Below are positions 1 to 64,000 of a DNA stretch of 64,000 nucleotides, one piece after another. The stretch is from assembly GCA_049643885.1 (NCBI GenBank), contig JBARQV010000033.1, positions 11,229 through 75,228 of the forward strand. Reading direction: 5' to 3'. The translations under genes and the position numbers were made by a program. The number at the start of each line of letters is the position of its first letter. Positions within the stretch are counted from its first letter, which is position 1. The notes beneath the pieces are model-generated. The model was not told where the DNA came from and ran no database searches. It saw nothing but the letters and a program-made list of their open reading frames with translations. Source of the stretch: Candidatus Omnitrophota bacterium (GTDB lineage Bacteria; Omnitrophota; Gorgyraeia; Tantalellales; Tantalellaceae).

Positions 1-7
1 GCAAGAA

Positions 8-3000
8 GTGGAAGTAGACGGCAAGCCGATGCAAATAACCCTGCCAAGCGAAGTGGGGAATCGAAAGGTCCTGAGCCATGAGATCTTCCCGGCATGGACC
101 GGCGGTTTCCATGTATCGTTCATTCTGGAAAAGACACCGGAGGACATAGAAAATCTCAATAAGGCAAGAGACGTATCCCTGGATAGGATCGGAGCAAAAA
201 TACGGGCGTTGGAAGAAATTCCTGAACAAGAGAGAACACCAGAAACGGAAACCGGGAGAATGCTGGAAGTCCTGAAAAAAGTTCAAGCCGACCTGAAAGC
301 ACGCGACATGAAAGACGTGAGAATTTTTGTCGCGGTTTCTCTTGAAGGAGAAAAACTCAATGCTCATATAATCAGTGGAGTTATAACGGTGCCTGTCGAT
401 CAGCTGGAGAGAACTGAGGTATTGGCATATTCTCTTGGACATGAATCGTCTCACCAGTTTGTCCCTGAAGTATACGAAATAGACGATCCGCAAGTAGAAG
501 AGGATAAAGTTATTGAAGTCGGCGTTGAAGTATTCGGTCCTATGATACAGGTATCCATTGCCCGGTCACCAGAGGGCGGATATGGGATAAACGTTACATC
601 CATAGATATTAATTTAAAAATGGATGACTCGAGGGCCGTGGAAGCGGTAAGAAACGCTTTTATCATGGCCTGGAACCAGCTTGAAGGACAGAAAGCACGC
701 GGCGAAGAGATAGATCCGGAATATGAAGATTTCGTCAGGGCAATGCTCGAAAGAGAAGGCCTGGAGCTGAAATATGAGGCGGCCCCGGGAGTTACGTTCC
801 TGATCGACGACGCCGGCATGCGGGTCCTGTCGGAAAGAACCCCGTTAATGGTGACCCAAGCTTTCCCGGTTGCCCTGGCGCGTGAGATGCTTGTCGCCGA
901 ATTGCCCGAAACCAGGCCAGTCGTTCTACAATCGCTTCTTGCGAATATCGCCAGCGGAAGGGGGATGTTTTCCTGGTTTTTGAGCCCGTTATTATGGTTA
1001 TTAACCATAGGCTCGACTCCGATTCATGAGTGGGCGCATATACAAGCAATCAGGAGATATGGCATAAGCCCTGAATTACTGTCCCCGGCCCAGAGACGTG
1101 GAGAGGATGTTGGAACTTTCTCACTAATATGGAGTCTTATCAAGGGCGAGGTCATAGTTCATAAAGCCCTTTCTGGAGTTGATGAAGCTCACATGGAGGT
1201 ACATGTAGCCGGAGTGAGAGCTAATCTTCGTGCATCTTTTTATTTTGGGATTTTACTGGGAGGTGCAATCGCTGCTTATCTTTCTCTGTCGCCTCTGGCA
1301 TTTTGGCCCATGGTCTTTTTGTCGTATCTTACAGCAATCAATTTCATATCCGTGGTGGTCGAATATTTTGGAAGAGGAGACTTGGCGATGATACTGCGAG
1401 AATCTAAATCTTCTGTTTTTGAACTAATCACCCGCAGGCCGCATCTGGAGGAGTCGATGTTAGAAAGATATTTTTATGGAGAAAAACGAAGACTTTCGAG
1501 GTTGGCGAAAAGAATGGGCGTAAATATCAAGGGATTTGAAGATGACATTGAAAAGATTCGTTACGAAGTCGCAAAAACGCAAGTAAGTTATGTTATAAAA
1601 TGGCGAGCGATTGACCAATCGTTATTAGGAGATTATACCACGCCACTATGGATAGCTGGTAAAAAAGATGAGATTTGGCAGAAAAGGTTTAATGAAATTG
1701 TTTCGTATCTACCCAGAGGCGCGCCAATATTTAACGAAATAAAAGATGATCAAGTGAAAGCAAAGATCATTGCAGAAGTTATTGGTGAAATAGAAGAAGC
1801 TGTGGGTGCCGCCCGGCTCTCGGAGCGCGAGGGATACTTCCACAGCGTTATTGGAATGGCTGATAGAAGCGGTTATTCTGAAATAATGCACGCACGGTGG
1901 GGGAAGGAAATCAATGACCTTTACTTAAAGGTGAAAAAGGACGTGGCAGAAAAGAGAAGGGAGAGAGGGGATTTAAGTTCAGGCTATGCTAAAGGGATGC
2001 TTATAAAAGAAGTATTTGATTCGATCCGCAGGAACGTTAAAGGCGACCTGAGGCAAGCCGAGAACTATGTTAAGTACCATTATGTGCTCGACATCAACCA
2101 GGTCCTCAGCGATAAAAAGGGTGTTTGCAGGCATATGGGAATAATAACGGCGATGATGTTAGAGAAACTCATTCAGCAAAAGGAACTTGATGGCCTTGCC
2201 TTCTATGTTCGCAGGGATTTTCACGCGTGGGCGATGTATGCAACAACTTACGGGGAACTCATTGTCCTGGATGCTGCCCAAAGTATCGATGGGGTTGTAG
2301 AGCAATTCGGCTATCTTGAAGATTTTGCAAGGGCGCAAGACCCATGGGCGGTTCTGAAATCTCCTGCAAGTAGCAACCGGGAAAGAAGAGCATGGGCACG
2401 TTGGTATGCGAAATATGGTAGGGATTCGGAAGATTTGATGCGAAATCCCACAGCTGTAAGGATGATTGTGGAGCGCGTGCAACGACAGGCTGCGCGAGAA
2501 AGAGCAGCAGAAGCAGAAGGCAGAAGAGATTATTACTATGGGACGGTCCTGACAAGTGGGATGGGGCCGGATCAATTGGGCAGGAAAGATATGTTTTATA
2601 TGCCCGCTGCGGTTTTGCAAGAAATTATACGGCAAGGTCCTATTGAGGAGGCTGCTCCTCAACGCGTTGAACCGGAAGATCTGGTCCGCGAGCTTGAACC
2701 TGTGGCCAGGGACGTGGCGGAAAGGTTCAGAAGGGAAGGGATTAGCCCGCAAATGTGGAATATGTACAGGAGAGAGCTTATGGCAAAAGGGCGTAGGCGC
2801 AGTGCCGTTTTCCGGAGGATACATAAGATAATCCTTGATTTCCATACATCCATTTTAATAAAGGAACAGTATAGCAGACCGGTAAGGCATGCTTATGTAC
2901 GAGACTCCGAAGCATTAAACATTGCGATTGACAGAGAACTGGCCACGGCGCGTGAGATGCTTGCCGCCGCGCCGCCAACCGTTGTGCCCGGTAAAGGTGT

Positions 3001-6000
3001 CCTCTGGTTTATCTCGGGGGCTATTTTCGGGCTTATGAACCTTTTGGGGATTACTATTACTCCGGCCAGAAAGGATTTTGTTGAAGATTTTATTATTCCT
3101 TTACTTGAAGAAGGCGGTATGCTCCTGGTGCTGTGTTATTGGGGGGCGTTGCCATATTTATTAGTAAGGCTTGGATTTGCAATTATGCATGCAAGACGAA
3201 GCTTGATAAAGGCAATACTGGGGCGCGTATTCTTAGGCAGGGCACCCCCTGTGGGGGAAAAACCGATTTCTCAGCAAGTCATTGAACAGTTAACCATCCC
3301 CGCCATCGCATCAGCCGCAGCTCTCCTGCCCCTTATAGCTTTAGCTTTTGGAGTACCATTAAGCCCGGCAATATTCGGATTCGTTGCTGGGACAGGGCTC
3401 TTTGCCCATATCCTCGGGAACCGCTATGTTACGGAATTCAAGTCCCGCCTGCAGAAAGCTGTTCTGGGAGAAGAGCTAGGCATAGATTATGAAGGCCGCC
3501 CTGCCGCCTTGGAAAAAGTAAAAACAGACTATGAAACCCTGATACGCCCCCTGACAAATATTCCCTTTGATGAACTGCCGGGTGCGACAAAAGAGATATT
3601 GTTCGGGGCTGGAGTGGACAACGGGTTGGTAGAAATGAGTAGATCGGCAGGCAGAAACGCGAGGGATCTATTCCGGTCCGGTTTTCCAGTTCTAAAGGAC
3701 GCCATTTTGGTCGAGGGAGATCCTGACAGGACAAGGGAGAATCTAATGGCTATAGCTTCCGGCCTTGTAAGGATAGGCGCCGCAAGCGAGTCGTTCGGCC
3801 ATGCCGATTATGTGTTCAGGCTGGGCTTGCCGAAGCTTATACAGGCCTTCGGCCCGGAACTGATAAGGGAGCAGTGGGAAACTTTCGTGTTATTTGGAGA
3901 AACTGCCGGCAAGAATGCGAGATATCTTTTTGGAGCGACCTTGCCGGCGTTCAGGGAAACTATAATCGTAGAGGGGGACGTCCAGAGGACCAGGCAAAAT
4001 TTGCTGGACATCGGGAACAGTATTTTAAGAGTTGTGCCGGAAAACGATGAAATAGCTGAGGAATTACTTAATAACGCCTTGCCTGCGGTGAGCGGTATTA
4101 TCATCGTCGAAGGCGACGCGGAAAAGGCCAAGGATAATTTAAACAGGATCGGAAGCAGTGTTTTAAGAGTTCTTGAGGCAGCAGGCGATAAAGTGCGGGG
4201 CCTGTTCAGGCACGATTATCCCAGGATAGAGGCCGGGCTTGGCGCTGAATTTGTAAAAACACATTGGGAAGGCATTTTCAGATTGGGCGAAGCCGCGGGA
4301 ACGGCCGCAGGCAATTTCTTCAAAAACGGGTTTGCCGGCTTCATCCAAAGCTTTGGTTTAGATTTCCTGGAGAACAACTGGCAGGATATCGTAAAACTGG
4401 GTGAGATCGCGGGTAAGCGTTCAGGCTATGATGTAGGGAATATCTTTAACCGCACATTGGTAGGGTTCGCAAAGATCTATGGACTCGAATTCGTAAAAGA
4501 CAATTGGCGAGATCTCATGGATATCGCCGGATCTACCGGCAAAGACGCCGCTTTTCTTTTGTCAAACGGGTTTTATAGTCTGGAAGAAGGATTCGGCGCT
4601 GATTTTATTAAAGCGCACTGGAAAGACCTTGTGGAATATATCAAAACGAACGGTGAATACGCACTGGAACTGGTCAAGGACGGCTTACCGTCCATGAAAG
4701 AAGCGATCGTAGTAGCGGGAGATGAAGCGGAAACGAGGCAAAATCTCCGAGCCGTGGGCGAGGCGCTTGCGTCTGTCGCCAGGGCCGCGGGGAAGCAAGA
4801 AGCGACGTACGTTTTCAGTCAGCATCTTCCCGATATTAAAAGGCGGTTCGGTAAGGAGTTTATAAGGGATTGCTGGAAGGACATGCTGGGTCTGGGCGCG
4901 AGCACCGGTAAGAATGTAAGATATTTCTTCAGATACGCGCTTTCCGAGTTCAGCAAGACGATCGTGGTAAAAGAGGACGTGGAAAAGACGCGTGAAAATC
5001 TCCGCGCCATAGGAAATGAGCTTGTAAAACTCAGCAATGCGGCGGGAGAACATGCGCTTGTAGTATTTGAGTACGGGATACCCGCCATGATAGGGGCGAT
5101 CGCGGTCGAAGGCAATGCAGAAGAAACTGCAAAAAATTTAGACATTATAGGAAGCGAACTTATAGCTTTGGCGCTGCTGGACGGCGAAGATGCCGGCAGA
5201 CTGTTCGAATATGGACTTCCGGCTCTCGAGAAAGTGCTTATAGTCGAACAGGATGCTGAAAAGACAAAAGAAAATCTTGCTAGTGCCGGAAAGGAGCTTT
5301 TTGAGCTTGCCGCAAAAGTTACAGGTGAGATGCGTATTTTTTGGCGAAGCATATTATGGTCCCAGGATGATATAGTTGCGGAAGGCGATTTCGCGCAAAC
5401 GATCGAAAATTTAAAGACTGTCGGAAAAGACCGCGTAGAATTCACCAATAACGCGGGTATGGGCGGAATTGCAGAAGATTTCTTTAAAACAGTTTTCAAT
5501 TTACGCTCACGCTTCGGACTGGATTTTCTGCCATGGCGTGATGTTATAAAATTCGGCAGAATACACTTTATTTATAATCTAAGCAACAAAGTGGGATGGG
5601 AATTTGTAAGGTCTTATTGGGGGGATTTAATAGAGATCGGTGCTGTCCTGGGGTACAAAACAGGAGAGATGTTCAATGAGGTACTTCCGGCGGTAAAATC
5701 CCTGGTTACTCCCGAAAGTATTCAGGATCTGGTCAGATGGGTGTCGTTAGGCGATCCTGTTGATACCGATATATTGAAGGAATTTCTGGCTTTATCCCGC
5801 GAAGAAAGGGCGGATTATTTTAATACCCGCGAGGATGAGCTGGCCAGAATACGCGATGGCAAATTCGACATAGCTGATCAAAAACACCTTTTTATCGGAT
5901 ACCGGCTTATTCTCGACGATATCCGAGACAATCCGACTGTAAAAAAAGACATAACATATAAAGAATATTTATCTTATGTAAAAGCCGGAAAGCCCGCCAA

Positions 6001-9000
6001 GGAAAGATTCCGTGAAAAAGACCGAGCGGAGCTTACCTACTTATGTTATGAAGCATTGAAACTCATGAATTTTATCAGAGAATTGAAAGCCAGAGCCGAT
6101 TCGCTGGGGAGACCACTTGTGTTGGTTGAGAATATTACGTACGGTTGGATGGCCACAATACCCATTGAAGAGGAGATCAAAGCCATGGGTGTAAAGATCA
6201 TAAAGACCAAAGCCGGATCGACCTTTGCTCACGATAATCCGACGGTTATGCACGGCTTGAATCCTCATGGCCCGGATGATTCCAAACTTTTTAGCGAAGA
6301 AGATCTGAGATATTTCGTAGAAGAACAGCCTTTGGTGTTGGTGGTGGACGGAACTTATTCGCTTGACCCGCAAAAAATGGCGCGTTTTAGAAGAAAAGGG
6401 GCACGATATCCAGATGCCCACCAGGCTTATCGTAATTATTTCCACGCCATAAGCGGAGAGCCTAAAGATAATGATTTTGATATCGATAGATTGCGACTTG
6501 GAAGCAAGCTTAAAGAAGATAATGTTTATAAGGCAGTAAGGAGAAGTGCCGAAGACATCAAGCCGGCGCCCGAAAGGGGTAATTACCAGATGAGATTCTG
6601 GTATCCGGGAAAGAAGTCACTTGGATTAAATAGCCAGAGAAAATCAAGAAAACTTTCAAGCCAATTAGATCTTATCAATTCTAAAAATACGGACGAACCT
6701 CTTTTAGATAAAATCAGCGGTCCGACATTAATTTTTTCTGTGGCTAACATGGAAGATGAGGCCATACCCGATAGTGTCAGGCAGGGGGGGATATATCATA
6801 ATTCCGCGCATTTTGACGACAAAGAACCCTTTGGGAGAACGTTTATTGATGTTACACCTTACGGTCCGAAGATCTCGAATGAATTTCAAAATGCAGCCAT
6901 CGCGGAATACAAGCGATTAAGCCAGCAATTAGGAGTTGTGCCGCCCCTTGCCCCGCCTGCCGTGATGGCGAGGGAAAGCCGCTGGGCCCAGTATGCGGCA
7001 CCTATGGCCGGCGGCGTTCTGGGTTTTCTCACGGTATTTTTATTCGGCTCGGCATTGTTGCCGGGCATATTGAGCGTCTTGCTTTTATCAGCGTATTTTC
7101 CGCTTGCGAGGCAAACGGCCCTGGCGCGTGAAGTTGCCGGTGAAACGGGCGTCGCCGCTAGGCCCGTGGATACGTTCGGGGATATTCTTGGCAACTTCGG
7201 GCCTATTATCGGTCCCTTGGTGTGGCTCCATGAATTTGTTCACCGCCTTACCGGCGTGTTGGGCGTAAAAAGGCTAGGCATATTTAGCAGATTTATGGAC
7301 GAGGCAATGGCTTATTCGGTCGAATCGGTATTCGCCATGCCTGTAGTTGCTGTTTCTTCGATCGTGTATGGGTTAGTCATGCTTTTCATGCCCCCCAGGG
7401 GCGAAGAAGCCCGCGCCCCGCCTGCCGAACCGGGGATAGATTTCGAGGGCGAGTGGTTGACTGTGCCCATGATCGCTGAACGTCTTGAAGAAGAGCCACA
7501 ACTTACAATTGCAATATGGGAAATGCTCACACCGGAACTTAGGAAAGCTGTTGAGAGCCTGCTTAGTGAAGAGAGGAAAAGGCTGGTTAAGATCCGACTT
7601 TTTATTTATGAACACCTGGCTGAACTCCAAAGCAAGGAAGTTTCGAGTGATCTCGAAGATAGAAAGAACAGCGCAAGTTTACTAGAGCGGCAAAGAAAAG
7701 TTTTTGAGATCGGACGAAAGGGATTTGAAGCTCATGGAGTAGAGCATGGTTTAAATGTTTTTCTACAGATCATGCTGGATGGGCTCATCCGGAATGAATT
7801 TAAGGGCCCGCTAAATATGGGACCAAAAGAGTTCTTTGCCGGTCCTTACGGACCGCATTATATCGTTCTTGATCCGCGCAGTGTCAAAAAACCGGGCTTC
7901 GAATGGCAAGAGAGGCAGAACCATTTATTATATCTTGTTCCAAACGGGTCGGACTACAGGTTACTAATAAGCTTGGTAGATAAAGCACGTGATGAAGGGA
8001 TCATTAAACCGGAAGACGCCGGATTCATAAAGAACAGGATAACGACTTATGACATGTTCATTGCAATGACTAAAGAGGTTTCTGTTCCGGAGGAAGTACC
8101 GGCTACAACAGCAGCTGTTGAGGTTCCTGTTGCAGAGGAAGCGGCTGTTACTACGGTATTTGTTGAGGCCCCTGCCATTGCGCCTGCTGAGGTTATACCC
8201 GAGGAAGAAGTTCTTCCCGAGGCGCAGAGGGTATACTCAGCGGCGAGGGATCTTATTCCGGTGCTCCTGGATCTTATAAGGAGAAATTCACCGACTTACC
8301 TTGTAGGGCCTTCTTTTCTGGAGGATCTGGCGAAAGATGAGGGACGCAACAGGAAGGTGGAAAGGGTACTGGGCAAGGAAGGCCACAGGATAGATGCCAG
8401 GTATTGCGGGTACGATCCGACGCGCGCGGATCCGGAAGAAGCCTGGTTTGAAGAACTTACAAAACCTGGTGGAATTCTTGACAGAGCACTCAAAAGGTTC
8501 GGTATAGACGTTGTGGAAAACCCAACGTCAAGAATGACCATAAGGCTTGTCAGGGGGGCGGATGAAGAAAGGAACCAGGACAGAAGAAGTAAATTAGAAG
8601 CGTTAATTGTGAAAAGGCTCATGGATATAAATCCTGTCTTGAGATCAATGCTTGAAACAATGAAAGAAGAAGATCGGAAAAACTGGTTAAGGCAGTACGT
8701 GAAGATAATAGATGTAGATGTCGAAGGTATCGAGCATGTGAATCCCGTGCTGGACCTCTTTGCCGATGCCGGGGCGATGGAGCTGGACAGGTACGAGAAA
8801 AAAGATTACAAGGACGAAGCCCCTGACGAGCTTAAGGAACGATTGGTCATACTGTTAAAGCTTTCCCTGGGCAGTCTGGTCGATTCAGAGAGAGGTGACA
8901 TACTCGAAGGCCTGACCGCGGGTAAGCTTTACGGGGTTTTAGAAAGGGTTTTTTCGGGGCTAGCGTATTTCGCGGTCAAAAGAATAGATTGGGAAAGTAT

Positions 9001-9046
9001 AAGGGACAGGATAGATGCCGAGAACGAAGTAATAAGATCGCTGTAA
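8..9046 (+). CDS. Giant multidomain protein, 5'-partial (gene continues upstream of window); 3012 aa visible. Contains TM blocks with HExxH motifs, a transglutaminase-like Cys-His-Asp core, a long alpha-helical tandem-repeat array, and a C-terminal domain shared with the next ORF
   Basis: Uninterrupted ORF of 9 kb reaching the window edge with no stop upstream; TAA at 9044-9046; strong periodic coding signal; internal paralogy to downstream ORF at 9061. Confidence 0.85.
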   Translation: MEVDGKPMQITLPSEVGNRKVLSHEIFPAWTGGFHVSFILEKTPEDIENLNKARDVSLDRIGAKIRALEEIPEQERTPETETGRMLEVLKKVQADLKARDMKDVRIFVAVSLEGEKLNAHIISGVITVPVDQLERTEVLAYSLGHESSHQFVPEVYEIDDPQVEEDKVIEVGVEVFGPMIQVSIARSPEGGYGINVTSIDINLKMDDSRAVEAVRNAFIMAWNQLEGQKARGEEIDPEYEDFVRAMLEREGLELKYEAAPGVTFLIDDAGMRVLSERTPLMVTQAFPVALAREMLVAELPETRPVVLQSLLANIASGRGMFSWFLSPLLWLLTIGSTPIHEWAHIQAIRRYGISPELLSPAQRRGEDVGTFSLIWSLIKGEVIVHKALSGVDEAHMEVHVAGVRANLRASFYFGILLGGAIAAYLSLSPLAFWPMVFLSYLTAINFISVVVEYFGRGDLAMILRESKSSVFELITRRPHLEESMLERYFYGEKRRLSRLAKRMGVNIKGFEDDIEKIRYEVAKTQVSYVIKWRAIDQSLLGDYTTPLWIAGKKDEIWQKRFNEIVSYLPRGAPIFNEIKDDQVKAKIIAEVIGEIEEAVGAARLSEREGYFHSVIGMADRSGYSEIMHARWGKEINDLYLKVKKDVAEKRRERGDLSSGYAKGMLIKEVFDSIRRNVKGDLRQAENYVKYHYVLDINQVLSDKKGVCRHMGIITAMMLEKLIQQKELDGLAFYVRRDFHAWAMYATTYGELIVLDAAQSIDGVVEQFGYLEDFARAQDPWAVLKSPASSNRERRAWARWYAKYGRDSEDLMRNPTAVRMIVERVQRQAARERAAEAEGRRDYYYGTVLTSGMGPDQLGRKDMFYMPAAVLQEIIRQGPIEEAAPQRVEPEDLVRELEPVARDVAERFRREGISPQMWNMYRRELMAKGRRRSAVFRRIHKIILDFHTSILIKEQYSRPVRHAYVRDSEALNIAIDRELATAREMLAAAPPTVVPGKGVLWFISGAIFGLMNLLGITITPARKDFVEDFIIPLLEEGGMLLVLCYWGALPYLLVRLGFAIMHARRSLIKAILGRVFLGRAPPVGEKPISQQVIEQLTIPAIASAAALLPLIALAFGVPLSPAIFGFVAGTGLFAHILGNRYVTEFKSRLQKAVLGEELGIDYEGRPAALEKVKTDYETLIRPLTNIPFDELPGATKEILFGAGVDNGLVEMSRSAGRNARDLFRSGFPVLKDAILVEGDPDRTRENLMAIASGLVRIGAASESFGHADYVFRLGLPKLIQAFGPELIREQWETFVLFGETAGKNARYLFGATLPAFRETIIVEGDVQRTRQNLLDIGNSILRVVPENDEIAEELLNNALPAVSGIIIVEGDAEKAKDNLNRIGSSVLRVLEAAGDKVRGLFRHDYPRIEAGLGAEFVKTHWEGIFRLGEAAGTAAGNFFKNGFAGFIQSFGLDFLENNWQDIVKLGEIAGKRSGYDVGNIFNRTLVGFAKIYGLEFVKDNWRDLMDIAGSTGKDAAFLLSNGFYSLEEGFGADFIKAHWKDLVEYIKTNGEYALELVKDGLPSMKEAIVVAGDEAETRQNLRAVGEALASVARAAGKQEATYVFSQHLPDIKRRFGKEFIRDCWKDMLGLGASTGKNVRYFFRYALSEFSKTIVVKEDVEKTRENLRAIGNELVKLSNAAGEHALVVFEYGIPAMIGAIAVEGNAEETAKNLDIIGSELIALALLDGEDAGRLFEYGLPALEKVLIVEQDAEKTKENLASAGKELFELAAKVTGEMRIFWRSILWSQDDIVAEGDFAQTIENLKTVGKDRVEFTNNAGMGGIAEDFFKTVFNLRSRFGLDFLPWRDVIKFGRIHFIYNLSNKVGWEFVRSYWGDLIEIGAVLGYKTGEMFNEVLPAVKSLVTPESIQDLVRWVSLGDPVDTDILKEFLALSREERADYFNTREDELARIRDGKFDIADQKHLFIGYRLILDDIRDNPTVKKDITYKEYLSYVKAGKPAKERFREKDRAELTYLCYEALKLMNFIRELKARADSLGRPLVLVENITYGWMATIPIEEEIKAMGVKIIKTKAGSTFAHDNPTVMHGLNPHGPDDSKLFSEEDLRYFVEEQPLVLVVDGTYSLDPQKMARFRRKGARYPDAHQAYRNYFHAISGEPKDNDFDIDRLRLGSKLKEDNVYKAVRRSAEDIKPAPERGNYQMRFWYPGKKSLGLNSQRKSRKLSSQLDLINSKNTDEPLLDKISGPTLIFSVANMEDEAIPDSVRQGGIYHNSAHFDDKEPFGRTFIDVTPYGPKISNEFQNAAIAEYKRLSQQLGVVPPLAPPAVMARESRWAQYAAPMAGGVLGFLTVFLFGSALLPGILSVLLLSAYFPLARQTALAREVAGETGVAARPVDTFGDILGNFGPIIGPLVWLHEFVHRLTGVLGVKRLGIFSRFMDEAMAYSVESVFAMPVVAVSSIVYGLVMLFMPPRGEEARAPPAEPGIDFEGEWLTVPMIAERLEEEPQLTIAIWEMLTPELRKAVESLLSEERKRLVKIRLFIYEHLAELQSKEVSSDLEDRKNSASLLERQRKVFEIGRKGFEAHGVEHGLNVFLQIMLDGLIRNEFKGPLNMGPKEFFAGPYGPHYIVLDPRSVKKPGFEWQERQNHLLYLVPNGSDYRLLISLVDKARDEGIIKPEDAGFIKNRITTYDMFIAMTKEVSVPEEVPATTAAVEVPVAEEAAVTTVFVEAPAIAPAEVIPEEEVLPEAQRVYSAARDLIPVLLDLIRRNSPTYLVGPSFLEDLAKDEGRNRKVERVLGKEGHRIDARYCGYDPTRADPEEAWFEELTKPGGILDRALKRFGIDVVENPTSRMTIRLVRGADEERNQDRRSKLEALIVKRLMDINPVLRSMLETMKEEDRKNWLRQYVKIIDVDVEGIEHVNPVLDLFADAGAMELDRYEKKDYKDEAPDELKERLVILLKLSLGSLVDSERGDILEGLTAGKLYGVLERVFSGLAYFAVKRIDWESIRDRIDAENEVIRSL
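2110..2280 (+). other. Transglutaminase-like cysteine-protease core (Cys-His-Asp) inside ORF 8-9046
   Basis: KGVCRHMGIITAMM...DFHAWAMYATTYGELIVLDAAQ matches the G-x-C...HAW...D signature of transglutaminase-like superfamily. Confidence 0.6.
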
Positions 9047-9060
9047 TGTGAGGTATAAAG

Positions 9061-12000
9061 ATGAATTGGCTTAAGAGGGTTCACAGGGATCAAGAGATCA
9101 AGAAGCTCTTCAGCTTCCAGAGGCGGAGTCTAGCCCTTAAAGCCTGTTCAGTTATCACCTCGGTCGCGTTTTTCTTTAATATTCTTTCTTACGATATCGC
9201 CCTTTCGGGCCCCCTCCAGAAAAAACAACCGGCTACGGAAGGGCAAGCCTGGGCCATACGAGTTCCGCCGGAGTCTTCTCACGTCGGCTCCGGTGTGAAC
9301 TCAGGCCCGGGCACTCCCCAAAAGCTTACCATCAAAGGCTTTACACTGCCCGAATATCTTGGTGTGGTGACCGACAGGTTCAGTCCCCCGGCGAAGGAAC
9401 CTGATAAGATAGTGGTTTTGATACAGGACGCGCATTGTAACTATGCGGCCCAGAAAAAGATCGCCGAGATCGTCCGGCATTTCAACAAGCTCTACCGCGT
9501 GCGCGTCGTCAACATGGAAGGAGGTAAGGGCGATTATAACCTTTCGATATTCCTGGATATAGGCGACAAGAAGGTCAGGGAAGAGGTATCCGATTACTTT
9601 GTGAAAGAGGGGCAGATAAGCGGCGCTGAATACTTCGCCATAAACGATCCTTTCAGGGCCTACTTATGGGGAGTGGAAACCTCTGAACTTTACCTGGAGA
9701 ACCTTAAAGTTTACAGGGAGTCCCTTGGATACAGAGGTGAAGTCGAGTATTTCCTGGATTCGCTTACCTATATTTTGAACAATCTTAAGCGGCACATTTA
9801 TTCGAAGGAACTCTTGGATTTTGACAACGAATATTCCCGGTATAAGGCCGGCGATATCAAATTCAAGGATTACGTGAATTACCTTTTAAGCGTGGCCAAG
9901 GAGAAAAAGGTATATATCAAGAATCTCCTGCACCTGTATTTGTTATATCACTCGATAGCATGGGAAGGGGAAATAGATTTCAAGAGAGCGGATCATGAAA
10001 GGGATATCTTGATCAGCAGGCTTGAAGGCGTTCTGTCCGGGAAGGAGATGGACGAGCTTATCAACAAGACCGTAGAGTTCAGGAACAAGAGGCTTTCGCA
10101 GACCGAATTCTACGGGTATCTCCTGAAGAAGGCGGAGGAAGTGAAGCTCGACCTGGCCGATTTCCCGGAGTTCAAAAAATACCTCGGTTATATTTTCCTC
10201 TATCATGTCGTGGACAGGGCAAAAGTAATGGAGGAGATAGGCATTCTCGAAAACGCTATAAAAGGATCTCTTTACGAGAACGATAAACAGAAGGAGCTAG
10301 ACCTTCTTTCCAAGCATTTGACTCTTACAAAGAACTTTTTCGACGCCACTTTGACAAGAAGCGATTACGAATATTACGAACAGAACAAATTAGCGTTTGA
10401 AACACAGAATTACATTTCGTTTATAGAAAAAGAAGCCCCAAAGTACAAAATAACCGCCCAACTGCCTTCTGATATACAAAATCTTGATTTTCGTATGGCC
10501 GAAATGGACAAGTTCTACGAATACTCGTTCAAGAGGGACCTCGCCTTCCTCGACAACATAAAATTTAATGCGACTGAATCTCCAACATCCAACATCCAAC
10601 AACCAACATCTATTTTGATTACCGGCGGTTTCCACGCCGAAAATCTCTGTAAGTTGTTTAAAGAAAATGATATAGCATATATATGCATAATGCCGAATTT
10701 TACGAGCGAAGAAGGTTATGTTTGCCCGTATTTCGACCTCTTGGCGGGTGAAAGACCTCAAGTTGAAATGATGATCAGCGATATCATGGGCTATTCACTT
10801 GCTATAGCGAGCATACTCAGCCAGCTGGGGCCGGACGTGTATGATGAAAACGCTCGCAGGATATTCGGGCTTCATGTTCAGTGGAAACGCGCTGTGGCGG
10901 AAGGAAAAGGCGGCCTCGCGATCATGGCAGAGGATGGGAGATTCCTCGGCGCGGTCAATGCCAGGGGAGAGATCGTCCCTGAAGACAGGTCAAAAGGCTT
11001 TGAAGTGGCGCGGGTTCCGGCAGTTGTCCCGGCTATCGCTCCGGCAACTCCCGAATTGGTGGATCTATTCGGGAACTGGTTCGATCTGAATCTGGAACTT
11101 GATTATTTTAGCGGAGAGTTTGAAAGAGGTGAGGCGAAAGGGCTGGCGGCGATACAGGAAGGGGTGCAGGCCGAAAGAGGCATGTATCCCAAAGAAGAAA
11201 TAGAAGGCGGCGATTTCTATTTTGACCTGGAAGCCTTCTCTTATTTTTCAAGGGGACTTATCGACAAAGCCACTTTAGCGGAAGTCATGAGGCCTTACAG
11301 CGATAAGCTGCCCGGCCAGATAAATGTTATAGTCGTGGACAAAGGACCAAAGGCCGTAGCCAGATACGGGAACACTATAGCGATAAACCGCGCCGTGTTC
11401 GAGCTTACGCGCGGCGTCTCTCCCGTTATCCGCAATTTGATCACTATGAAACTCCTGGACACGGCCCTGAGGGCAAGCAGCGAGACCGGTATCAGGGAAG
11501 GAGAGGATCTGGGTATTTCGCTTGCAGACCTGAGAAGGGTCGGGAGCCGCGAGAAACCGGACAGGATAATGGAAGTCATACGCCAGGTATTCTCTCCAGA
11601 GTCAAAACTCGCTTCCGACGAACAGGAAGAAAATCTGATCCTGGCTTACGATTATGACCAAAAATATATTGCTCAAGGCAGTTTCAACGAAGAGATACTG
11701 AAACAGGCCATTAAAAGAGGTTTCACCACGGTCATAGTTAGATTTTTGGAAGGCGACGTCATAGGAGGACAGGTCGAGGTCATATTCGCGAACAAGTCGG
11801 ACGTGCTAGTGGAACGGATAGATATGCTTCCCGAGAATATGGATGTTCTTTTCTCGGCCGTCGGCGAGAACATGGAACCGGGCTCCGTATGGCGCTTCAC
11901 GCGGCGTTTCCTGACATACGATATTAAACGACGAGCGTTTCTCGCAAAAGAACGCCCCAGGATAATGACCTACGAATTGGAGAGAAAACTTGAAGTGTAT

Positions 12001-15000
12001 CGCGAGAGGATCGGCGACAGGGAGCTTGAAGGGCGGAATTTCGGGTATGAATACAAGATAGAACGTGACGAAGCGAGCCCTCTTGGCAGGAAGGTAAGGA
12101 TAGACCTGACAGAGAACCCCCCGGAAGGGTTTGAGAGCGCGAGGCCTGTGATCAAGGCGAAAAAATATACTTACGAGGACATCTATGAATATTTTAATTT
12201 TTATCACAAATACTGGATGCCCAAAGAAGGACACGGTGATTGGGAGCTTAGCAGGTTCCTGAGGGAGATAGTGGCCAGTGACCTCACTCCTGAAGAGAAG
12301 CGCGAAAAGATACTGGGGTTCTTCGAAGAGTTGACCCAGGGGCAGATGTATATGGATGGCAAGGGCGTGCCGGCGCCTGATAAAGACCCGCTTGAGCTCA
12401 TCAACGGGGAGATAAGGGGCACCCCGGGACGGCTTCCCTTTGAGGAAAGGCTTCTAGCAATGCTCAAATCGCCCCCCGAAGTGCCCCCTGTCACAAGACT
12501 GGCACCTGGTAAAGGTGTCCTGGATATTGTCGCAAGGGGTGTTTTCAAGGTAACCGATCCCTTTATGGCCAGGGAAGATGCTGAAGATCTTGTCGTTCCT
12601 GTTGTTGAGGAAGGTATTATGTTTCTCGCGCTTGCGCCGTATTTATGGGGCGGCGCGCCGTCTTTGGTCGTTCTTTTTGGGGCAGTACTTTATTTTCTTT
12701 TGAGGGCAGGGTTTATTGCGGCTCACGCGCTGCAGGACAGGGCGCCCCCGGGGAGAAGAAGGACGATCTTTGAACGAATTATCATCCCCGCCCTTATATC
12801 TGTTCCCGCTTTCTCACTTCCTGTTCTGGCATTATTAGGAGCTTCTCCCATAGCCCTTGGCATTGTTGCGGGCGCGGTGACACTTTTACATATGGCCGCG
12901 AACCGCTATGTTACTTTTGCAGGCTCAAAGTTACAGAAGGCTGTTCTTGGAAGAAAGGTCGAGCGGTATATCGGAGAGACGGGGACAGATGTCGAAAGGT
13001 TTAAGGTAGACATCGGGGATGACAGGGAATCGTTACAAAAGTTTATGAAGAAAGTAAAAAGTGTTTTTATGACCGAAAGGGAGGTCGCATCATTGCAAAA
13101 CGTTCTGGCGCACGGGGAGGATTCGCTTGAAAAAATGGGGAGAGTGGGCAAACTTTGGCAGGCCGTGCGTTACGGGAACGTGAGGCAGAAAAAAGCCGAT
13201 TTTCTTAGAGGATTCCTGGAAGAAATAAACAGCACCGGGACCTTTAGTGTAGGAAGGACCGAAACTTTAGAACCAAGAAGCGTAACAAGGACCAAGAGTG
13301 ACATGGAAATGATCGAAGAACAGCGTAAGGTATACGTGGAAGGAGTGGAAGAAATATTCAAGCGCGTAGAATCGGGCCAGGAATATGATACCGGGGAACT
13401 GGCTGGGTTATTCGACAGGATCATACTCAATGTCCTGACACAGTTCGGTATAAAGGATGACGTTATGGTGGTAGGCCTCGGGAGTTACGGTAGAGGAGTC
13501 GTCCCGATAGGGTCGGATTGTGATGCCGTGTTCATAGTAAGAGGCGCCTTTCCCGGGCTTGTAAAAAAAGATATACAGGAAAGGGTGGTCTGGATACTGG
13601 AACAGATCGGCCTGGACGTCGATCCGGGAGCTCTCCTGCCCGGGGACCTGAAAGATTGGCCTACCATGGACCAGCTCAGGGCGGCATTCGATGAAGGGGT
13701 CGAAAGCGGGGAGCTTGTGGGTATAAATATGCTGTTCCTCGCGGATAACAGGCTTGTTTCGGATGCCGATGAAAAGTCGATACCGGAGTTCGGGGAATAT
13801 TGCAGGATGAGAGACGAAATAATCACCGGGAAGCACCCGGCATTTATCGCTCACCTTGTCCTGGAAATAGCGAATTTCCTGAGGATAACCGGCGGAACAA
13901 CTCCGGAAGCGGCGGGACCTTCAGCGGGCCTTATAGATATATATTACAGGTACGGGGATGATAAAGAAAGAATCATGCAGGAGATCGGCAAGAAGATAAA
14001 ATCTTTATATACAGTTGAGGATGGCGAGCTGAGACTAAGCCCCTTGGGCGAAAGTGAAATACTCCGCGACATCAGACAATTCAACGTTAAACAGGATTCC
14101 GGCGGCATGAGGAGCCTTGACTTTGTTTTATGGACAGGGAGGGTCTTGAGCGGGGTGAACGACCCCGATCCTTACAAGATCATTGAGCAGTTGTCCGCCG
14201 AGTACGCGACCGGCGAAGAAAAAGAAATATTGAGGGAAACAATGGATTATTTCATCAAGTTAAGGTCCGTTATTAATTATATCTCCTCTTTGGAAAAGGC
14301 CGAGGGGACTCCCGAGTTCATCGAACATGACACTATAGATTTCAACGATATCAGCAGCATTGAGCAGATCGTCAAAGTCATGGAACCGCAGAACGAGCTG
14401 GTGCGGAAGATCATGTCATTAGAAGGACAGGAACAGGATATAGAATCCGAACTGAGGAAACTAAGCACTATAGATACCGAGGATGTAGAGGAGAAAAGAA
14501 GATTATCGGGAGAGAGGCGGTCAGTTCGGGGAGAATTGTTGAAATCACGCAAAGAATTGGCAGGTGAGTTCCGGGGAAAGGTCAATTCCATGAGGGGTAA
14601 AATAGCGGCAATCGGTTTAAAGGCACTGGATAAATATCTTGTAAGCTTTATAAGGGAAGGCAAGATAAGGGATGAAGACGCTTTGTACGTGATGGTCCCC
14701 ATCGGCCAAAGGGCTCTTCTTGACCTGAAAAGAGAACTGAAACACCGGGGAGAGTATAGAAAAGACCTTGCCAGGGTAATGCGCGAGCGATATCGCGCTT
14801 CACGGGCTGATCTCGGCAAAGGCGTCCTGGGATTTATCGCGGCAGGTGTTTACAAATTTACTGATACCGTCATGGACCTTTTTGGCCGTGAAAAGACGCC
14901 CGGCTACAGGGCTTTTGTCGAAGATTATTTTATTCCCGTTATAGAAGAAGGCGCGATGTTCCTCGTTCTACGCTCCTGGGGGACGTTGCCGTATTTTCTC

Positions 15001-18000
15001 ATCCGGCCTGGGTTCATACTGGCTCACGCGTTCCAGGACAGAGCTCCTCCCGGGAGAAGAAGGACGATCTTCGAACGGATCATCATCCCCGCCCTTATAT
15101 CAGTTCCTGCCTTTTCACTTCCTATTCTCGCGCTTTTGGGAGCATCGCCTGTAGTACTTGGAGTTGTCGTAGGTGCGGTGACACTTTTACACATGGCCGC
15201 CAACCGCTTTGTAACTCTAACAGGTTCCAGACTCCAGAAAGCCGTTCTGGGAAAGAAGTTTGTCCAGCCTCCCGTGAGAAAGGCCAGGATCATTTCAATA
15301 AGAGGAGAAAAGGTTTCAGATACGTATCCTGTTGTGCCTGTAACTGTTCGCGAGGAAGCGGAACCGGTGCCCGGAGTCGAATTTATAGCGACGGAGGAGA
15401 TACTCGATGAACTGATGACCGATTATCCCGAAAGGATCCTCAGAGACCGCGGGATGGACGCCGAACAATATTCAAGGCTCGCTGAAACAGCCGTTGTCAC
15501 GAACAAAAAACCGATCAAAGTCGATCCCAGCGGGAGGGAATGGATAGGTGAGCGGTATATCATCGGGCGGACCCCGTCGGGCGAGGATATTGAACTTGGC
15601 AGAGGCGGCGTAGCTGTTGTTTATTATGGCCTTGATACTCAAAGTGGAGATGAGATCGTTTTAAAGGTTCCTGAAGAAGAAAGAGCTGTTCCCGGTAAAG
15701 AAAAATTACCGTTTGAACTTAAGAAAATGTCATTATTACGCGAGGCGGCATTCATAGAATACGTGAAGGAGCAGGAAAAACAAGGCCGTGTGGATCTTGA
15801 GGGCGGGGTGGTAGATTTACGCGACGCAGGGGTCTACAGGGGGGCGTACCTTGATGATAAGGGGCGTCCGACCGGGAAGGAATACACCAATTATTATATA
15901 GCAATGGGTTACGTTCATGGTTTGACGCTGGGGGATCTTTTGAACCAGCGCGGTCCACTTGCGGAAGACGAAGCCAGGGCTCTTTTTGAAAGGGTATACG
16001 ATACAACAAGAAAACTCCACAAGATAGGCGTGATCCATATGGACATAAAATCGGATAACATCTTCATTCCTCTGGTCAACGGCAAGCTTGAGTTCGGGAA
16101 AGCCGTGCTGGGAGATTTCGGCTTTTCGATAAAAGTCGATAATGTCGATGGCCAGTATGTTCACGATTTCACGTACGGGACTGAAGGGTACGTACCGCCG
16201 GAGGGGGGCGTAGGTGTATTTTCAGGGAGGAACGACATGTACGCCCTGGGCATGACGCTTTATGAAATGATGACCGGCACGGTAATCGAAGATGGCGTCA
16301 AGGCGGAATTCACGCCCGACATGGAAAGTGCGCTTCCCGCCGATCTGGTCGCTGTTGTCAGATTGTTGACACAGGAAAACTGGGAAGAGTCGTCAGTTCT
16401 GGCGGAAGGCGTAACCGGGATATTGGAGAGAGGAAAAGTCGCCATAGCGGACGATGTCGTTCTTGAGGATTTTGAAGGGTTTGAACTCGAGGACATGGTC
16501 TTAAAGCTCATGAAGCCCGGTCAGAAATACTCAAGGGAGGAATTTAAAGCCGAGGTAGAGAAACTCAAGTTATTTTTAACGCGTGCGATAGGGGTCAATC
16601 TCCGGCAGATGGCCGGTGATATTTCGGAAGCGAAGTTCGGCGCCGGCAAGCGCGACGGATTCAAACGTTTCATCGTTAAAAAGATCCGGCATGCCGGGCG
16701 CGGCGATTACAAGCACGCGTTAAGGGTCGAGGCTGATACCGACCAAGGCCGGCAGGTCTTCGCGGTCAAGTTCCTGAAGCCCAAAAGGCCCGAGTATACT
16801 TTTGAGGGTTTTAAGAAAATGATAAAAACAGAATACGAAAATAGCAGGAGATTAAGTGAAACGGGTTTAGCGGCGGATTATTACGGGGAACCTTATTATG
16901 TCGGTGAACGGTTCGATGAAAAGTTCTCAAAAGGATTAGAAGAGCATGGCATCCTGGGCTTGCTTGTGGGTGAATATGTGGAAGGTACGCCTGTCAGTGA
17001 GATATACGAAAGAGATGAAAGGAAAGAAGCGTATCGCGGATTAGTGAAAGCCACGGTCCGTCTCTGGCTAGAGACTTATGATCCTGAAACGCAGGCCGGT
17101 CTTGTTTTGTATGACCTTGCCGGGAGGAATTATGTGCTTGAGGATGGAACGGGCAGAATAAAGACCATAGATCCCGCGTTTTTGGATCCGTTCAATGTTG
17201 ATTACCTGAGAGACATGATAAGCGCTCTTCTCATAGCGGAATTGGCCATGGAAAAAGAAGGTATAAGGTTCGACGCGATGCCGGGCGGCGCGGACGAGAT
17301 GTATTTCCTTTCGGCGATACCGGAGGAGATAAATGATTACCTGAGGGAAAAAGGCGATAGTTTGGACGAAAGGAAAAAGAGGGCCGTCATGGAGCTTCGT
17401 GGAGCCGAGGCGTTAAGGGACATCCAGGTAGCCGTTGAGGAAAAGATCGACCTACAAAAAGCTATTGCTGACGCGTCAGGCAGAGGCGATGTGATACGGA
17501 TGGCCGAGCTAAGCGACGGAAAAGAACTGGAAATACATGACGCTAAAGCGTTAGTGCGGGACGATGAGGAGATGTTCAAAGAACTTCTGGCGGCGGTCCA
17601 GAAGGTTGTAGCTTCTTCTTTCGGGCCTTCAAAAGCATACGGGCTTGCGGCTGAGTTGAGGATAAAGCAGATCCTCCAGGAGAACGAGGTGATGATAGCC
17701 GTTGTGGGTAACGAAGTGATCGGCTTTCTGGCATATCAGTTCAAGCCCGGGGAAGCCCGGAGTATTTTAGACTGGTTTGCCGTGATGCAGGAGCATCAGG
17801 GCAAAGGCATCGGCTCGAGGATGATGGACGAATTCATGGAGGTGTCACTGAAAGCCCGCGAGACCGGCATCGAAAAGGCCTGGTGGCATTCATGGGACGA
17901 AAAGTCAGACGATTTTTATATTGGATATTTTAGAAAAAAAGGAATAAAACCTGAACAGGTCGGACGTAATTTTACTCTTGGACTGGATGCAGTTGGCGCG

Positions 18001-19431
18001 GCAATGGCTCCTGACCACGGGGCGATAATGAGAGGGCTCAGGCCGGAGGACGTGGAAGAAGCCATAACCGGTGATGTCGACAAGAGCACGTTGTCCGAAG
18101 AGTTCAAGGCGATCGAAGAAATGCTTGACGATAGCTCATTAGAAAGGAACAGGACACTTCGCGAGCTGGCAGATAAACTGGAGATCCCATGGGATCTTAT
18201 GCTTTCAAGGATCAAAAAAGCCAGGGACGACCTTCTGAAAGGAAATAAAGCATTGAAGGAGTTTCCCGCCATTGTCCGCGGTCTCGATGAATATGCTCTT
18301 GGCATGGCCACGGAAGACAAAATAACTTACAGCACAGAGATCCTCGCGATGTTACCCGCGCCCTTGAGAGCCGAATATGTCCTGCACGAAGCGATCTGTT
18401 ATTATTTCCCGGGATTGGAGGGGCACCAGACCGCCAGGCAGATACAGATGGTCCTGTTCCCGCGGAATTACGGGAACCTGACGCCTGAAGAAAGAGAAGA
18501 ACTTGAGGGGACAGAGGCGCTGACAGGTGACTTAACGTTGTTTTTAAGCGCATTTATCGATGTAACGGCCCCGCCGCTTGAAGGCCCGCCGGCTGAAAGA
18601 AAAGCGCAGGAGATCTACGCCCAGGCCAGGATGCTGGCCCCGGCGCTTGCCGATGCCGTAAGGCGGGGCGCGCCGACGTATGACATAGGGCCGTCATTTT
18701 TCAGGGACATGGCCCGGGACGAGCAATGCAATAAGGAAGTAGCGAGGATACTCGGCAAAAAAGGCCACAATATTTACGCCAGGCATTGCGCGTTCGACCC
18801 CACGAAAGATACTGCCGCGAAATGGTTCGAAAATATGGTCGAAGACAGGCCCGGGGGAGTCCTTTACGACATGCTGGAGACTTTCAGCCGGGACGCCTCA
18901 GTAGACCCAAGGACCAGGATGACTATCAGGCTTATAAGAGGGCCGGATGAAGCAGGGAACAAGGCAAGAAGAAAAGATATGGAAGGTTTTATTTTAAGGA
19001 ACCTTAAGCTCATGAATCCCGATCTGGCAGAGAGACTGGAGACGATGAGCGAGGCCGAAAGAAATGAGTGGTTCAACAAACATGTGAAGGTATTGGACGT
19101 GGATGTCGGGAATATTGAACACGTCAACCCTGTGCTGGATCTTATTACGGACATCGGCGTCATGGAGCTTGACCGCTACGCGAAGCACGATTACGAAGGT
19201 AAAGCTCCGCGGGACCTTGAGGAGAACCTTGTCAGACTATTGAACCTTTCGATAGGGAGTTTTGTGAATATCGATACGAAACAGGCGCTTAAAAAGGTCT
19301 CCCGTAAAGATCTATACAGGGTTTTAGCAGCCCTTTTTACGGGAAATATGTACATTATGGTAAGGAAGATCGACTGGGGCAGCATAAGGGAGAAGATCAG
19401 GGCCCAGAATGCTGTCCTTAAATCGTTGTAA
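9061..19431 (+). CDS. Giant multidomain protein (3456 aa): N-terminal signal/anchor + conserved 'QDAHCN' module, two polytopic TM modules, GlnE/GlnD-like nucleotidyltransferase, Hanks-type Ser/Thr kinase, second atypical kinase-like fold, GNAT acetyltransferase-like segment, conserved C-terminal domain
   Basis: ATG at 9061 preceded by GAGGT 6 nt upstream; 14 nt after stop of upstream ORF; 10.4 kb uninterrupted ORF; multiple recognisable catalytic motifs in-frame. Confidence 0.9.
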   Translation: MNWLKRVHRDQEIKKLFSFQRRSLALKACSVITSVAFFFNILSYDIALSGPLQKKQPATEGQAWAIRVPPESSHVGSGVNSGPGTPQKLTIKGFTLPEYLGVVTDRFSPPAKEPDKIVVLIQDAHCNYAAQKKIAEIVRHFNKLYRVRVVNMEGGKGDYNLSIFLDIGDKKVREEVSDYFVKEGQISGAEYFAINDPFRAYLWGVETSELYLENLKVYRESLGYRGEVEYFLDSLTYILNNLKRHIYSKELLDFDNEYSRYKAGDIKFKDYVNYLLSVAKEKKVYIKNLLHLYLLYHSIAWEGEIDFKRADHERDILISRLEGVLSGKEMDELINKTVEFRNKRLSQTEFYGYLLKKAEEVKLDLADFPEFKKYLGYIFLYHVVDRAKVMEEIGILENAIKGSLYENDKQKELDLLSKHLTLTKNFFDATLTRSDYEYYEQNKLAFETQNYISFIEKEAPKYKITAQLPSDIQNLDFRMAEMDKFYEYSFKRDLAFLDNIKFNATESPTSNIQQPTSILITGGFHAENLCKLFKENDIAYICIMPNFTSEEGYVCPYFDLLAGERPQVEMMISDIMGYSLAIASILSQLGPDVYDENARRIFGLHVQWKRAVAEGKGGLAIMAEDGRFLGAVNARGEIVPEDRSKGFEVARVPAVVPAIAPATPELVDLFGNWFDLNLELDYFSGEFERGEAKGLAAIQEGVQAERGMYPKEEIEGGDFYFDLEAFSYFSRGLIDKATLAEVMRPYSDKLPGQINVIVVDKGPKAVARYGNTIAINRAVFELTRGVSPVIRNLITMKLLDTALRASSETGIREGEDLGISLADLRRVGSREKPDRIMEVIRQVFSPESKLASDEQEENLILAYDYDQKYIAQGSFNEEILKQAIKRGFTTVIVRFLEGDVIGGQVEVIFANKSDVLVERIDMLPENMDVLFSAVGENMEPGSVWRFTRRFLTYDIKRRAFLAKERPRIMTYELERKLEVYRERIGDRELEGRNFGYEYKIERDEASPLGRKVRIDLTENPPEGFESARPVIKAKKYTYEDIYEYFNFYHKYWMPKEGHGDWELSRFLREIVASDLTPEEKREKILGFFEELTQGQMYMDGKGVPAPDKDPLELINGEIRGTPGRLPFEERLLAMLKSPPEVPPVTRLAPGKGVLDIVARGVFKVTDPFMAREDAEDLVVPVVEEGIMFLALAPYLWGGAPSLVVLFGAVLYFLLRAGFIAAHALQDRAPPGRRRTIFERIIIPALISVPAFSLPVLALLGASPIALGIVAGAVTLLHMAANRYVTFAGSKLQKAVLGRKVERYIGETGTDVERFKVDIGDDRESLQKFMKKVKSVFMTEREVASLQNVLAHGEDSLEKMGRVGKLWQAVRYGNVRQKKADFLRGFLEEINSTGTFSVGRTETLEPRSVTRTKSDMEMIEEQRKVYVEGVEEIFKRVESGQEYDTGELAGLFDRIILNVLTQFGIKDDVMVVGLGSYGRGVVPIGSDCDAVFIVRGAFPGLVKKDIQERVVWILEQIGLDVDPGALLPGDLKDWPTMDQLRAAFDEGVESGELVGINMLFLADNRLVSDADEKSIPEFGEYCRMRDEIITGKHPAFIAHLVLEIANFLRITGGTTPEAAGPSAGLIDIYYRYGDDKERIMQEIGKKIKSLYTVEDGELRLSPLGESEILRDIRQFNVKQDSGGMRSLDFVLWTGRVLSGVNDPDPYKIIEQLSAEYATGEEKEILRETMDYFIKLRSVINYISSLEKAEGTPEFIEHDTIDFNDISSIEQIVKVMEPQNELVRKIMSLEGQEQDIESELRKLSTIDTEDVEEKRRLSGERRSVRGELLKSRKELAGEFRGKVNSMRGKIAAIGLKALDKYLVSFIREGKIRDEDALYVMVPIGQRALLDLKRELKHRGEYRKDLARVMRERYRASRADLGKGVLGFIAAGVYKFTDTVMDLFGREKTPGYRAFVEDYFIPVIEEGAMFLVLRSWGTLPYFLIRPGFILAHAFQDRAPPGRRRTIFERIIIPALISVPAFSLPILALLGASPVVLGVVVGAVTLLHMAANRFVTLTGSRLQKAVLGKKFVQPPVRKARIISIRGEKVSDTYPVVPVTVREEAEPVPGVEFIATEEILDELMTDYPERILRDRGMDAEQYSRLAETAVVTNKKPIKVDPSGREWIGERYIIGRTPSGEDIELGRGGVAVVYYGLDTQSGDEIVLKVPEEERAVPGKEKLPFELKKMSLLREAAFIEYVKEQEKQGRVDLEGGVVDLRDAGVYRGAYLDDKGRPTGKEYTNYYIAMGYVHGLTLGDLLNQRGPLAEDEARALFERVYDTTRKLHKIGVIHMDIKSDNIFIPLVNGKLEFGKAVLGDFGFSIKVDNVDGQYVHDFTYGTEGYVPPEGGVGVFSGRNDMYALGMTLYEMMTGTVIEDGVKAEFTPDMESALPADLVAVVRLLTQENWEESSVLAEGVTGILERGKVAIADDVVLEDFEGFELEDMVLKLMKPGQKYSREEFKAEVEKLKLFLTRAIGVNLRQMAGDISEAKFGAGKRDGFKRFIVKKIRHAGRGDYKHALRVEADTDQGRQVFAVKFLKPKRPEYTFEGFKKMIKTEYENSRRLSETGLAADYYGEPYYVGERFDEKFSKGLEEHGILGLLVGEYVEGTPVSEIYERDERKEAYRGLVKATVRLWLETYDPETQAGLVLYDLAGRNYVLEDGTGRIKTIDPAFLDPFNVDYLRDMISALLIAELAMEKEGIRFDAMPGGADEMYFLSAIPEEINDYLREKGDSLDERKKRAVMELRGAEALRDIQVAVEEKIDLQKAIADASGRGDVIRMAELSDGKELEIHDAKALVRDDEEMFKELLAAVQKVVASSFGPSKAYGLAAELRIKQILQENEVMIAVVGNEVIGFLAYQFKPGEARSILDWFAVMQEHQGKGIGSRMMDEFMEVSLKARETGIEKAWWHSWDEKSDDFYIGYFRKKGIKPEQVGRNFTLGLDAVGAAMAPDHGAIMRGLRPEDVEEAITGDVDKSTLSEEFKAIEEMLDDSSLERNRTLRELADKLEIPWDLMLSRIKKARDDLLKGNKALKEFPAIVRGLDEYALGMATEDKITYSTEILAMLPAPLRAEYVLHEAICYYFPGLEGHQTARQIQMVLFPRNYGNLTPEEREELEGTEALTGDLTLFLSAFIDVTAPPLEGPPAERKAQEIYAQARMLAPALADAVRRGAPTYDIGPSFFRDMARDEQCNKEVARILGKKGHNIYARHCAFDPTKDTAAKWFENMVEDRPGGVLYDMLETFSRDASVDPRTRMTIRLIRGPDEAGNKARRKDMEGFILRNLKLMNPDLAERLETMSEAERNEWFNKHVKVLDVDVGNIEHVNPVLDLITDIGVMELDRYAKHDYEGKAPRDLEENLVRLLNLSIGSFVNIDTKQALKKVSRKDLYRVLAALFTGNMYIMVRKIDWGSIREKIRAQNAVLKSL
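13390..14290 (+). other. GlnE/GlnD-type nucleotidyltransferase domain inside ORF 9061-19431
   Basis: VVGLGSYGRGVVPIGSDCDAVFIV matches hG[GS]...[DE]h[DE]h nucleotidyltransferase motif with downstream helical domain typical of GlnE/GlnD-like enzymes. Confidence 0.55.
15550..16300 (+). other. Hanks-type Ser/Thr protein kinase domain inside ORF 9061-19431
   Basis: GRGGVAVVYYG (Gly loop), IVLKV (VAIK), HMDIKSDNIF (catalytic loop), GDFGFS (DFG), GYVPPE (APE), DMYALGMTLYEMMTG. Confidence 0.75.
17600..17900 (+). other. GNAT acetyltransferase-like segment inside ORF 9061-19431
   Basis: IGFLAYQF...FAVMQEHQGKGIGSRMMDEF resembles GNAT motif A (Q/R-x-x-G-x-G/A) with preceding beta-strands. Confidence 0.5.
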
Positions 19432-19446
19432 TATAAGAGGTGTGTG

Positions 19447-22400
19447 ATGTTCAGGTTAAGATTTTTAGGACATGATCTTATTAATAAGGCGATAAGCCTC
19501 ATGCTTGTATTTGCCTTTTTCTCCGCCTTTGTCGTTAAGGACACATGGCCGGTAGAGGACATCGGCGGATTCAGACTGGAGGAAGTTGTGACGGGCGAGC
19601 TTGCGCCGATCGACGCGGATACTTTCACCATACCCGATTACCTGGCGAGCGTGCGGGATTCATACAAGGGTTCTTCGAACAAGGTCATCGTACACATCCA
19701 GGACGCCCACTGTAATTACGGCGCGCAGAAAAGGGTATCGGAAATAATAAATTACCTCAAGCAGCAATACCGGATAAGTGAAGTCAACCTCGAAGGCGGC
19801 AGGGGCGATTACGATCTTACGGTCTTCACGCGTATCCCCGAGAAAGACGTGAGGGAGAAAGTCGCCGATCTTTTCGTCCGGGAGGGAGCATTAAGCGGCT
19901 CGGAATATTTCGCCGTAAATAATCCCGGTGAAGTGTCGCTGTGGGGCGTGGAGGATGCCAGGCTGTATATGGATAACCTCAAAGCGTACAGGGACTCACT
20001 CTCATATAAAGGCGAAGTCGATTCTTGCCTGAAGACCCTTTCGCATATTTTGAACAATCTCAAGCAGAAGATCTATACCGAAGAACTTTTTGATCTTGAC
20101 CTCAAGTATTCACAATACAAAGCAGGAAATATCGGCTTCAAGGATTATCTTGTATATCTCCTGGCCAAGGCTAAGAATAACGCCGTAGATATCAAAAGAT
20201 ATCCTAATGTCTATCTCCTTGAACAGTCCCTCCAGCAGGAAGAAGCGGTGGATTTCAAAGAGGCTACTTTCCAGAGAGACGAACTTGTGAAGCGGCTGGA
20301 AAAGATGCTGCCAAAGCGGGCGCTGGAAGAGCTGGTAATGAAGACAGTCGAATTCAGGGCCAAAAGACTTTCCCAGTATGAATATTACGAACATATTTTA
20401 AAGAACGCGAATATAGTGAATATAGACATGGAGGATTATCCCCGCCTCAGAGAATATATCGTCTATATCTCCCTTTACCACGCGATCGATAAGCTCGCGG
20501 TGATGGCCGAGATCACTTCTCTTGAAGACACCATAAAGGGTATCCTTTTCCAGGACGATATCCAGAAGGAGCTGAGTGTCCTCTCCAAAAACCTGGTATT
20601 GACCAAAAATATCTTCGACATAGAACTGACCAAAGAGGATTACAGGTATTACAGGGAGAACAGGTCTTCCTTCAGAGCGCGTAATTTCACCGCGTTCATC
20701 GACCGGGAGGCGCCTAAATACAAAATAGACGCCAGGCCCGATAAAGGGATCGAACGGCTCGACGATCACCGGGAAAGTATCGAGAAGTTCTTTGCGGTCT
20801 CCTTCGACAGGGACCTTGCCTTCATGAAAAATATCCGGTTCAAGGAACAGGCTGAAGGCATAGAGGCCGCTGTGATAGTTACCGGCGGTTTCCACACCGA
20901 GAACCTGTCTGAATTATTCAGGAAAGAAGGGATATCGTATATTTCCATTATCCCGAACTTCACTAACGAAAAGGGTTACGAGTGCCCATATTTCAAGATC
21001 CTGGCGGGCGGAGAGACGGATATCGAAAAAACGGTCGATTCTGCATTCTCCGCGTTACAGGTCCCAAGCATGCTTACCGAACTCGGCATCGAGGCAGGCG
21101 GCGAAAGGGAAGTGAACAGGTTCAAGTTATCCGCGAGGATCGCCGAGGCGATGATAAGAGGGAATTCTTTTATCATCAAAACGCCTTTTGAACTGGTGAC
21201 TTTCAGAATGGAAAACGGCAAGGTCGTGTATGACGTGGAAAAGCCCGCGGACCTGGCAAGCGCCAGTTGTGATGTCGTGGTCTCTGATGTCGGGCCGCTA
21301 AATTACCAGGCGCAGGAAGAAGTGGTAGATGAACCCCTAAAAGAGGCATACGATGAAGGCAGGTATAAGAGCGTTTTCGGGGAACCCGGGAAAGATCTGG
21401 ATAAGGTTGTTGATTACATCAGGAATGTCCTGGGCCTTGGAGAAGTCGCTGACCGGCTTGTTGTCTTGCAGAGGGCCGGGAGAGTCAACCTGGTGTGGGG
21501 AAGGCCCGGGGAGCCGCTGGGCAGCTTCAAGGGGCACGCCGGAAGGATGGGTATTCATATAAATAATGACCTTGCGAAGACGCCTGGGCAGATACAGGCT
21601 GTCCTGATACATGAGGCGATGGCGTATTTTTTTCAGCTGGGACATGATTTTAACGAAAACGTGATGATAGCGTACGCAAAAGGATCGGGAGCCAGAGATA
21701 CAGCGGATCTGCGGAGGGCATTAAGCGGCGCGGAAATGCGTCCCGTCGCCGAAAGGACAAGGGAGGAAAGGGAAAGAGTCGGCGAGGATTATGCCGAGCC
21801 TGTCGGGGTAGCCGCGTTCAGCCTTACCGGCTTTCTGCTAAGGGCACAGACGTCCGCCGAGCCTGTCCAGGCGATGATCGCCCAGGCAAGGGACCTTTAT
21901 AACCGCGGTATGGTACAAGATGCGGTTTCATTGGCCGCGGCAGCTGTCAATTTTATCAGGGACCAGTTTGAGGACGTTGACGACCCGGACATATTCGGTG
22001 CCATAAGGGCCTTTAAGGATTTTGAGAAGAATGTTCCGATGCAGGTGCTTCTGGGAGTCCTTGATACGAATTACGACGCCTTCCGGTCTTTGTGGGAGAG
22101 GTTCGATACCGGCCGCGCGCAGGATTATGGCAGGGACGTCCTGAAGACAAGGATAGAGAACGAGGATATGCCGGATTATGTCCGCGTGCGGGCATTGGAA
22201 AATGAAAATTTCATGAAACTTTGCCGCGAAATGTTCGGGGATGCCGTGGCAGCCGAGTATCTTGAGAGTCTTCCAAAATGGGGGGATGCCGCGTATGATG
22301 TGGCAGGGATAAAGGATATTGAAAAAAGCGATATCCCTTCAAAACAGAATGCGATCAGGGCCCAAAGGGAAAAAAGGATATGGGTCAAGGACAAGCGTCA

Positions 22401-25400
22401 GTCGTATGATATGGGTGTGGTCAATGGCGACCCTAAGAACGACAACGGGCTTTTTAGTGGAGAAGCGTTTGAAGAAGCCGTACGGAGAGTATTGGAGGGC
22501 GGTAGGGATGCCCGCTCCAGGTGGGAAAGTCCTGACCCGGAGAACGCCATGCCCAGGCAGTTCGACTTTGACCGGTTCTGGGAGATCTCCGAGATGCCAT
22601 GGGCGGATCTTGTTTATAACGTTTACGTGCTACTGGTCCAGCAAAATGTCATATTTGGCAGGTTCATAGAGGCATCAGATACTGGAAATAAAATAAAATC
22701 CATGCGAAGGACCCTGGAGATGTTCATGGAAGAGGGGATAGCGAATGAAATAATAGGGAGGACCGAAGCGGAAAGAGATGAAATCATTAAGCTGGCAATA
22801 AGGTTCGAAAGCGCGTGGAATCAGGGAAACGCCGCGGAAGGCCGGCAAGTTGTTTTCGACACGGAAGACCTTGTGCACAGAAGGTTCGCCGATATGACGG
22901 AAAGGCTCTATCTTGCTTTTGCGGAGGCGATCGATTATTTAAGAACACAATCCGGACCGGTAGCGCCGGATGAAATATTACGGAGGATAGCCGAGAGCAT
23001 GCATTTGCGCGATCTGTCCGGCATGGGAAGAATAGGAGCGAATGAATTAGGCTGGATATTTGATGAATTTCTCAATGAAGAAATGCTTGAGAAGTTACGT
23101 ACCGCCGGTAAGTGGGAAGATGCTGCCGGAAGGCACGCAGCCGAACTTCAGAACATTTTCATGGCGAAACTTGCGAAATTTTCCGTTTTCGGCATGGAGG
23201 GCATCAAAAAGTCGGAATTCAGGGCAAGACACAAAGGGCCGGGAGGAGCGATAGAGAGATGTTACAACGATTTAACCACGGCATTAAGGACCGGGGCGGT
23301 TTCTTCGATTCCCGATTTTTTTGACAATGAATCCAATATAGAAGATAAATATGGCCTGCGTAAGGGGGAAGCAAGGCTTCTCAGCCACTGGGTGAGCATT
23401 CTTTTAAGGGGAGAGATAGCTAAGGCCGGCGAGATGCCGACGGAACCCGTAAAGAAAGCCATGACCCCGCTTGCACGGTTGGGAGTAGGGGCGTTCACCA
23501 TGGGCGGCATGAACGTTATTTGCGATGAGAAACAATTTCTCGAAGACGCCAAAATGCTCAGGGAACGTCTCAGGGGAAAAGAAAAAGATCCAGATGAAAC
23601 AAGAAAAGTTCTTGCTGATTTTGTCCAGGAAAGATATACAGCAATGCAAGGTGCGGATGCCGCGGGAAGGGCCAGGGAAAGGGCTGTGAGGTTCCTGAAT
23701 GGGATCGATGATGTTTACATGGCTCAGACCGCCCGGTTTATTACAGATCTCGCGGATGAAAAGCCCGATGCGCTCAAGGAACTTCGAAAGCTTACGACTA
23801 AAACAAAACTGAGCGAAAAAGGCTATATGGTGCCGCACGAATGTGTTTTTAAAGTCCCCGTGTTAAGCGCTGAGGAAACGATCTTTAAGTTCGAGATCGA
23901 CAGCTCGGCGAACCTGGATGAGCTGTCCGGAAAGTTGTTCAGGAGGGGTATCGGGGGCAGAGTCGTAGCAATTGATGATGCCAGGGCTTATCTTTCAGAG
24001 CTGAATGCCAGGCAAGGAGGGAAGTATGTGGTTATTAGGAGATTCGGGGAGGTGAGAGCATTGGCTGGCGGAGGAGAAGCGACTTTTATGTCTCTGGTAT
24101 TCCCGAACGGAGAAATACTTGAGGTGCCGGCGTTGCTTTATACTGATCTTGATACCGGTAAGAAAACCCCTCTCAGCGGGGCATTTAAAAAAGCCGACAG
24201 AAACGAAAGACTAAAAGGAACCCTCGAGGGCATAAAGGCACTTCTCGGCGGCCGCATTATAGATACGGACGTAATAGAAGGCCTTTCGTCCGCGTTGGAC
24301 GGCAAGAATGTTTTTATAGTCAGGCAGGAAAGATGGGATACGTCTCAAATGAAAGACGGACAGGAAGTATTCCGCGAGGCAGCGAAGGGAACAAGGCCCC
24401 GTGATGTGCTGGACAGCGCCGAAGCGAACATAAATGACTTGATGAAAATGAAAATGCAGATTGCCTCCTTGAGGGCTACCGCTCTTGGGGTTACCGCCGA
24501 AGGGACCAGGTTCTATGACGCCCGGTCTTTGCTTGATGTGGACGGGGAACTAAGGCCCATTCTTGCGCTGGAGATGTACAGGGTAGCAGCCGCGGCCGCT
24601 GACCCGAACTATGATCCGAATGAAGAAGTAACTGAGCTTATGCTGAAAGATTTCATGGAAGCTATTGGCAAGAACCAGGCCATTGTAGCCTTCAAAGATG
24701 GAAAACTTACCGGGGTTTTGACCTTTTCCGAAAGAGGCATAGCGGTGGAAGTGGTCAGGTTCGGGGTCTCGCCTCAGGCGGGTGATGACTCAGTTATAAG
24801 TAATATCAGAACTTTGCTTATGGACCAGGCGATGGATCTTCTTCTGAGGAGGAGCGTGGATGTGGTGCAATCCGTTATGTTGACGCCGACTTTAGCGAAT
24901 CTGGAATTTTACCAGGATTATTTTCAAAACAGGATCGGGCAGGGAGATCTGAGAGATATGGAATCAGAGGTGCGGGAAAGGCAATATGTTGTTCGCTTGA
25001 GGCCGCAGGTTACCGGTGAGGGGCTGATAGCCGGCGGGGTTTACAGGAGGAACAGGGCGAAGGCGCGCGAAAAGGTAGAAGAGCTTAGAACTGAACCGGG
25101 CGCGGCGGCCGTGAAACCGGTAACCGACAGGTGCGCGTCTCTTTTAAAGGATAAATGGGCTGCTGTCGAAGCGGCCCTGAAGAGAAGGGGTGTTCCCCAG
25201 GACCAGATCGACAGGGCCAGGCAGGCTTTAGAGAGCCCGATGACCATGTTTGGATTTTTTAATGCCTTGGTAGAAAATGCGGATGACTATATTCTGGGAC
25301 AGGACAACGCTCTCGCGGTAAATATCGTTGAGTTTCTTGCCGGAAAAGGGGATCTTCTGGATGAATACATACTGCATGAAGCGCTGGAAAGGATCGACGA

Positions 25401-26406
25401 TAAATTCCTGGATCATGAAGAAGCTATAGAAATTACCAGCGGTGTATTCGCCGGGCGCCCGCGGTTCGTCAAGGGCGGGGCAGTGAGGCCGGGAGAGACT
25501 CCACTGGGCAAGGCGTTACGGGATTTCATAAATACCGAAGCAGGGGAAAAAGAAGCGGTCAGCCGTGTCCAGGAAGCGATAAGCCAGGATGTCAGGGCCG
25601 AGGCAGAGGTGCCGAACCCGAAAAAAAGAGTGGCCTCTGTTTTCAAGGGACACAAAGGAACGCGTTTCAAGGAATTGAGCGGCGTCTATAAGGACAAGAG
25701 CGAGGCCGGGACAAAGGCGATGGGCAAGACCAGGAGCAGCTATGAGGTCAATGTGTCTGAAGAAGGTTTTACCGACGCGGAAACCATCGCTAACATGGGG
25801 GAAACAGGGGCCCGGGCTTTTGCGATGATGCGGGGAGAAGACAACCGGCTTTCGGATGAAGATAAAGGGGGTCATATTACGCTGTTTCAGCCGACAAAAG
25901 ACTCGAGCGGACGGGATCTTGACCGGGGGCCGACGCAGAACGCGATCTGGGAAAGCTTCAAGGAAGAAGCAGCTCGGAGAAGAGTGGCCGTGAACGATGA
26001 CAGCATAATCAGCCGGACGGACAGCGTGATCACCATCCGGACTGAAGACGGATCGGTTTACAATCTCATTTTCTTTTCGGATGATTATACCGATTTCAGC
26101 ACGGAAGAAGGAAAAGAGGCGTATCCAGACCCGGTCAAAAGGCAGGGCATATCCAGGACCTGCGCGTTTTTTGAGGAATCTAAAACAGCCGAAAGTGTTG
26201 ATTCAATGAGATACGCGATGGGCCAGGTAAAAAGGTACTTGACCGCTATCGGTTCTTCGGATCTTCTGGACAAGATCAGCGATATTAAAGATCCCGCAAA
26301 ATACTTTGACGCGTTATACAAAGCAGGCTTAAAGATCGAGCCAATAAACTTTGCCAGTATAAAAGAGTATATTGAGATGTTCGAAAAAGTCGCTGTATCG
26401 CTGTAA
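19447..26406 (+). CDS. Giant protein (about 2319 aa) with N-terminal signal/anchor + conserved 'QDAHCN' module, second conserved module shared with ORF at 29485 (GH...HE...H motif), long largely helical C-terminal region
   Basis: ATG 19447 (alternative GTG 19444) with AGAGG RBS 6 nt upstream; only 12-15 nt after upstream stop; 7 kb uninterrupted ORF; N-terminal module paralogous to ORFs at 9061/29485/36881. Confidence 0.9.
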   Translation: MFRLRFLGHDLINKAISLMLVFAFFSAFVVKDTWPVEDIGGFRLEEVVTGELAPIDADTFTIPDYLASVRDSYKGSSNKVIVHIQDAHCNYGAQKRVSEIINYLKQQYRISEVNLEGGRGDYDLTVFTRIPEKDVREKVADLFVREGALSGSEYFAVNNPGEVSLWGVEDARLYMDNLKAYRDSLSYKGEVDSCLKTLSHILNNLKQKIYTEELFDLDLKYSQYKAGNIGFKDYLVYLLAKAKNNAVDIKRYPNVYLLEQSLQQEEAVDFKEATFQRDELVKRLEKMLPKRALEELVMKTVEFRAKRLSQYEYYEHILKNANIVNIDMEDYPRLREYIVYISLYHAIDKLAVMAEITSLEDTIKGILFQDDIQKELSVLSKNLVLTKNIFDIELTKEDYRYYRENRSSFRARNFTAFIDREAPKYKIDARPDKGIERLDDHRESIEKFFAVSFDRDLAFMKNIRFKEQAEGIEAAVIVTGGFHTENLSELFRKEGISYISIIPNFTNEKGYECPYFKILAGGETDIEKTVDSAFSALQVPSMLTELGIEAGGEREVNRFKLSARIAEAMIRGNSFIIKTPFELVTFRMENGKVVYDVEKPADLASASCDVVVSDVGPLNYQAQEEVVDEPLKEAYDEGRYKSVFGEPGKDLDKVVDYIRNVLGLGEVADRLVVLQRAGRVNLVWGRPGEPLGSFKGHAGRMGIHINNDLAKTPGQIQAVLIHEAMAYFFQLGHDFNENVMIAYAKGSGARDTADLRRALSGAEMRPVAERTREERERVGEDYAEPVGVAAFSLTGFLLRAQTSAEPVQAMIAQARDLYNRGMVQDAVSLAAAAVNFIRDQFEDVDDPDIFGAIRAFKDFEKNVPMQVLLGVLDTNYDAFRSLWERFDTGRAQDYGRDVLKTRIENEDMPDYVRVRALENENFMKLCREMFGDAVAAEYLESLPKWGDAAYDVAGIKDIEKSDIPSKQNAIRAQREKRIWVKDKRQSYDMGVVNGDPKNDNGLFSGEAFEEAVRRVLEGGRDARSRWESPDPENAMPRQFDFDRFWEISEMPWADLVYNVYVLLVQQNVIFGRFIEASDTGNKIKSMRRTLEMFMEEGIANEIIGRTEAERDEIIKLAIRFESAWNQGNAAEGRQVVFDTEDLVHRRFADMTERLYLAFAEAIDYLRTQSGPVAPDEILRRIAESMHLRDLSGMGRIGANELGWIFDEFLNEEMLEKLRTAGKWEDAAGRHAAELQNIFMAKLAKFSVFGMEGIKKSEFRARHKGPGGAIERCYNDLTTALRTGAVSSIPDFFDNESNIEDKYGLRKGEARLLSHWVSILLRGEIAKAGEMPTEPVKKAMTPLARLGVGAFTMGGMNVICDEKQFLEDAKMLRERLRGKEKDPDETRKVLADFVQERYTAMQGADAAGRARERAVRFLNGIDDVYMAQTARFITDLADEKPDALKELRKLTTKTKLSEKGYMVPHECVFKVPVLSAEETIFKFEIDSSANLDELSGKLFRRGIGGRVVAIDDARAYLSELNARQGGKYVVIRRFGEVRALAGGGEATFMSLVFPNGEILEVPALLYTDLDTGKKTPLSGAFKKADRNERLKGTLEGIKALLGGRIIDTDVIEGLSSALDGKNVFIVRQERWDTSQMKDGQEVFREAAKGTRPRDVLDSAEANINDLMKMKMQIASLRATALGVTAEGTRFYDARSLLDVDGELRPILALEMYRVAAAAADPNYDPNEEVTELMLKDFMEAIGKNQAIVAFKDGKLTGVLTFSERGIAVEVVRFGVSPQAGDDSVISNIRTLLMDQAMDLLLRRSVDVVQSVMLTPTLANLEFYQDYFQNRIGQGDLRDMESEVRERQYVVRLRPQVTGEGLIAGGVYRRNRAKAREKVEELRTEPGAAAVKPVTDRCASLLKDKWAAVEAALKRRGVPQDQIDRARQALESPMTMFGFFNALVENADDYILGQDNALAVNIVEFLAGKGDLLDEYILHEALERIDDKFLDHEEAIEITSGVFAGRPRFVKGGAVRPGETPLGKALRDFINTEAGEKEAVSRVQEAISQDVRAEAEVPNPKKRVASVFKGHKGTRFKELSGVYKDKSEAGTKAMGKTRSSYEVNVSEEGFTDAETIANMGETGARAFAMMRGEDNRLSDEDKGGHITLFQPTKDSSGRDLDRGPTQNAIWESFKEEAARRRVAVNDDSIISRTDSVITIRTEDGSVYNLIFFSDDYTDFSTEEGKEAYPDPVKRQGISRTCAFFEESKTAESVDSMRYAMGQVKRYLTAIGSSDLLDKISDIKDPAKYFDALYKAGLKIEPINFASIKEYIEMFEKVAVSL

Positions 26407-26544
26407 TCTTACCCAACATTGTCGTTGTTAAATTTAAAAAAGTCAGAAATTTCTCTTGCGTTTTCTTCTTGCCCCATGTTATCGTATAGGAGTTAATATT
26501 ACAAAAAGCAAGTAGTATTAGTATATACTGGAGGAAAGTAAGAC

Positions 26545-29262
26545 GTGAAAAACAGCATATCCTGGAGGGTGTGTGTGAAAGTTATAAGTCTGGTTATAAT
26601 TTTCATATTCACCTCTACAAATGTAGCACCCGTACAACCTTTCAAGTACGCAAGTTATTGCCGGGGTATCAATCTGTCCCCTCAATATTCATCCAAGCCG
26701 ATCGAGGACATAAGCGTCCAGGAGAAGAGCCGGCTCGGCCTTATTATTTTGGAAGCCGTGACAAGAAGGCCGGAGCTTTTGGCTGCGGAGACCATCCAGG
26801 ACATGGCCATGGGAGAATACGTTGTCCGTTTCTCATCTATCGAGCCGGTTGCTATTAAGAGCGGTCTTGCGGCGGAAGAAAGCGCAAATCTCTTTTTTAT
26901 TCCATGTTATGTCGCGGAAAAACTTTTTTACGCGTATCTTGTCCGTTACGCTGATGGCAGGTCCAAGATCGCCGTGATGACGGAAAAAGAGTATGAGTCA
27001 TCTTATAAAGAAATAACGGATAGTAAGGCGATCGATCCTGAAACCGCGAGCCGGTTAAAGGAAGACCTCTCCCCGGGAAGCCTAAGGGAAAGCGGACCTG
27101 ATATGTGTTTTCTGGACAAGACCGACCCGAGCGTCGGGATGCTCTCGCGTTTTCTTGAAAAAGCAGGAACAGTTAACTTAAAAAAGAAACTGGAAACGCT
27201 TTTAGGTCAAAGACTGCTTTTCACTGTGCAAGGGCCGGCTCTTGTGTCGCGCGGAATCGTAGTTGATTCTTCGAAAGAGCCGGAGAGCAGGGCGATATCA
27301 ATACTGTCGAGGATCCTTATAGATTCGGGCGCAAGTTATCTCCGCGTTGTAGGAGCCTTTTCGGAGTTTCTTAAGGATGAAAACTCATTTGACCTGGATG
27401 TATTTGATCCGGAGCTTAATGTTTTCTTGCGTGAATTGGACAAAAGCCTGGGGTCGCCCGTCTCCAATGAAGGGAATATACGTTTTTCGGATCGGGCATA
27501 TGGAGAGATGATGATCCCGTTCACCATAGTCAAAGGCAGGCGGGTAGAAGTGAAGCTTGAGGATTGCCAGGAGGTCGTACACGATATTATCCGCGTTTTC
27601 AAGAAAGTGATCAAGCATGAGATGGAGGATTATAATAAGACTGCCCCGGAAGGACGCAAAATAACGATAAAGGATATGCCCGGCCGCAGGATCGTGGTTG
27701 AGCACATTTCCGATTGTCTTCTTCCCACCCTTATTGAAGACAAAGACGGAACGATAAGAATAAATGAGCTTGTTGTAAAGACCCTGCGCGTGGCACTTGA
27801 TAAAGGCGTATTTACCCGTATGGGCAATATGAAATCTTTTCATGGGCAGGGGGAGCGGGGTGAAGATATCGGGAATTTTTATGAATCACTGCTTTATTCA
27901 CTAGCGCTTCATTCTATAAGAGGACATTTCAGGATAAATGAGTATGGATTCGCGGTGTTCAACCCGGATGAAAGCTGGGCCCAGGGGGAGAGAGGAAGAT
28001 CGCATTTATATCCAAATATACTGGCGATGCTTACCTGGTGGTTTGTGGCTGTCGATCACGGTGTTGACTTGCGCGAAAGAGTAAAACTTTTCATTGAAGA
28101 GAACCCCGAAGTTTTCAGGCATCTCTCGGATGAAGAAAGAGAAAGACTTCCCGAGCATGTTGGTCAGCTGGACTGGCATATGATGAGAGACGGTGTATCT
28201 CTGGGGAGCATGTATGACAGAAAGACCGGCATGGATTACCTGGATTACGGGCGAATAGTGCGGGAAGGAAGATATGTAAAACCCTATCCTAAAAAAGAAA
28301 AACCCGAACGAAATGATGTTTCTGGGGGCGAGACGGAAGACTCCGGAAAGTCCGCGCAAAGGGGGGAAGAAGCGGCTACCGAGGCGGAGATACTGGAACT
28401 ACTTTCAGTCGAAGGCCGTCCTTTTACCATGGCGGAAATAGCCGCGGATCTGGATTATCAGCAGCCGGGTGACGTTCTGATCCCTCTTGTAAGGCTTGTA
28501 GAGCTAGGCGTAGTGGATGATGCCGGGATCAGGGATGAACAGCCGTTATTCCAGGCATTGCCGCTCAAAGTAGACGATGTAAGGAGCATCCAGGGAGTAT
28601 TGGATGAAAACGAACTTTTCGGGTTAGATACAGATAACATGAAGGTCAAAGGTGAAGTATATAAGAGGACAGAACCCAGGTGGGCGAGAGCCCTTGTTGA
28701 AACAGTAACGAACAGTAAAAGGATAGATGAAATAAAAGAAAGCGGCCAGAAGCTGGTCATTGCCGTTGAGACCGACTGGATACCTGAAGAACAAAGGGTT
28801 TTTATACAGGAACTGGTCCAGGAGATAGAGAAGTTGAACCACACGGGTTCGGTCAAAATAGTAAGAGGGTCAGGCGCTGGCCTGGCAACGAAGATCAGCA
28901 AGGCAATATCCAAAGAAGGCGTTAAGCTCAAAAATGTTGTTGTCCTTGCGAGCCGGGAAACGATCGAAAGCAAGGAATTCGAGCCATTTAGGGCTAAAGA
29001 CGACAAAGATACAGAAAAGGCTTTTCTCGCCGGTGTTGACGCAAGCCAGCTAAAAGGAGATTCATATATAAGGCTGGTTGAGATGCTTAACCTTACTATT
29101 CGCATGGCTTTAGGGCAAAAACTACTCTCAAATCACCGCAAAATAACGATTGAAGTGTTGAACAGCAGAACGATAATACTCCTACCCAGGGCCGAAAAGG
29201 TCAAAATCGAGGATCTTCAAGATATCTATAATAAACAAAAGAACTTACTTGCCGCCGCTTAA
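26545..29262 (+). CDS. Large secreted/membrane-anchored hypothetical protein (905 aa) lacking the shared N-module; N-terminal hydrophobic signal, possible winged-helix-like segment near aa 610-660
   Basis: GTG start with GGAGGA RBS 9 nt upstream; hydrophobic N-terminus (VISLVIIFIFTSTNVAP); 2.7 kb ORF embedded between giant genes on same strand. Confidence 0.75.
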   Translation: MKNSISWRVCVKVISLVIIFIFTSTNVAPVQPFKYASYCRGINLSPQYSSKPIEDISVQEKSRLGLIILEAVTRRPELLAAETIQDMAMGEYVVRFSSIEPVAIKSGLAAEESANLFFIPCYVAEKLFYAYLVRYADGRSKIAVMTEKEYESSYKEITDSKAIDPETASRLKEDLSPGSLRESGPDMCFLDKTDPSVGMLSRFLEKAGTVNLKKKLETLLGQRLLFTVQGPALVSRGIVVDSSKEPESRAISILSRILIDSGASYLRVVGAFSEFLKDENSFDLDVFDPELNVFLRELDKSLGSPVSNEGNIRFSDRAYGEMMIPFTIVKGRRVEVKLEDCQEVVHDIIRVFKKVIKHEMEDYNKTAPEGRKITIKDMPGRRIVVEHISDCLLPTLIEDKDGTIRINELVVKTLRVALDKGVFTRMGNMKSFHGQGERGEDIGNFYESLLYSLALHSIRGHFRINEYGFAVFNPDESWAQGERGRSHLYPNILAMLTWWFVAVDHGVDLRERVKLFIEENPEVFRHLSDEERERLPEHVGQLDWHMMRDGVSLGSMYDRKTGMDYLDYGRIVREGRYVKPYPKKEKPERNDVSGGETEDSGKSAQRGEEAATEAEILELLSVEGRPFTMAEIAADLDYQQPGDVLIPLVRLVELGVVDDAGIRDEQPLFQALPLKVDDVRSIQGVLDENELFGLDTDNMKVKGEVYKRTEPRWARALVETVTNSKRIDEIKESGQKLVIAVETDWIPEEQRVFIQELVQEIEKLNHTGSVKIVRGSGAGLATKISKAISKEGVKLKNVVVLASRETIESKEFEPFRAKDDKDTEKAFLAGVDASQLKGDSYIRLVEMLNLTIRMALGQKLLSNHRKITIEVLNSRTIILLPRAEKVKIEDLQDIYNKQKNLLAAA

Positions 29263-29484
29263 TAGAGAAGTTAGTATTTCAAAAAGCAAGCTCAATTAAT
29301 TTGTATTCCTTATATATTAGGTGTAAACTAAAATTAGGGTACATATATCTAGCTTGGCGTATAGATAACCGTAAGCTTGGACTTAGGTTAGAGGATATGT
29401 CTGGTCTAGGTTGTGTGCCTTTTTTATAGGCTAAATAGTAAATAGTTTTGAAAAGTATTAATACAATTGTTTGCGAGGTGCGTC

Positions 29485-32400
29485 ATGAAAAATATATGGC
29501 TAAAGACAATAAGTGTTGTTGTAGCGCTTACTTTCTTCCTGAGCATGCTGCCTATCGATGCACTAGCAGTTGAAGATCCGGAGGGTGCGCCTTTACCTTT
29601 TGCTGAAGGAAAAGGAGATGAAGCGGCGGTGTTTAACCCGGAGACTTTCGCGCTTCCCACGCAGATGGGAACGGTAAAAGATTCGTGGAAAGGGAAGACT
29701 GATAAGGCGGTTATTCACATCCAGGACGCCCACTGTAATTATGACGCGCAGAAGCAGATTTCGAACATCATTGAATATTTAAGCGGAGTGTATGGTGTAG
29801 ATACTGTCAACCTGGAGGGCGGTAGCGGCGAATACGACCTCGCTGTGTTTACAAATATCCTTAATAAACATGTGAGACAGGAAGTCGTTGATTCATTTGT
29901 CCATGACGGCCTTGTCAACGGGGCGGAATATTTTGCCGCGACCAATCCGGATAAGGTCAAACTCTGGGGGATAGAAAAGGTGGATCTTTACCTCCAGGAC
30001 CTGGATGTCTACCGTGAATCGCTTACGTATAAAGAGCAGGTGGACAGGTACATCAAATCGCTTACCCACATCTTGAACAACCTCAAAATGCATATCTTTC
30101 CCAAAGACCTCCTCGAGATGGACATGAAATATACGCAATATAAGACGGGCGAATTGAGTTTCAAGGATTACCTGGTATTTTTGCTGGATAAAGCGAAACA
30201 GATGGGGATAGACATAAAAGGATTCGCGAATATCTTCCTGTTGAAACAATCTCTTGAACAGGAAGGCCGGATCGATTTCAAACTGGCCAGCAGGCAGCGC
30301 GAGGACCTGGTGAAAAAGCTGGAAGCGTCCCTGTCGAGGAAGCTTATCAAGGAACTGGCCGGGAAAATGGTCGCGTTCCACGAGAAAGAGATATCCCAGT
30401 ATGACTTTTATGAATACCTGATCGAAAAAGCGAAAATGGTAAATATTGACATGAAAGAATACCCGGAACTGCAGAAATACGTGGTATATATCGCCTTATA
30501 TCACGCGGTAAATAAATCCAAAATAGTGGCGGAGTTAAATTCCCTTGAAGACAGCATCAAGGTGTCCCTTTTCACTAACGATGACCAGAGAGAGCTCGAC
30601 GTCCTTTCAAAGAACCTGGTCCTTACGAAGAACATGTTCAACATTACAATGACCAAAGAAGATTACGAATATTACATGAAGAACAGATCATCTTTTGACG
30701 TTCGTAATTATTTATCCTTTATCGAAAAGCAGGCTCTCCGCTTCAAGATAACCGCGAGGCCCGAGCAGGATATAGAGCGGCTTGACGGGTACCGCGAGGA
30801 TATCCAGAAATTCTTCGAGATATCGTTCAAGAGGGACGATGCGTTCATGAAAAACATGAAATTCTCAGAGCAGCAGGGGCAGGGCAGGAAAAAGATGCAG
30901 ATAGCGATCGTCATGACGGGAGGGTTTCATACTGAGAACCTGTGCGAGCTTTTCAGGAAAAAAGGTATTTCTTACGTTTCCGTAATACCGACGTTTACCA
31001 ATCCCAAAGGGTACGAGAGCCCTTATTTCAACCTTCTCGGAGGAAAAGAGGCCGGTTTAGTCGAGCAATTTAATGAAATATTCGCTTCGATGTCCGCGTT
31101 GCAGGTAGCAAGCATGCTGAACAACGCGCTCGGATCACAGGTGTGGGGAGAACGTAACATCAGGGCTTTTGATGCTGCGGCTATCGTCAGGGAGGCGATA
31201 GCAAGAGGCATCGAAGTAACGGACATAACAACGGAAGCCGGAAACATCATCTTCCGCATGGCGGATGGAACTACCGAAACAATGGCTATCACAAAGTTTT
31301 GGAAGATAGTGGGAGATGTTGACATCGACGCACAGATGGACGCACTGCCCGAAAACGCGTTTTCGGATATCATAATGGAACGCGGCCAGGTACAGGAGAT
31401 CAAAAACTTTCTTAAGGAAATAGGCGTGCCTGCCGATGCCGTTGATGCGTATATGGATGAACTTTTCACGGGTATAAATCCCGATACAGAACTGAATTAC
31501 CTGAGGTTTGTGGAAGGGGTGGATTTTGGAGGTCATCCGGGCGGATTTGGAATAAGACTTAACAGGAAATACGGTGACGCCCAGGGGCGTCTCACGCGTG
31601 AAGGGATGGCGAAACTTGTCCATGAGATAGTAGGCGGTCTCTACGGCAACCATCTTATGGCCGGTAAAGCGGAAAGCTGGTTCAAACAGTCGGCCAGGGC
31701 AAGAAGAGGCAAACAGCTGGCAGAAGCGCCCGCGAATTCTCCGTTAGGAAAATATGGCAGGCCGGTATGGAGGTTGAATTTCGGTGAAAGAAACAGTGTC
31801 GAGAGGGATTTCGCGACGCGCGGGGAAGGAGAGGAAGAGGCAGCGGCAGCGGCGGAAGCGGTACCCGGCGCGGCAGTCGAGGGTGCGAGAGTGGCCGAAG
31901 TGGGAATGGAATTTTTTACCGCAGCGCCCGAAGTGGGTGCCGTGAACGAGATTGCCGCGAGGATCCAGACGGGCGACGCGGCCAGTGTCGTGGAGCAGAT
32001 CGATGCGGTAGTTCTTGAGATAAATAACAGGGCTAATTTAGCGGATACGGATGCCGCCAGGGATATGCTTTGGGCCTTTTTAGGATCGATATTTCAGAAT
32101 GGAGCGGCTCTTCAAGGACTTACTTTTGAAGGCAGGTCTGTCAGGGAATACGCCCTGGCCGCGGCCGGGCATGCTTTATATACCATTGACAAAAATCTTG
32201 GTCATGTGCCCGAAGGCGTTCCTGTCGATCGTTACTCTCGAGCGGTCTGGCTGGACCGTTTAATGAATGCCGCGTTTAAGAACCAGCAAGCGGGACCGGG
32301 TTATACAAACAGCGTAAGGGGCGCTCTTCGAGGCGCGATCAAAGGAATACTTAAGGGCAATACGGATCTTCCCGTGGAGGCTGAGGATGTAGCTCCCGTC

Positions 32401-35400
32401 CGTGTCTGGACCTGGGACGCTGAAAGGAAGATGCCTGTTCCAGCGCCGGGGATCGGAGTCGTCAGATTGCCCAATGGGGAAAAGATAGATAAAAAATTGT
32501 ACGATCTGGCAAGGGCAAGAAATGCCGCGAAGGACGCGCAGGACCAGGGAGACGGAAGAAGCGCGATAATGGCGTTTAACGCGGCGAATAAATTGCGCGC
32601 CGAAACCGTTGAAATGCTGGAGAACGTCTCACCCGAAGCGAGGGAAAGGTTAGGGTTGCCTTCACCCGATGAATTGGCAGAAGAGGCACGAGAGGATCCC
32701 ATTGCCCAGTTAGAGGTCGGGGAGATCGGTGAGGGCGAGCTTGCCGCCGCTGAGGGGACCAGGCTTATAGAGAACATGTTCACGTTCGTTGACAGGACAG
32801 GACGGGCCAGGCCGATGTCCGCGGCGGAAGCGGAGAGAACAATAGGTGACTTGGATGTAATGATAGCTCTTATTGTCGCCGGCAATTCGGCCAAGGTTGA
32901 TCTGACAACGGCCGTGAACAATAATCTCGGGACAATGGATAGATACGTTGCGGAATTCGTTAACAGCATGGCCCATCCCAGCCGCCGCCAGGCGCGGTGG
33001 GCGGGGTTGAGATACACGGCGCGCGAGTCCTTTGCTAAACCCGAGCTTAACGCCCTCAGGGCGATGAAAATGATGCGGCAGCTGCTCCGGCAAAAACTGG
33101 AGCAACTCAAGGCGCAGGAAGTCCAGCGCGATAACGTGTCTTATAACACTTTTGTGGCCAGCACGAGCAGGGGGATATACCAGGCCCAGGAGCTTCTTGG
33201 ATATCTCGCGGCACAGGATGAACCGGCCGACGTGACGATCCAGGCAATAAGGCATATGAACCAGCGCGTAGGCCTTTTAAGGACGAATATAGAGGCTCTT
33301 TCTATTTTGCAAAGAAGAGTGGAGCAGAACCTGGGAGACGAAGAAAGGTCCAGGGAAATGGCCGCACAGTTGGGAGAACTGGAAAAAATGCTCGGCGAGA
33401 TGCAAAAGAGCCTGTCCATTTTCGTGATAAATCATGAAACTCAATTATCGTCGGCAATGAAAAATGAAGACGCGAAAGAAAGATTATCGGAACTTATACG
33501 CGGTCCGGAAGACGACAAGACAAAAGGCCTTTTGGGACAGCCGGTCGTAAAGCACCAGGAGATCATCGATCAAATCACCGACGCGGCCGCGGAGGGCAGG
33601 TCCGGAGCAGCCATACTGGACCCAAATCTCGCCCAGGTTAAAGACAATGAATTCACCGCGGCTGACGCCGAAGGCGGCGTTTTCTCGCAGATGCGTGATA
33701 CGATAATACGGGAGAGACACAACGGATTTGAGCCGGGAAGACCCGTGATGAGTGGGGAATTGTTGCTGGAGTTAAGGAACGCCATATTGGGCGTGAACCT
33801 TCTTATGCAGCAGGCAATGGGCATAAGGGAGGACGTTCCGTTCTCAGACGAAGAAAAGGCCCTCATGACCCTTGCCAGGAGATACGGTGAACGTTTGGCG
33901 GTCAGTATACATTCGCAGGGGATACGTCCGGCGGATACCGGATGGACAGGACTGCCGACAAGAGACCCCGCGTTTTTAAGGATGGCCCGCCTGATGTTGC
34001 AGAGGAAGATAGGGGACCTGATGCTGGAGGACGCCAATAATCTTATGGATCTTGTGGAAAAACAGCTCGAAAGAACGGAAAGAGGAGAATTAGCTCCTCC
34101 AACCAGAGGCCAAATGGCCGGTTTGGTCAGGGAACTGTACCGCGCCGACAGCGAGCTTGACCGTTTTATGGAATTAGGCGTGGTAGGGGAAGCCGGCAGG
34201 AACGCATTTACGGACAGGTTCGTCGCTTTCTGGAGAAGAGCGGAAGCGATAGATCCCAGGTACGGCAGCGATAACCTGGAGACTTTGCTGGAATGGGCGG
34301 AAAAAGCGGGTATGATCGACAGGATAGGGTTTCCTGCCAGGATCGGAGCTACCGCGGACAGGCTGCTTGATGAAACTGTCGAAGCCCTGCAGGAGAGGAT
34401 AGATGCCAGGCGGGATTTTGAAGCGGCTTTAGCCCGGGCTAAAAGAGAAATCCCATCAATGCGTTCGACCGAAGGACAACGGAGTTATCTTATAAGTATG
34501 ACCAGCAGGGCCCTTAACGAGGAATTGAACAAACCGGAAGACCAGAGGAGCTATGAAGATATAAACGAATTAAGAGCTGATCTAGCCCGGTACGAAGCGG
34601 AAAGGAACGAACTCCGCGCAAGGCGGCGCGCTCTCATGACGGAAGCCATTCTCGCGCTTACCGGCCGGAATATTGAAGCCGGGACGATACATGACAGCTG
34701 GCTGGACGTTGATCCTGTCAGGCTGGAGTCTGAAATAAGGTTTCTTCGTGATACCGCGGGAACGGACATTTACGCGCATAATTATACTATTTTCCAGCGG
34801 CGGTTCCGGGCGATCATGGACAAAAAAGATCTGATCAGGACGTTGAACGGACTTCTTCCTGGGACGGCAAGGCCTATTCCGATGGGGGCTGCCGAACTTA
34901 TTGCGAGCGCCAGGGCACTGGTGCGAAGAGCCATTGCCGCGTTGGTCGATAGCGGTGGGACCGCGCGGCAGGTCCTGGCGTTATTGGATGCAGGTACCGC
35001 GAATGCGAACACTGCGGTCGCCGGTTTAAGCGCGGCGGAGTTGAGTGACATGCTTGACGAACTGGAAGAACGCGGAGATGTTGTTTATGAGGATAAGAAC
35101 CTGGAGGCAGGCGGTATCAAGGACCGATTGGAACTGATAGGGCTGTTGAATATGCAGCTTCCCCGGGGCAGAAAGATCGCGACAAATATTGACAACCTGA
35201 CGATGGACAGGCGGGAATTGATAAGAACGGCGGTTAACGGGGCTGAGTCCGCGAGTAATATCTATTCTATATTACAAATGTCCCGCGATGAAGATATATC
35301 CTTGACCGCTTTGTCGGGTATAAAGGTTCAAATCGTAGGGCTGGGATTGGACGCGAACGGCCTGCGCGAGATCCTCAATGACATAGAAGCGTTAGGTTAC

Positions 35401-36831
35401 GATATTTACGGGGGAAGGATTGAAGGGGCCGAATTGTTCGGGCGTGATATGTTCGCGCTTCGTGATCAGGTACAGGCTTTGCAGGATTCATTGCGCGGGG
35501 TTGCCTGGGACCAGGCGGCGGGTCAGATCGGCCAGGAACTTGCGACCCCGGAGAACACTTTTCGCAGGAGACTAGCCGAGTCTATGGTACCTGCGATGAG
35601 AGGCATGGACAGGATGCTGATCCGTGACGATACGCTTCCGTCGATCATTTCCAGGCTTGAGCGGATGCCTCTATTCCGGTGGCAGCAGGCCTCGCGGGCC
35701 AGGTCCGCCAGGAAGACGCCCGAACAGGTACGGGGTGTAATAAAAGTGCTGGAATCATACCGCGACATATTCATGGGCAGGTCGGGCATGGTATCCGAAA
35801 GGCTGCAGCGCGCCTGGGACGGGTCCAATGAAGCGGCGTACAGGGAAGCGATGATAAGGATAGTCGAGGCTTCTGGAGAACTTGGCGATCCTTTACTTAA
35901 AAACGGTACATATGATCTCGCGGTAATAGACCAGGCGATAAAGACCGCCCAAACGCAGCTTAGGTTGAGCGAGGCTATAGCATCGCGCGCGGCCGAAGAA
36001 GGAAGGGCAGCCATGGGCGAAACTGTCATCAACATGAATCAGTTCGCCGAACAGATCGAGGAAGCGATGGGGACCCTGATGCAGCCCAATCTTCCCGGGA
36101 AGATGAGCGCCGGTGTTCCCGTCGGGACGCCGGAAGACGAGGTGAACTGGAGAAATGCCGTCAGGGCTAAATCCAAGATCAACAGTTTCTGCAAGACTGC
36201 GTTTGGTAAGGGAGTCGATACCCCGGCCCAGGCGGACGGGAACCAGATAGGTCTTTTCAGGATAGTCAGGGGCGATCCCATGGAGACGCTTACCGGGGAA
36301 CATGGTATGGCTCAAGACTGGCATAAGAGAGCCCGGGCCGGAGAGCCGTTTGTCGCGTATATTCCTGAGATGGAAGGCCTGCCGTCGAACATCGACAAAT
36401 TCCAGATCAGCAATTACAGGGATTTTGTGCTTGCGGTGATACAAATAAGAGCTAGCGCGGGACAGAAGATGTACCAGGACCTGCTGGATCTGATAAACGC
36501 CGGCGATATTATTCTTTTGCGTGACAGCTATTCGGATTGCACCGCGGGGCCTACGGTCGCGCCGCCGGAGATATTCAGGCGGTTTCTGGGTATGAGGAAG
36601 ATAGTCCATATAGAGGATACCGAAGAAGGGTCATCGGCCATGGCGTCGGCACTTACGGATTTTAAAAAATTCCTTATTCAGGCCTCACCAGACAGGGAAG
36701 CCGCAAGGAGAGCTCTTGAAGGCATGAATAATCTGACCGATATACTTAAGAATTACGTGATGCAGTGGAGCGTGGTCGAGAGAATAGGCCAGGAAATAGA
36801 AGCCTACATAGAAGTGGTCATATCCGTATAA
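29485..36831 (+). CDS. Giant protein (about 2448 aa) with signal peptide + conserved 'QDAHCN' module, second module shared with ORF at 19447, long helical/coiled C-terminal region
   Basis: ATG 29485 with GAGGTG RBS 5 nt upstream (in-frame TTG at 29467 possible); 7.3 kb uninterrupted ORF; clear paralogy of first about 500 aa to ORFs at 9061/19447/36881. Confidence 0.9.
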   Translation: MKNIWLKTISVVVALTFFLSMLPIDALAVEDPEGAPLPFAEGKGDEAAVFNPETFALPTQMGTVKDSWKGKTDKAVIHIQDAHCNYDAQKQISNIIEYLSGVYGVDTVNLEGGSGEYDLAVFTNILNKHVRQEVVDSFVHDGLVNGAEYFAATNPDKVKLWGIEKVDLYLQDLDVYRESLTYKEQVDRYIKSLTHILNNLKMHIFPKDLLEMDMKYTQYKTGELSFKDYLVFLLDKAKQMGIDIKGFANIFLLKQSLEQEGRIDFKLASRQREDLVKKLEASLSRKLIKELAGKMVAFHEKEISQYDFYEYLIEKAKMVNIDMKEYPELQKYVVYIALYHAVNKSKIVAELNSLEDSIKVSLFTNDDQRELDVLSKNLVLTKNMFNITMTKEDYEYYMKNRSSFDVRNYLSFIEKQALRFKITARPEQDIERLDGYREDIQKFFEISFKRDDAFMKNMKFSEQQGQGRKKMQIAIVMTGGFHTENLCELFRKKGISYVSVIPTFTNPKGYESPYFNLLGGKEAGLVEQFNEIFASMSALQVASMLNNALGSQVWGERNIRAFDAAAIVREAIARGIEVTDITTEAGNIIFRMADGTTETMAITKFWKIVGDVDIDAQMDALPENAFSDIIMERGQVQEIKNFLKEIGVPADAVDAYMDELFTGINPDTELNYLRFVEGVDFGGHPGGFGIRLNRKYGDAQGRLTREGMAKLVHEIVGGLYGNHLMAGKAESWFKQSARARRGKQLAEAPANSPLGKYGRPVWRLNFGERNSVERDFATRGEGEEEAAAAAEAVPGAAVEGARVAEVGMEFFTAAPEVGAVNEIAARIQTGDAASVVEQIDAVVLEINNRANLADTDAARDMLWAFLGSIFQNGAALQGLTFEGRSVREYALAAAGHALYTIDKNLGHVPEGVPVDRYSRAVWLDRLMNAAFKNQQAGPGYTNSVRGALRGAIKGILKGNTDLPVEAEDVAPVRVWTWDAERKMPVPAPGIGVVRLPNGEKIDKKLYDLARARNAAKDAQDQGDGRSAIMAFNAANKLRAETVEMLENVSPEARERLGLPSPDELAEEAREDPIAQLEVGEIGEGELAAAEGTRLIENMFTFVDRTGRARPMSAAEAERTIGDLDVMIALIVAGNSAKVDLTTAVNNNLGTMDRYVAEFVNSMAHPSRRQARWAGLRYTARESFAKPELNALRAMKMMRQLLRQKLEQLKAQEVQRDNVSYNTFVASTSRGIYQAQELLGYLAAQDEPADVTIQAIRHMNQRVGLLRTNIEALSILQRRVEQNLGDEERSREMAAQLGELEKMLGEMQKSLSIFVINHETQLSSAMKNEDAKERLSELIRGPEDDKTKGLLGQPVVKHQEIIDQITDAAAEGRSGAAILDPNLAQVKDNEFTAADAEGGVFSQMRDTIIRERHNGFEPGRPVMSGELLLELRNAILGVNLLMQQAMGIREDVPFSDEEKALMTLARRYGERLAVSIHSQGIRPADTGWTGLPTRDPAFLRMARLMLQRKIGDLMLEDANNLMDLVEKQLERTERGELAPPTRGQMAGLVRELYRADSELDRFMELGVVGEAGRNAFTDRFVAFWRRAEAIDPRYGSDNLETLLEWAEKAGMIDRIGFPARIGATADRLLDETVEALQERIDARRDFEAALARAKREIPSMRSTEGQRSYLISMTSRALNEELNKPEDQRSYEDINELRADLARYEAERNELRARRRALMTEAILALTGRNIEAGTIHDSWLDVDPVRLESEIRFLRDTAGTDIYAHNYTIFQRRFRAIMDKKDLIRTLNGLLPGTARPIPMGAAELIASARALVRRAIAALVDSGGTARQVLALLDAGTANANTAVAGLSAAELSDMLDELEERGDVVYEDKNLEAGGIKDRLELIGLLNMQLPRGRKIATNIDNLTMDRRELIRTAVNGAESASNIYSILQMSRDEDISLTALSGIKVQIVGLGLDANGLREILNDIEALGYDIYGGRIEGAELFGRDMFALRDQVQALQDSLRGVAWDQAAGQIGQELATPENTFRRRLAESMVPAMRGMDRMLIRDDTLPSIISRLERMPLFRWQQASRARSARKTPEQVRGVIKVLESYRDIFMGRSGMVSERLQRAWDGSNEAAYREAMIRIVEASGELGDPLLKNGTYDLAVIDQAIKTAQTQLRLSEAIASRAAEEGRAAMGETVINMNQFAEQIEEAMGTLMQPNLPGKMSAGVPVGTPEDEVNWRNAVRAKSKINSFCKTAFGKGVDTPAQADGNQIGLFRIVRGDPMETLTGEHGMAQDWHKRARAGEPFVAYIPEMEGLPSNIDKFQISNYRDFVLAVIQIRASAGQKMYQDLLDLINAGDIILLRDSYSDCTAGPTVAPPEIFRRFLGMRKIVHIEDTEEGSSAMASALTDFKKFLIQASPDREAARRALEGMNNLTDILKNYVMQWSVVERIGQEIEAYIEVVISV

Positions 36832-36880
36832 TCCTTTCTTCGGCTTTTACGGATGTTGGGATAGAAAAGGGGGTTTTGAG

Positions 36881-39800
36881 ATGAAAAAAATCACAACCAT
36901 TGTGGTTTTTTTTATGTTTCTCGCTTGTTTCGTCCTCACGGACGCCCGGTCCGTGGTGGATATAGACGCTCCCTATGATGTGCCGGAAGTCGGTGAACTG
37001 CAGCTTGCGCGCCTGGATGTTGATACATTTACCATTCCCGCGCATCTTGGCGAGATCAAATATAAGTTTAAAGGAGATCCCCGCAAGGTTGTCATCCATA
37101 TCCAGGACGCCCACTGCAACCATTTCGCGCAAAAAAAGATCGCCGATATTATCGACTACCTGAACCGTGAATACGGCATAAAGACGGTCAACCTTGAAGG
37201 CGGCGTGGAAGAGTATGACCTTTCCGTGTTCACCTCCATTACCGGCAAAGCCATAAGGCAGGAGGTCGCCAACCATTTCCTCAAGAAAGGCGAGATAAAC
37301 GGGGCGGAATTCTTCGCCGTGAATAATCCCGATAAGGTGCAGCTCTGGGGCGTCGAGGACAAGGACCTGTATCTTGCTAATCTGAAAGTCTACAGGGATT
37401 CCCTTGCGCATAAAGAAGAGGTTGACGAATACATGAAGGGGATCACTCACGTGATAAATAATCTCAAACTGCATATCTACGACGGTGAACTCCTTAAGAT
37501 GGACATGAATTACAACGCTTACAAGGAAAAGAACATGCAGTTCCGTGAATATCTGGAATTTCTGCTTAAAAAAGCGCAGTTCCATGAAATCGATATGACG
37601 AAGTATCAAAATTTGAATCTTCTCGAAAAATCGATCGAACAGGAAGAGGCTATAGACTTCGAGACGGCAAGCAACGAAAGGAAGACCCTTATCGATGAAC
37701 TTAAGAAGAACGTCTCGAAGGCCGACTTGCGGAATATCGTGCAGATGACCGTCGACTACAAGACAAAGAGGATCACGCCGAAAGCTTTTTATACGTATCT
37801 TCTCGACAAGGCAAAGGATGAAGGGATAGACGTAAATAGGTTCCCGGTCCTTGCCGGTTATATAGAATATGTCTCCACCTTTGAATCCGTCGACCGTTTC
37901 AAAATAATGAAGGAACTGGATGACATGGAAGCGGAGATAAAAAAAGACATCTACCAGAACAATACGCAGAAAGAACTCGATACGCTTTCCCGCAACCTGG
38001 TCATCATGAAAAATATTTTCGATATCCGCCTGAATAAGACGGATTACGATTATTACCTGGAAAATGAGGATTCTTTTGATGCCATTAATTTTCTCGAGTT
38101 CATCGACAGGGAAGCCCCGAGATACAGGATCACGGCACGGCCGGATCCGGAAGTCACAAGGTTGGACGTATACAGGGAAGACCTCTCCCAGTTCTTTGAG
38201 TTTTCCTTTCAAAGGGACGAGGTCTTCCTCAGGAACATGAAGTACAGCCGTGTCGCCGACGGCATCCAGGCGGCTATACTGATGACCGGCGGTTTCCATA
38301 CCGAGAACCTGTGCGTGCTTTTACAGGAAGATAATATCTCATATGTCTCCATTCTCCCCAGGTTCACCATGGACAGGGGTTATGTGAGCCCTTATTTTGA
38401 TATCCTTGCGGGGGATTCGACGGGCATACAGGAAGTTTTGCGCTCTGTCTTTGCACAACAGGCCGCGATGCTGCAGGTGCCTGCGAAGATGTCGCCGAAA
38501 ATAGCGGGATTTGTTTTCTCGGCGACGGAATTGGCGGCGTTCAGGGCATCAGTCCAGCTGACGGCCATGATGTTGATGGAAGCTGGAGATAGGGGGATGC
38601 AGACGGGCCAGGTAATGAAAGTCCCCATAGTGGACGAAGAGGACAGGGAGCAGGCTGCGATATACGCGAGGGTGACCATGAGAGAAGGCAGGGCTGTGGG
38701 AATAGATCTGGTTGAAGAAGAAGTAACTCCCGATGTTGAGATGAAAGTGACGATAGACGAACTCAACGAGCTTTCCCTGCCAAGACCCGCCGCTCCCAGG
38801 GTGCCGGAAGGCGCTGCCGTCGCGGAAGGCAGGCGGGGGCTCAAAGAAGACAGGTATCCCAGGTCCGAGGAGTCTTTAAGGGAAATGGTCAGGACGGGAG
38901 AGGCCCGGCTTGCCGAGGACGTGGACCTGGCCGCGGTGAAGGCAGGGGCGAACGAAGTTCTCCGTGGTGAGATAGGCGCCGAGCTTGCTTCTCTCATTGA
39001 GGACCTCAGGGGAAAGAATCCGGATGATACGGTAATGCTTGGAAAGGTGATCGGGCGAAGAGATATGAGAAGGCCTTATACGGTGAAGGACGTCCTGGAC
39101 AGGCTCCGCGGGAGAGGTTTCACGATAAGCGAAGATGATCCTATCGGCGACCTCGAGGAATTACAGAGAAGAATAGCCGCGGCCGAGATGGGAGATGTAA
39201 GGTTTTACACGGCTTCCCTCGGAGATACAATATACGCGCAAAGCTACAGGGACGAGGCCGGCGTCACGCATATCATTCTCAATTCCGACAGAGGCATCGC
39301 TGGGAAATATCTAAGAGACCGGGAAGTATTGGCCAGGCTCGGCGCGCATGAAAGGCTGGAAGCGGACAAAGCGAACCTGGGCCTTGATCACGCCATGGTC
39401 GAGCACCTGGAGGTCATCGCGAACGGTTACAGCGGCATGACGCCGTTAAGCGGATTTATTCTGGATAAAGAAGTGGCGAGATTTGAAGACCTTGATGATA
39501 TAGGCGAAATACATGACAGCGACCCGGATGGGAGCTTTTATATGGGAAATTACCTGCAGAGGCAAATATATCTTGCAAGAGACATGCTGGGGCACACCGA
39601 TCCGAAAGGCCCTCCCGTGGATGAGATCCTGGAGATCTCCGAGGAAGAGATGCTAAGGATAAGACCCCAGTATGAAAGGATAGGCAACGCAGCGGGAAGA
39701 TACTTCACGTTGACTTACGGGCCGCGGCTCAGGCTTCACCTGTGCGTGACCGGGCAGGCGGCGGCGGTACGTGAAGAGATAGCGGGAAGCAAGGATTTCC

Positions 39801-40192
39801 GGAAAGCCGCGGATGACGGTCTGAACCCGCAGATCTTTATTTTCGCGCATGAAGGTATCTCGAATGCAGATATTAACGCTTTAAGGGCGGCTGACGGCGT
39901 TGCCGGAGCCATAAAGTTCGGCAGGGTGGATCCTGCCAACCCGCTTGAGGTCGACCTGATCGCGCTACTTGGAGCTGACCTGGTCCAGGCGATCAGGAAT
40001 AAGGATGAAGAACTGGCCAGGACAGCGGGAGCGTTGATGGAATACATGTCGGGCGGCCTGGTCGAAGTGAGGAACCTGGAGGACCTGAAAAAATTCATGG
40101 AGCAATATGAAATCTTTAAGATAAAAGCGATAGATTACGGGGAAATAACCGAGTTTGCCAAGTCTCGGATGGAGGTACTCCGCTCCCTCTAA
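36881..40192 (+). CDS. Large protein (1103 aa) with signal peptide + conserved 'QDAHCN' module and a unique C-terminal half ending in the family C-terminal tail (...EVLRSL)
   Basis: ATG 36881 with AAAGGGGG RBS; 3.3 kb ORF; N-module paralogy; followed by intrinsic terminator. Confidence 0.9.
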   Translation: MKKITTIVVFFMFLACFVLTDARSVVDIDAPYDVPEVGELQLARLDVDTFTIPAHLGEIKYKFKGDPRKVVIHIQDAHCNHFAQKKIADIIDYLNREYGIKTVNLEGGVEEYDLSVFTSITGKAIRQEVANHFLKKGEINGAEFFAVNNPDKVQLWGVEDKDLYLANLKVYRDSLAHKEEVDEYMKGITHVINNLKLHIYDGELLKMDMNYNAYKEKNMQFREYLEFLLKKAQFHEIDMTKYQNLNLLEKSIEQEEAIDFETASNERKTLIDELKKNVSKADLRNIVQMTVDYKTKRITPKAFYTYLLDKAKDEGIDVNRFPVLAGYIEYVSTFESVDRFKIMKELDDMEAEIKKDIYQNNTQKELDTLSRNLVIMKNIFDIRLNKTDYDYYLENEDSFDAINFLEFIDREAPRYRITARPDPEVTRLDVYREDLSQFFEFSFQRDEVFLRNMKYSRVADGIQAAILMTGGFHTENLCVLLQEDNISYVSILPRFTMDRGYVSPYFDILAGDSTGIQEVLRSVFAQQAAMLQVPAKMSPKIAGFVFSATELAAFRASVQLTAMMLMEAGDRGMQTGQVMKVPIVDEEDREQAAIYARVTMREGRAVGIDLVEEEVTPDVEMKVTIDELNELSLPRPAAPRVPEGAAVAEGRRGLKEDRYPRSEESLREMVRTGEARLAEDVDLAAVKAGANEVLRGEIGAELASLIEDLRGKNPDDTVMLGKVIGRRDMRRPYTVKDVLDRLRGRGFTISEDDPIGDLEELQRRIAAAEMGDVRFYTASLGDTIYAQSYRDEAGVTHIILNSDRGIAGKYLRDREVLARLGAHERLEADKANLGLDHAMVEHLEVIANGYSGMTPLSGFILDKEVARFEDLDDIGEIHDSDPDGSFYMGNYLQRQIYLARDMLGHTDPKGPPVDEILEISEEEMLRIRPQYERIGNAAGRYFTLTYGPRLRLHLCVTGQAAAVREEIAGSKDFRKAADDGLNPQIFIFAHEGISNADINALRAADGVAGAIKFGRVDPANPLEVDLIALLGADLVQAIRNKDEELARTAGALMEYMSGGLVEVRNLEDLKKFMEQYEIFKIKAIDYGEITEFAKSRMEVLRSL

Positions 40193-40242
40193 TACAAACC
40201 CACGGCTGAATGAAGCTTGGTGTTTAGAAGTACCTCCGGGAA

Positions 40243-40276
40243 GCTGCCGGTGCTCACGCGCCGGCAGCTTTTTTTA
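40243..40276 (+). terminator. Rho-independent terminator closing the giant-gene array
   Basis: GCTGCCGG-tgctcacgcg-CCGGCAGC perfect 8-bp GC-rich stem followed by TTTTTTT, 50 nt after stop of ORF ending 40192. Confidence 0.7.
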
Positions 40277-40702
40277 TCAGTATCTCATGAATTGCAGGAG
40301 ATGGATGGTGAAGACGTTCATGCCGATGATGATCCGGGTGATCCTGAACAGCTGATTGAAGAAAGAGCGTCTTTTCGATGTAAGGATCTTCCAGCTCCCT
40401 TCAAGGACAAGGAACATTCCCGCCAGGAAGGCGAACCAGTCTATGCTGACTTCGGCAAAGGGCGTGTCGAAAAGCCAGCAATTAACGAGAAAGCAGATAG
40501 TTATCAGTGCCAGGAGCCCTATTATCTGTAAGAATTTTTCCGTCATGACACAGAATTTACCATATACCACGCAGAGATGCAAATATCCGGCATGATACGG
40601 GCTATGGGGGCAGGCGAGAATTGATTTCTGCAAAAACAATAAAATCCTTCCCACCAAATTAAAATATCTATTCCGGCGGATACATGCCTTCCGTCTCGAC
40701 AA
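40277..40702 (-). CDS. Possible small membrane protein (hypothetical); start uncertain (TTG at 40702 or ATG at 40546)
   Basis: ORF with two or three hydrophobic helices (LLALITICFLVNCWLF, AFLAGMFLVLEGSW, IIIGMNVFTIHLL); no clear RBS; sits in the only sizeable non-coding gap. Confidence 0.25.
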   Translation of the reverse strand: MSRRKACIRRNRYFNLVGRILLFLQKSILACPHSPYHAGYLHLCVVYGKFCVMTEKFLQIIGLLALITICFLVNCWLFDTPFAEVSIDWFAFLAGMFLVLEGSWKILTSKRRSFFNQLFRITRIIIGMNVFTIHLLQFMRY

Positions 40703-41034
40703 AAATTCTTAACGCTTTTCCGTCATTTTAAGCTGACATGGCAAAACTCGCCCCTCGCTATAGGAATGCTCGGGGCTCGGACAGTTGCCATGCCTACGCA
40801 TGTTTAATAGCCGTGACAACTTCAGCTTAAAATATCCGGAAAAGCTGAATTTTTGAATGATCCGTCAGGCATGCATTCGCCGTTATATGATTTTATTGTT
40901 TTTGCAGAACTAATTTTCGCGCCCCTCTGCCACTTTGACACTTTTATGATGTAGTTGCCCAATTTATTGGGCAAACCATCGAGCAAGAATAGTTGCTCGA
41001 TAAATCGAGCAACTACATATATAATGGTTTTAAT

Positions 41035-41973
41035 ATGAAATACAGGAAAATCGCGAATACAGATCTCGAAGTCTCGTCCATATGTCTGGGCACGTGGGCG
41101 TTCGGCGGCGATTGCTGGGGAGAGGCGGATGACGCCCAGTCGATCCGCGTCATCGAAGAAGCCGTCGATAAAGGCATCAATTTTATCGATACCGCGCCGA
41201 TCTACGGCAGCGGCCGTTCGGAAGAAGTAGTGGGTAAAGCGATAAAAAATAAAGCAGGCGTTATTATCGCCACGAAATGCGGGCTTGAACAAAAAGGCAA
41301 ATCGATCAGGCCCAATCTGCATGCAGATTTCATAAGAAAAGAAGCGGAAGGATCTTTGCGCCGTCTTGGGGTGGAGACGATAGACCTCTACCAGTGCCAC
41401 TGGCCGGATCCCAATACATCCATGAAAGAGACTTTCGGTGAAATGGATAAGCTCGTCCGGGAAGGGAAAATAAAGTACATAGGTGTTTCAAATTTTGAAA
41501 AAGGCGTCCTTGAGAGATCCATGCGCGCGGCACCCATTGTAAGTGATCAGGTCGAGTATTCTCTTTTTAAAAGAAAGATCGAAGAAGAGCTCATGCCGTT
41601 TTGCGGAGAAAATAAAGTTTCAGTTCTCACGTACGGACCCTTGGGCGGGGGAATTTTGACGGGGAAATACAAAACGCCCCCGACGTTTCCAAAAGGAGAT
41701 GTCAGGAACTTTTTCTATACTTTTTATAAAGAACCTTTCTGGAGCAAGGCGAAGGCGCTTGTTTCAGTCCTTGAAGAGCTTGCCGCGAAGAGACAGTGCC
41801 CGGTATCGGATATCGCTATTAATTGGGTTTTAAGCCACGCAGCTGTAACAAGTTGCATTGTCGGGTGCAGGACGCCCGAACAGCTCCGTCAGAATATCAC
41901 TGCCGCGGATTGGGAGCTGAGTGCGGATGAATTGGCTAAGATCCAAGGGGAGTATCAAAAAGTTTTTGGGTAG
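41035..41973 (+). CDS. Aldo/keto reductase family oxidoreductase
   Basis: MKYRKIANTDLEVSSICLGTWAFGG..., IDTAPIYG, LYQCHWPD, typical AKR motifs; in-frame upstream extension to 40993 is probably not used. Confidence 0.85.
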   Translation: MKYRKIANTDLEVSSICLGTWAFGGDCWGEADDAQSIRVIEEAVDKGINFIDTAPIYGSGRSEEVVGKAIKNKAGVIIATKCGLEQKGKSIRPNLHADFIRKEAEGSLRRLGVETIDLYQCHWPDPNTSMKETFGEMDKLVREGKIKYIGVSNFEKGVLERSMRAAPIVSDQVEYSLFKRKIEEELMPFCGENKVSVLTYGPLGGGILTGKYKTPPTFPKGDVRNFFYTFYKEPFWSKAKALVSVLEELAAKRQCPVSDIAINWVLSHAAVTSCIVGCRTPEQLRQNITAADWELSADELAKIQGEYQKVFG

Positions 41974-41977
41974 GTTA

Positions 41978-42136
41978 TCGTGAGGTAGGATATCAGGGGA
42001 TTGGGAAATCAGGGGGAAGAATATCAGGGGATTAGGGCATCAGGAACACCTGATATCCTGGTTCTCTGATTACCTGTCCCCTGATAACCGGATGCCCCGA
42101 TAATCTACCTCCCGATTCCCTAATATTCTGATATCC
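41978..42136. repeat. Long imperfect palindrome built from GATATCAGGG / CCCTGATATC units between convergent genes; probable bidirectional terminator/structured repeat
   Basis: Left arm has repeated ATATCAGGGG units, right arm has complementary CCCTGATA / CCCGATTCCC units; located between the AKR stop (41973) and GH1 stop (42142). Confidence 0.6.
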
Positions 42137-42141
42137 CTTCT

Positions 42142-43449
42142 TCATTCAATCTTTCCAGTCCTTATTACTTTTGCCAGGTATCTCGCTGAATCTCTAATAG
42201 TACGTTTCTGCGTCTTGTAATCCACCTCGATCAGGCCGAAACGCGGTCGGTAGCCTTCAGCCCATTCAAAATTGTCCAGGAGCGACCAATAGAGGTAACC
42301 GATCATGTCCACGCCTTCGTTTATCGCGCGCAGGACCTGGGCAAGATGGTCTTTTATGAATTTTTTGCGGGTATCATCATCCGAGGCAATGCCGTTCTCG
42401 GTTATGAATATCGGCAAGCCGTAGCGTGAAAAGGTCTTCGCGGCCTCGTATATTCCCTCGGGATATATCTCCCATCCCATATCGGTCCTTTTTCCTGTTA
42501 CATGATGTTCGCGGGAGCAGATCTCTCCTATGGGTTTTTTTACCATAGGCCTTATGAAATGGACGTGTTCCCTTGTGTAGTAGTTAAGGCCGATAAAGTC
42601 CAGCGTGTTCTTCACCGGGAGTTTTTCGTTGATGTAGGGAAAGAAGAAGGACCGCCCGGTTATCGCGGACCTTATAAAACTGTGGTTGTAAAAATTACTC
42701 CTAAGGAAGGCCGCAAGCCTATGCCGTATCGAGTGCCTGGTGCAGGGATGGAAGGCAGTAACAGCCTTAGCGATGCTGATCTTGGGTTCTTTTGCCCCGA
42801 CAGAAGAGCGAGCGGTTTCTTTCATTTCGCGATAAGCTTCAACATGGCCTTTCAGCATGTTTTTCAACGTTGTAAGGGCATCATAATGGGTCATTTTCTC
42901 AGGGGGCCACTTACTGTTCACGTAACTTCCAAGAGCCACGACGCACGGTTCATTTATGGTCATCCACCACCGGACGCGGTCGCCCAGTTCCTTAACGGCG
43001 CGAGCGGCGAAGCGGGTGAAAAGCTTGGCTGAATCACCGCTTAACCATCCGCCCTTGCGCTCGAACCAGACGGGAATAGTGAAGTGGTTGAGCGTTACCA
43101 TCGGTTCTATCCCAAGTTTGATAAGCTCGTCAACGACCTCTTTGTAGTGGTCCCATTCCTTCCGGTCCCAGACCCCGTCATCTTTTTCAACCCGGCTCCA
43201 TTCGATACCGAACCTGTGGACGTTATGGCAGAGCTCTTTGGCGATCGCGAAGTCTTCTTTGAACCGGTGATACTGGTCGCAGGCCTTCCCGGAAGGCTGG
43301 ATGTGGCCCGACTGTTCCCACTCCCACCAGTTATTGTTAACATTGTCGCCCTCGACCTGGTGAGCGGAAGTAGCCGAACCCCACATAAAATTTTCAGGAA
43401 ACCTGTCGCTCATGTGGATATTATACACGGAAATTGATGTTTTGAACAT
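42142..43449 (-). CDS. Glycoside hydrolase family 1 beta-glucosidase
   Basis: FPENFMWGSATSAHQVEG N-terminal signature, TINEP and ITENG catalytic glutamate motifs; alternative start ATG at 43413. Confidence 0.9.
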   Translation of the reverse strand: MFKTSISVYNIHMSDRFPENFMWGSATSAHQVEGDNVNNNWWEWEQSGHIQPSGKACDQYHRFKEDFAIAKELCHNVHRFGIEWSRVEKDDGVWDRKEWDHYKEVVDELIKLGIEPMVTLNHFTIPVWFERKGGWLSGDSAKLFTRFAARAVKELGDRVRWWMTINEPCVVALGSYVNSKWPPEKMTHYDALTTLKNMLKGHVEAYREMKETARSSVGAKEPKISIAKAVTAFHPCTRHSIRHRLAAFLRSNFYNHSFIRSAITGRSFFFPYINEKLPVKNTLDFIGLNYYTREHVHFIRPMVKKPIGEICSREHHVTGKRTDMGWEIYPEGIYEAAKTFSRYGLPIFITENGIASDDDTRKKFIKDHLAQVLRAINEGVDMIGYLYWSLLDNFEWAEGYRPRFGLIEVDYKTQKRTIRDSARYLAKVIRTGKIE

Positions 43450-43600
43450 ATGTCATCCCAGGCGAGGCTGAAATAGAAATATGTCATCCCGGAAACTGCC
43501 GAAGGCAGTTATCCGGGACCCAATAAAATTATTATGTGATCCCCGCTTTCGCGGGGATGACATATGCCTAAATCGGCGAATTCCGGGATGACATACTTTC
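43447..43600. repeat. Cluster of REP/MITE-like short repeats (GGGATGACAT core in both orientations, GCCTTCGGC / GCCGAAGGC tetraloop hairpins)
   Basis: ATGTCATCCC(A/G)G at 43450 and 43482, reverse copies CGGGGATGACAT at about 43547 and CCGGGATGACATA at about 43580; 23-nt string TCGGCGAATTCCGGGATGACATA recurs at 49281. Confidence 0.6.
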
Positions 43601-43649
43601 GCCTTCGGCGATGGAAGAGCACCATATTTCCATATTAATCAAAAATAAG

Positions 43650-43678
43650 TTGACAAATTATCAAGATAGGAATAAAAT
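43650..43678 (+). promoter_or_regulatory. Candidate sigma70-type promoter (TTGACA-N17-TAAAAT)
   Basis: Near-consensus -35/-10 with 17-nt spacer about 175 nt upstream of the BNR-repeat gene; followed by a GC hairpin at 43684-43714. Confidence 0.4.
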
Positions 43679-43851
43679 ATAAAGGCGGGTGAGGGTAGGG
43701 GGCGATCACCCGCCTTTGTTACGCGAAAGATCCGGGACCGGATCTGCGTTTTACTGCTAATATTCTACCAAAAATCATGAATATGTCAACTATAAATTGA
43801 GGTGGTTGTTTACCGTTAAAACCGCTCCCGACAGGGGCAGGAGAGGTGAAA

Positions 43852-45435
43852 ATGGGCAGATTTAAAGCTTTAATATTTACGTTGATCTTTTGCGCTTTTG
43901 CGGCTGTTTTCAGTGCTGCCGGTACGTGCGAATGGAAAGAAAAGTTCGTTGTATCATCAGGAAATATTTCGAGCATGGAGTGCCTTAACGGGACGGGTCT
44001 GGTATACCTCGGGACAAGTGAGGGGCTGTATAGATCAGATGATAGCGGAGAGAACTGGAATAAGGACGATATCCCGGGCGAGGTCTCAGAAATAAGGGAT
44101 ATTGCTGTTTCAGAAGGAAAGGTGGCCGTTGCGACGGATAACGGTATATATATAGGTAGAGGTAAAGGTAAAGGTAAAGGTGGGGAGTTCTGGGAAAGGA
44201 TCATCGGAAAGAAAGATATCGCAGGTGTCGCTATTTGCCGGCTCCCGGGGCAAAAAGACATTTTACTGGCCTGGGCCGATGAAGTTCTCTATAAGATAAA
44301 TGATGATGATCTGGTCCGCGCAGGCTCAGGGTCTTTGTGGAGAAAAAGAATAGACGATGTTGTGTGCCATAACGGCGCAATATACACGGCCGCGGGCGGA
44401 AGCATTTTACGGTCCCCGGATGGAGGGGATACCTGGGAGCGGATGAAACTCGTTTCCGAATACGGCCCCGCGGAAGATCTGGATGAAAAAAATGATTTTG
44501 AGAATACTGAAAATGATGAGGTGAAAGAGAGTAAGCTTTCACTTATAGGGAATATTGATCCTTCCGGGAAAGGGATAACCGTTTCAACGGAAAGAGGCAT
44601 TTTTCAGTTTCGCGTTAAAGATGGCGCGTGGGACCGGATAGACACCACGGGGCTTCCCTCGACACGGGTCAAGTATGTCGCCGGTACCGGAGGTGTTATT
44701 TTTGCCGCGACTGACAGGAATGTTTTCTTGTATTCTGCGGAAGGAAGGGAGTGGCGTTCCGTGTTCGAACTTCCCGTCCAGGGAAGCATTTCCTTTGTGA
44801 AGTCCAGTATTGACGGGGATGAGCGGATATGGCTTTGGACCGCGAACAGAAAGCGGCTTTTCAGGCACGATGCGCTTGCCTTGATAAAAGCAGCCGATGA
44901 TCTCGAAAAAGGAAAAGATATTCCCGACGCTCTGAAAGAGCCTTCGATACTGGAAGTCCAGCGGATGGCGATCAATTATGCCGAGGTGAGCCCGGATAAG
45001 ATAAAAAGATGGCGCAGCGGCGCGAAGTGGAAAGCGCTTTTGCCGAGGCTGTCTTTCGGGATAAGCGAATCAAAAGACGACCAGGTCGAGATCTACACGA
45101 GTTCCACAAAAAATTACCATTACGTGGTCCCGGACGTGGTCGATACGGGGTGGGATATCGACCTTACATGGGACCTTTCGGACCTGGTCTGGAACGATTC
45201 CCAGACGAGTATCGACGTGAGGAGCAAGCTCATGGTCCAGCTCAGGGACGAAATACTCGAAGAAGTGACGAGGCTCTATTTCGAGAGGAAGAGGATCCTG
45301 GTCGAGCTTGAGGAATCCACGCCGAGGGACAAGCGGAAGCTTCGCGAAAAACGGATGCGCATAGAGGAACTTACGGCCCATATTGACGCGCTGACCGGGG
45401 GACAGTACTCAAAAGCACTGAATGATCGCCGGTAG
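43852..45435 (+). CDS. Secreted BNR/Asp-box repeat (sialidase-like beta-propeller) protein
   Basis: Signal peptide MGRFKALIFTLIFCAFAAVFSAAG; Asp-box motifs SDDSGENW and SPDGGDTW; GKGKGKGKG low-complexity insert; alternative GTG at 43846. Confidence 0.8.
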   Translation: MGRFKALIFTLIFCAFAAVFSAAGTCEWKEKFVVSSGNISSMECLNGTGLVYLGTSEGLYRSDDSGENWNKDDIPGEVSEIRDIAVSEGKVAVATDNGIYIGRGKGKGKGGEFWERIIGKKDIAGVAICRLPGQKDILLAWADEVLYKINDDDLVRAGSGSLWRKRIDDVVCHNGAIYTAAGGSILRSPDGGDTWERMKLVSEYGPAEDLDEKNDFENTENDEVKESKLSLIGNIDPSGKGITVSTERGIFQFRVKDGAWDRIDTTGLPSTRVKYVAGTGGVIFAATDRNVFLYSAEGREWRSVFELPVQGSISFVKSSIDGDERIWLWTANRKRLFRHDALALIKAADDLEKGKDIPDALKEPSILEVQRMAINYAEVSPDKIKRWRSGAKWKALLPRLSFGISESKDDQVEIYTSSTKNYHYVVPDVVDTGWDIDLTWDLSDLVWNDSQTSIDVRSKLMVQLRDEILEEVTRLYFERKRILVELEESTPRDKRKLREKRMRIEELTAHIDALTGGQYSKALNDRR

Positions 45436-45475
45436 TCCCTTCCGGGGAGGCGTCGCTCCGATTGTAAGTTTAGGA

Positions 45476-45551
45476 GTGCAGTATGTTCCCTACCAGGGCC
45501 CCTCCGCCCGGTGTGGGTCCTCCCTGTACGGGAACATACTGCACCTTTTCT
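45476..45551 (+). terminator. Rho-independent terminator (long stem-loop + T-tract)
   Basis: GTGCAGTATGTTCCC ... GGGAACATACTGCAC 15-bp inverted repeat followed by CTTTTCT, 40 nt after stop at 45435. Confidence 0.6.
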
Positions 45552-45618
45552 ACATTAACTACAAACTACTAATTTCTATCTTCCAATTTCCACTATCCAC
45601 TATCCACGTATATTACGC

Positions 45619-45646
45619 TTGACAAAACACATAATATTGTTACAAT
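45619..45646 (+). promoter_or_regulatory. Candidate sigma70 promoter for fabG-acpP-fabF (TTGACA-N16-TACAAT)
   Basis: Consensus -35 hexamer, 16-nt spacer, TACAAT -10, about 20 nt upstream of GGAGG RBS of fabG. Confidence 0.5.
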
Positions 45647-45667
45647 TATGGGAGCGCGGAGGTGGTT

Positions 45668-46694
<1,027 letters not shown>

Positions 46695-46713
46695 AACCCA
46701 CCAGAGAGAACTG

Positions 46714-47973
46714 ATGCCGAACAGAAGAGTAGTCCTTACGGGGGTAGGTGCTATTACTCCCGTAGGGAATAATGTTCCAGATTTTTTGAATGCTGTCGTT
46801 AATGGCAAGACCGGTGTTGCCCGGCTTTCCGCTTTTGACCCCACACCTTTTAATTCCCACATTGCCGCTGAGGTCAAGAATTTTGATCCATCACCTTACA
46901 TGAACCCTAAACAGGTCAGAAGGCTGGACCAGTTTGTCAAGTTCGCCATAGTCGCGGCCAAACAGGCGTTCGAGGACAGCGGGCTGGACATAGGGAAAGT
47001 GACAAGGGAGAGAGCGGGCGTTTATATCGGTTCGGGTATCGGCGGGCTTCATACAGTAGAATTTGAGCACGAAAAGTACATGAAAACACCTGATAGAAAT
47101 GTTGCCGCTTCGAGGATATCTCCGTTTTTGATCCCGATGTTGATAGTGAACATGGCTTCCGGGGTCGTTTCCATAGAACTCGGGTTTAAGGGGCCGAATT
47201 CAGCGGCCGTGACAGCTTGCGCGACTGGAAGCCATTCGATCGGCGACGCTTTTAAGATAATCCAAAGGAGCGAAGCCGATATTATGGTAGCCGGCGGGTC
47301 TGAAGCGGCCATAACCAATATGGGGTTTGGCGGTTTTTGCGCCTTGAAGTCACTTTCCACCCGGAATGATGAGCCCGAGAAGGCTTCCCGGCCTTTTGAC
47401 AAAGAGAGAGACGGCTTTGTCATGGGCGAGGGCGCGGCGGCGATCGTGCTGGAAGACTTGGAGCATGCCCGGGGAAGAGGGGCCCGTATATACTGTGAGA
47501 TCGTGGGTTACGGCATGAGCGGTGATGCCTATCACATGACGGCTCCCGATCCGAGCGGCGACGGCGCTATAAGGTGTATGAAGGCCGCTCTCGATGACGC
47601 GGGTTTGAATCCGGAAGATGTGGATTATATAAACGCGCACGGAACTTCGACGGTGCTCAACGATAAGATGGAAACGCTCGCGATCAAGGCGGTGTTTGGT
47701 GAATACGCGAAGAAGCTCGCGGTAAGTTCGACAAAGGGAGTGACCGGACACATGCTTGGCGCTGCCGGTGCCGTGGAACTTATAGCCTGCATCAAAGCGA
47801 TCGAGAATAAAGTCATACCTCCTACCATAAATTATGAATATCCGGACCCCGAGTGCGACCTTGATTATGTCCCGAACGAAGCCAGGGAAAAGGAAGTGAA
47901 TGTGGCGCTCAGCAATTCACTCGGATTTGGCGGACCTAACGCGACTCTTGTAATCAAGAAGTTTACCGGATAA
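46714..47973 (+). CDS. fabF: 3-oxoacyl-[ACP] synthase II (KAS II)
   Basis: [15 protein letters not shown]-terminus, active-site [17 protein letters not shown] and GHMLGAAG motifs. Confidence 0.9.
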
Positions 47974-48063
47974 TCATCATGTAATCATCATGCCTTGTTT
48001 TTCATGTGTGGATTCTAATGATCAGGAGAAGCCTGAAGCGGTAAAAATAGAAGGAGATTGATC

Positions 48064-49218
48064 ATGAATTACCTTTTAACAGAAGAACAACAGATGATAA
48101 AAGATCTGTGCCACCAGATCGCCGAAGAGAAGATCAAACCCGTGGCCGCTCATTACGACGAGACGAATGAGTTTCCCTGGGAAATAGTGAAAGTCCTTGC
48201 CGAATCGGATATCTGCGGGATATACATCCCGGAACAGTATGGCGGCATGGACGGCGGAGTGTGTGCCCTGGCCATCGCTACCGAGGAACTTTCCTGGGGC
48301 TGCGGCGGTATCGCTCTGGCTTTCGCGGCCACAGGTTTGGGGACTTTCCCGATAATCCTTTTCGGGAATGACCAGCAGAAAGCCAAGTATCTTCCCGATA
48401 TCGCGTCCGGTAAAAAGCTGGCGGCGTTCGCTCTTACCGAGGCCGAGGCCGGGTCAGACGCCGGGAGCATCAAGACGACAGCAAAAAAGGACGGTGATCA
48501 TTACGTCCTTAACGGCACTAAGCAATGGATAACCAACGGCGGTGAAGCCGAGACATATACTGTTGTCGCCATGACAGACAAGTCGAAAGGCGCGCGCGGC
48601 GCGAGTGCTTTTATCGTTGAGAAAGGCACTCCGGGATTTGATTTCGGTAAAAAAGAGGACAAGATGGGCATCAGGGCTTCAGCCACGAGAGAGCTGATAT
48701 TCAGTGATTGCCGCATCCCGAAAGAAAACCTCCTCGGAAAAGAAGGCCTCGGGTTCATCGTCGCGATGAAAACGTTTGATTTTTCACGCCCGGGAGTCGC
48801 GGCGCAGGCGATCGGTATCGCCAAAAGGGCGCTTGATGAAGCCGTGAAATACGCGCACGAGAGGAAACAGTTCGGCCATTCCATATCTTATTTCCAGGGC
48901 GTCCAGTTCATGCTCGCGGATATGGCTATACAGCTTGAAGCGGCGCGCGCTTTGGTCTATGCCGCGGCCAGGATGATAGATAACGGGGACAAGAACATAG
49001 CCAAAGTGTCTGCGATGTGCAAGACGATGGCTTCCGATACGGCCATGAGGGTCACCACTGACGCGGTCCAGGTCTTCGGCGGGTACGGGTACATGAAAGA
49101 GTATCCGGTGGAAAAACTCATGAGAGACGCGAAGATCACGCAGATATACGAAGGGACGAACCAGATACAGAGAAGCGTTATCGCGTCGGCCCTTATCAAG
49201 GAGAGCCTCGCGAAGTAA
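48064..49218 (+). CDS. Acyl-CoA dehydrogenase (short-chain/butyryl-CoA dehydrogenase-like)
   Basis: ACAD fold motifs including catalytic IYEGTNQIQR; AGGAG RBS 8 nt upstream; followed by etfB/etfA. Confidence 0.85.
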   Translation: MNYLLTEEQQMIKDLCHQIAEEKIKPVAAHYDETNEFPWEIVKVLAESDICGIYIPEQYGGMDGGVCALAIATEELSWGCGGIALAFAATGLGTFPIILFGNDQQKAKYLPDIASGKKLAAFALTEAEAGSDAGSIKTTAKKDGDHYVLNGTKQWITNGGEAETYTVVAMTDKSKGARGASAFIVEKGTPGFDFGKKEDKMGIRASATRELIFSDCRIPKENLLGKEGLGFIVAMKTFDFSRPGVAAQAIGIAKRALDEAVKYAHERKQFGHSISYFQGVQFMLADMAIQLEAARALVYAAARMIDNGDKNIAKVSAMCKTMASDTAMRVTTDAVQVFGGYGYMKEYPVEKLMRDAKITQIYEGTNQIQRSVIASALIKESLAK

Positions 49219-49220
49219 TT

Positions 49221-49302
49221 TTATTTGTTCCCGGGTCTCGGCCTTCGGCCTCGCCCGGGATGACATATTTTTCTCGGCGAATTCCGGGATGACATATTTG
49301 CC
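49221..49302. repeat. REP/MITE-like element, second locus of the GGGATGACAT family
   Basis: GGCCTTCGGCC hairpin + CCCGGGATGACATAT + CGGCGAATTCCGGGATGACATA; shares an identical 23-mer with 43573-43595. Confidence 0.6.
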
Positions 49303-50094
49303 ATGAGGGTAATAGTACTTATAAAACAGGTTCCTAACACGACGGATGTAAAGATCGATCCGGAGACCAACACCCTTAAAAGGGAAGGGGTGGAATCCGT
49401 CATCAATCCTTTTGATGCGTATGCCATAGAGGAAGGCGTCCGTATCAAAGAGAGAGCCGGTGAGGGCGAAGTGACTGTGATAAGCATGGGCCCCCCGCAG
49501 GCTGAAGACGCTTTACGCGAAGCGTTATCTTTAGGATGCGATAAGGCGATCCTGCTCAGCGACAGGAAGTTCGCCGGCAGCGATACCTGGGCGACCAGTT
49601 ACGCGCTTTCGCAGGCGATCAGGAAGATCGGCGATTACGATCTTATTATCTGCGGGAAACAGGCGTCGGACGGTGATACCGCACAGGTAGGTCCGGGGGT
49701 TTCGATGCACCTGGACATACCGCAGGTGACTTACGTCAAAAAGATCGAATCTTTGACTAAAGAGAAAGCTACAGTGGAGAGGATGACAGAGGAAGGTTTT
49801 GATATCATCGAAGTTCCGCTGCCCGCTGTCCTTACGGTGGTCAAAGAGATAAATGAGCCGAGGCTGCCTTCGCTTAAGGGAAAGATGAAGGCCAAGAAAG
49901 AGCAAGTGCCGGTCTGGAGCGCGGATGACGTGAACTGCGACGAGAAGAAGATAGGCCTGGACGGCTCGCCCACCAGGGTACTGAAAATATTTACTCCCCC
50001 TCCCAGGGAAAAAGGGCGCGTTTTGGAAGGGGAACCGCCCGATATATCCAAGGAACTCGCGGGGCTTCTGAGAGATGTTGTGATCGGCGGTTGA
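49303..50094 (+). CDS. etfB: Electron transfer flavoprotein beta subunit
   Basis: MRVIVLIKQVPNTTDVKID... canonical EtfB N-terminus and length. Confidence 0.85.
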   Translation: MRVIVLIKQVPNTTDVKIDPETNTLKREGVESVINPFDAYAIEEGVRIKERAGEGEVTVISMGPPQAEDALREALSLGCDKAILLSDRKFAGSDTWATSYALSQAIRKIGDYDLIICGKQASDGDTAQVGPGVSMHLDIPQVTYVKKIESLTKEKATVERMTEEGFDIIEVPLPAVLTVVKEINEPRLPSLKGKMKAKKEQVPVWSADDVNCDEKKIGLDGSPTRVLKIFTPPPREKGRVLEGEPPDISKELAGLLRDVVIGG

Positions 50095-50122
50095 GCAATG
50101 GACTACATACGACCGACGAAAA

Positions 50123-51334
50123 ATGGCAAATAATGACGTGATAAAAGTGATACTGGACAAATGTACGGGCTGCACGCTTTGCGTGAAGGTGTGCCCGTTT
50201 GACGCCATCAAGATGGTGGATAAAAAAGCGGTCATAGATCTGAGCAAGTGCACTCTATGCGGCGCGTGTGTGGACGCCTGTAAGTTTAACGCCATCATCA
50301 TACAAAAAACCGAAAAGAAAGAAAAGGTCGACCTTTCCGCCTACAGGGACGTGTGGGTATTTTGCGAGCAGAAGAAAGGCAAGGTCCAGTCCGTAGCTTT
50401 CGAGCTTTTAGGTAAAGGAAGAGAACTCGCCGATAAATTAGGCGTCAGTCTCTGCGCGGTCCTCCTCGGGGAGAATGTCGGGGAAGAAGGCGATGAACTT
50501 ATCGCGCGAGGCGCGGACAAGGTATACCTGGCCGACAACCCGAAACTACGCGCGTACCAGGACGAACCGTATACGAAGGTCTTGACCGAATTGGTCCGGA
50601 AGCATAAACCCGAGATCGTTCTTTGCGGCGCCACTACCATAGGCCGGAGCCTTATTTCCCGCGTAGCCGTCAAGATCGAAGCAGGGCTCACGGCCGATTG
50701 CACAGGGTTGGACATAGACCCGGAAGAGAGGCTTCTGCTGCAGACCAGGCCGGCTTTTGGCGGCAACATCATGGCTACGATCATCTCGCCTAACGCCAGA
50801 CCGCAGATGGCGACGGTGAGGCATAAGGTCATGAAAGAAGCAGTTCCGGAAAAAGGCAGGAAAGGCGAGGTCATCAAGGAAGAGTTCCCCGAAGAGATCT
50901 ATACCTCCCGCAGTAAGCTTATAGATATCGTAGAAGAAATAGAAGAAACGATAAACATCGCCGAAGCGAATATCATTGTATCCGGCGGAAGAGGGGTAGG
51001 GTCAAAAGAAAATTTCGATATCATCAAGGATTTTGCCCTTTCCGTCAATGCCGCTGTCGGCGCTTCAAGAGCGGCGGTAGATTCCGGATGGATGCCGTAT
51101 TCCCATCAGGTAGGGCAGACCGGGAAAACGGTTTGTCCTAAACTTTACATCGCGTGCGGGATCAGCGGACAGATACAGCATCTTGTAGGCATGAAAAGTT
51201 CAGACGTGATCGTCGCTATCAATAAAGATCCCGAAGCACCAATATTCAGCGTAGCCACTTACGGAATAGTGGACGACCTCTTCAAAGTCGTTCCTCTCCT
51301 CACAAAGCAATTCCAGCAGGTATTAGGTAAATAG
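50123..51334 (+). CDS. etfA: Electron transfer flavoprotein alpha subunit with N-terminal 2x[4Fe-4S] ferredoxin domain
   Basis: Two CxxCxxCxxxCP motifs in first 60 aa followed by EtfA FAD-binding domain (...VAINKDPEAPIFSVATYGIVDD). Confidence 0.85.
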   Translation: MANNDVIKVILDKCTGCTLCVKVCPFDAIKMVDKKAVIDLSKCTLCGACVDACKFNAIIIQKTEKKEKVDLSAYRDVWVFCEQKKGKVQSVAFELLGKGRELADKLGVSLCAVLLGENVGEEGDELIARGADKVYLADNPKLRAYQDEPYTKVLTELVRKHKPEIVLCGATTIGRSLISRVAVKIEAGLTADCTGLDIDPEERLLLQTRPAFGGNIMATIISPNARPQMATVRHKVMKEAVPEKGRKGEVIKEEFPEEIYTSRSKLIDIVEEIEETINIAEANIIVSGGRGVGSKENFDIIKDFALSVNAAVGASRAAVDSGWMPYSHQVGQTGKTVCPKLYIACGISGQIQHLVGMKSSDVIVAINKDPEAPIFSVATYGIVDDLFKVVPLLTKQFQQVLGK

Positions 51335-51585
51335 GGTATTAGGATATCAGGGTATCAGGGGGCAGGATACCGGGATATCAGGGTATCAGGGGGCAGGATA
51401 CCGGGGTATCAGGGTATCAGGAGGTAGGATCCCAGGGTATCAGGGTATTTGGGGGGCAGGGTATCAGTATATCGGGATACCAGTTTTTTGTCCCTAATAA
51501 CCCGATTACCTGATACCCAGCCTCCCGATTTCCCGGTTTCCTGATATCCTATCTCCCGATTCCCCAATTTCCTGATCTTTCTCCC
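51335..51585. repeat. Long hairpin-forming repeat array (GGGTATCAGGG units, tandem 31-nt duplication, then complementary CCTGATA(C/T)CC units); same family as 41978-42136
   Basis: ATATCAGGGTATCAGGGGGCAGGATACCGGG occurs twice in tandem; downstream arm is its approximate reverse complement; shares CCCGATTCCC and GATTACCTG with the 42-kb copy. Confidence 0.65.
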
Positions 51586-51654
51586 TTGACTACTACCACT
51601 TAGTTAGGTATACTCAATGAAACATCCCTAAACATAAATAAAGGTGTTCAAACT

Positions 51655-51873
51655 TTGACTAGAAACTCTATTATGCTGGAACGAGGTAGAAAAAAATATA
51701 ACGTACAAGAAATAGCCGACTTGCTGGGCATATATCGTGGAACGGTCATTAACTACGAGAAAAAAGGCATTTTTCCGGCGCCTCACAGGAATCCTATAAA
51801 CAAATACAGGGAATATACCGAAGAAGACGTAGAGAGCCTGAAGAGGATACTTGAGGGGAAATCGCACGCATAG
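51655..51873 (+). CDS. Small MerR-like helix-turn-helix DNA-binding protein
   Basis: YNVQEIADLLGIYRGTVINYEKKGIF resembles MerR/excisionase-type HTH; TTG start 8 nt after AAGGTG (alternative ATG 51673). Confidence 0.5.
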   Translation: MTRNSIMLERGRKKYNVQEIADLLGIYRGTVINYEKKGIFPAPHRNPINKYREYTEEDVESLKRILEGKSHA

Positions 51874-51885
51874 AAGGGAGTAGCC

Positions 51886-54800
51886 GTGTATTTTAAGAGC
51901 CTTGAAATAGTAGGATTCAAGTCGTTTTTAAACAAAACAAAATTAAAGTTCGAACCCGGAGTCACCACCATAGTCGGTCCGAACGGGTGCGGGAAAAGTA
52001 ATGTCGTCGACTCCATAAAGTGGGTGCTCGGGGAACAGTCTTCCAAGTCGATGAGAAGCTCTTCCATGCAGGACGTTATTTTTAATGGGACCGATAAGTA
52101 TGATCCCGTGAGCATGGCGGAAGTATCACTTACACTTTCTAACGAAGACAGGGCCCTGCCGGTGGATTATGATGAGGTCACAATAAGCCGCAGGCTTTTC
52201 CGTTCGGGGGAAAGCGTGTATTTCCTCAATAAGACCCCCGTGAGGCTGACAGACGTCAGGGAACTTCTCTTGGGGACCGGTATCGGGACAAGTTCCTATT
52301 CAATAGTGGAACAGGGCAGACTGGACATGATCCTCAACGCGAAGCCGGAAGACCGCCGGTATGTTTTTGAGGAAGCCAGCGGCATCACCAAATTCAAGGC
52401 AAAGAAAAGAGAGGCCTTGCTTAAACTGGAACACACCCGGAACAACCTTATCAGGATCACCGATATCATACATGAAGTGGAAAGGCAGATCAAGGCGATC
52501 GAGCGCCATGCACGAAAGGCCGAAAAGTATAAAGCCTTTTATGACCAGCTTAAAGACCTTGACGTTAAATTGTCATACCGGAATTACGTGGATCTCGAAA
52601 AAGAGAGCAGTTCGTTGGAGCGGAGCAGCGGCGAGATCGGGGAACTTTCCGGAAAGCTGAAAGCCTGGCTGGAAGAGGCCACGGGCACGCTTGTGCGGCA
52701 AAAAGAAGAATACAACCAGGTGGTGGGCGATCTGCAAGCCACCCAGGGCCAGGTCATGAAGCTCAGGTCAGATGTCGATAAGAATAACCACGTGATGAGC
52801 GTTAACGGGGAGAGGATACAGGAACTTAAAAGGTACACGGAACAGCTTGACAAGGAGATCAAAGAGATAAGCGGCAGGCAGGACGCGTTATGCAGCCGTC
52901 TGGAAAGGCTCGAAGTCAGATGTTCCGATATTACAGGCCAGAGGCGGGGCAAGGAGGAAAAACTGGCCGGGCTTGAGGAAAATGTAAAAAGAATACTCGG
53001 TATCGTGGAAGAGAACAAGAAGCGGATGAAGGAAAACCGCGAGAAGACTCTTGATATCGTCAGCGAGCAGACCAAAACGAAGAACATGCTGATCAAGATG
53101 AACGCTGACATCCAGAACATGATGGCCAGGGAAAGGCGGCTCAGGACCGAAAAAAGTAACGTCGAGGCCGAAAAAGAGGCCGTTTCGTTCGAGTTGGAGA
53201 AAGCGGAGGAAAGGGCCGGCCAGGTAAGGGAAGAGCTCGACAGAAAAGTACTGGAGTTCAGGGAGTTCAGTGACGCATATTCAAAGAAACAGCAGGAGCT
53301 GTCCGCCCTGAACGAAGAAAAAAGGAACAAGGAAAAACGGCTTAACGAAATAAAACCCCGCAGGGAGTTCCTGGAAAAACTTATCAGCGAGCGCGAAGGA
53401 ATAGGCGAAAGCGTGAAAGCTATAATAAGGTGCGTCGAGACCGGCGATATCCGGCTTGCCGGGGTCCGGGGGATACTTTCGGAGATCATAAACGTGGGCC
53501 AGGGCTACGAGGAATCGCTCGAATTCCTGCTCGGTGACGTGTCCCAGGCTATCGTGGTCGAAACCAAGGAAGCAGCAGCCCATGTCATCAGATACCTGGA
53601 AGATAATTCCCTGGGTAACGTGAGCTTTGTGATCCTGGATGAACTGGAAGGTTCTGCCGGGAACTTTACGCCGGAGGACGGGAGATTCAGCAATGTTACC
53701 CGGATACTTGCCGGTGATGAACGCTGCCGTGCGGCCCTTTGCAATATGCTCAGAGATGTGTTTGTCACAGAAAGGCGGGAAGGATCAGGGTCTTTGATCG
53801 AGGAAGGTGGGGTTGTTACGGGCAGGATAATAGGAGAGAAGGGCGAGGTCCGGCAGAAAGGCATGTACCGGAGCCGGAACTATTCGCAAAAGGAGATGAT
53901 CTCGCTTTTCGGACGCCGTGAGAAGGTAGCTCAACTTCGCGAAGAAGAGGAAGGCATTAAAAAACAATTATCGGATATAAGCGAAGCTGTAAGGGGCCTG
54001 GAAGAATGGTTGGAGAAGTCCGTTGTCGAAAAAGAAAGGATCGAGGCCGAGCTCAGAGAAAAACAGATGGAATTCGCCGCCGCCCAGTCCAGAAGGGGCG
54101 CGGTGAAGGAGAAGGTAGATGCCCTGAACGATGAAATACTGCTTCTGCAGACGGAACTTGAGGAAGAGATATCGTCGATCAAACAGCTCCGCGAAGAAGG
54201 GGAGGCTCTGAACCAGCGTCTTAACGAGATCGAGTCCGAAAGCGCGAAGCTCGAAGAATTAATAGAGGAGTCGCAAGGGATCATACAGGAAGGCGCACAG
54301 GAAAGGGAAAAGGCTCTTTACGCGATATCCGACCTTAAGGCAGAACTTTCAGCGCTGCGCAAGGAAGAAGAAAACCTGACCGATAACCTCCATCGGGAGA
54401 AGGAAAATTACAGCCGGATAGATCTGGAAGTCAGGGGAAGGCATGACCGGATCGAGAACAACGGCCGGCGGGCCGGCGAGCTGGAAAAGGAAATAAGCGA
54501 TCTTGAGGTCAAGAACCGGGAACACCAGGCGGAAATAGAGAAAAAATCAGCCGAGATCGAAGAAAAAGCCGGCCGGAAGGGAAGCCTGGAACAGGTCATT
54601 ACCCAGGCCGAATCCGCTATCAAGAGGGCGGCACAGGAGTTGGAAGAAGCAAGGAACAAGGCCAGGGATGTCGAGATAAGCCGTAAAGAGATCGAATATA
54701 AGCGGACCAACCTGATCGATAAGATCCGTGATGCGTATAAGGTCGACCTGTCCCGGATCGAGGTCGATCTAGACGGCCAGTCCCTGGACTGGGAGGCTGC

Positions 54801-55479
54801 CAGGGGCCAGATCGAAGAACTCAGGACGAAACTGGACAGGATGGGAGAGGTCAGTCTCGGGGCGATGGAAGAACATGACCAGCTTCAGCAGCGTTATGAC
54901 TTTCTCGTAAAACAAAGAGACGACCTGGTAAAAGGCGAGGAGTCTCTCATGCAGGCTATCGCCAGGATCAATCGGACCACCCGCAAGATGTTCGTGGAGA
55001 CATTTGAAGCGATAAGGAATGAGTTCCGCGATTACTACCGCATGTTGTTCAACGGCGGCAGGGCCGACCTGATCCTTACAGACGAGTCTAACCTACTGGA
55101 AAGCGGAGTAGATATAGTCGCCAAGCCTCCCGGGAAAAAACTGCAGAATATATCACTGCTTTCCGGAGGAGAAAAGTCCCTCACGGCCATAGCCCTGGTA
55201 TTCGCGCTTTTCAAGGTAAACCCGAGCCCGTTCTGTATCCTGGACGAGATAGACGCGCCGCTTGACGAATCGAACGTTGTGCGGTTCAGCCGCGTTCTGC
55301 AGGAGTTCCTCAAGACTTCGCAGTTCATCATCGTTACACATAACCGGACGACAATACGGCTGGCGGATGTCCTGTACGGAGTGACCATGCAGGAAAAAGG
55401 CGTCTCGAAGATCGTCTCTGTGAAGTTTAAGGACGAGGACGAACTGCTCGCGGAAGAGGCTGCCCAGGTAGCCGCTTAG
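51886..55479 (+). CDS. smc: Chromosome segregation protein SMC
   Basis: N-terminal Walker A GPNGCGKSN, long coiled coils, C-terminal LSGGEKSLTAIALVFA signature and D-loop ILDEIDAPLD; GTG start after AAGGGAG RBS. Confidence 0.9.
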   Translation: MYFKSLEIVGFKSFLNKTKLKFEPGVTTIVGPNGCGKSNVVDSIKWVLGEQSSKSMRSSSMQDVIFNGTDKYDPVSMAEVSLTLSNEDRALPVDYDEVTISRRLFRSGESVYFLNKTPVRLTDVRELLLGTGIGTSSYSIVEQGRLDMILNAKPEDRRYVFEEASGITKFKAKKREALLKLEHTRNNLIRITDIIHEVERQIKAIERHARKAEKYKAFYDQLKDLDVKLSYRNYVDLEKESSSLERSSGEIGELSGKLKAWLEEATGTLVRQKEEYNQVVGDLQATQGQVMKLRSDVDKNNHVMSVNGERIQELKRYTEQLDKEIKEISGRQDALCSRLERLEVRCSDITGQRRGKEEKLAGLEENVKRILGIVEENKKRMKENREKTLDIVSEQTKTKNMLIKMNADIQNMMARERRLRTEKSNVEAEKEAVSFELEKAEERAGQVREELDRKVLEFREFSDAYSKKQQELSALNEEKRNKEKRLNEIKPRREFLEKLISEREGIGESVKAIIRCVETGDIRLAGVRGILSEIINVGQGYEESLEFLLGDVSQAIVVETKEAAAHVIRYLEDNSLGNVSFVILDELEGSAGNFTPEDGRFSNVTRILAGDERCRAALCNMLRDVFVTERREGSGSLIEEGGVVTGRIIGEKGEVRQKGMYRSRNYSQKEMISLFGRREKVAQLREEEEGIKKQLSDISEAVRGLEEWLEKSVVEKERIEAELREKQMEFAAAQSRRGAVKEKVDALNDEILLLQTELEEEISSIKQLREEGEALNQRLNEIESESAKLEELIEESQGIIQEGAQEREKALYAISDLKAELSALRKEEENLTDNLHREKENYSRIDLEVRGRHDRIENNGRRAGELEKEISDLEVKNREHQAEIEKKSAEIEEKAGRKGSLEQVITQAESAIKRAAQELEEARNKARDVEISRKEIEYKRTNLIDKIRDAYKVDLSRIEVDLDGQSLDWEAARGQIEELRTKLDRMGEVSLGAMEEHDQLQQRYDFLVKQRDDLVKGEESLMQAIARINRTTRKMFVETFEAIRNEFRDYYRMLFNGGRADLILTDESNLLESGVDIVAKPPGKKLQNISLLSGGEKSLTAIALVFALFKVNPSPFCILDEIDAPLDESNVVRFSRVLQEFLKTSQFIIVTHNRTTIRLADVLYGVTMQEKGVSKIVSVKFKDEDELLAEEAAQVAA

Positions 55480-56708
55480 GAAGGCTTTTTCATTCTAGCA
55501 GGATCAAAAACGCAGGTCTTGTTTTTTCCGGTCTGCTTCGCGGCATAGAGCGCAAGGTCCGCTTTCTCTACAAGATCATCCCCTACTCCGCTGTCGGCGG
55601 GAAAAGTCGCCAGCCCGAGACTTATGGTCAATTTCAGGTCTTCCGGAAGAGAATCATAAAATTTAAAAGAGTTATAGACTTCCATACGCAGCCTTTCGGC
55701 TATGATCTGGGCGTTGCTTTTGTCAGTGTTTGACATGATGATGCAGAATTCCTCGCCGCCGTACCTGCACACAAAGTCTGTTTTGCGCGAAAACCGGTCA
55801 AGGGTCCCGGCAACTCTTTTTATGGCTTTATCTCCCTCCTGGTGACCCAGGGTATCGTTGTAGTTCTTGAAATTATCTATGTCTAACATGAGAAGGCTTA
55901 GACAAGAGTCTTTGTCAGTGGCTTCCATGAGCATAGTGTCGAGTGCCTGATGGAAATGACGCGTATTCCATAACCCGGTCAGCCAGTCAGTTCTTGAAAG
56001 ACGGACGGTCTCCTGGTAAAGACGCGAATTTTCAATGGCCAGGGCGGCCTGGTCGGCGAACATGTTCAATATCCGTATATGGTCTTTTGTGATAGGGTTG
56101 CGGGAGGAAATATTGTCGGCCAGTATCGCGCCAAGGGTCCTGTTGCTTGTCTTAAGCGGAACAGTTACGAAAAGATCAGCATTCAGGAGATTCTTTATAT
56201 CGTCGTGGACTTTTGATTTCGCTTCTTCAGTATTGATCTCGAAGGGCATGCCTTCCAGTATGGTCAAGGCCAGGATCCCGGTGTCTTCTTTGAGGGGTAT
56301 GCTTATACCTTTTACTATGCTGTTCAGCTTTGATTCCGGATCTTTTTTAAATCTTTCATAAGCCGTCGCAAGCGCCTGCAGGGGAAGGCGCTTTGCGTCG
56401 ATAGAATGCCAGACCTTATCGGCTTCTTCCGCGGAGTGCGGGCCGATTCCCATTTTCCCCTCAAGCGTCTTTTTATCTTCATTGACCATAAAAAGCATGG
56501 CCCTGTCAAACCCAAGTCCCTCATGAGATGTGACAGAGGTGAGTATCGTGTACAGTATCTGATCAAGTTCCAGTGATTGCATTATGGAATTGGTGATCTC
56601 TGAGAGCATCACAAGCTCATGCTTGGTCTTCTCGTAGAGATCCCTTAATTCCGAGTTATTTTTTTCAATTTCGGAAACAATCTGATTTTCAGCAAGCCGT
56701 TTATTCAT
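55476..56708 (-). CDS. GAF-domain diguanylate cyclase (GGDEF, here GGEEF)
   Basis: C-terminal GGDEF domain motifs RSDWLTGLWNTRHF, LMLDIDNFKNYND, RYGGEEF; N-terminal GAF-like region; 4-nt tail overlap with smc. Confidence 0.85.
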   Translation of the reverse strand: MNKRLAENQIVSEIEKNNSELRDLYEKTKHELVMLSEITNSIMQSLELDQILYTILTSVTSHEGLGFDRAMLFMVNEDKKTLEGKMGIGPHSAEEADKVWHSIDAKRLPLQALATAYERFKKDPESKLNSIVKGISIPLKEDTGILALTILEGMPFEINTEEAKSKVHDDIKNLLNADLFVTVPLKTSNRTLGAILADNISSRNPITKDHIRILNMFADQAALAIENSRLYQETVRLSRTDWLTGLWNTRHFHQALDTMLMEATDKDSCLSLLMLDIDNFKNYNDTLGHQEGDKAIKRVAGTLDRFSRKTDFVCRYGGEEFCIIMSNTDKSNAQIIAERLRMEVYNSFKFYDSLPEDLKLTISLGLATFPADSGVGDDLVEKADLALYAAKQTGKNKTCVFDPARMKKPS

Positions 56709-56820
56709 AATTAAATAAAGTCTATATTATTATTGGGTCAAAGTCAACCCGGAAGCGTTAATTTTTTGAAAAGTAAGATAGTCTTGAGGTTAGAATATAA
56801 AATAGCTAGATATATTTATG

Positions 56821-56849
56821 TTGACTTTTATTGGACTAACTGTTAATAT
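56821..56849 (+). promoter_or_regulatory. Candidate sigma70 promoter (TTGACT-N17-TAATAT) for the downstream giant gene
   Basis: Good -35/-10 with 17-nt spacer in AT-rich leader about 60 nt upstream of the ORF; flanked by TTGACT/AGTCAA inverted repeat. Confidence 0.45.
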
Positions 56850-56906
56850 ATAGTCAACTTACAAGTTAAGAGATAAAATATCAAGAAGGACTTGTGAAAG
56901 CGGTTA

Positions 56907-59900
56907 TGTGGACGAAAAGTAAACCAATAAAAATATGTATTCGTGTAATTGCAGCTATAACTCTGCTCTGTTTCATTACATTAGACATAGCATGGGCTTA
57001 TCCTGTAGACGGCAGAACCTCCCCTGAAACCCTTCTCCAGCAGACTCTATTCACTTCAAACGAAAAGGCAGAATCACTCAGCAAAGTAGCCATTCGATAT
57101 TTCCGCATAATGGTCGAGCTGTATTTCGACGACCTTCCAATAGCCGGCGTTGAAGAGAAAGCAAAAGAGATGCTGAAAATAGTCCAGGAAGCCGCAGAAA
57201 GGCTTGCCGGGCAGGAAGAGGCTGTAAGAATGCGGGAGAATAACCGTTTCAGCGTGGAAAGCAGTATAGGCCAGGTCCTTTTTAAGATAGATAGCGGGGA
57301 CATAGTCCTAAAATTCTTCTTTCCCCAGTACAGGGAACTCGAGGCAGCAAACCAGGGATTTGACGTGAAAGAAGAGAGAACATTTCACACGTATCTGAAA
57401 TACCAGGTCCTAAAGGCGAAGCAACGAGAAGCAGGGAGGACAGACAGAAAGACTGTTCAGGGGGAGAGGCCGGCCGCGACGGAAAACATCGAGCAGATCA
57501 TAGAGCATATAAGGGAAAAACTTGATAGAAACGAAAAGGTCATGGTGCTGGTCGACGGTGACCCGGGGACCGGTAAAACGGATATAATCGCTCCCGGAAT
57601 AAGAAAAGCTTTCTCATCCTGCAAGGTGATAGCGCTCGATGATTATATAAGGTCCAGAGACAGCGTAAACTATGTTGATGTCCGCCGGCTTGAAGGCGAC
57701 CTCTGGGCCGCGCAAAGGGAAAATGTAGATGTTATCGTTTTTGAAGGATTGAACCTGCAGTTCGCTCTGGACGAGATAAAAGCCCAGCCTTCACCTTTCC
57801 AGGAATACATTTATCAGCTTATGGGCCGCAAGCCGGTCGGTATCAGGGCGATTGTAGACGACGAGCAGGAGCGGATCGACTTTATCAAGAAGACTTCTCC
57901 TACCGCCGATATATTCAGGGCAAGGATGAGATACAGGCAGGGGAGCGAGTACGACCTGAAAGATGGCTACGATTTCATATTCAGGCGTAAGACCGCGAAA
58001 ACGAGCCTCCAAGAGATGCTTTCCAGGGATGCGGAGAGGGCGCCTCCTGTTAAATCCGGGATATTGAAGCTTGTTCTGGAGGACTCTCCGGAGAAGTTCA
58101 TGCCCGAGTACCGTGAAAAAGTAGAGGCATTTTTGGAGGTGATCGGCGAGGAATTCGGGTGGGAGCTTATAGACGATATTACGACTACCGAGGATCTTAA
58201 TGAAAAGGCGCTGGAAAGATTAGAGAAGGAGATATGTTCCCTTTATTCCCATCCTGATTACGTTAAAGGGAACGAGCAGTATACCCAGGAGCTGAGGAGG
58301 CACGTGGATAGTGTGATCTATCTTGTTAAAAGCATGGCCCTGGGCAGCGGATTCGACAAAAAGACGGCCGCGGCTCTCGGGGTGGTCGCAGCCGCGCATG
58401 ATCTGGGGAAACTCAAGACCCCGGAGAAGCTGGCCCTCCATTATTCCGAGAAATTGCTTGGCGAAATGACTTCCGGGGAAAGAAGCATGATCTTCGAACA
58501 TACGAAGGATTCTCTCACCATGCTGAAGGAAAACGGTATTAGACTTCCTCTTGAAGCCATTTTGCCCTTGGTTTTGATCCATGAGATCCCGACAGCCAGA
58601 GACCACCAGATCGTCGGGTATCTTCCGGCCATGGCGAAACTGCGGATACCGGGTGAAGACCAAAAGATCAGGGTGGAAGTCAAGACCCTTTTGAGGGAGA
58701 TAAGCCGGTCCCTGTGGAAGGCGCCCGCCGTAATGTCTATCACAGACCGGTTCTGCGCTTTCACCGAAAGGCGTCCTTATCACCGGGGAAGGGTAATAGG
58801 CCATGAAAAAGACATCAGCCACGGCTTTTTGAAATTCCAGGAGCACGAGGGATATCTTGATAACGATGCAGTAAGGGCTGTTGAACCGGTCCTTATAGAT
58901 TATTTTAAGAAGCTGGAAGGAGACCGGACGGAAAGGGAAGACGGCGGCACTTTGCCCGCCGTGATCCCGATACAATTTACACTTGGGCAGTATCTGGCCG
59001 GCGTGGCGGTTTTCTTGATCCTTTTTGTGAACCTGTGGGCGCTTTTAAAGATAATGTGGGCGAAAAGAAGATTGCGCCAGTATCTGCAGGATAAAAGGCC
59101 TTTAAATAATGTGCAGGTCAGGGGCGGTTATCCGACGTTGTCTATAATAAGAGGCGTCAGGGTAGCGGCCGGAATAGATCCGGAAGGCCGGGTCGTTACG
59201 GAAACCTGGAAAAGGAGCCGCATCCTGGGGCCTCTGGATCTGCTTTTATTTTTAGTTTATTTTCCCGTCCGCCTGCTTATAGGTTTGAAAGAAATTTTTT
59301 CCGGTAAAGAAATGGTGCCGCCCGGCGATGGCCGTGAAAACTCCAAACCGCAAAGGTGGGCAGCTCCGACTCAGAGGACAGAAGTAACATCTAAGAGTGA
59401 AGCTCCACCCGTGTCTTCGGGGAAGGCAAGGGTAAGAGTCGCCGACACGCATCGTATGTTAACAGAACTTCTTACGAATGAGAACTGGAGGGATTATAGT
59501 TTTACAAGGGAATATTTTACAGAGCGTTTCACGGAGGAAGTTATTATAAGAGCATTCGATGTTCTTGTAAAGCTTGGAATATTGAATGTTGATACGTCCG
59601 AGCAGCAATGGACTTACTGGTTTGCCGATCCGTACCGGAACATGCCTAATGAAAATCTTGCCTGGATAAGTAACCATCTTATCAGGACCCTGCCCCAGGC
59701 CCCGTCAGAAATTGAATTGGGTATTGTAAGAAAAAGCCTGGGATCTTTCACCGGCGAAGCCGTAGAAGATACGGCCGAAGAGGCCGCACCGGCAGGGGAA
59801 GAGCCGATGGAAGAAGTCACTTCCGTAGAAGGTGTCCTTATTATCAGGATAGTCGCCGCGATAGCCGCGGACGAAAAGCTGAGAAACGGCCAGTTTGACA

Positions 59901-62900
59901 GGACCGTGGTCGGGGACAAGATCGGTCAGTCTTTCGGTTTGTTAGAAGTGTTCAATAAAATGGTCCAGCGCGGGATACTGGTAATGATCAGGGACAAGTA
60001 CTGCCTGGCGGAATATTTGCGGACAATGTCCTCCACGGAACGCAGGGGATTGCTGGAGAAAAAACTTGGCATAGCCGTCACGGCAGAAGCGCCTGCAGCA
60101 TCTCCTGAAAGACCCGCGGCGCCGCCCGTCGCTGGTGACCGGGCTTCCGTAGAAGAGAGCCGAAAGGGCAATTTGCTCAGAGTGTTTGATACTATTGTTG
60201 CTGATGACAACCTGAAAAACAGTTCTTTCGGGCCCCATATCGAAGAACAGACCGGTCTCAACGTTGAAGCTCTTAAACCTGTGATCGACGAACTGGTAAT
60301 GTTAAGCGTGCTGGATATCGCCGGTGTGGGATACGTCCTTAATGTCCAGTACCGTATAGCTGGTCCCGAAGCAGTCGGAAGAGTGAGAAAGATCCTCGGC
60401 GGTTTGCCGGATCATATGAATGTCAGCGAGCGGCTTAAGACCAGGCAGGCGCTCCAGACAGCTCTTGCCGGGCTCGGAGCGTCTACTGAAGATCGTTCCC
60501 CGGGACAAACCGGTCCCGCGGAACAGCCCGTTATGCCGAAAGAACCGCGGAAGCTCAAACCGCACGAAACAGCCGCGGGTGAAGGAGGAATAACCCGGGA
60601 AAGCAGCGCCGTAAAGGTATTAAAAATAATAGTGGAAAATAAAGAACTGAAAACCGCAAGCTTTAATAGGGGCGGGCTCATGGAAAAAGCGGGAAATATG
60701 GAAATGGGGACCGCTTATCTAGGACTGGTCGATCTTGAAACGCTGGGGATATTAAAGGTACTGAATAAAAATAAACCCAAAGGTGAATGGGTGTACGAAC
60801 TCGGCGTTGAATACAGAGACGCGCCGGAAGAAGCGCTCAAGTCGATAATGGAAGACAAGGACCCGAACGGCCTGAGACGCATGTCGGACCAGGCAAAACC
60901 GGGGCAGATCGAAAAAGTCAAGATGTTCCTGAAGTTGAAGCTTGCCGGGAAAAGCGGCGCAAGCGGAACCAGCCCGGCCGGTTTTCTCGGTGGTTTTGTC
61001 CCCATGCCTTTACTGGCGAACGGAAGTTTGGGAGCGGGGAGTTATTTCAGCGTTATCGCGGTGCTGGCCGTGGCGGCCATGATCTATTACTACCTGCCGG
61101 TCTGGTGGAGAATATCGAAAGCGAAAAGCCTTTTTCGTAAGTACATGAAGGCAGAAGGAGACGATGAAAAGATAGATGTGAAAGGTGAAATTGAATCGGA
61201 AACAGATTTTGAGTTAATCCATTATCCAGCCACCATAACCGACAGTGCATATGAAATTCTGGTCGTCCAGGAAGGTGTAGAGGTAAGAGAGCGCACTTTA
61301 AAATTCTTAGGTGAAGAGCTTAAGGTCATTTGGACAGATTATACGACGACTAAAACAAAATTACTTTATCTTCCGCTTGAGATAGTGGCTTGGACTATTG
61401 CGATCATAGCTATCATCGCAGTTATCCCGTTCATGGTCATATATGCTGTCGGGAAAAATATCGTAAAAGATAATCCTTTCAGGACCCTTTACAGGACCTC
61501 TAAGGCAAGAAAGGTCCTAACTGAATATGTGACTCTACGGGATGAACTTGAGAGCGACAAGCCGATGGACCCGTTTGAGGCAGAAATAAAAGAGGAAAGG
61601 CTGGCTGAACTCGGGGCAAAATGGAAAATCGGACCTGCGCCGGGGCAGGGTATGAGTATAACATGTGATGCCTCTATACGCATAGCACCCGGGATAAGGA
61701 TGCTTTATGAATATAGCGGCCGCGGGAAGAAAAATGTATATACATTTGTAAGTTTAGGTAAATATGACGGGTATTTCTACAGGGCTCGTTTACGGAATGC
61801 CCCCATCGTAATTGCCATAGAATTTTATCGTCTTTACAGGAAGACGGTGAGCCTTGCGAAAAAGATGCCAAGATTCTTAGATGATCTGATCCGGGCGATC
61901 CCGGTAATAGATAAGAAGATCGTTTTTATTTTGGATAAATTTAACAGGAAGACAGACGGCGAAGAAGAAAAAGGCGAGAAAGCGGCTGAAGAGGAGATCG
62001 CGCTCGAAGACAAAGGTGATATTCTTAACGGCTTTAACGAGGTCGTGAAGAATTTTGTCAAGAAAAGCAATCCGGTCGAATTTACGCGCAAGGATTTCCG
62101 GGGAAAGAGGATAAAGAGCAAAAAAGGGAAAGAGGCCTTTTCATATACTACCTGCACGGCCGAGTTGGAAGGATTAGTAACGCTTGGGGTTTTGGCCGTG
62201 GACAATGCTCTAAGGCCATATAAGTATCAAGTAGATGAGAAATATCTCAGGGGTCCCCCGGAAGCGATCGAGAAAAGACTTGAAAAAGTAAGAGCTATTA
62301 TCGAAAGTGAAAACCTGCCTGCCGATCCAACTGCAAAAAAACTCAGAGAATTAAAAGAAAGAATGGAAGATGAGGCCTTTACGGAAGAAGAAAAGGCCGT
62401 TCTCGCCGAAAGCAGAGAGATAACCGACCGCAAATACAAGGAAGCCCTGCTCAAAGACGAAGCCGTAGTGAAATTCTACCTGGAACTGCTTTACGGATTG
62501 AATCTGGAACTTTACGCCCTTGCTTACGAACGTATGCATCTTGAGGATTCCGGGGGACCGGCGAAAGAACTTGCCGGGATAAAAAAGAAAATAAGCAATT
62601 TGCGAAGACGGTCCGAAAGAGAGATCAATAAATTCAAGAAAATGAAATACAGCGGTCCTGCGATCAGGCGGTATGAAAATTACCGGGGCAAGGCCAAGGA
62701 ACACTTCAGGGAAGCCATCGAGCTTATAGGCAGGGAAAAGCTTGATGAGGAGACGATCAAGGCTTTCAGGGGCATGATGGGAAGGGCGATAAATGACCTT
62801 AAAGCGGACAGGATGTGGCTTCTCGGCAGGAGACTTGAGAGAAAACGGAGAGCCAAAAGGGTCTGGATAGACGAAAAGAACGGTAAATATATATTAGTCG

Positions 62901-64000
62901 AGGGCCGCTGGGTCGGCAAAGGCGCGCCTCAGCTTAAAAAACACAGGACTGCTTACAGTTACCTGTGGGACGCTTTCCGCGCTACGGACCACAAGATAGA
63001 TTCGGAAGATGAAAACCTGCTCTGGATAACGCCTGTCATAGATGAATTAAAGAGCATCCGGGATCATCTGCAGGAAAACGAGAAAACACCTTCATCTGTG
63101 CCGGAAAAAGAGATCAGGGAACTAGTGAAGAGGTTGAGTGCCGTCCTGGAGCAGTTAAAAGGGGTGAAAGTCGAGGAAAAGAGGTTCGCACGGTATACCC
63201 TTGACGCGGTCGCCAGGCTCGTCCGCATAAGAAAAATCGACACCGCGAGAGGGCTGTTGACGACAGCCGTGAGGCTTTTTGAGGATAGACGTAACAGCGT
63301 GGAAGACATACTTGAGAACATAAAAACAGGAAGCCTGAACGCGCTTCGCGATAAGGTGGAAAAACGGAACAAGGATATCGCGGGACGAACGGAAAGGATC
63401 ATCGAATACTTTAAAAAAGGCGGGGATGACAATACAAGAAAAGCCCTCGGAGAATTAAGAGGATTAAAGAGGCTCAGGTGGATGCGGGAGCCGGAATATT
63501 CCGGGCTTGACCGGCAACTGTTCTTGTGCGTGCAGAGCGTGGCGTCCGGCAGGCCGGACATGGAAAAGATAGAGTCGACTATGCGCATTGTGAAGTCAAG
63601 GGCCAAAAACGCGGATATCCTTTCGCACTTTATGGAGGATTACAGAGACCTGCATGAGCTTTGGCTTTTAGGAAAGAGGCCGGACCTGAGAACAGAGTTT
63701 GACGTCTTCAAATTCACATTCCAGGAATATCTCAGCAAGGCCGACAGGATACGAGGCAGGCCCGGAAGGATCGGGTCCTGCGAAGAAGTTCAGCGCGCTC
63801 CCCGGACTTTCTGGACAAGATTCCATCAAGCCGCTTTTATCCCGTTCCGGATGGATGACCCGTCCGGCAGGACGGATAAAAAAGGAAAACCTGTAAGAGT
63901 GTTCAACCCGGCGTTCCAGGCCGTTTCAGATATGATGCTGATCCAGCTCTTGCCTGATCTAAAGCATATCGTGACCGCTCTTAAAAGAAAAGAGACCCGG
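56907..64000 (+). CDS. Giant multidomain protein, 3'-partial (no stop before window end; more than 2360 aa visible): N-terminal signal/anchor, uridine-kinase/PRK-like P-loop, HD-domain signature, four winged-helix-like repeats, internal TM helices, long helical C-terminal region
   Basis: Uninterrupted frame from 56895 (GTG) / 56907 (ATG) to position 64000; not in ORF track because it lacks a stop; all overlapping antisense ORFs are short. Confidence 0.85.
58240..58640 (+). other. HD-domain (metal-dependent phosphohydrolase) signature inside ORF 56907-
   Basis: RRHVDSVIYL ... LGVVAAAHDLGKLKTPE ... LIHEIP pattern H...HD...H typical of HD/HDIG domains. Confidence 0.45.

Follow-up and report, generated by a model that had tools for sequence, protein, structure and literature searches.

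Proteins of 10-147 thousand residues have been documented in Omnitrophota (10.1101/2023.11.21.568195; 10.64898/2026.06.07.730766). The giant proteins of this phylum (West-Roberts et al. 2023; Nielsen & Lui 2026; Seymour et al. 2023) comprise archaeovorins, dockerin-type proteins and 'multi-enzyme metabolic clusters', and the catalogues start at 10,000 amino acids or 20 kb. In MARTX toxins, conserved terminal regions frame exchangeable enzyme domains; these toxins possess glycine-rich RTX repeat regions at both ends and an inositol-phosphate-activated C80 protease for autoprocessing, and they are exported by type 1 secretion, without a signal peptide. Their effector domain RRSP belongs to the TIKI superfamily, which also includes HopBA1 and the C-terminal region of the Pasteurella toxin (PMT). 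Several members, namely Tiki, PrgY and ChaN, are active at the outer surface of a membrane. Substrates of type 9 secretion, a system of Bacteroidota, start with a Sec signal and end with a C-terminal domain, which is a beta-sandwich of ~80 residues; the cargo in between is variable.

The locus compared here with these systems lies in a window of 64,000 nucleotides, the whole stretch of DNA that was analysed. Its source is a Candidatus Omnitrophota bacterium, as the first-pass annotation had correctly guessed. Six consecutive very large ORFs, G1-G6, are located on the + strand; the gaps between them measure 14, 12, 138, 204-222 and 49 nt, and the array is ~98.9% coding. The run of same-strand giant genes described by the annotation is real, G1 being open at the window start. 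G1 (2..9046) comprises the last 3014 codons of a gene encoding 3957 residues, a length taken from NCBI and ENA contigs which are identical to the window. G2 (9061..19431, 3456 aa) consists of a signal peptide, an N-module, two CPBP modules, a kinase, a GNAT and a C-terminal domain; G3 (19444..26406, 2320 aa) of a signal peptide, an N-module, a centre without Pfam match, a module X and a C-terminal domain. G4 (26545..29262, 905 aa) has a hydrophobic N-terminal helix and a class 2 tail and is devoid of the N-module. G5 (29485..36831, 2448 aa) combines a signal peptide and an N-module with a centre lacking a Pfam match and a divergent C-terminus, and G6 (36881..40192, 1103 aa), the shortest complete family member in the window, contains a signal peptide, the head (N-module), a centre of ~330 residues and a C-terminal domain. 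Ribosome-binding sites of the GAGG/GGAGG type are located 5' of G2, G3, G4 and G6; that of G5 fits ATG 29485 (2448 aa, the call of public assemblies) and not TTG 29467. With this start, each complete ORF has its own site, as had been stated. Likewise, the proposed signal or anchor was recovered in all five complete ORFs, in each of which a hydrophobic helix comes after an initial stretch rich in K/R. The announced seventh large gene, G7, is present as well; it extends from 56870 up to the end of the window, encodes at least 2376 aa and lacks the N-module.

Paralogous repeats can be joined in metagenome assemblies, and long ORFs could then be assembly chimeras or sequencing artefacts. For the array, such an origin is hardly conceivable. 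At least six independent public assemblies, which originate from different runs and pipelines, contain its sequence with 100% identity: it recurs with 0 mismatches over 8.5-29.4 kb in separate assemblies of SRR28062511, SRR7066494, SRR28062501, SRR28062509 and SRR28062510, in NCBI GCA_049644745.1 and in ENA ERZ23498717. Misassembly is unlikely because the identical sequence occurs in separate assemblies, and paralogous segments share only 60-82% DNA identity, which is too low for mis-joining. Moreover, the frames are open for up to 10.4 kb, and proteins encoded in other genomes are 51-63% identical to each head. The concern of the annotation about chimeric ORFs is therefore not borne out: the six-gene array is a genuine chromosomal locus of an uncultured Omnitrophota bacterium.

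N-modules are located in G2 (9322..10920), G3 (19606..21168), G5 (29629..31266) and G6 (37013..38590), all on the + strand. In BLASTP, these four proteins align over 506-807 residues with 41-47% identity (E 1e-132 to 0), which confirms that four genes share an N-terminal module. In a MAFFT alignment, the identity to G6 is 38% for G2 and 44% for both G3 and G5. G1 has the family tail and probably also the family head; we infer that its N-module lies upstream of the window. A ~200-aa module X is placed in G1 as it is in a related protein (P0004), where module X follows the N-module. At least four of the six genes (G2, G3, G5, G6) belong to an undescribed multigene family of mosaic proteins, so far seen in Omnitrophota only, whereas G4 represents a companion family and not the head-bearing one.

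The head comprises ~520 residues. In G6, its alpha/beta core is formed by residues ~55-160 and 460-510 and is split by an all-helical insertion of ~300 residues. In an AlphaFold2 model of the head (pLDDT 86.6), the predicted core is a parallel beta-sheet flanked by helices, which can be superposed on solved TIKI/TraB/ChaN/EreA members. Judged by this model, the head core has the TIKI/TraB/ChaN/erythromycin-esterase fold, and its relation to the RRSP superfamily is one at the fold level only. The residues D76-x-H78, E106, R445 and G470-G-F-H473 (G6 numbering) are invariant in 84 sequences. The corresponding set in RRSP is E3900-x-H3902, E3930, R4001 and H4030 (PMC6254334); compared by sequence spacing, the distance from H to E is 28 residues in both, that from R to H is 28 in the head versus 29 in RRSP, and the head has an Asp in place of the first Glu. 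Sequence profiles gave no link from the head to PF01963, PF04187 or PF05139: 21 head core sequences had no match in Pfam at E <= 10, full and core-only head profiles matched no PDB chain, and no Pfam domain was seen in the head among the best 120 of 217 homologues. A Foldseek search of the PDB found no significant match for the head, Ere-family structures being near the top only with E 0.06-0.25.

At the other end of the proteins, a C-terminal domain of ~200 residues with a Rossmann-like alpha/beta/alpha architecture was detected, whose final ~25 residues (…I.KIDW..I..W..A…VL.SL) extend precisely to the C-terminus. On the + strand, a profile of this domain identified it in G1 (8264..9043, E 1e-34, ending with …KRIDWESIRDRIDAENEVIRSL at the stop codon), G2 (18646..19428, E 1e-39), G3 (25696..26403, E 8e-20) and G6 (39575..40189, E 2e-39, ending with …KAIDYGEITEFAKSRMEVLRSL); the domain of G1 is 47% identical to the C-terminus of G2. 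A tail common to five proteins had been claimed; this holds for the above four, but not for G4, where the profile is weak (0.04) and the tail, ending with …IEDLQDIYNKQKNLLAAA, forms a separate class 2, nor for G5 (0.39), which gave only weak BLAST matches (5e-4).

The centres consist of 0.1 to >6 thousand residues of shuffled modules, much of which is uncharted sequence. In G2, a Hanks-type Ser/Thr kinase (15592..16296, aa 2178-2412; PF00069, E 3.9e-24, 85.9 bits versus a cut-off of 31.7) and a GNAT acetyltransferase (17677..17919, aa 2873-2953; PF00583, E 7.2e-9, 36.4 bits versus 20.7) are encoded on the + strand, in agreement with the annotation. The transglutaminase-like core that was also predicted, a candidate cysteine protease in G1 (2006..2278, + strand, aa 667-757), is a marginal case: it has the motif GVCRHMG…HAW…LD, and DUF553 matched the isolated segment with E 2e-4 (21.2 bits versus a cut-off of 20.5; 15.5 bits with the whole protein), but Transglut_core stayed under its cut-off (E 0.02). 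The HExxH motif, also expected, occurs three times in G1. Two of these occurrences lie in a conserved module with membrane helices on both sides (HExVH…DExxAY), namely module 1 (890..1393, + strand, HEWAH), which is a weaker paralogue of module 2 (6941..7408, + strand, HEFVH…DEAMAY); neither module has a Pfam match. Module 2 corresponds to ten matched stretches in eight proteins with the pattern FG…V..HE.VH…DE..AY. For the proposed NTase no support was found, as there was no Pfam or NCBIfam match at E <= 0.01; the only related signal is a faint hint of an NTPase, which G4 gave at 19.5 bits versus a cut-off of 156.

Further modules of the centres are of the CPBP type (CAAX protease and bacteriocin-processing, Rce1-like/Abi intramembrane proteases) and lie on the + strand, one in G1 (2975..3478, aa 990-1157) and two in G2 (12484..12960, aa 1142-1300; 14815..15261, aa 1919-2067). 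The G1 copy shares 37-42% identity with the G2 modules; these two are 78% identical in DNA over 267 nt, the highest copy-to-copy DNA identity among array repeats >100 nt. The copies of the window have no significant Pfam match and lack the Arg of motif 1. However, 12 of 24 homologous modules match PF02517 (best E 1e-5), and in the 24 modules EE and HxxxN are invariant and FxxxH is kept in at least 90%; by transitive homology, the window modules are thus assigned to the CPBP proteases. The module X of G3 (24916..25629, + strand, ~200 aa) recurs in the family either right after the head or right before the C-terminal domain. Neither Pfam nor NCBIfam contains the shared modules, which are in this sense undescribed, as had been suspected. 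The centres of G3 and G5 have no Pfam match, and no RHS, NRPS/PKS or adhesin family, as might have explained ORFs of this size, was found among the Pfam matches of G1-G7 at E <= 0.01 or, in the case of G1, G3 and G5, even at E <= 10. Altogether, conserved N- and C-terminal parts around variable, enzyme-bearing centres are confirmed.

A search for relatives gave 217 homologues at E <= 1e-3; among the best 120 of these, every source name is Omnitrophota or Omnitrophica. Species-representative genomes contain at least 536 relatives, several per genome. The profile of the C-terminal domain matched 353 clusters among 1.84 billion representatives, with proteins of up to 7165 residues, and the head is present in 52 of the 82 matches of at least 800 residues. 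The family spans ~0.8-7.2 thousand residues; without exception, the head is located at the N-terminus and the tail runs up to the stop codon. A hydrophobic core directly precedes the head in 237 of 246 family proteins, K/R residues lie ahead of this core in 235, and AxA follows it in 140; signal peptides of the latter kind suggest cleavage. Module order is not fixed and differs between G1 and a protein of the L005 locus. G4 has no Pfam or NCBIfam match, but in two other loci (L034, L011) N-module genes are immediately followed by full-length homologues of it (30% identity), and a truncated one (26%) follows an N-module gene in L036.

Downstream of the array, Pfam matches identify a block (40993..51334, mixed strands) of an aldo-keto reductase, a GH1 enzyme (minus strand), a 529-aa unknown protein, FabG, FabF, an acyl-CoA dehydrogenase, EtfB and EtfA-Fer4. 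In L001, L086 and L088, the same block follows arrays of the family that differ in size, one to four family genes occupying the equivalent position. The array is thus situated at a conserved, copy-number-variable hot spot upstream of this AKR-GH1-fab/etf block. A recent local amplification of the paralogues was considered and rejected; the paralogues are old. One relative has an RND efflux operon upstream.

What these proteins do can be proposed tentatively: the likeliest reading is that they are exported multi-enzyme payload proteins. They would leave the cytoplasm through Sec. On the outside, the head would be active as a hydrolase, either a peptidase or an esterase, comparable to Tiki, PrgY and ChaN in their respective settings, and the invariant C-terminal domain would serve all members for docking or sorting. 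As payload, the variable centre would contribute ATP- and acetyl-CoA-dependent enzymes and several types of protease, acting on or in the envelope or the cytoplasm of a partner cell (host or prey), and the family would diversify via module shuffling and the gain and loss of genes at hot spots. A simple hydropathy scan served to assess the topology. No hydrophobic segment was found between head and kinase in two relatives (P0041, L015) or after the signal peptide in G3, G5 and G6; therefore, head and cargo of these five are predicted to be on the same side. In G2, two homologous CPBP modules of ~4 helices each lie between head and kinase, which is an even count. On the other hand, internal hydrophobic clusters occur in G1, G2 and most family members >2000 aa, and the helix clusters of G1 and G2 would hold the proteins in the inner membrane instead of releasing them. 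Moreover, unless delivered into another cell, domains of the kinase, GNAT and PEP-utilising types would have no obvious supply of substrates once outside the cytoplasm. Secretion-system genes do not flank the array; the window downstream contains metabolic genes, and type 2 or type 4 secretion or pilus genes are absent from these ~24 kb. The Foldseek and profile results for TraB, ChaN and Ere reported above also count against the payload reading.

The hydrophobic clusters and the lack of secretion genes nearby would suit self-directed envelope proteins, anchored in the inner membrane with a head that senses or processes in the periplasm and with a kinase, a GNAT and other enzymes that work in the cell's own cytoplasm. 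They would then be very large receptors or regulators and proteins of envelope maintenance instead of payloads destined for another cell. An outside sensor combined with an inside kinase is a standard bacterial design of Hanks kinases. In published topology surveys, 94% of the long Omnitrophota proteins were called membrane-targeted, and many were read as inner-membrane-anchored (10.64898/2026.06.07.730766). We nevertheless consider a self-directed role rather unlikely, given the same-side placement of head and cargo in G3, G5, G6, P0041 and L015, the even helix count of G2 and the AxA sites. Compatible with either location is the idea that the proteins are polyprotein precursors, cut into separate enzymes by their own proteases. 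The cutters would be the TIKI-like head, the CPBP and HExxH modules and the transglutaminase-like core, and the role of the conserved head and tail would lie in processing and quality control. The invariant hydrolase-like head of every member, four further protease-like modules in G1 alone and the autonomy and shuffling of the modules point in this direction, but the usual substrates of CPBP and TIKI enzymes are other proteins, and we judge such processing improbable. The annotation had seen the logic of polymorphic or MARTX-type toxins, prompted by variable enzyme-bearing centres between conserved ends; the fold superfamily which the head has in common with RRSP, HopBA1 and PMT agrees with this. 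We regard classical toxins of either type as very improbable. The variable part is central and the C-terminus conserved, the gaps of 12-222 nt contain no ORF and leave no room for immunity genes, and CPD, RHS, LXG, PT-TG or other known toxin or trafficking domains were not matched in Pfam. Peptidase_C80 had no match in the array proteins, RTX-type repeats are lacking (the 40 kb contain just two tandem repeats, both trivial, and no repeat family of Pfam matched), and a Sec signal peptide replaces the type 1 secretion design.

Returning to the payload reading, the type 9 substrates with their Sec signal, variable cargo and terminal domain follow a similar logic of layout, but this is a mere analogy; the domain of the array proteins has ~200 residues and is alpha/beta and Rossmann-like. 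MARTX toxins resemble the array in their framed, exchangeable enzyme domains; there, however, the TIKI-like domain is an exchangeable effector, whereas it is the constant part of the array proteins. From the TIKI superfamily the head differs by the helical insertion which splits its core and by its fusion to thousands of residues of modules plus a fixed C-terminal domain. The CPBP modules keep the family motifs EE(xxxR), FxxxH and HxxxN save for the Arg, but they have ~4 helices and occur up to three times per giant protein, whereas known CPBP proteases are stand-alone enzymes of ~8 helices. With the giant proteins of their own phylum, the array proteins have in common signal peptides and/or helices, mostly uncharted sequence, variable loci and a mosaic multi-enzyme content including GNAT and HD; kinase/phosphotransferase content was reported for the largest example. 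SecA-DEAD, dockerin and TSP3 domains were not found in the array proteins. The 'extreme size' noted by the annotation is relative: the longest protein here (3957 aa) is mid-sized for the phylum, and both it and the family maximum seen (7165 aa) stay below the catalogue threshold of >=10,000 aa. A defined conserved head and tail, as in the array family, are not described in the giant-protein papers; combined with a shuffled, enzyme-rich middle, they offer a concrete handle on the function of Omnitrophota giant proteins.

The array consists of six consecutive giant genes, named G1 to G6. ORF calling on the window placed all of them on the plus strand, in agreement with the first-pass annotation, which had also proposed near-complete coding and a ribosome binding site for each complete ORF. 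G1 is open at the window start and ends at 9046, with at least 3014 codons inside the window; in public records identical to the window (GCA_049644745.1, ERZ23498717) it is annotated at 3957 aa. It is followed by G2 (9061-19431, 3456 aa), G3 (19444-26406, 2320 aa), G4 (26545-29262, 905 aa), G5 (29467 or 29485 to 36831, 2454 or 2448 aa) and G6 (36881-40192, 1103 aa). About 98.9% of the array is coding, the intergenic gaps being 14, 12, 138, 204-222 and 49 nt long. Purine-rich ribosome binding sites precede G2, G3, G4 and G6; the site of G5 fits the ATG at 29485, which is also the start in public gene calls and gives 2448 aa. This anatomy is well supported. Almost all 2-kb windows show positive GC and AT skew, and the cumulative GC skew climbs without a turn from 1 to 64000. 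Many long antisense ORFs lie inside the giant genes, for example at 36818-38299 (493 aa); they probably arise as a side effect of the purine-rich coding strand. A promoter and terminator scan of 25.5-41.5 kb gave counts at chance level and is therefore uninformative on operon structure.

Chimeric assembly, a concern raised at first pass, is countered by independent assemblies that contain the same sequence. Positions 1-29431 are identical in NCBI GCA_049644745.1 (JBARSM010000028.1, 146 kb) and ENA ERZ23498717 (56 kb), and positions 3029-29431 in one SRR28062511 contig; a near-equal SRR28062510 contig also has G2. For G2 to G6, comparison with separate assemblies of SRR28062511, SRR7066494, SRR28062501 and SRR28062509 gave 0 mismatches over 8.5-22.7 kb. 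Moreover, the DNA identity among paralogous segments of the array is just 60-82%, too low for paralogues to be mis-joined. Taken together, identical sequence and low paralogue identity make an assembly artefact very unlikely.

With G6 as query, 217 homologues were found at E ≤ 1e-3. Throughout the best 120 of these the source names are Omnitrophota or Omnitrophica, and no Pfam domain covers their shared N-terminal region. A scan of one genome per species gave at least 536 relatives, in many cases with several in the same genome, whose records are titled Omnitrophota except for co-assembly bins titled 'uncultured Planctomycetia'. Many family contigs from 'binchicken' MAGs carry this title (L004-L007, L011, L013, L015 and others); they otherwise match Omnitrophota relatives in everything, and their titles may simply be defaults. 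The N-module (the head, about 520 aa) was N-terminal in every one of the 78 loci fetched, where the ORFs that carry it measure from 900 to over 3900 aa, and the C-terminal tail invariably extended up to the stop codon. The first-pass count of four array proteins with the head is correct; these are G2, G3, G5 and G6, which share 41-47% identity over 506-807 aligned residues (BLASTP); in a MAFFT alignment of the module, the identity to G6 is 38% for G2, 44% for G3 and 44% for G5. G1 probably carries the head too; the DNA compared for this gene begins 629 codons downstream of its start codon. The heads are 51-63% identical to proteins from other genomes and thus closer to these than to their array neighbours, which indicates that the array copies are old paralogues rather than products of a recent amplification.

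The family N-termini have the layout of a Sec signal peptide, as judged from residue patterns. For 246 proteins the upstream sequence was long enough to judge: a hydrophobic core lies just upstream of the N-module in 237, a lysine or arginine ahead of this core in 235, and an AxA motif (typically …DAWA|A) after it in 140; this n-h-c order is that of Sec signal peptides. An AlphaFold2 model of the G6 head (47-sequence alignment) reached a pLDDT of 86.6 and a pTM of 0.81. It contains a beta-alpha core formed by residues of about 55-160 and 460-510, which is broken by some fourteen helices (about 160-455). Asp 76, His 78, Glu 106, Arg 445 and His 473 (G6 numbering) are invariant in 84 aligned family members. 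In RRSP, the MARTX effector domain of the TIKI/TraB/ChaN/Ere hydrolase superfamily, 29 residues separate R4001 from H4030 and 28 residues separate His from Glu (PMC6254334). The spacing of His 78 and Glu 106 is the same (28 residues), that of Arg 445 and His 473 is 28 as compared to 29, and the family head has an aspartate in place of the first glutamate of RRSP. A Foldseek search of the head against the PDB gave no significant match; Ere-family entries stood at ranks 2, 4 and 6 (E 0.06-0.25). No profile match of the head to the TraB, ChaN or Ere families was obtained in Pfam or the PDB, even without the helical insertion; 21 excised head cores gave nothing relevant in Pfam, and PDB sequence searches with G1, G3, G5, the N-module profile and a core-only profile were empty. 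We therefore regard the head as TIKI-like on the basis of its predicted fold and its motif, and claim no membership by sequence. In the literature, we found no paper tying Omnitrophota proteins to the TIKI/TraB fold.

The tail, a domain of about 200 aa, had been attributed to five array proteins; it is supported for four. A profile built iteratively on the sequences collected here matched G1 (E 1e-34), G2 (1e-39), G3 (8e-20) and G6 (2e-39), and was weak on G4 (0.04) and G5 (0.39). The end of G5 is weakly similar by BLAST (5e-4) to two family members at their C-termini. When a tail profile of 28 sequences was searched against 1.84 billion representative proteins, 353 clusters were found, 99 of them at E ≤ 1e-30. 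Among the 150 of the 353 that were listed, the match nearly always ends at the last or next-to-last residue, at most 2 residues short; the longest tail-bearing protein among the matches listed has 7165 aa. In 52 of 82 new tail matches of at least 800 aa, a head follows straight after the signal peptide. Many of the remaining matches of this length are devoid of a signal-peptide-like N-terminus, and these head-less proteins look 5'-truncated. The only strongly conserved features of the tail are one nearly invariant arginine and the terminal motif I.KIDW..I..W..A…VL.SL. A word-indexed homologue search with the G2 domain returned the self-match only. In a model of complete G6 (pLDDT 71.8), the prediction is poor for the centre (aa 575-900); residues of about 905-1100 form a beta-alpha-beta-alpha… domain, with pLDDT block means of mostly 70-87 for aa of about 905-1080 and lower values near 930-950 and past 1080.

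G4 belongs, on sequence criteria, to a companion family that has a different, class 2 tail (…IP.A.P.D…L..IY……L..A) and no N-module. Loci L034 and L011 have full-length homologues of G4 (30% identity) immediately after N-module genes; the homologue in L036 (26%) is truncated. In addition, proteins of about 1300 aa with a class 2 tail are encoded just upstream of N-module genes of about 3400 aa (L033, 5851-9765; L025, 5880-9767). The L033 protein has a near-threshold Pfam match to Rce1-like proteases (E 7e-4, aa 223-335); that of L025, searched with the profile of the CPBP module only, matched at E 5e-6 (aa 224-335). By these matches, the companion family uses putative CPBP modules as well. Residues 718-809 of G4 (about 28700-28970) matched EtfA residues 228-320 (boundaries approximate) at E of about 1e-22 in an iterative profile search seeded with the G4 C-terminus; Pfam gave no link between the two. 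The match may reflect a shared Rossmann-like fold or else profile drift.

The centres are variable, and most of the 15,000 residues are without a match when whole proteins are compared with Pfam and NCBIfam. Of the enzymes proposed at first pass, the Ser/Thr kinase is a Hanks kinase in G2 (Pfam E 4e-24), and the GNAT domain was recovered in the same protein (E 7e-9). Two HExxH modules with flanking membrane helices are present in G1; they share the conserved pattern HE.VH…DE..AY, and their homologues belong to no Pfam family. For the transglutaminase-like core, the Cys/His/Asp motif is present in G1, where aa 667-757 match at threshold only, and no NTase was found with Pfam or NCBIfam. A membrane module of about 160 aa occurs once in G1 and twice in G2. 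In its 24 homologues EE and HxxxN are invariant, FxxxH is nearly so, and many have the full EExxxR; 12 of the 24 match the Pfam Rce1-like/CPBP family (best E 1e-5). The assignment of the G1 and G2 modules as putative CPBP intramembrane proteases is thus supported by a transitive link from the window copies. The two G2 copies (12691-12957 and 14992-15258) share 78% DNA identity over 267 nt, and no other array repeats longer than 100 nt are so similar; this points to module duplication within one gene. A further module of about 200 aa, X, is found in G3 and in the G1 portion upstream of the window; in other family members it stands right after the head or right before the tail. Aa 1-700 of G1 gave no match in a word-indexed homologue search, and the module order of G1 differs from that of its closest relative. 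The cargo of the family includes four kinase domains and a metallophosphatase in one 4720-aa protein and PEP-utilising domains in a syntenic relative; one 4666-aa member has zero Pfam matches. Most of the G3 and G5 centres have no relatives among about 100 family proteins.

Downstream of the array lies an anchor block of genes for AKR, GH1 (minus strand), an ORF of about 520 aa, FabG, FabF, acyl-CoA dehydrogenase, EtfB and EtfA-Fer4, followed by the SMC gene. In locus L001, this block is preceded by family genes of 1548, 2297 and 671 aa, ahead of which an RND efflux operon is located; in L088, by genes of at least 915, then 2384 (with kinase), 1744 and 904 aa; and in L086, by a single 1263-aa gene with an adjoining IS66 transposase. 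As the same block follows arrays of differing size, the locus is a copy-number-variable hot spot. Elsewhere, family genes stand alone among housekeeping genes, as in L087. Immediately upstream of the lone gene of L086, a DruA-domain gene and the IS66-family transposase (together at 7625-9417) hint that mobile elements contribute to turnover at the hot spot. The L088 block harbours an AbiEii toxin-domain gene (21615-22277) between GH1 and the ORF of about 520 aa. The latter has 529 aa in the window (43846-45435, plus strand), with a sub-threshold beta-propeller hint only; its counterparts at the same position have 515 aa in L086 and 520 aa in L088, without a Pfam match. In at least eleven other genomes (L042, L044, L046, L049, L051, L053, L057, L059, L062, L071, L081), an ORF of 399-406 aa ends about 100-700 nt ahead of an N-module gene (about 1.8 kb in L049); many of these genes encode 3,000-3,900 aa or more. 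The two ORFs scanned (L046, L071) are EtfA-Fer4, like window 50123-51334, and the remaining ones agree with them in length and in C-terminal sequence. Depending on the genome, family genes consequently lie on one or the other side of the fab/etf block. The seventh large gene noted downstream at first pass, G7, was found on the plus strand: its frame begins at 56870, past a stop at 56867, and is still open at the window end, 64000 (at least 2376 aa). The product bears a signal peptide that ends in AWA|YP, a Walker A motif (GDPGTGKT) at aa 230 and several clusters of membrane helices, besides a weak HD-domain match (aa 473-575, E 1e-3). It contains no N-module, and its entire in-window part has no relatives among the approximately 100 family proteins. 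Within the window, which begins inside G1 and covers about 24 kb downstream of the array, no secretion or pilus genes flank the array.

Hydropathy analysis detected no hydrophobic segment past the signal peptide in G3, G5 and G6, and none from head to kinase in the kinase-bearing proteins P0041 and L015; in G2, two homologous modules of about four helices each lie between head and kinase. By hydropathy, head, cargo and tail would thus share one side of the membrane, the exported one. Enzymes that depend on ATP or acetyl-CoA would make sense there if they acted in another cell, and Omnitrophota have been described as host-dependent, some as predatory (PMC10066038). Tentatively, and with slightly less than even confidence, we read the family as exported, hydrolase-headed payload proteins that share a docking or sorting tail. 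The resemblance to polymorphic toxins or MARTX effectors seen at first pass did not extend to the defining features of these classes. Export is opposed by the membrane clusters of G1 and G2, which would keep these proteins in the membrane of the producer. Such retention fits the main rival, namely self-directed envelope or signalling proteins, which we consider rather unlikely in view of the hydropathy result. That the giants are polyproteins is compatible with both the payload and the self-directed view and appears improbable to us.

Omnitrophota, like other ultra-small, host-dependent bacteria, are marked by giant genes. According to published surveys these genes are poorly conserved and mostly unannotated, which has blocked experiments. 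The length thresholds of the published giant-protein catalogues exceed the range of the N-module family. The present family differs from the surveyed genes: its head is conserved and structurally assignable, and five invariant residues in it are candidates for catalysis; the C-terminal domain is conserved as well and closes with a fixed motif. Head and C-terminal domain alike recur across hundreds of protein clusters. The family thereby offers small, expressible domains for tests of hydrolase activity and binding partners, a sequence signature for tracking across genomes, and a defined hot spot for studying gain, loss and shuffling of giant genes. If the payload reading is true, the family members would be candidate effectors of bacterial predation or parasitism.

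A bolder proposal, which we deem quite improbable, is that Omnitrophota possess an export and delivery system not recognised so far, of which the conserved head and tail are the defining parts. The proteins would cross the inner membrane via the signal peptide, and dedicated machinery would recognise the invariant Rossmann-like C-terminal domain with its fixed end motif and either pass the protein through the outer membrane or attach it to the surface. The TIKI-like head would then release or activate kinase, acetyltransferase and protease payloads, which would act inside prey or host cells. Compared with type 9 secretion, such a system would follow the same logic with unrelated parts.

Follow-up and report, generated by a model that had tools for sequence, protein, structure and literature searches.

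The locus analyzed here raises a question: Are the HExxH motifs of a giant membrane protein from Omnitrophota part of intramembrane proteases, and do they all belong to the same kind of enzyme? The window, which is the whole stretch of 64,000 nucleotides under analysis, carries a tandem row of six giant genes (G1-G6), the first of which is G1. The window holds the 3' part of the G1 gene, which is found at its full length of 3,957 aa in the Candidatus Omnitrophota MAG GCA_049644745.1 (contig JBARSM010000028.1); the N-terminal 943 aa of the protein were taken from P0001. The principal regions of G1 are the following.

2..9046 (+), open reading frame (ORF) of G1: the 3' 3,014 codons and stop of the 3,957-aa gene, from the ORF list and translation
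2..889 (+), soluble conserved domain with HESSH (nt 440-454): H147, E148, and H151, with Y158 and E167 also invariant; it immediately precedes block 1
914..1426 (+), block 1: ~170 aa, very probably a divergent site-2 protease core (M50/M50B-like)
2006..2275 (+), transglutaminase-like Cys/His/Asp core: aa 669-758, a weak assignment
2954..3496 (+), third hydrophobic block: spans aa 985-1165, its EE / R..F...H / H...N motifs being invariant; paralogous to two copies in G2
6947..7456 (+), block 2: conserved module, delimited by homologue alignments
8153..9043 (+), C-terminal domain: ~300 aa ending in ...RSL, common to G2 (47-49 % identity) and P0002-P0004

The HExxH motifs of G1 and their membrane setting

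Two HExxH motifs had been reported in an initial annotation of this DNA, and direct reading of the codons finds both where they had been placed, in frame with the G1 ORF: HEWAH at nt 1025-1039 (CAT GAG TGG GCG CAT) and HEFVH at nt 7229-7243 (CAT GAA TTT GTT CAC). A third, HESSH at nt 440-454, had gone unreported. The three motifs (aa 147, 342, and 2410) compare with 0.06 expected from composition, the Poisson probability of three or more being ~4e-5, and HExxH is absent from the other five giant ORFs in the window. Moreover, each is invariant in homologous domains of other Omnitrophota giant proteins that share 20-45 % identity. A chance origin of HExxH in hydrophobic sequence could be argued, for the initial annotation itself estimated about one occurrence per few thousand residues, and the three motif regions of G1 have no match to any curated model; but the excess over expectation speaks against this explanation, and the invariance of every motif within its own family of homologous domains already refutes it, so that none of the three is to be considered a chance occurrence.

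The location of the motifs with respect to the membrane needs to be qualified. HEWAH comes after the hydrophobic stretch FSWFLSPLLWLLTIG (aa 323-337), and two strong transmembrane (TM) helices (aa ~409-434 and 435-456) lie beyond it. The surroundings of HEFVH are moderately hydrophobic (mean Kyte-Doolittle ~1.1) and are flanked by a hydrophobic segment of 39 residues (aa 2331-2369) and, on the opposite side, by a TM helix (aa 2442-2465). The hydrophobic ranges initially assigned to them, nt 990-1420 and 6990-7420, were about right in comparison with the limits defined by homology (nt 914-1426 and 6947-7456). The accompanying view that HExxH lies within a membrane helix holds approximately: hydrophobic helices adjoin the motifs, but these occupy the polar end of a hydrophobic helix, a position that is found also in known site-2 proteases (S2Ps). 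As to the membrane orientation of G1, hydropathy and K/R counts are contradictory, the signal-peptide-like N-terminus indicating one orientation and the TM helix in front of the soluble domain, by the positive-inside rule, the other. G2-G6 and their relatives have signal-peptide-like hydrophobic leaders at the N-terminus.

No relevant Pfam or NCBIfam match was found for G1 or its isolated blocks, nor any relative in scans of genome contigs with block 1 and the C-terminal domain as queries. A protein homologue search with G1 aa 1-560 and with the 10-sequence alignment of block 1 (A2) returned none either, a result of little weight because the only productive search gave 44 candidates with matches of just 114-181 aa, giant proteins being apparently invisible to such searches. 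Blocks 1 and 2 are found together in G1, P0002, and L011p. P0012, considered as a stand-alone gene combining a soluble zincin with an S2P, was rejected, since it is only a piece of a giant gene with a frameshift, on a long-read contig of 1.64x.

Block 1 and the site-2 proteases

The block-1 family comprises 10-11 copies from Omnitrophota giants, with 20-36 % identity. Its elements follow each other in the order of an amphipathic SLLAN helix, a TM helix, the HExxH helix, a GEV strand, a TM helix with GxxxN, a TM helix with N-x6-E, and GD. The motifs in G1 are listed below.

1025..1039 (+), HEWAH: H342 and H346 would be zinc ligands and E343 the catalytic residue; invariant H38/E39/H42 in A2, aligned with HELGH of M50
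1211..1225 (+), G404-V-R-A-N408 (GxxxN): second core TM helix; G100 invariant and N104 conserved in at least 90 % in A2
1340..1381 (+), N447-x6-E454-YFGR-G459-D460: third motif; N143, G155, and D156 invariant and E150 conserved in at least 90 % in A2

Residues T339, H342, E343, H346, G354, G382, G404, N447, G459, and D460 are invariant in the family, and N408 and E454 are kept in nine of 10 copies. The Gly of HExGH, present in nine of 10 relatives, is Ala in G1, and a low-confidence insert of ~25 residues follows the HExxH helix of G1. One protein, P0039, has three copies of block 1, the third of which is without GxGD.

The relationship with S2Ps emerges from profile comparison. Alignment of A2 with an M50 alignment by hhalign gave a probability of 93.9 % (E 1.5e-7, 119 columns), and 11 block-1 sequences against five M50 sequences gave 89.9 % over 144 columns; the controls remained at 0.4 % for an unrelated TM alignment and at 1.0 % or less for all 20 column shuffles. 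In the hhalign register, G404-VRA-N408 is aligned with the AGPxxS/N motif of S2Ps (AGPlvS of M50) and N447 with the conserved Asn preceding the FNL(I)P motif of M50, the GRGD of block 1 falling only near PMDGG of M50 in greedy hhalign. Among nine block-1 homologues, six have sub-threshold matches to Peptidase_M50B (PF13398), the best at E 1.9e-4 and 21.6 bits over profile positions 12-105, most of them spanning only the TM and HExxH part; two homologues match Peptidase_M50 (PF02163), with 15.5 bits at best. Given gathering thresholds of 26 and 27.2 bits, respectively, the homologues with their 21.6 bits or less lie outside the curated M50B and M50 families, and the block 1 of G1 itself has no Pfam or NCBIfam match.

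Comparison with known structures leads to the same protein twice. The A2 profile searched against all PDB sequences has as top match 3B4R, the S2P of M. jannaschii, the alignment keeping HExGH, the GG strand, and AGPxxS in register. Searches of the blocks against the PDB with phmmer produced only noise. An AF2 model of block 1 computed with A2 reached pLDDT 80.3 and pTM 0.75 (with the single sequence, pLDDT was 52.5 and the model unusable), and Foldseek comparison of this model with 350,542 PDB chains placed 3b4r_A/B first, with probability 0.82-0.85 versus 0.23 or less for the other listed hits. Structure prediction, proposed at the outset as a check, places an S2P first by rank, even if the similarity itself is weak (E 0.28-0.6, TM 0.38-0.49). 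Because the profile-profile match, the sub-threshold Pfam matches, and the top position of 3B4R by sequence profile and by fold all converge, block 1 is very probably a remote and divergent homologue of S2P/M50; as judged from sequence comparison, its homology to M50 is established, as is the conservation of motif residues in both blocks.

Does block 1 also have the third metal ligand that such an enzyme would use? Conserved acidic candidates, sought downstream of HExxH, are indeed present, and either the invariant D460 or E454 (9/10) could be this ligand. The motif in which they lie, N-x6-E-x5-9-G(R/K)GD, differs from the NxxPxxxxDG of S2Ps in having no Pro and in its spacing from N to D, which is 13 in G1, 17 in most relatives, and 8 in S2Ps. 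This lack of the NxxP proline, together with the position of block 1 under all curated thresholds, the Ala and the 25-residue insert of G1, and the several copies that one protein may contain, as does P0039, whose third copy is without GxGD, would be in line with an S2P descendant turned pseudo-protease, now working as a membrane anchor, a scaffold, or a non-hydrolytic module for binding substrate or metal. However, pseudo-enzymes usually lose precisely those residues that block 1 retains, for all 10 copies, at ~30 % identity, have the two His and the Glu of HExxH as well as the Asp of GD, and N408 and E454 persist in 9/10. We consider a pseudo-protease quite unlikely and a catalytically active block 1 reasonably probable. 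The other class of enzymes that had been proposed, namely intramembrane proteases of M48 (Ste24/HtpX) or CAAX-protease (Rce1/CPBP) type for blocks 1 and 2, finds some appeal in the occurrence of HExxH beside TM helices also in M48 and in the CPBP-like EE / FxxxH / HxxxN of the separate block at nt 2954-3496. Yet no copy of block 1 or block 2 matches Peptidase_M48 or CPBP in Pfam even at E <= 10, or Ste24/HtpX in the PDB, and M50B and M50 are the only protease families recovered for block 1. Moreover, CPBP enzymes do not use HExxH, both blocks are without EExxxR, FxxxH, and HxxxN/D, and the block with CPBP motifs is itself negative in Pfam and PDB; such an affiliation is thus very improbable.

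Block 2 and the other conserved modules

In block 2, a long hydrophobic segment is followed by a polar linker, FGPIIGPLVWL-HEFVH, 18 residues, DEAMAY, and a TM helix. Its alignment A6, which includes six copies from four proteins with 29-63 % identity, has the consensus FGPxxG-x2-V-x2-HExVH-x14-18-DExxAY between TM helices, which are ~45 residues apart; FGP, G, V, H-E-x-V-H, G, D-E, and A-Y are invariant in 6/6 copies.

7229..7243 (+), HEFVH: H2410, E2411, and H2414, invariant in six copies
7298..7315 (+), D2433-E2434-A-M-A-Y2438 (DExxAY): offers a candidate third ligand and a tyrosine, on the helix following HExxH; D118, E119, A122, and Y123 invariant in A6

Comparison of block 2 with M50 by hhalign detected no relation (4.3 % and 8.5 %), and that with block 1 gave 1.3-1.7 %. 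No relative was found in Pfam, among PDB sequences, or in M48 and CAAX proteases, and a scan of viral contigs with A6 returned nothing. A duplicate of block 1 and a truncated S2P were both considered for block 2 and rejected, as only the HExxH turn and the following G(I/V) are similar. The initial interpretation, according to which both blocks carried the hallmark of intramembrane metalloproteases, is therefore only partly supported: It finds support for block 1, with its 93.9 % in hhalign and 3B4R as top match, but not for block 2 (4-9 % versus M50), which is a different module. From its motifs, block 2 is probably another metallopeptidase or metal site, unclassified and tethered to the membrane, and at somewhat less than even odds it may be a peptidase. 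Somewhat doubtful, though possible, is the view that it is a conserved metal-binding or structural hairpin near the membrane, such as a regulatory zinc site or an element interacting with block 1. In favor of this view are its very small size, with ~45 residues between TM helices, the negative comparisons with protease families in Pfam, PDB, and M50, and its presence alongside block 1 in three proteins; against it stands the invariance of a full HExxH with the catalytic Glu, of the acidic pair, and of the Tyr on the next helix, a pattern that belongs to catalytic zincins and not to structural zinc sites.

The remaining modules can be described more briefly. The HExxH of the soluble domain is kept in 7/7 sequences of alignment A5, a partial relative, P0056, being without it; this domain has no Pfam or PDB match. 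For the transglutaminase-like core noted in the initial annotation, the sequence does show the Cys/His/Asp pattern, but the Pfam match to DUF553 is sub-threshold (E 0.012, 15.5 bits vs a cut-off of 20.5); ~50 homologues match this region, one of which gives DUF553 with E 7.6e-4. The EE, R..F...H, and H...N of the block at nt 2954-3496 are invariant in 18 copies, and its putative likeness to CPBP/Rce1 lies in these motifs only, for it does not match PF02517 and profile searches of Pfam and PDB were negative.

Possible function and comparison with known systems

From the above features we infer how the modules of G1 would bind metal, act in catalysis, find their substrates, and be oriented in the membrane. 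In block 1, a TM helix would end in HEWAH, with H342 and H346 binding zinc and E343 activating water; a loop and the short GEV strand would lead to the TM helix with G404xxxN408, and the last TM helix, with N447-x6-E454, would be followed by G459-D460 supplying the third ligand. The most likely activity would be the zinc-dependent cutting of peptide segments that lie in the membrane or next to it, with either stretches of G1 itself or the hydrophobic leaders at the N-termini of the co-encoded G2-G6 as the most likely substrates. In block 2, a helix with H2410 and H2414 and the following one with D2433/E2434 would form a helix-loop-helix metal site as in gluzincins and aspzincins, held at the membrane by the flanking TM helices. 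Hence, it is reasonable to think that such giant proteins may cleave themselves or their neighbours at the membrane. The best overall explanation, which we hold as fairly probable, is that G1 is a multi-pass membrane giant with several conserved zincin-type modules, among which block 1 contains a divergent S2P core and block 2 a separate, unclassified HExxH module. A bolder scenario, in our opinion unlikely, would see Omnitrophota giants as self-processing polyproteins in which the S2P-like domain, block 2, the soluble HExxH domain, and possibly the CPBP-like module cut, at the membrane, both the precursor and the helices that serve co-encoded giants as leaders or anchors, block 2 and the soluble domain being founders of two previously undescribed metallopeptidase families.

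Giant proteins of Omnitrophota, 'Archaeovorins' and others, are known to have multiple TM segments and many enzymatic domains (West-Roberts et al. 2023, bioRxiv 10.1101/2023.11.21.568195; 2026 complete-genome survey, bioRxiv 10.64898/2026.06.07.730766). G1, with its 3,957 aa, comes from the same phylum but is far smaller than the proteins of >30,000 aa at the centre of both papers. Whether such giants are single polypeptides or are cut up is a question of this literature, in which proteolytic self-cleavage is a hypothesis only, involving C39 and S8 peptidase domains, so far the only candidate processing enzymes; neither M50, metalloprotease, nor transglutaminase is mentioned (bioRxiv 10.1101/2023.11.21.568195; 10.64898/2026.06.07.730766). 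To these candidates is added here a conserved core of probable intramembrane metalloprotease, accompanied by two further invariant HExxH modules inside Omnitrophota giants. It offers concrete candidate catalytic residues for mutation (E343, H342, and D460; E2411 and D2433) and predicts cleavage at transmembrane segments, which could be sought in metaproteomes.

At the motif level, block 2 is comparable to gluzincin and aspzincin zinc sites, since its HExVH is followed, 14-18 residues on, by an invariant D-E and a Tyr, and those sites also combine HExxH with an acidic ligand on the next helix, as in HExxH-x18-E of M1 aminopeptidases and GTxDxxYG of aspzincins. In contrast to those families, with which it has no sequence or profile relation, it has only ~45 residues between TM helices. 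For the homologues of block 1, the best curated match is Peptidase_M50B-like PF13398, a family of uncharacterised S2P relatives having HExGH, then G-rich strands, and, beyond the last TM helix, an Asp, albeit with scores below the 26-bit cut-off; the curated models of Pfam and NCBIfam wholly overlook this branch of S2P-like domains. With the S2Ps (MEROPS M50, PF02163), exemplified by M. jannaschii S2P (3B4R), E. coli RseP, and B. subtilis SpoIVFB, block 1 shares the order of the core: a TM helix ended by HExxH, a short strand, a TM helix with G(P)xxN/S, and a TM helix with a conserved Asn, then an acidic ligand, which in block 1 is a candidate. Unlike S2Ps, it has a conserved N-terminal SLLAN helix. 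Finally, S2Ps are free-standing enzymes with PDZ or CBS domains, whereas block 1 is an internal module of multidomain proteins of 2,000-5,000 aa, sometimes in several copies, so that the S2P core would appear here as an internal and at times repeated part of a larger protein, with its third motif altered.

HExxH motifs and relatives of the first giant gene

The six giant genes of the window, G1 to G6, lie in tandem on one strand (2-40192), with the membrane-protein gene G1 in first position. An exact match of the gene next to G1 sets the window on contig JBARSM010000028.1 of assembly GCA_049644745.1, and the NCBI names of adjacent proteins point to a Candidatus Omnitrophota MAG. Residues of G1 are counted here from the window edge (aa 1 at nt 2-4), to which 943 must be added for full-length numbering.

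Features of the giant genes (window nucleotides, strand where recorded, description)
2..9046, +, G1, open to the left window edge; full gene 3,957 aa
2-889, +, soluble HExxH domain of G1, ~290 aa
440-454, +, HESSH, third HExxH of G1
914-1426, block 1 of G1
1025-1039, +, HEWAH, read from the sequence
2954-3496, hydrophobic block of G1 with invariant EE, R..F...H and H...N motifs
6947-7456, block 2 of G1
7229-7243, +, HEFVH, read from the sequence
8153-9043, C-terminal ~300-aa domain of G1
about 12466-12972 and 14797-15267, paralogues of the EE / R..F...H / H...N block in G2
15592-16296, Ser/Thr protein kinase domain of G2 (aa 2178-2412, E 3.9e-24)
17677-17919, GNAT acetyltransferase domain of G2 (aa 2873-2953, E 7.2e-9)
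18547-19428, C-terminal ~300-aa domain of G2
G2, tandem giant gene, 3,456 aa
G3, tandem giant gene, 2,320 aa
G4, tandem giant gene, 905 aa
G5, tandem giant gene, 2,454 aa
G6, tandem giant gene, 1,103 aa

The initial annotation had placed HEWAH and HEFVH within membrane-embedded blocks of G1, and both are confirmed at the positions listed, flanked by hydrophobic or transmembrane (TM) segments. A third motif of G1, HESSH, had been overlooked in that annotation. HEWAH is preceded by a hydrophobic helix (aa 323-337), and a pair of strong TM helices (aa ~409-456) comes after it; the surroundings of HEFVH are moderately hydrophobic, bounded upstream by 39 hydrophobic residues (aa 2331-2369) and downstream by a TM helix (aa 2442-2465). 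Chance occurrence of the motifs is excluded, given that composition predicts 0.06 HExxH in the G1 ORF against the three observed. None occur in G2-G6, and every HExxH of G1 belongs to its own recurrent domain, as found by reading and locally searching the relatives.

Neither the curated Pfam/NCBIfam models for the three motif regions nor single-sequence searches of the PDB for the HExxH regions returned a match. An exhaustive HMMER search with G1 aa 1-1200 against 1.84 billion cluster representatives retrieved 75 proteins besides G1, many of them giants of 2,000-7,700 aa; those with a named source are Omnitrophota (P0002, and P0039 from Candidatus Tantalella remota). The soluble HExxH domain recurs in P0002, P0003, P0006, P0007, P0012 and P0017, with partial copies in P0005 and P0056, the latter devoid of HExxH. 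Its residues H147, E148, H151, Y158 and E167 are invariant in all seven aligned sequences, and the domain has no Pfam or PDB match. It stands directly N-terminal to block 1 in G1, P0003 and P0012, and directly ahead of a block-2 copy in P0005. Related giants have a further soluble HExxH context that is absent from G1, G(I/L)AHE(I/L)SHE..G / LxMHE(I/G)(S/G)H (P0002 aa ~2369, P0004 aa ~707, P0007 aa ~1114, P0017 aa ~2191, 5280 and 5931). The number of different zincin-like modules in the G1-related giants is unusually high.

Homology of block 1 to site-2 proteases

Ten copies of block 1 were aligned (G1, P0002, P0003, P0004, P0012, P0039 twice, P0026, P0029 and P0038), and an eleventh is present in the JGI metagenome locus L011; the copies share 20-36 % identity with G1. 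Pfam detects Peptidase_M50B in 6 of 9 block-1 homologues and Peptidase_M50 in 2 of 9, the best M50B match reaching 21.6 bits (E 1.9e-4, profile positions 12-105). All these matches fall under the gathering score, and block 1 lies outside the curated M50/M50B families by their own cut-offs. When the profile of the alignment was run against all PDB sequences, the site-2 protease (S2P) of M. jannaschii, 3B4R, ranked top with an E value of 0.2, not significant alone; the match spans 108 positions and brings HExGH, the GG strand and AGPxxS into register. Pfam-annotated M50 proteins were then retrieved with the 3B4R segment and aligned; hhalign relates block 1 to this alignment with a probability of 93.9 % (E 1.5e-7, 119 columns), against 0.4 % for an unrelated TM alignment and at most 1.0 % for 20 column-shuffled versions. 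Another sequence selection with greedy alignment gave 89.9 % over 144 columns. AlphaFold2 modeled block 1 with pLDDT 80.3 and pTM 0.75 from the alignment (pLDDT 52.5 in a single-sequence run). In a Foldseek comparison of this model with 350,542 PDB chains, the two best matches were 3b4r_A and 3b4r_B, at prob 0.82 and 0.85, the other matches listed all having prob ≤0.23; absolute similarity to 3b4r is modest (TM score 0.38-0.49, E 0.28-0.6). From the profile, control and structural results as a whole, we conclude that block 1 shares remote homology with the S2P/M50 core; its initial assignment to the intramembrane metalloproteases was right. The M48 or CAAX-type affiliation also offered for the HExxH blocks finds no support.

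Within block 1, T339, H342, E343, H346, G354, G382 (in GEV), G404, N447, G459 and D460 are invariant, and N408 and E454 are conserved in at least 90 % of the aligned copies. The order of motifs is that of the S2P core: HExxH, then G(P)xxN/S, then N followed by an acidic ligand. In alignments with M50, N447 pairs with the conserved Asn ahead of the FNL(I)P motif and E454 with the Asn of that motif, while GD comes only near PMDGG. On these alignments D460 is the best candidate for the third ligand, and E454 the second choice.

Block 2 and other modules of the giants

Block 2 was found in P0005 and P0002 by local searches, and a metagenome scan added copies in L010 (L009 looks identical) and two in L011, making six copies in all with 29-63 % identity to G1. 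They share the invariant pattern F-G-P-x2-G-x2-V-x2-H-E-x-V-H-x6-G-x(7-11)-D-E-x2-A-Y. Ahead of this pattern come an extended hydrophobic stretch and a polar linker, and a TM helix follows it. In catalytic zincins such as gluzincins and aspzincins, one helix bears both His together with the Glu, and the following helix an acidic pair and a Tyr; block 2 resembles this pattern at the level of sequence motifs. By hhalign it is unrelated to block 1 (1.3-1.7 %), M50 (4.3-8.5 %) or the soluble HExxH domain (0.5 %), and consistent Pfam matches and PDB matches are absent. The earlier notion of two HExxH blocks of one kind is thus wrong: block 1 is S2P/M50-like, and block 2 is an unrelated module and only a putative protease. 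A non-catalytic metal or structural module is a serious alternative for block 2. Blocks 1 and 2 occur together in G1, P0002 and the L011 protein.

The hydrophobic EE / R..F...H / H...N block keeps its motifs invariant in 18 copies from many giants, in a pattern resembling CPBP/Rce1-type glutamic intramembrane proteases; Pfam and PDB profile searches with it were negative. About eight helical repeats were seen in the translation of G1 aa ~1190-1900 (window about 3570-5700), where the signature (I/V)(I/V)VEGDxExTxxNLxxIGxxL alternates with FGxEF(I/V)xxxW units.

After a signal-peptide-like leader, G2, G3, G5 and G6 have in common an N-terminal domain of ~550 aa (BLASTP), without Pfam match, with the motifs HIQDAHCN ... 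NLEGG ... GAEYYAINN ... TGGFH; its GxxH motifs presumably recall TraB/TIKI-type domains. The same domain was recognized by eye in the off-window N-terminus of G1. The C-terminal domains of G1 and G2 are 47-49 % identical and end in ...RSL, and the ...(V/I)LRSL tail also ends P0002, P0003 and P0004; this may be a shared sorting or assembly signal. In P0002-P0004, blocks 1 and 2 share a single polypeptide with kinase-like regions, and therefore domains appear shuffled among giant genes. In the related locus L012, a 2,391-aa gene and an aldo/keto reductase come after a broken giant gene; in the window G6 precedes an aldo/keto reductase (40993-41973), and the loci thus appear syntenic. The L012 giant gene is split into many small ORFs on ENA contig ctg28328_1.64x_l, whose name implies 1.64x coverage.

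Putative function and comparison with site-2 proteases

In functional terms, what could an S2P-like core do inside such giants? The putative ligands and catalytic Glu are strictly conserved in blocks 1 and 2. Block 1 would bind zinc via H342, H346 and D460 (or E454) and cleave helices within or beside the membrane, as S2Ps do. It may instead be a pseudo-protease or scaffold, a reading against which the invariance of its catalytic residues argues. If block 1 is a protease, its candidate substrates would be TM stretches within G1 and the hydrophobic leaders, similar to signal peptides, at the start of G1-G6 and their relatives; RseP-type S2Ps cleave hydrophobic segments of this sort. The K/R counts on either side of the TM helix that precedes the soluble domain favour an orientation like that of RseP, in which the active site faces the cytoplasm, but the signal-peptide-like N-terminus of G1 points to the opposite orientation, unless a TM helix was missed.

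Cleavage by block 1 would fit the published hypothesis of a proteolytic break-up of the Omnitrophota giants, for which C39 and S8 domains have so far been proposed as the agents (bioRxiv 10.1101/2023.11.21.568195; 10.64898/2026.06.07.730766). Term searches of these two accounts found no mention of 'M50' or 'metalloprotease', and our literature search found no paper pairing Omnitrophota with 'site-2 protease'. The question of giant-protein processing thereby gains specific residues and sites to test, function being read from sequence. Beside its S2P-like core, G1 holds two conserved HExxH modules without known family. What seems new is an S2P-like core embedded as one module within giant multidomain proteins, its third motif altered from the NxxPxxxxDG of S2Ps to N-x6-E-x5-9-G(R/K)GD, without Pro.

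Follow-up and report, generated by a model that had tools for sequence, protein, structure and literature searches.

A previously uncatalogued family of predicted all-helical, armadillo-like tandem repeats in a giant Omnitrophota membrane protein

The 64,000-nucleotide stretch of Candidatus Omnitrophota DNA analyzed here (the window) opens within a giant gene, which was originally predicted to carry a 2-kb tandem array of two interleaved repeat types. This raises the questions of whether the array consists of two repeats or one, which fold it may adopt, and whether its unit number is labile. The open reading frame at 2..9046 on the + strand (ORF1; residue 1 at nucleotide 2) comprises the C-terminal 3,014 codons of a giant polytopic membrane protein, whose 5′ part lies beyond the window start. 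The full-length protein (MGB2879626.1, here P0126; 3,957 aa) stems from a Candidatus Omnitrophota MAG and contains about 12 hydrophobic segments by hydropathy, while the positive-inside rule gave contradictory sidedness signals along it. No Pfam domain was found in ORF 2..9046 at E ≤ 0.01, a PDB sequence search with the whole frame returned no matches, and the repeat was absent from every other open reading frame of the window. Neighboring genes include giant kinase/acetyltransferase genes. The array (3560-5704, + strand) was parsed into a lead-in motif (residues 1187-1198) and 17 tandem units (residues 1199 to 1901; nucleotides 3596-5704), arranged in the order cap-A-B-A-A-B-B-B-B-A-B-A-A-A-A-B′-B. 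The array and its flanks are laid out as follows.

2996..3418, + strand: about four hydrophobic, transmembrane-like segments (Kyte-Doolittle scan), immediately 5′ of the array
3560..3595, + strand: lead-in motif IPFDELPGATKE, pattern LP-x-ET+-x-IL-..-FG, which precedes arrays in other family members
3596..3703, + strand: unit 0, N-terminal cap without W or G at core position 8 (29 bits with the core HMM; partial match of 14.7 bits with the first HMM)
3704..3850, + strand: unit A1 (HMM), of the IG subtype (type A of the original prediction)
3851..3961, + strand: unit B2 (HMM), of the W subtype (type B of the original prediction)
3962..4099, + strand: unit A3 (HMM)
4100..4240, + strand: unit A4 (HMM)
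4241..4705, + strand: units B5, B6, B7 and B8 (4241-4354, 4355-4480, 4481-4594, 4595-4705), four W-subtype units in a row
4706..4849, + strand: unit A9 (HMM)
4850..4960, + strand: unit B10 (HMM)
4961..5515, + strand: units A11, A12, A13 and A14 (4961-5098, 5099-5236, 5237-5371, 5372-5515), four IG-subtype units in a row
5516..5593, + strand: unit B15, a degenerate and shortened W-subtype unit (residues 1839-1864; 3.2 bits leave-one-out, 22.8 bits with the B-only HMM)
5594..5704, + strand: unit B16 (HMM), the final clear unit
6056..6928, + strand: conserved domain of unknown function 3′ of the array, common to P0003, P0010, P0033 and P0060

The repeat lies far above chance. In a leave-one-out HMM analysis, 15 of 16 units scored 21 to 51 bits and only B15 failed, whereas 200 shuffles per unit averaged −0.6 to −2.9 bits and never exceeded 11.3 (z = 7-24). 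All 13 peptides quoted as examples in the original prediction were found in frame in ORF 2..9046. The tandem array is therefore real, but the copy numbers had to be revised: 8 type A units (45-49 aa) were counted instead of more than 10, and the supposed 6 or so type B units (37-42 aa) became 7 clear ones and a degenerate one, with the cap completing the 17. The lead-in motif was also detected by a regular-expression search before arrays in P0009, P0013 (twice), P0027, P0031 and P0040, and together with the capping unit it marks the array as a discrete domain. Within the 5′ hydrophobic cluster, the loop between segments 2 and 3 is K/R-rich. The homolog P0002 likewise has a hydrophobic cluster just 5′ of its array (Kyte-Doolittle). 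Judged by eye from the sequences, the arrays of P0014, P0021 and P0031 also follow such a cluster, and the clusters of P0002 and P0021 appear to share an H-x-L-x-N end. The domain at 6056..6928 matched neither Pfam nor PDB sequences.

Types A and B proved to be two old subtypes of one repeat, about 38 aa long, as judged from sequence comparison. MAFFT placed the units of both types in one frame, and their common part comprises the C-terminal 25 to 34 residues, to which the IG subtype adds a 9-aa N-terminal extended linker (I-I-V-E-G-D-x-x-x). An iterated HMM of the 34-aa core (consensus KEFLKKYWPDLVELAKAAGENAGYLFQYGLPAVK) recognized both types and gathered 621 units from 122 proteins; core position 8 is W in 281 and G in 139 of them, and G19, N21, F26, G29, L30 and P31 are strongly conserved. 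That two unrelated families are interleaved is thus highly improbable. The N-terminal halves do differ (IIVEGD...T..NL..IG against G.EF[IV]K..W.D), and within ORF1 the HMM of one type scores the other only weakly (−2 to 9 bits). However, every one of these weak matches falls in the expected register (the A-only HMM on the second half of B units, and the B-only HMM likewise on A units), the cross-type scores rise to 10 to 18 bits in P0002, and both types align to the same columns of the armadillo (ARM) repeat. The subtypes are mixed in runs; a regular A/B alternation was rejected, since same-type neighbors made up 67% of adjacent pairs versus 59% expected. The motif I-I-V-E-G-D was also considered as a strand or catalytic motif and was rejected because it forms a 5-residue nonhelical linker in the structure model described below. 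Relatives carry L-I-T-D-x-E-S in its place, which we read as a helix N-cap pattern.

The array had further been proposed as a likely hotspot for repeat-number variation. This proposal did not hold. Tandem Repeats Finder returned 0 rows for window positions 3000-6500 at a minimum score of 30, and the best between-unit DNA matches spanned 14 to 36 nt, with nonreference copies 65 to 93% identical to the reference; the array is repetitive at the protein level only. Same-type units are 20 to 51% identical in protein (units overall about 30%), and unit similarity across phyla equals that within the protein. Four assemblies were 100% identical to the window. Five further sequences (P0127, P0128, P0129, P0137 and P0138; partial or full; three of MGB2879626.1 and two of its Elusimicrobiota homolog) were 99.9 to 100% identical with point differences elsewhere and showed no gaps across the array, a weak test given that these are very close strains. 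A search for related loci with the array protein found no relatives among genome contigs or metagenome contigs, and therefore no orthologs of intermediate distance were available for unit counts. Unit number does differ between distant homologs (17 here and 12 in P0002), and in P0002 the DNA of adjacent B units, offset by 114 nt, shows 79% identity, which means that single units are duplicated on an evolutionary time scale. Nevertheless, a recent expansion acting as a copy-number hotspot (contingency locus) is largely refuted and strikes us as very improbable; dissolved nucleotide tandems have also been reported for long Omnitrophota proteins in general (2026 preprint, 10.64898/2026.06.07.730766). 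Nothing about this old, stable array points to a repeat-number hotspot.

An exhaustive profile search detected the repeat in 120 representative protein clusters at E ≤ 1e-3, with 1 to 17 matched stretches each. Many of these proteins are giant, and both subtypes occur across the family. Among ten members that were looked up, the named ones belong to Omnitrophota, Elusimicrobiota and Margulisiibacteriota. The genes around the Elusimicrobiota homolog are housekeeping genes without conserved synteny. Neither Pfam nor NCBIfam covers the family, and a search for homologous proteins with a 27-unit alignment returned nothing. The array thus belongs to a previously uncatalogued family of repeats that are predicted to be all-helical.

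The helical nature of the repeat was predicted by AF2 from a 48-row family alignment for the following fragment.

4595..5236, + strand: modeled units B8-A12, ORF residues 1532-1745 (214 aa)

The five-unit model (pLDDT 96.0, pTM 0.89) consisted of helices without any strands. Each unit contained two main helices joined by a 4-residue helical turn, and I-V-V-x-G-D formed the nonhelical linker. A model of the whole array was also all-alpha, at a pLDDT of 63. The region of about 700 residues is thus, by prediction, an all-alpha tandem-repeat domain. In sequence pattern, it resembles a divergent form of the armadillo repeat most. An hhalign comparison of the family profile with a verified designed-ARM consensus gave a score of 30.6 (E 5.3e-4) over 163 columns in one register, at a probability of only 31%; none of 100 shuffled-unit controls reached this score (mean 8.8, maximum 17.4). 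Control comparisons with a TPR consensus (E 0.97) and with an approximate HEAT-like consensus (E 0.96) were negative. At a cutoff as loose as E ≤ 10, the Pfam Arm, HEAT and TPR models still found no match in 48 family windows. In the alignment, NA..LF maps to ARM helix 1, G-L-P-A-h-K to helix 2 and W..LV.LG.AAG to helix 3. An ARM unit has three helices with a glycine-mediated bend between H1 and H2, its units form a right-handed superhelix, and a ladder of helix-3 asparagines (and tryptophans) lines the peptide-binding groove. This asparagine ladder is not conserved here: the corresponding column, core position 13, varies among E, K and R, and the groove tryptophan occurs only in W-subtype units (281/621).

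Searched against the PDB with Foldseek, the five-unit model gave nothing significant (best E 0.6, TM at most 0.26), and DSSP showed the main helices of its A units running together in part as a single long helix. These results therefore fall short of demonstrating a classical hairpin stack of the ARM/HEAT kind. The whole-array model retrieved karyopherins, SF3B1, PP2A-A, RRP12 and a designed ARM protein as top Foldseek matches, with E 1e-4 to 1e-3 for the HEAT solenoids among them and TM-scores of only 0.1 to 0.25, and the five-unit profile gave only marginal matches to PDB sequences, namely designed helical proteins, RPN5 and PP2A-A. In a mean-field covariation analysis of 293 nonredundant units, all long-range couplings remained below the column-shuffle null (best coupling 1.98, null maximum 2.24). 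Several of the top, nonsignificant couplings had i+j of about 39 to 43, as expected of a hairpin centered on the G-x-N turn.

Taken together, we consider it reasonably probable that the region is an all-alpha domain of a cap and 16 diverged copies of a single ARM-like repeat, forming a membrane-tethered solenoid platform. The solenoid part of the original prediction gains structural support from the AF2 all-alpha fold and the ARM alignment; its scaffold or binding-surface part is a reasonable reading of the fold class. The array probably acts as a scaffold or docking domain, with binding suggested by the predicted fold. Lying directly after the transmembrane cluster, it would most likely form a rigid platform tethered to the membrane, which may dock other polypeptides or keep the domain 3′ of the array at a distance from the membrane. 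We infer the stacking geometry of the solenoid, the membrane side and any binding function. A different arrangement, in which long kinked helices form an up-and-down bundle or rod of the coiled-coil or spectrin type with unstacked units, appears quite unlikely. It would account for the DSSP helices of 36 to 53 residues that pass through the G-x-N turn in the AF2 models, for the long-helix bundles (7-TM proteins, BAR domains and designed filaments) that ranked first, below significance, when the confident model was run through Foldseek, and for the hydrophobic positions 8, 11/12, 15, 18/19, 22, 25/26, 29/30 and 33, which in our reading of the consensus hold a 3.5-residue phase across the turn. 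Against such a rod speak the near-invariant G19, G29 and P31, as expected at helix breaks, the alignment in register with the three-helix ARM repeats and the hairpin-like trend among the nonsignificant couplings.

A passive helical spacer or stalk, which would set the spacing or the elasticity between membrane and downstream domain without a specific binding surface, is somewhat unlikely, yet several observations suit it: the strongly conserved positions are structural, the column of the ARM asparagine ladder is variable, and relatives range widely in unit number, from 1 to 17 matched stretches. On the other hand, core position 8, occupied by W or G, falls in the column of the ARM groove tryptophan. 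A four-unit W block matching B5-B8 is present in P0002, and the block is kept in ORF1 and the Elusimicrobiota homolog; its retention in both proteins suggests more than a length requirement. W runs such as B5-B8 might even constitute a tryptophan ladder, an importin-alpha-like groove for extended peptides on a membrane-tethered docking platform. We regard this version as improbable, but if true, the platform could dock the neighboring giant kinase/acetyltransferase gene products or host/prey proteins.

Giant proteins in Omnitrophota and related phyla without cultured members are largely "dark matter" that lacks annotation, and one of their recurrent building blocks is now defined. Annotators gain a domain model built on the 34-aa core profile, with its two subtypes, the capping motif, a confident all-alpha model, a tested ARM link and about 120 representative clusters as carriers, and the 214-aa fragment is small enough for expression and testing. 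The lead of a variable locus was false and is removed, given the age and stability of the array. The findings do not amount to a new kind of biology, as HEAT and TPR "repeat scaffolding" has been reported to be common in giant Omnitrophota proteins (10.1101/2023.11.21.568195; 10.64898/2026.06.07.730766); neither source mentions this repeat family.

Among such proteins, the "Archaeovorins" are giant multidomain, multi-transmembrane Omnitrophota proteins (West-Roberts et al. 2023, bioRxiv 10.1101/2023.11.21.568195). The ORF1 protein shares with them the phylum, many hydrophobic segments, long unannotated stretches, helical repeat modules and very large neighboring open reading frames on one strand. 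However, its 3,957 aa are far below the sizes given in that study, and the hallmark SecA DEAD, glycosyltransferase and C39/S8 peptidase domains were not detected in ORF1 by Pfam.

With regard to helical repeats, the TPR, a 34-aa unit with its own consensus, is set apart by the Pfam and hhalign results. HEAT repeats (karyopherin-beta, PP2A A subunit, SF3B1) are closer: unit length is similar, there are two main helices per unit, HEAT solenoids top the Foldseek list of the whole-array model (at low TM-scores and for a low-confidence model), and a weak profile match to PP2A A-beta was obtained (E 0.72), but Pfam HEAT did not match. The differences from ARM (PF00514; importin-alpha, beta-catenin and dArmRP, e.g., PDB 5AEI) are that the repeat found here mixes W and IG subtypes, one with the extra 9-aa linker, is unrecognized by Pfam Arm, lacks the conserved helix-3 asparagine, resides in bacterial giant polytopic membrane proteins and yields a confident AF2 model without a significant PDB match. 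The likeness nevertheless extends over several features. The tandem units measure 37 to 49 aa compared to 42 aa in ARM and are predicted to be all-alpha. One helix begins with a G-(A/L)-(I/L)-P-x-L-(V/K) motif, a long one closes with A-(S/A)-G before N/D, core position 8 falls on the helix-3 groove tryptophan, and the profile matches four successive repeats of the ARM consensus without a change of register.

The first giant open reading frame of the window (ORF1, nt 2 to 9046, + strand) carries a tandem array of helical-repeat units that ends at residue 1901 (nt 5704). Every peptide quoted in the original prediction was found in ORF1, and the array was confirmed, with 15 of the 16 A and B units scoring 21 to 51 bits when left out of the hidden Markov model (HMM), compared to a maximum of 11.3 bits among 200 shuffles per unit (z = 7 to 24). 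The ORF1 repeat is well beyond chance. The array has the following parts.

Residues 1187-1198 (nt 3560-3595, + strand): lead-in of 12 residues
Residues 1199-1234 (+ strand): capping unit
Type A units (n = 8, + strand): 45-49 aa each
Type B units (n = 8 including a degenerate one, B', at residues 1839-1864, + strand): 37-42 aa each

Eight type A copies were thus counted where more than 10 had been proposed. The unit order, cap-A-B-A-A-B-B-B-B-A-B-A-A-A-A-B'-B, shows that the types are mixed in runs without alternation and not regularly interleaved. HMM and sequence comparison found no copy of the repeat in any other ORF of the window. Directly after the last unit, a segment (T-P-E-S-I-Q-D-L-V-R-W-V-S-L-G, window 5708-5752) resembles the first helix of a unit and is possibly a C-terminal cap; it has no HMM match.

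Profile searching, run exhaustively over 1.84 billion representative proteins, recovered 120 at E ≤ 1e-3 and 67 at E ≤ 1e-10, with 1 to 17 matched stretches per protein; many are 3,000 to 7,000 aa long. Members with a source name belong to Omnitrophota, Elusimicrobiota and Margulisiibacteriota. A motif, LP-x-ET-(Q/R/K)-x-IL-..-FG, leads into the array in seven cases including ORF1, which identifies the array as a separate domain that has its own N-terminal cap. In the family members tested, the repeat matched no model of Pfam or NCBIfam. In giant Omnitrophota proteins, HEAT/TPR "repeat scaffolding" is reported to be common (10.1101/2023.11.21.568195; 10.64898/2026.06.07.730766) and nucleotide tandems are reported to have dissolved long ago (10.64898/2026.06.07.730766); the family is not mentioned in these accounts (10.1101/2023.11.21.568195; 10.64898/2026.06.07.730766). 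The repeat is an uncatalogued, new entry in the ARM/HEAT-like helical-repeat class.

The two predicted repeat types are both present, but they are subtypes of one repeat. A and B units fall in one MAFFT frame, in which A units have nine additional N-terminal residues (I-I-V-E-G-D-x-x-x). An A-only HMM matched B units in register over their second half; a B-only HMM did likewise on A units. These cross-type matches were weak within ORF1 and reached 10 to 18 bits in P0002, an Elusimicrobiota homologue (2,544 aa, 12 units: B-A-A-A-A-B-B-B-B-A-A-A). Units of ORF1 and P0002 paired strictly by type, some cross-phylum scores equaled within-protein ones, and both proteins contain a four-unit B block. 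Profile iteration on family proteins yielded a 34-residue core, KEFLKKYWPDLVELAKAAGENAGYLFQYGLPAVK, from 621 units, with W at core position 8 in 281 and G in 139, which extends the subtypes to the whole family. Neighboring units were of the same subtype in 67% of cases (59% expected), so no alternation rule holds.

The proposed hotspot for repeat-number variation found no support at the ORF1 locus. No nucleotide-level tandem repeat was detected at the array, where inter-unit DNA matches are short only, and same-type units share 20 to 51% protein identity. The window recurs unchanged in four public assemblies, and three partial or full ORF1 proteins from other metagenome-assembled genomes (MAGs) are 99.9 to 100% identical without gaps, as are two further sequences of P0002. 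A search for intermediate-distance relatives of the array locus found none. Over deep time the copy number has changed (17 units in ORF1, 12 in P0002). Adjacent B units of P0002 share 79% DNA identity at a one-unit offset of 114 nt (locus L005, 13552-13941), which shows single-unit duplication to be the mode of change and places it later in the P0002 lineage than in the window's gene.

ORF1 opens a succession of six large + strand ORFs (window 2-40192) of 3,957 (in full), 3,456, 2,320, 905, 2,454 and 1,103 aa, spaced by 12 to about 200 nt, the first three only 12 to 14 nt apart. It is open at the window start, so that its last 3,014 residues lie inside; the full length was read from an Omnitrophota MAG record (GCA_049644745.1, contig JBARSM010000028.1). 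Pfam (E ≤ 0.01), NCBIfam and PDB sequence searches returned nothing for ORF1. The second ORF encodes a protein kinase (residues 2178-2412) and a GNAT acetyltransferase (2873-2953) by Pfam, and the other five have no domain reaching Pfam's own cut-off. Across window 1-64000, all 2-kb bins have a positive GC skew (cumulative +4.87) and nearly all a positive AT skew, which fits the location of nearly all large genes on the + strand, presumably the leading strand. A 226-aa TTG-start ORF antisense to the array (4819-5499, - strand) probably arose by chance within the giant gene.

Several other motifs were observed in ORF1 and its relatives. The conserved N-terminal domain of the full protein (P0001/P0126, residues about 71-567, upstream of the window) contains V-V-I-Q-D-A-H ... 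E-G-G ... I-T-G-G-F-H-T, and its two motifs may correspond to GxxH pairs as in the TraB/Tiki/erythromycin-esterase superfamily. The domain lacks a Pfam match and recurs in P0002, P0003, P0014, P0021 and P0035 (BLAST E 1e-21 to 1e-36). Three HExxH motifs, HESSH (440-454), HEWAH (1025-1039) and HEFVH (7229-7243), are identified by motif without Pfam support; the latter two sit within hydrophobic segments, an arrangement typical of intramembrane metalloproteases. A Cys...His...Asp pattern (GVCRHMG, FHAWAMY, VLDAAQ; 2120-2281) has the spacing of a transglutaminase-like cysteine-protease core and no Pfam match at E ≤ 0.01. A post-array domain of ~290 aa (6056-6928; E-N-x-x-Y-G, K-x-G-S-T-x-x-H, V-V-D-G-T, Y-R-N-Y, H-F-D-D-K), without sequence match in Pfam or PDB, is shared with P0003, P0010, P0033 and P0060, and follows an array in the last three. 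In another branch (P0004, P0005, P0007, P0008, P0013, P0019, P0022, P0027), arrays precede a large conserved module (G-A-S-F-V-K, G-D-R-R-x-D-I-P, V-K-G-I-P-Y-G-L-W-G-L-N-A-G-V-C-I-A, P-G-I-E-P-S, S-N-R-S-D-I), present up to three times in P0007 and unmatched by Pfam in the scanned members P0005, P0008 and P0019.

An AlphaFold2 model of the whole array (13-row alignment) was all helical and mediocre (pLDDT 62.9). Its best Foldseek matches in the PDB were the HEAT solenoids RanBP5 and other karyopherins, SF3B1, RRP12 and PP2A-A, with a designed ARM protein also among the matches (E 1e-4 to 3e-3, yet TM-scores of just 0.1 to 0.25). A five-unit model (B8 to A12, residues 1532-1745), built on 47 five-unit windows from family members, reached pLDDT 96.0 and pTM 0.89, with all five models at 94.7 or higher. 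In the model a unit comprises two main helices plus a helical turn of 4 residues; in A units DSSP assigned the main helices to one long helix, with I-V-V-x-G-D as a 5-residue non-helical linker.

About four hydrophobic segments (nt 2996-3418) precede the ORF1 array. By hydropathy scan, P0002 also has a hydrophobic cluster immediately before its array, and clusters before the array were judged by eye in P0014, P0021 and P0031. By BLAST, the ~480-aa N-terminal domain and the array are common to ORF1, P0002, P0014, P0021 and P0035, while P0003 shares the N-terminal and conserved post-array domains with ORF1. The array contains one cysteine, and its net charge is -20. The best-supported reading is that it would act as a membrane-tethered helical-repeat platform for docking or spacing, with binding putative; the main rival is a purely structural spacer. 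The alpha-solenoid scaffold or binding surface originally predicted is thus partly supported: the all-helical prediction and the ARM-like profile favor the solenoid.

Among known repeats, the motif pattern pointed to armadillo (ARM) repeats. The comparison used a designed-ARM consensus, which a PDB search confirmed as such (5AEI and relatives, E 1e-199). With hhalign, the family profile aligned to five ARM consensus copies over 163 columns and four repeats in one register (score 30.6, E 5.3e-4, probability 31%), while 100 composition-matched shuffled units gave a mean of 8.8 and a maximum of 17.4. Consensus TPR and a HEAT-like consensus each gave E of about 0.97. Since the score exceeded the shuffles and both controls were negative, the repeat can be called specifically ARM-like in sequence pattern. 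In the alignment, ARM G-A-L-P-A-L-V corresponds to family G-L-P-A-h-K, L-W-A-L-S-N-I-A-S-G to W..LV.LG.AAG and N-E-Q-I-Q-A-V to N-A..LF. Unlike ARM, the family repeat fails the curated Arm model and is missing the helix-3 asparagine ladder. We therefore do not assign it to Pfam Arm and describe it as a repeat that would work like an ARM/HEAT-type solenoid.

Follow-up and report, generated by a model that had tools for sequence, protein, structure and literature searches.

We analysed a window of 64,000 nucleotides (the whole stretch of DNA at its full length) from a Candidatus Omnitrophota genome and found six tandem genes on the + strand, here called O1 to O6. The gene of O1, whose 5' end lies outside the window, has a called length of 3957 aa on NCBI contig JBARSM010000028.1, and public contigs encode a protein identical to O2. 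Among the complete family members of the window, O6 is the shortest. The genes, with the N-terminal domain (NTD) and insert domains that they encode, are as follows:

8..9046, + strand: O1, giant gene, 3' 3012 codons (open reading frame list)
9061..19431, + strand: O2, complete giant, 3456 aa (open reading frame list)
9319..10878, + strand: NTD of O2, aa 87-606 (NTD HMM, 680 bits)
15592..16296, + strand: protein kinase domain in the variable insert of O2 (Pfam PF00069, E = 3.9e-24)
17677..17919, + strand: GNAT acetyltransferase domain in the variable insert of O2 (Pfam PF00583, E = 7e-9)
19444..26406, + strand: O3, giant, 2320 aa, with the NTD at 19600-21132 (open reading frame list; NTD HMM, 739 bits)
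26545..29262, + strand: O4, 905 aa, separate family F2, with an N-terminal hydrophobic segment and without NTD or C-terminal domain
29467..36831, + strand: O5, giant, 2454 aa, with the NTD at 29626-31179 (NTD HMM, 743 bits) and a divergent C-terminus
36881..40192, + strand: O6, 1103 aa, with the NTD at 37004-38554

We compared the C-terminal regions of these proteins and found that the last 299 aa of O1 and O2 align with 142 of 299 residues identical (BLASTP, E = 8e-95; O1 aa 2716-3012 with O2 aa 3163-3456). Because this match spans 299 aa, the C-terminal domain (CTD) begins about 120 nt upstream of positions 8275 and 18661, at which the original prediction had started a domain of about 250 aa in the same region. 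The domain is real in O1 and O2, as had been proposed, but is not confined to these two giants, since O6 and hundreds of other proteins carry it. A CTD HMM constructed with the window sequences left out matched O2 (172 bits), O1 (152 bits) and O6 (38 bits, aa 873-1103), while in O3 it matched the last 65 aa only (16.2 bits, profile positions 243-308). The whole CTD is present in O1, O2 and O6, and O3 has only its last ~65 aa. An HMM of the C-terminal tail matched O2 (42.5 bits, E = 2e-15), O1 (37.6 bits, E = 7e-14), O6 (25.0 bits, E = 6.5e-10) and O3 (15.6 bits, E = 5e-7), with the stop codon as the end of every significant tail match in the window proteins, and neither HMM was significant on O4 or O5.

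The tail had been described for five of the six proteins, of which four proved statistically significant with the tail HMM and O5 did not. The five C-terminal endings and the shared strings quoted in its support are all present in the translations. The C-terminus of O5 keeps only about half of the key positions, and BLAST links it weakly to a single CTD, that of P0075 (E = 2e-6). Domain and tail, first described as separate features, are a single one, the tail being the final part of the CTD. The corresponding features in the window are as follows:

8156..9043, + strand: CTD of O1, aa 2717-3012 (CTD HMM)
8909..9043, + strand: tail module of O1, last 45 aa, comprising helix, strand, KRIDW turn and terminal helix, ...VIRSL-stop (tail HMM)
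18586..19428, + strand: CTD of O2, aa 3176-3456 (CTD HMM)
19294..19428, + strand: tail module of O2 (tail HMM)
26209..26403, + strand: tail module of O3, last ~65 aa, which alone match the CTD profile (CTD HMM, tail HMM)
29170..29259, + strand: tail variant of O4, ...IILLPRAEKVKIEDLQDIYNKQKNLLAAA-stop (tail HMM alone not significant)
36751..36828, + strand: degenerate tail of O5, ...EAYIEVVISV
39497..40189, + strand: CTD of O6 (CTD HMM)
40055..40189, + strand: tail module of O6 (tail HMM)

We further examined the distribution of the CTD. A word-indexed search with the O1 CTD returned O2 alone (a prefilter miss), whereas local BLAST and an exhaustive HMM search recovered hundreds of relatives. 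The exhaustive profile search, across 1.84 billion proteins, matched 328 clusters, and nearly all of the best 150 of these matches extend to the very end of both the profile and the protein. Related genomic loci were collected with a full-length alignment, and 45 of 48 tail matches in them stop exactly at the stop codon. When aligned from the C-terminus, the tails are gap-free; among 210 tails, position -1 is L/V in 96%, -2 is S/A in 99%, -18 is W/Y/F in 94%, -19 is D/N in 94% and -20 is I/V in 93%. A terminal sorting signal, too, would be expected to show an end as strictly fixed as this. The last ~45 residues are the best conserved part of the CTD (1.69 bits per column vs about 1.0 for the remaining CTD, 197 aligned proteins), and the similarity of the tails, put to the test in this larger alignment, persists with a fixed C-terminal register. 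The CTD (~250-290 aa) is the C-terminal domain of an Omnitrophota-specific multi-copy family, the tail is a real part of it, and the chain ends in ...[ILV]-L-x-[S/A]-[L/V]-COOH.

Given that O1 to O6 are tandem paralogs on one strand, the likeness of their tails could stem merely from the shared ancestry of recent paralogs, or from gene conversion in the array, with no special function. We consider this highly improbable: the CTDs of O1 and O2 are only 47% identical, the tail is kept at no fewer than 557 loci from many Omnitrophota genomes, although the CTDs of these proteins are otherwise 15-35% identical, and it is the tail, not the remaining CTD, that is the more conserved.

The AlphaFold2 model of the O1 CTD is a compact alpha/beta fold (pLDDT 92.2, pTM 0.87), in which the tail comprises a helix (259-270), a strand (274-278) and a terminal helix (286-299). 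The first two fall within blocks of pLDDT 95-98, and the terminal helix (pLDDT 72-82) is the least confident part of the model. The tail is thereby modelled as the last helix-strand-turn-helix of the fold and not as a free linear signal peptide. Judging from pLDDT and secondary structure, it probably packs on the CTD core, and the CTD may in turn pack on the NTD; when O6 is modelled at full length, the prediction of its CTD is poor (pLDDT 50-72). The CTD also contains an invariant Arg, within the ME(L/I)DRY helix. No known relatives of the CTD were found in Pfam, NCBIfam or PDB, profile searches of PDB sequences included. Known non-secretion domains, a match to which could have spoken against a signal, did not match either, so that the CTD could be a sorting or docking signal of a new kind. 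A Pro/Ala-rich linker ahead of the CTD was considered and rejected (median P+A 12.5% vs 11.5% overall).

A family member starts with a hydrophobic signal or anchor, followed by an NTD of 520 aa, a variable insert and the CTD. The insert ranges from 0 to more than 6000 aa, and in some members it contains membrane modules or domains of the kinase, GNAT, PPDK or HATPase type. O1 and O2 contain repeated 4-helix membrane modules, which were tried as CPBP intramembrane proteases (EE/FxxxH/HxxxN motifs) and rejected as such, with nothing found by Pfam. Of 46 ORFs that bear the tail and are intact at the 5' end, 43 also have the NTD, and the shortest members (~890-960 aa), which take the place of the six-gene array in syntenic loci, are hardly more than NTD and CTD. 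Some CTD proteins, including P0198, have an N-terminal membrane segment and lack the NTD.

The NTD has the fold of a TIKI/TraB/ChaN/erythromycin-esterase-like hydrolase, sharing the alpha/beta core of the TIKI/TraB/ChaN/EreA-like superfamily, with a ~290-aa helical insertion between core strands in the model. Across 60 sequences, H73, Q75, D76, H78, E106, G470, G471 and H473 are invariant (the invariant stretch at the end also being given as T469-H473), and the conserved motifs HIQDAH, CEGG and TGGFH are rich in His and acidic residues, which would be in keeping with the TIKI/TraB/ChaN/erythromycin-esterase/RRSP/HopBA1 superfamily. Catalytic motifs of TIKI/TraB/ChaN/EreA-like enzymes are two GxxH-type motifs and an acidic residue, and several members of the wider superfamily are extracytoplasmic or delivered effectors. 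The NTD differs from the superfamily in its helical insertion, in its nearly constant coupling to the CTD and in sequence: searches against Pfam and PDB sequences returned no match at E up to 10, also with the helical insertion spliced out, and a Pfam scan of 49 sequences of the family alignment gave only scattered weak matches.

A K/R-flanked hydrophobic segment is found at the N-terminus of O2 to O6 (Kyte-Doolittle >1.8 over 19 aa), and 83% of 163 NTD-bearing members have an N-terminal hydrophobic segment (>1.6). In O3, O5 and O6 it is the single such segment and has a K/R-rich N-flank. NTD and CTD would accordingly share one side of the membrane, and hydropathy with the positive-inside rule places both, as an estimate, outside the cytoplasm. 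Inserts that depend on ATP or acetyl-CoA (kinase, GNAT, PPDK) fit poorly with an extracytoplasmic location.

We then compared the tail with two families other than that of the giants. O4 has no BLAST match to the other giants, and its C-terminal 350 aa were rejected as a CTD because of an hhalign probability of only 0.1% against the CTD profile. Its sequence instead assigns it to a different family (F2) with a conserved tail of its own; homologs include P0247, P0248, P0250 and genes in loci L010, L015, L039 and L088. The F2 tail (hhFxPxA[ED]PLD[LFY]xxhKxhYxxQxxhLxxA-stop) has the same register as the CTD tail, and family-level hhalign matched the two weakly, end to end over 34 columns (E = 0.008). 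The C-terminus of the second family, F3, aligns to the last 92 columns of the CTD (hhalign probability 75%, E = 2.5e-5). F2 genes adjoin CTD-family genes in 5 loci and F3 genes in 9.

These tails bear on whether NTD and CTD could together make up a two-part unit, enzymatic or regulatory, in which the NTD would be a hydrolase, the CTD its second half and the inserts looped-out accessory modules. Here the CTD would fold back on the NTD to bind substrate or auto-inhibit, possibly with the terminal carboxylate near the His/Glu/His site. The frequent co-occurrence of NTD and CTD, the minimal members at the syntenic position of the array, the invariant NTD residues on a hydrolase-superfamily fold, the invariant Arg of the CTD and the necessary placement of both domains on one membrane side are all consistent with such a unit. 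However, F2 and F3 carry related tails without an NTD, some proteins such as P0198 carry the CTD itself without one, and the full O6 model reached a pTM of only 0.57. We regard a two-part unit as rather unlikely.

The original prediction had likened the tail to type I (T1SS) or type IX (T9SS) secretion signals, and this likeness was not supported by the N-terminal Sec-type segments, the lack of RTX repeats, the folded alpha/beta tail and the lack of a sorting-domain match. T1SS substrates lack an N-terminal Sec signal and are exported from the cytoplasm in one step by poorly conserved, unfolded signals. Upstream RTX nonapeptide repeats (GGxGxD) are typical, although not universal, and the substrate gene is accompanied by those of its own ABC transporter, a membrane fusion protein and a TolC-like protein. 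As in RTX toxins, proteases and HasA, the last ~50 residues are informative, form an amphipathic helix and have hydrophobic residues that matter at the very C-terminus; the Omnitrophota tail differs in being highly conserved and structured, on proteins with an N-terminal hydrophobic segment and no ABC/MFP/TolC operon. GGxGxD had zero matches in O1 to O6 and, together with the Sec-type segments of O2 to O6, which T1SS substrates lack, this argues against T1SS. No ABC transporter, membrane fusion or TolC-like genes were found within the 64-kb window.

The T9SS CTD of Bacteroidota cargo resembles the present arrangement more closely, in that a Sec signal and diverse passengers precede a conserved extreme C-terminal domain, and many paralogous cargo proteins occur per genome. 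That domain is an Ig-like beta-sandwich of 70-100 aa. The CTD described here does not have this fold, being ~250-290 aa and alpha/beta, and it belongs to another phylum, with no PorU/PorV-like partner seen in the window or the 10-kb flanks of related loci. When O6, O4, the O1 C-terminus and P0029 were scanned against NCBIfam, no T9SS sorting domain, whether of TIGR04183 or TIGR04131 type, was matched, and a wider search for known C-terminal sorting domains matched no NCBIfam or Pfam model. In sortase and exosortase signals, a short motif precedes a transmembrane helix at the C-terminus with a basic cluster after it; the C-terminal hydrophobic segment of such LPXTG/PEP-CTERM-type signals is absent from every C-terminus in the window, the tail being an amphipathic, charged helix.

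XVIPCD, the conserved and folded C-terminal domain of Xanthomonas T4SS effectors, and the C-terminal Dot/Icm signals likewise mark diverse effectors, some of which can have kinase or acetyltransferase domains, for one machine. At the N-terminus those effectors have neither signal nor anchor, the window contains no genes for a T4SS or a coupling protein, and sequence or fold similarity of the CTD to either was not detected. PTS1 and PDZ-ligand motifs also tie their register to the free carboxylate and use small, basic and hydrophobic final residues, as in x-[RQK]-[SA]-[LV]-COOH; the order here is unlike [SAC]-[KRH]-[LM] or [ST]-x-hydrophobic, and the motif lies inside a helix of a folded domain.

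Beyond these known systems, the CTD or tail alone might be a new phylum-specific sorting or export signal, read after Sec translocation by an outer-envelope machine (T2SS/T4P-like or another) according to the logic of the T9SS CTD, with the protein secreted or attached to the surface. The architecture is that of T9SS cargo, the strictly fixed chain end with its nearly invariant last residues suggests that a free C-terminus is read, and two co-located families, unrelated to this one, end in related tails. Delivery of the proteins into prey or host cells would make the kinase, GNAT and PPDK inserts understandable, and published work has linked Omnitrophota giant genes to T2SS-like loci. Such a dedicated export route was sought among the neighbouring genes: no secretion-system, ABC-transporter or sortase/PorU-like gene is present in the window or recurrent within 10 kb at 82 loci, where the sole pump near the family was an RND-type OEP-MFP-AcrB set (5 of 82). 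The model, moreover, shows the tail as a strand and helix integral to the alpha/beta domain, the CTD almost always accompanies one particular NTD rather than many unrelated cargo types, and no catalogued sorting domain resembles it. On balance, an export signal of this kind seems unlikely.

We favour, at about even confidence, a reading of the CTD as a folded protein-protein docking or recognition module that is read by a common partner and is not a T1SS- or T9SS-type export signal. Its wide distribution, its fixed register and the tails on two other families are the pattern expected of a shared recognition module. The CTD would be placed outside the cytoplasm, on the NTD's side of the membrane, where the terminal strand-helix unit and free carboxylate may form the surface that is recognised. 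A shared envelope component could serve as this partner, as could the NTD of the same protein, and docking would then tether or assemble the co-encoded giants in the manner of dockerins or other docking domains at the C-terminus. Dockerins are duplicated Ca-binding loop-helix motifs (Pfam PF00404). They too are conserved C-terminal modules of secreted multi-modular proteins with N-terminal signals, occur on otherwise unrelated co-encoded families and mediate assembly on a common partner. The CTD differs from them in fold, lacks the duplicated Ca-binding F-hand motif and is not known to have a cohesin-like partner; no CTD gave a match to PF00404 or to any other Pfam model. A broader proposal, which we consider doubtful, is that the strand-helix unit ending in [S/A]-[L/V]-COOH is a new, Omnitrophota-specific sorting or docking signal of at least three Sec-exported giant envelope families, served by a dedicated receptor or machine and directing their proteins, those with kinase or acetyltransferase domains among them, to the cell surface or into prey cells.

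Predation or parasitism is suspected in Omnitrophota, which are uncultured bacteria of ultra-small size and are known for their giant genes, with products that are almost entirely unannotated; in the literature searched, neither the CTD family nor the tail is described. Our analysis defines a phylum-wide chassis, consisting of an N-terminal anchor, a TIKI/ChaN-like hydrolase domain and a C-terminal alpha/beta domain with a register-locked end, that accommodates inserts of up to thousands of residues between NTD and CTD. The profile HMMs allow such proteins to be recognised and delimited in fragmented metagenomes, and the conserved NTD gains a candidate catalytic activity. The terminal motif offers a testable handle on the assembly, anchoring or export of these giants and, if the tail is indeed a sorting signal, would represent a new bacterial protein-targeting system.

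The window contains six tandem ORFs (O1-O6), all on the + strand and encoding large proteins:

8-9046, + strand: O1, whose 5' end is cut by the window (full length 3957 aa on NCBI contig JBARSM010000028.1)
9061-19431, + strand: O2 (3456 aa)
19444-26406, + strand: O3
26545-29262, + strand: O4
29467-36831, + strand: O5
36881-40192, + strand: O6

A ~520-aa N-terminal domain (NTD) is common to O2, O3, O5, and O6 (pairwise identity 40-47%). In public databases, O2 and O6 have copies that carry the annotation "Candidatus Omnitrophota bacterium". Each of O2-O6 starts with one hydrophobic segment with a K/R-rich N-flank, for which the positive-inside rule predicts an N-terminus inside, with most of the protein outside. 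With that single segment, O3, O5, and O6 would have their NTD and C-terminal domain (CTD) in the same compartment; O1 and O2 additionally carry repeated four-helix membrane modules. A further giant ORF (56870-64000, + strand, at least 2377 aa), which falls outside the NTD family, is cut by the window's 3' edge, so that its C-terminus lies beyond it; the encoded protein starts with a hydrophobic segment and contains a P-loop (DGDPGTGKT).

The original prediction listed as two features a domain shared by O1 and O2 and a tail on five of the six C-termini. Both are real, but they form one family-wide feature. All quoted strings and endings were found in the translated window proteins, and the final 299 residues of O1 and O2 are 47% identical (E 8e-95), although the domain is not limited to these two giants, given a match in O6 and many relatives elsewhere. 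With window sequences excluded from its construction, a CTD HMM scored 172 bits in O2, 152 in O1, and 38 in O6, and 16 bits in O3 over the last 65 aa only. Tail HMMs derived solely from other genomes' proteins gave significant matches to O2 (42.5 bits), O1 (37.6), O6 (25.0), and O3 (15.6), every one ending at the stop codon, but no significant match to the tails of O4 and O5, which removes O5 from the proposed five.

When the C-terminal 350 aa were compared by local BLAST, the O1/O2 domain proved homologous to the C-terminal domain of short (~890-960 aa) members (e.g., P0078, 34% identity, E 6e-44), with 92 of 97 C-termini in a single cluster. A search with O6 matched 217 Omnitrophota proteins via the NTD, and the same tail ends nearly all of those not truncated by contig ends; among 46 ORFs that bear the tail and keep an intact 5' end, 43 also encode the NTD. 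A CTD profile of 21 sequences, run by exhaustive hmmsearch on 1.84 billion representatives, yielded 328 proteins at E <= 1e-3 (261 at E <= 1e-10; 104-7165 aa), and nearly all of the best 150 of the 328 match up to the very end of both profile and protein. The "no homolog" result for the O1 CTD query (8144-9043), which returned only the paralog O2, was rejected as a word-prefilter miss, there being hundreds of 25-35% identical relatives. Negatives from word-indexed homology searches are unreliable for fast-evolving domains.

Residue frequencies in an ungapped alignment of 210 tails anchored at the C-terminus
-25: L, 71%
-23: I, 78%
-20: I/V, 93%
-19: D/N, 94%
-18: W/Y/F, 94%
-12: W/Y/F, 84%
-9: A/S, 79%
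-5: V/I/L, 97%
-2: S/A, 99%
-1: L/V, 96%

Loss of the tail similarity in a larger family alignment had been named as grounds for abandoning the idea; the similarity persisted across these 210 tails, and the tail is therefore a genuine, strongly constrained feature. Conservation of the CTD is highest in its last 45 columns (1.69 bits vs ~1.0 elsewhere), with a second peak at an invariant Arg within the ME(L/I)DRY helix. AlphaFold2 with a 49-sequence alignment modelled the O1 CTD (pLDDT 92.2, pTM 0.87) as an alpha/beta domain in which helices separate the strands 51-58, 83-90, 130-136, 186-192, 242-247, and 274-278. The tail forms helix 259-270, strand 274-278 (pLDDT of both 95-98), and a last helix, 286-299 (72-82), so that in the model it belongs to the fold rather than being a free peptide. 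Structures listed under the superfamily names used for the NTD fold were 2rad and 2qgm (EreA-like), 2g5g (ChaN), 5t09 (HopBA1), 8bqs_DQ (TraB), 5w6l (RRSP), and 6xcq (EreC). A less probable alternative to the docking reading is that the CTD is an intramolecular partner of the hydrolase-like NTD.

Related tails end two other large-protein families. F2, to which O4 belongs, has neither NTD nor CTD and ends in hhFxPxA[ED]PLD[LFY]xxhKxhYxxQxxhLxxA-stop; it aligned with the last 34 CTD columns end to end (hhalign, E 0.008). F3 members (875-1800 aa) have a hydrophobic N-terminal segment and end in LPIxPhNxEEhRxhYExxxEhhxxA-stop; in hhalign (probability 75%, E 2.5e-5), their last ~100 aa aligned with the final 92 columns of the CTD, spanning the DRY helix through the tail. 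F3 genes adjoin family genes in 9 loci; none was seen in the window, which begins inside O1. F3 genes lie at:

L005: 3-1865
L012: 6637-9264
L013: 6845-9592
L019: 272-4789
L028: 4281-9695
L073: 2842-5469

The following further domains and modules were located in O1 and O2:

2972-3478, + strand: repeated module of ~170 aa containing some four hydrophobic helices (O1 aa 989-1157)
12484-12960, + strand: same module (O2 aa 1142-1300)
14815-15261, + strand: same module (O2 aa 1919-2067)
15592-16296, + strand: protein kinase domain (Pkinase) of O2
17677-17919, + strand: GNAT acetyltransferase domain of O2

The membrane module carries the motifs EEG, F(I/A)xAH, and HMAAN(R)Y; its by-eye likeness to CPBP intramembrane proteases was discarded, with no Pfam support at E up to 10. 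Other family members have PPDK_N with PEP-utilizers, HATPase_c, ABC1, and metallophosphatase inserts. These inserts, like Pkinase and GNAT, are unexpected for an extracytoplasmic location: for O2, this would mean either an incorrect topology estimate or effectors acting within another cell. In one subfamily of short members (e.g., P0087, P0097, P0110), M[FLS]DARSN(T)P is conserved ahead of the hydrophobic segment; another subfamily, including O6, has D-A-R-[AS] after that segment, resembling a signal-peptidase site.

A scan of GTDB species representatives detected at least 557 loci, with more than one locus in several genomes; those listed are all from Omnitrophota (some under a "Planctomycetia" placeholder label). 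The block 3' of the array (40993-51334) encodes an aldo-keto reductase, GH1 (minus strand), a 520-aa signal-bearing protein, FabG, ACP, KAS, acyl-CoA dehydrogenase (ACAD), and ETF beta/alpha, and is syntenic with two other Omnitrophota loci, L009 and L010. Between one and six family genes fill the slot upstream of it (one 893-aa member in L009, four genes in L010, and six in the window), marking a copy-number hotspot at a conserved locus, of which the window is thus a lineage-specific expansion.

The tail had been proposed as a T1SS- or T9SS-like secretion signal, possibly with a co-occurring transporter or sortase-like gene. ORF clustering across 82 loci returned as neighbours only housekeeping genes, two further large-protein families, and an RND pump (5 loci). 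In L005 (4075-9727), family member P0005 is directly preceded by an operon for an OEP (TolC-like), a membrane-fusion protein, and an RND pump, probably a coincidental neighbour because an RND pump recurs in just 5 of 82 loci. Neither RTX repeats nor a C-terminal transmembrane helix occurs in O1-O6, and the T1SS, T9SS, and sortase readings were each set aside for lacking defining features. A new sorting signal read by some dedicated machine would be a less probable alternative.

No description of the family, the NTD fold, or the tail was found in the Omnitrophota giant-gene literature searched, and no curated family covers the NTD or CTD. The CTD belongs with the conserved modules that end exported, multi-modular proteins, but has an unrelated fold and an unusual locking of register to the C-terminus. 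The evidence agrees best with a docking or recognition role for this folded C-terminal module, with a functionally relevant free C-terminus, a mechanism that we infer; as such it would be a candidate docking module common to co-encoded, envelope-associated giant proteins.
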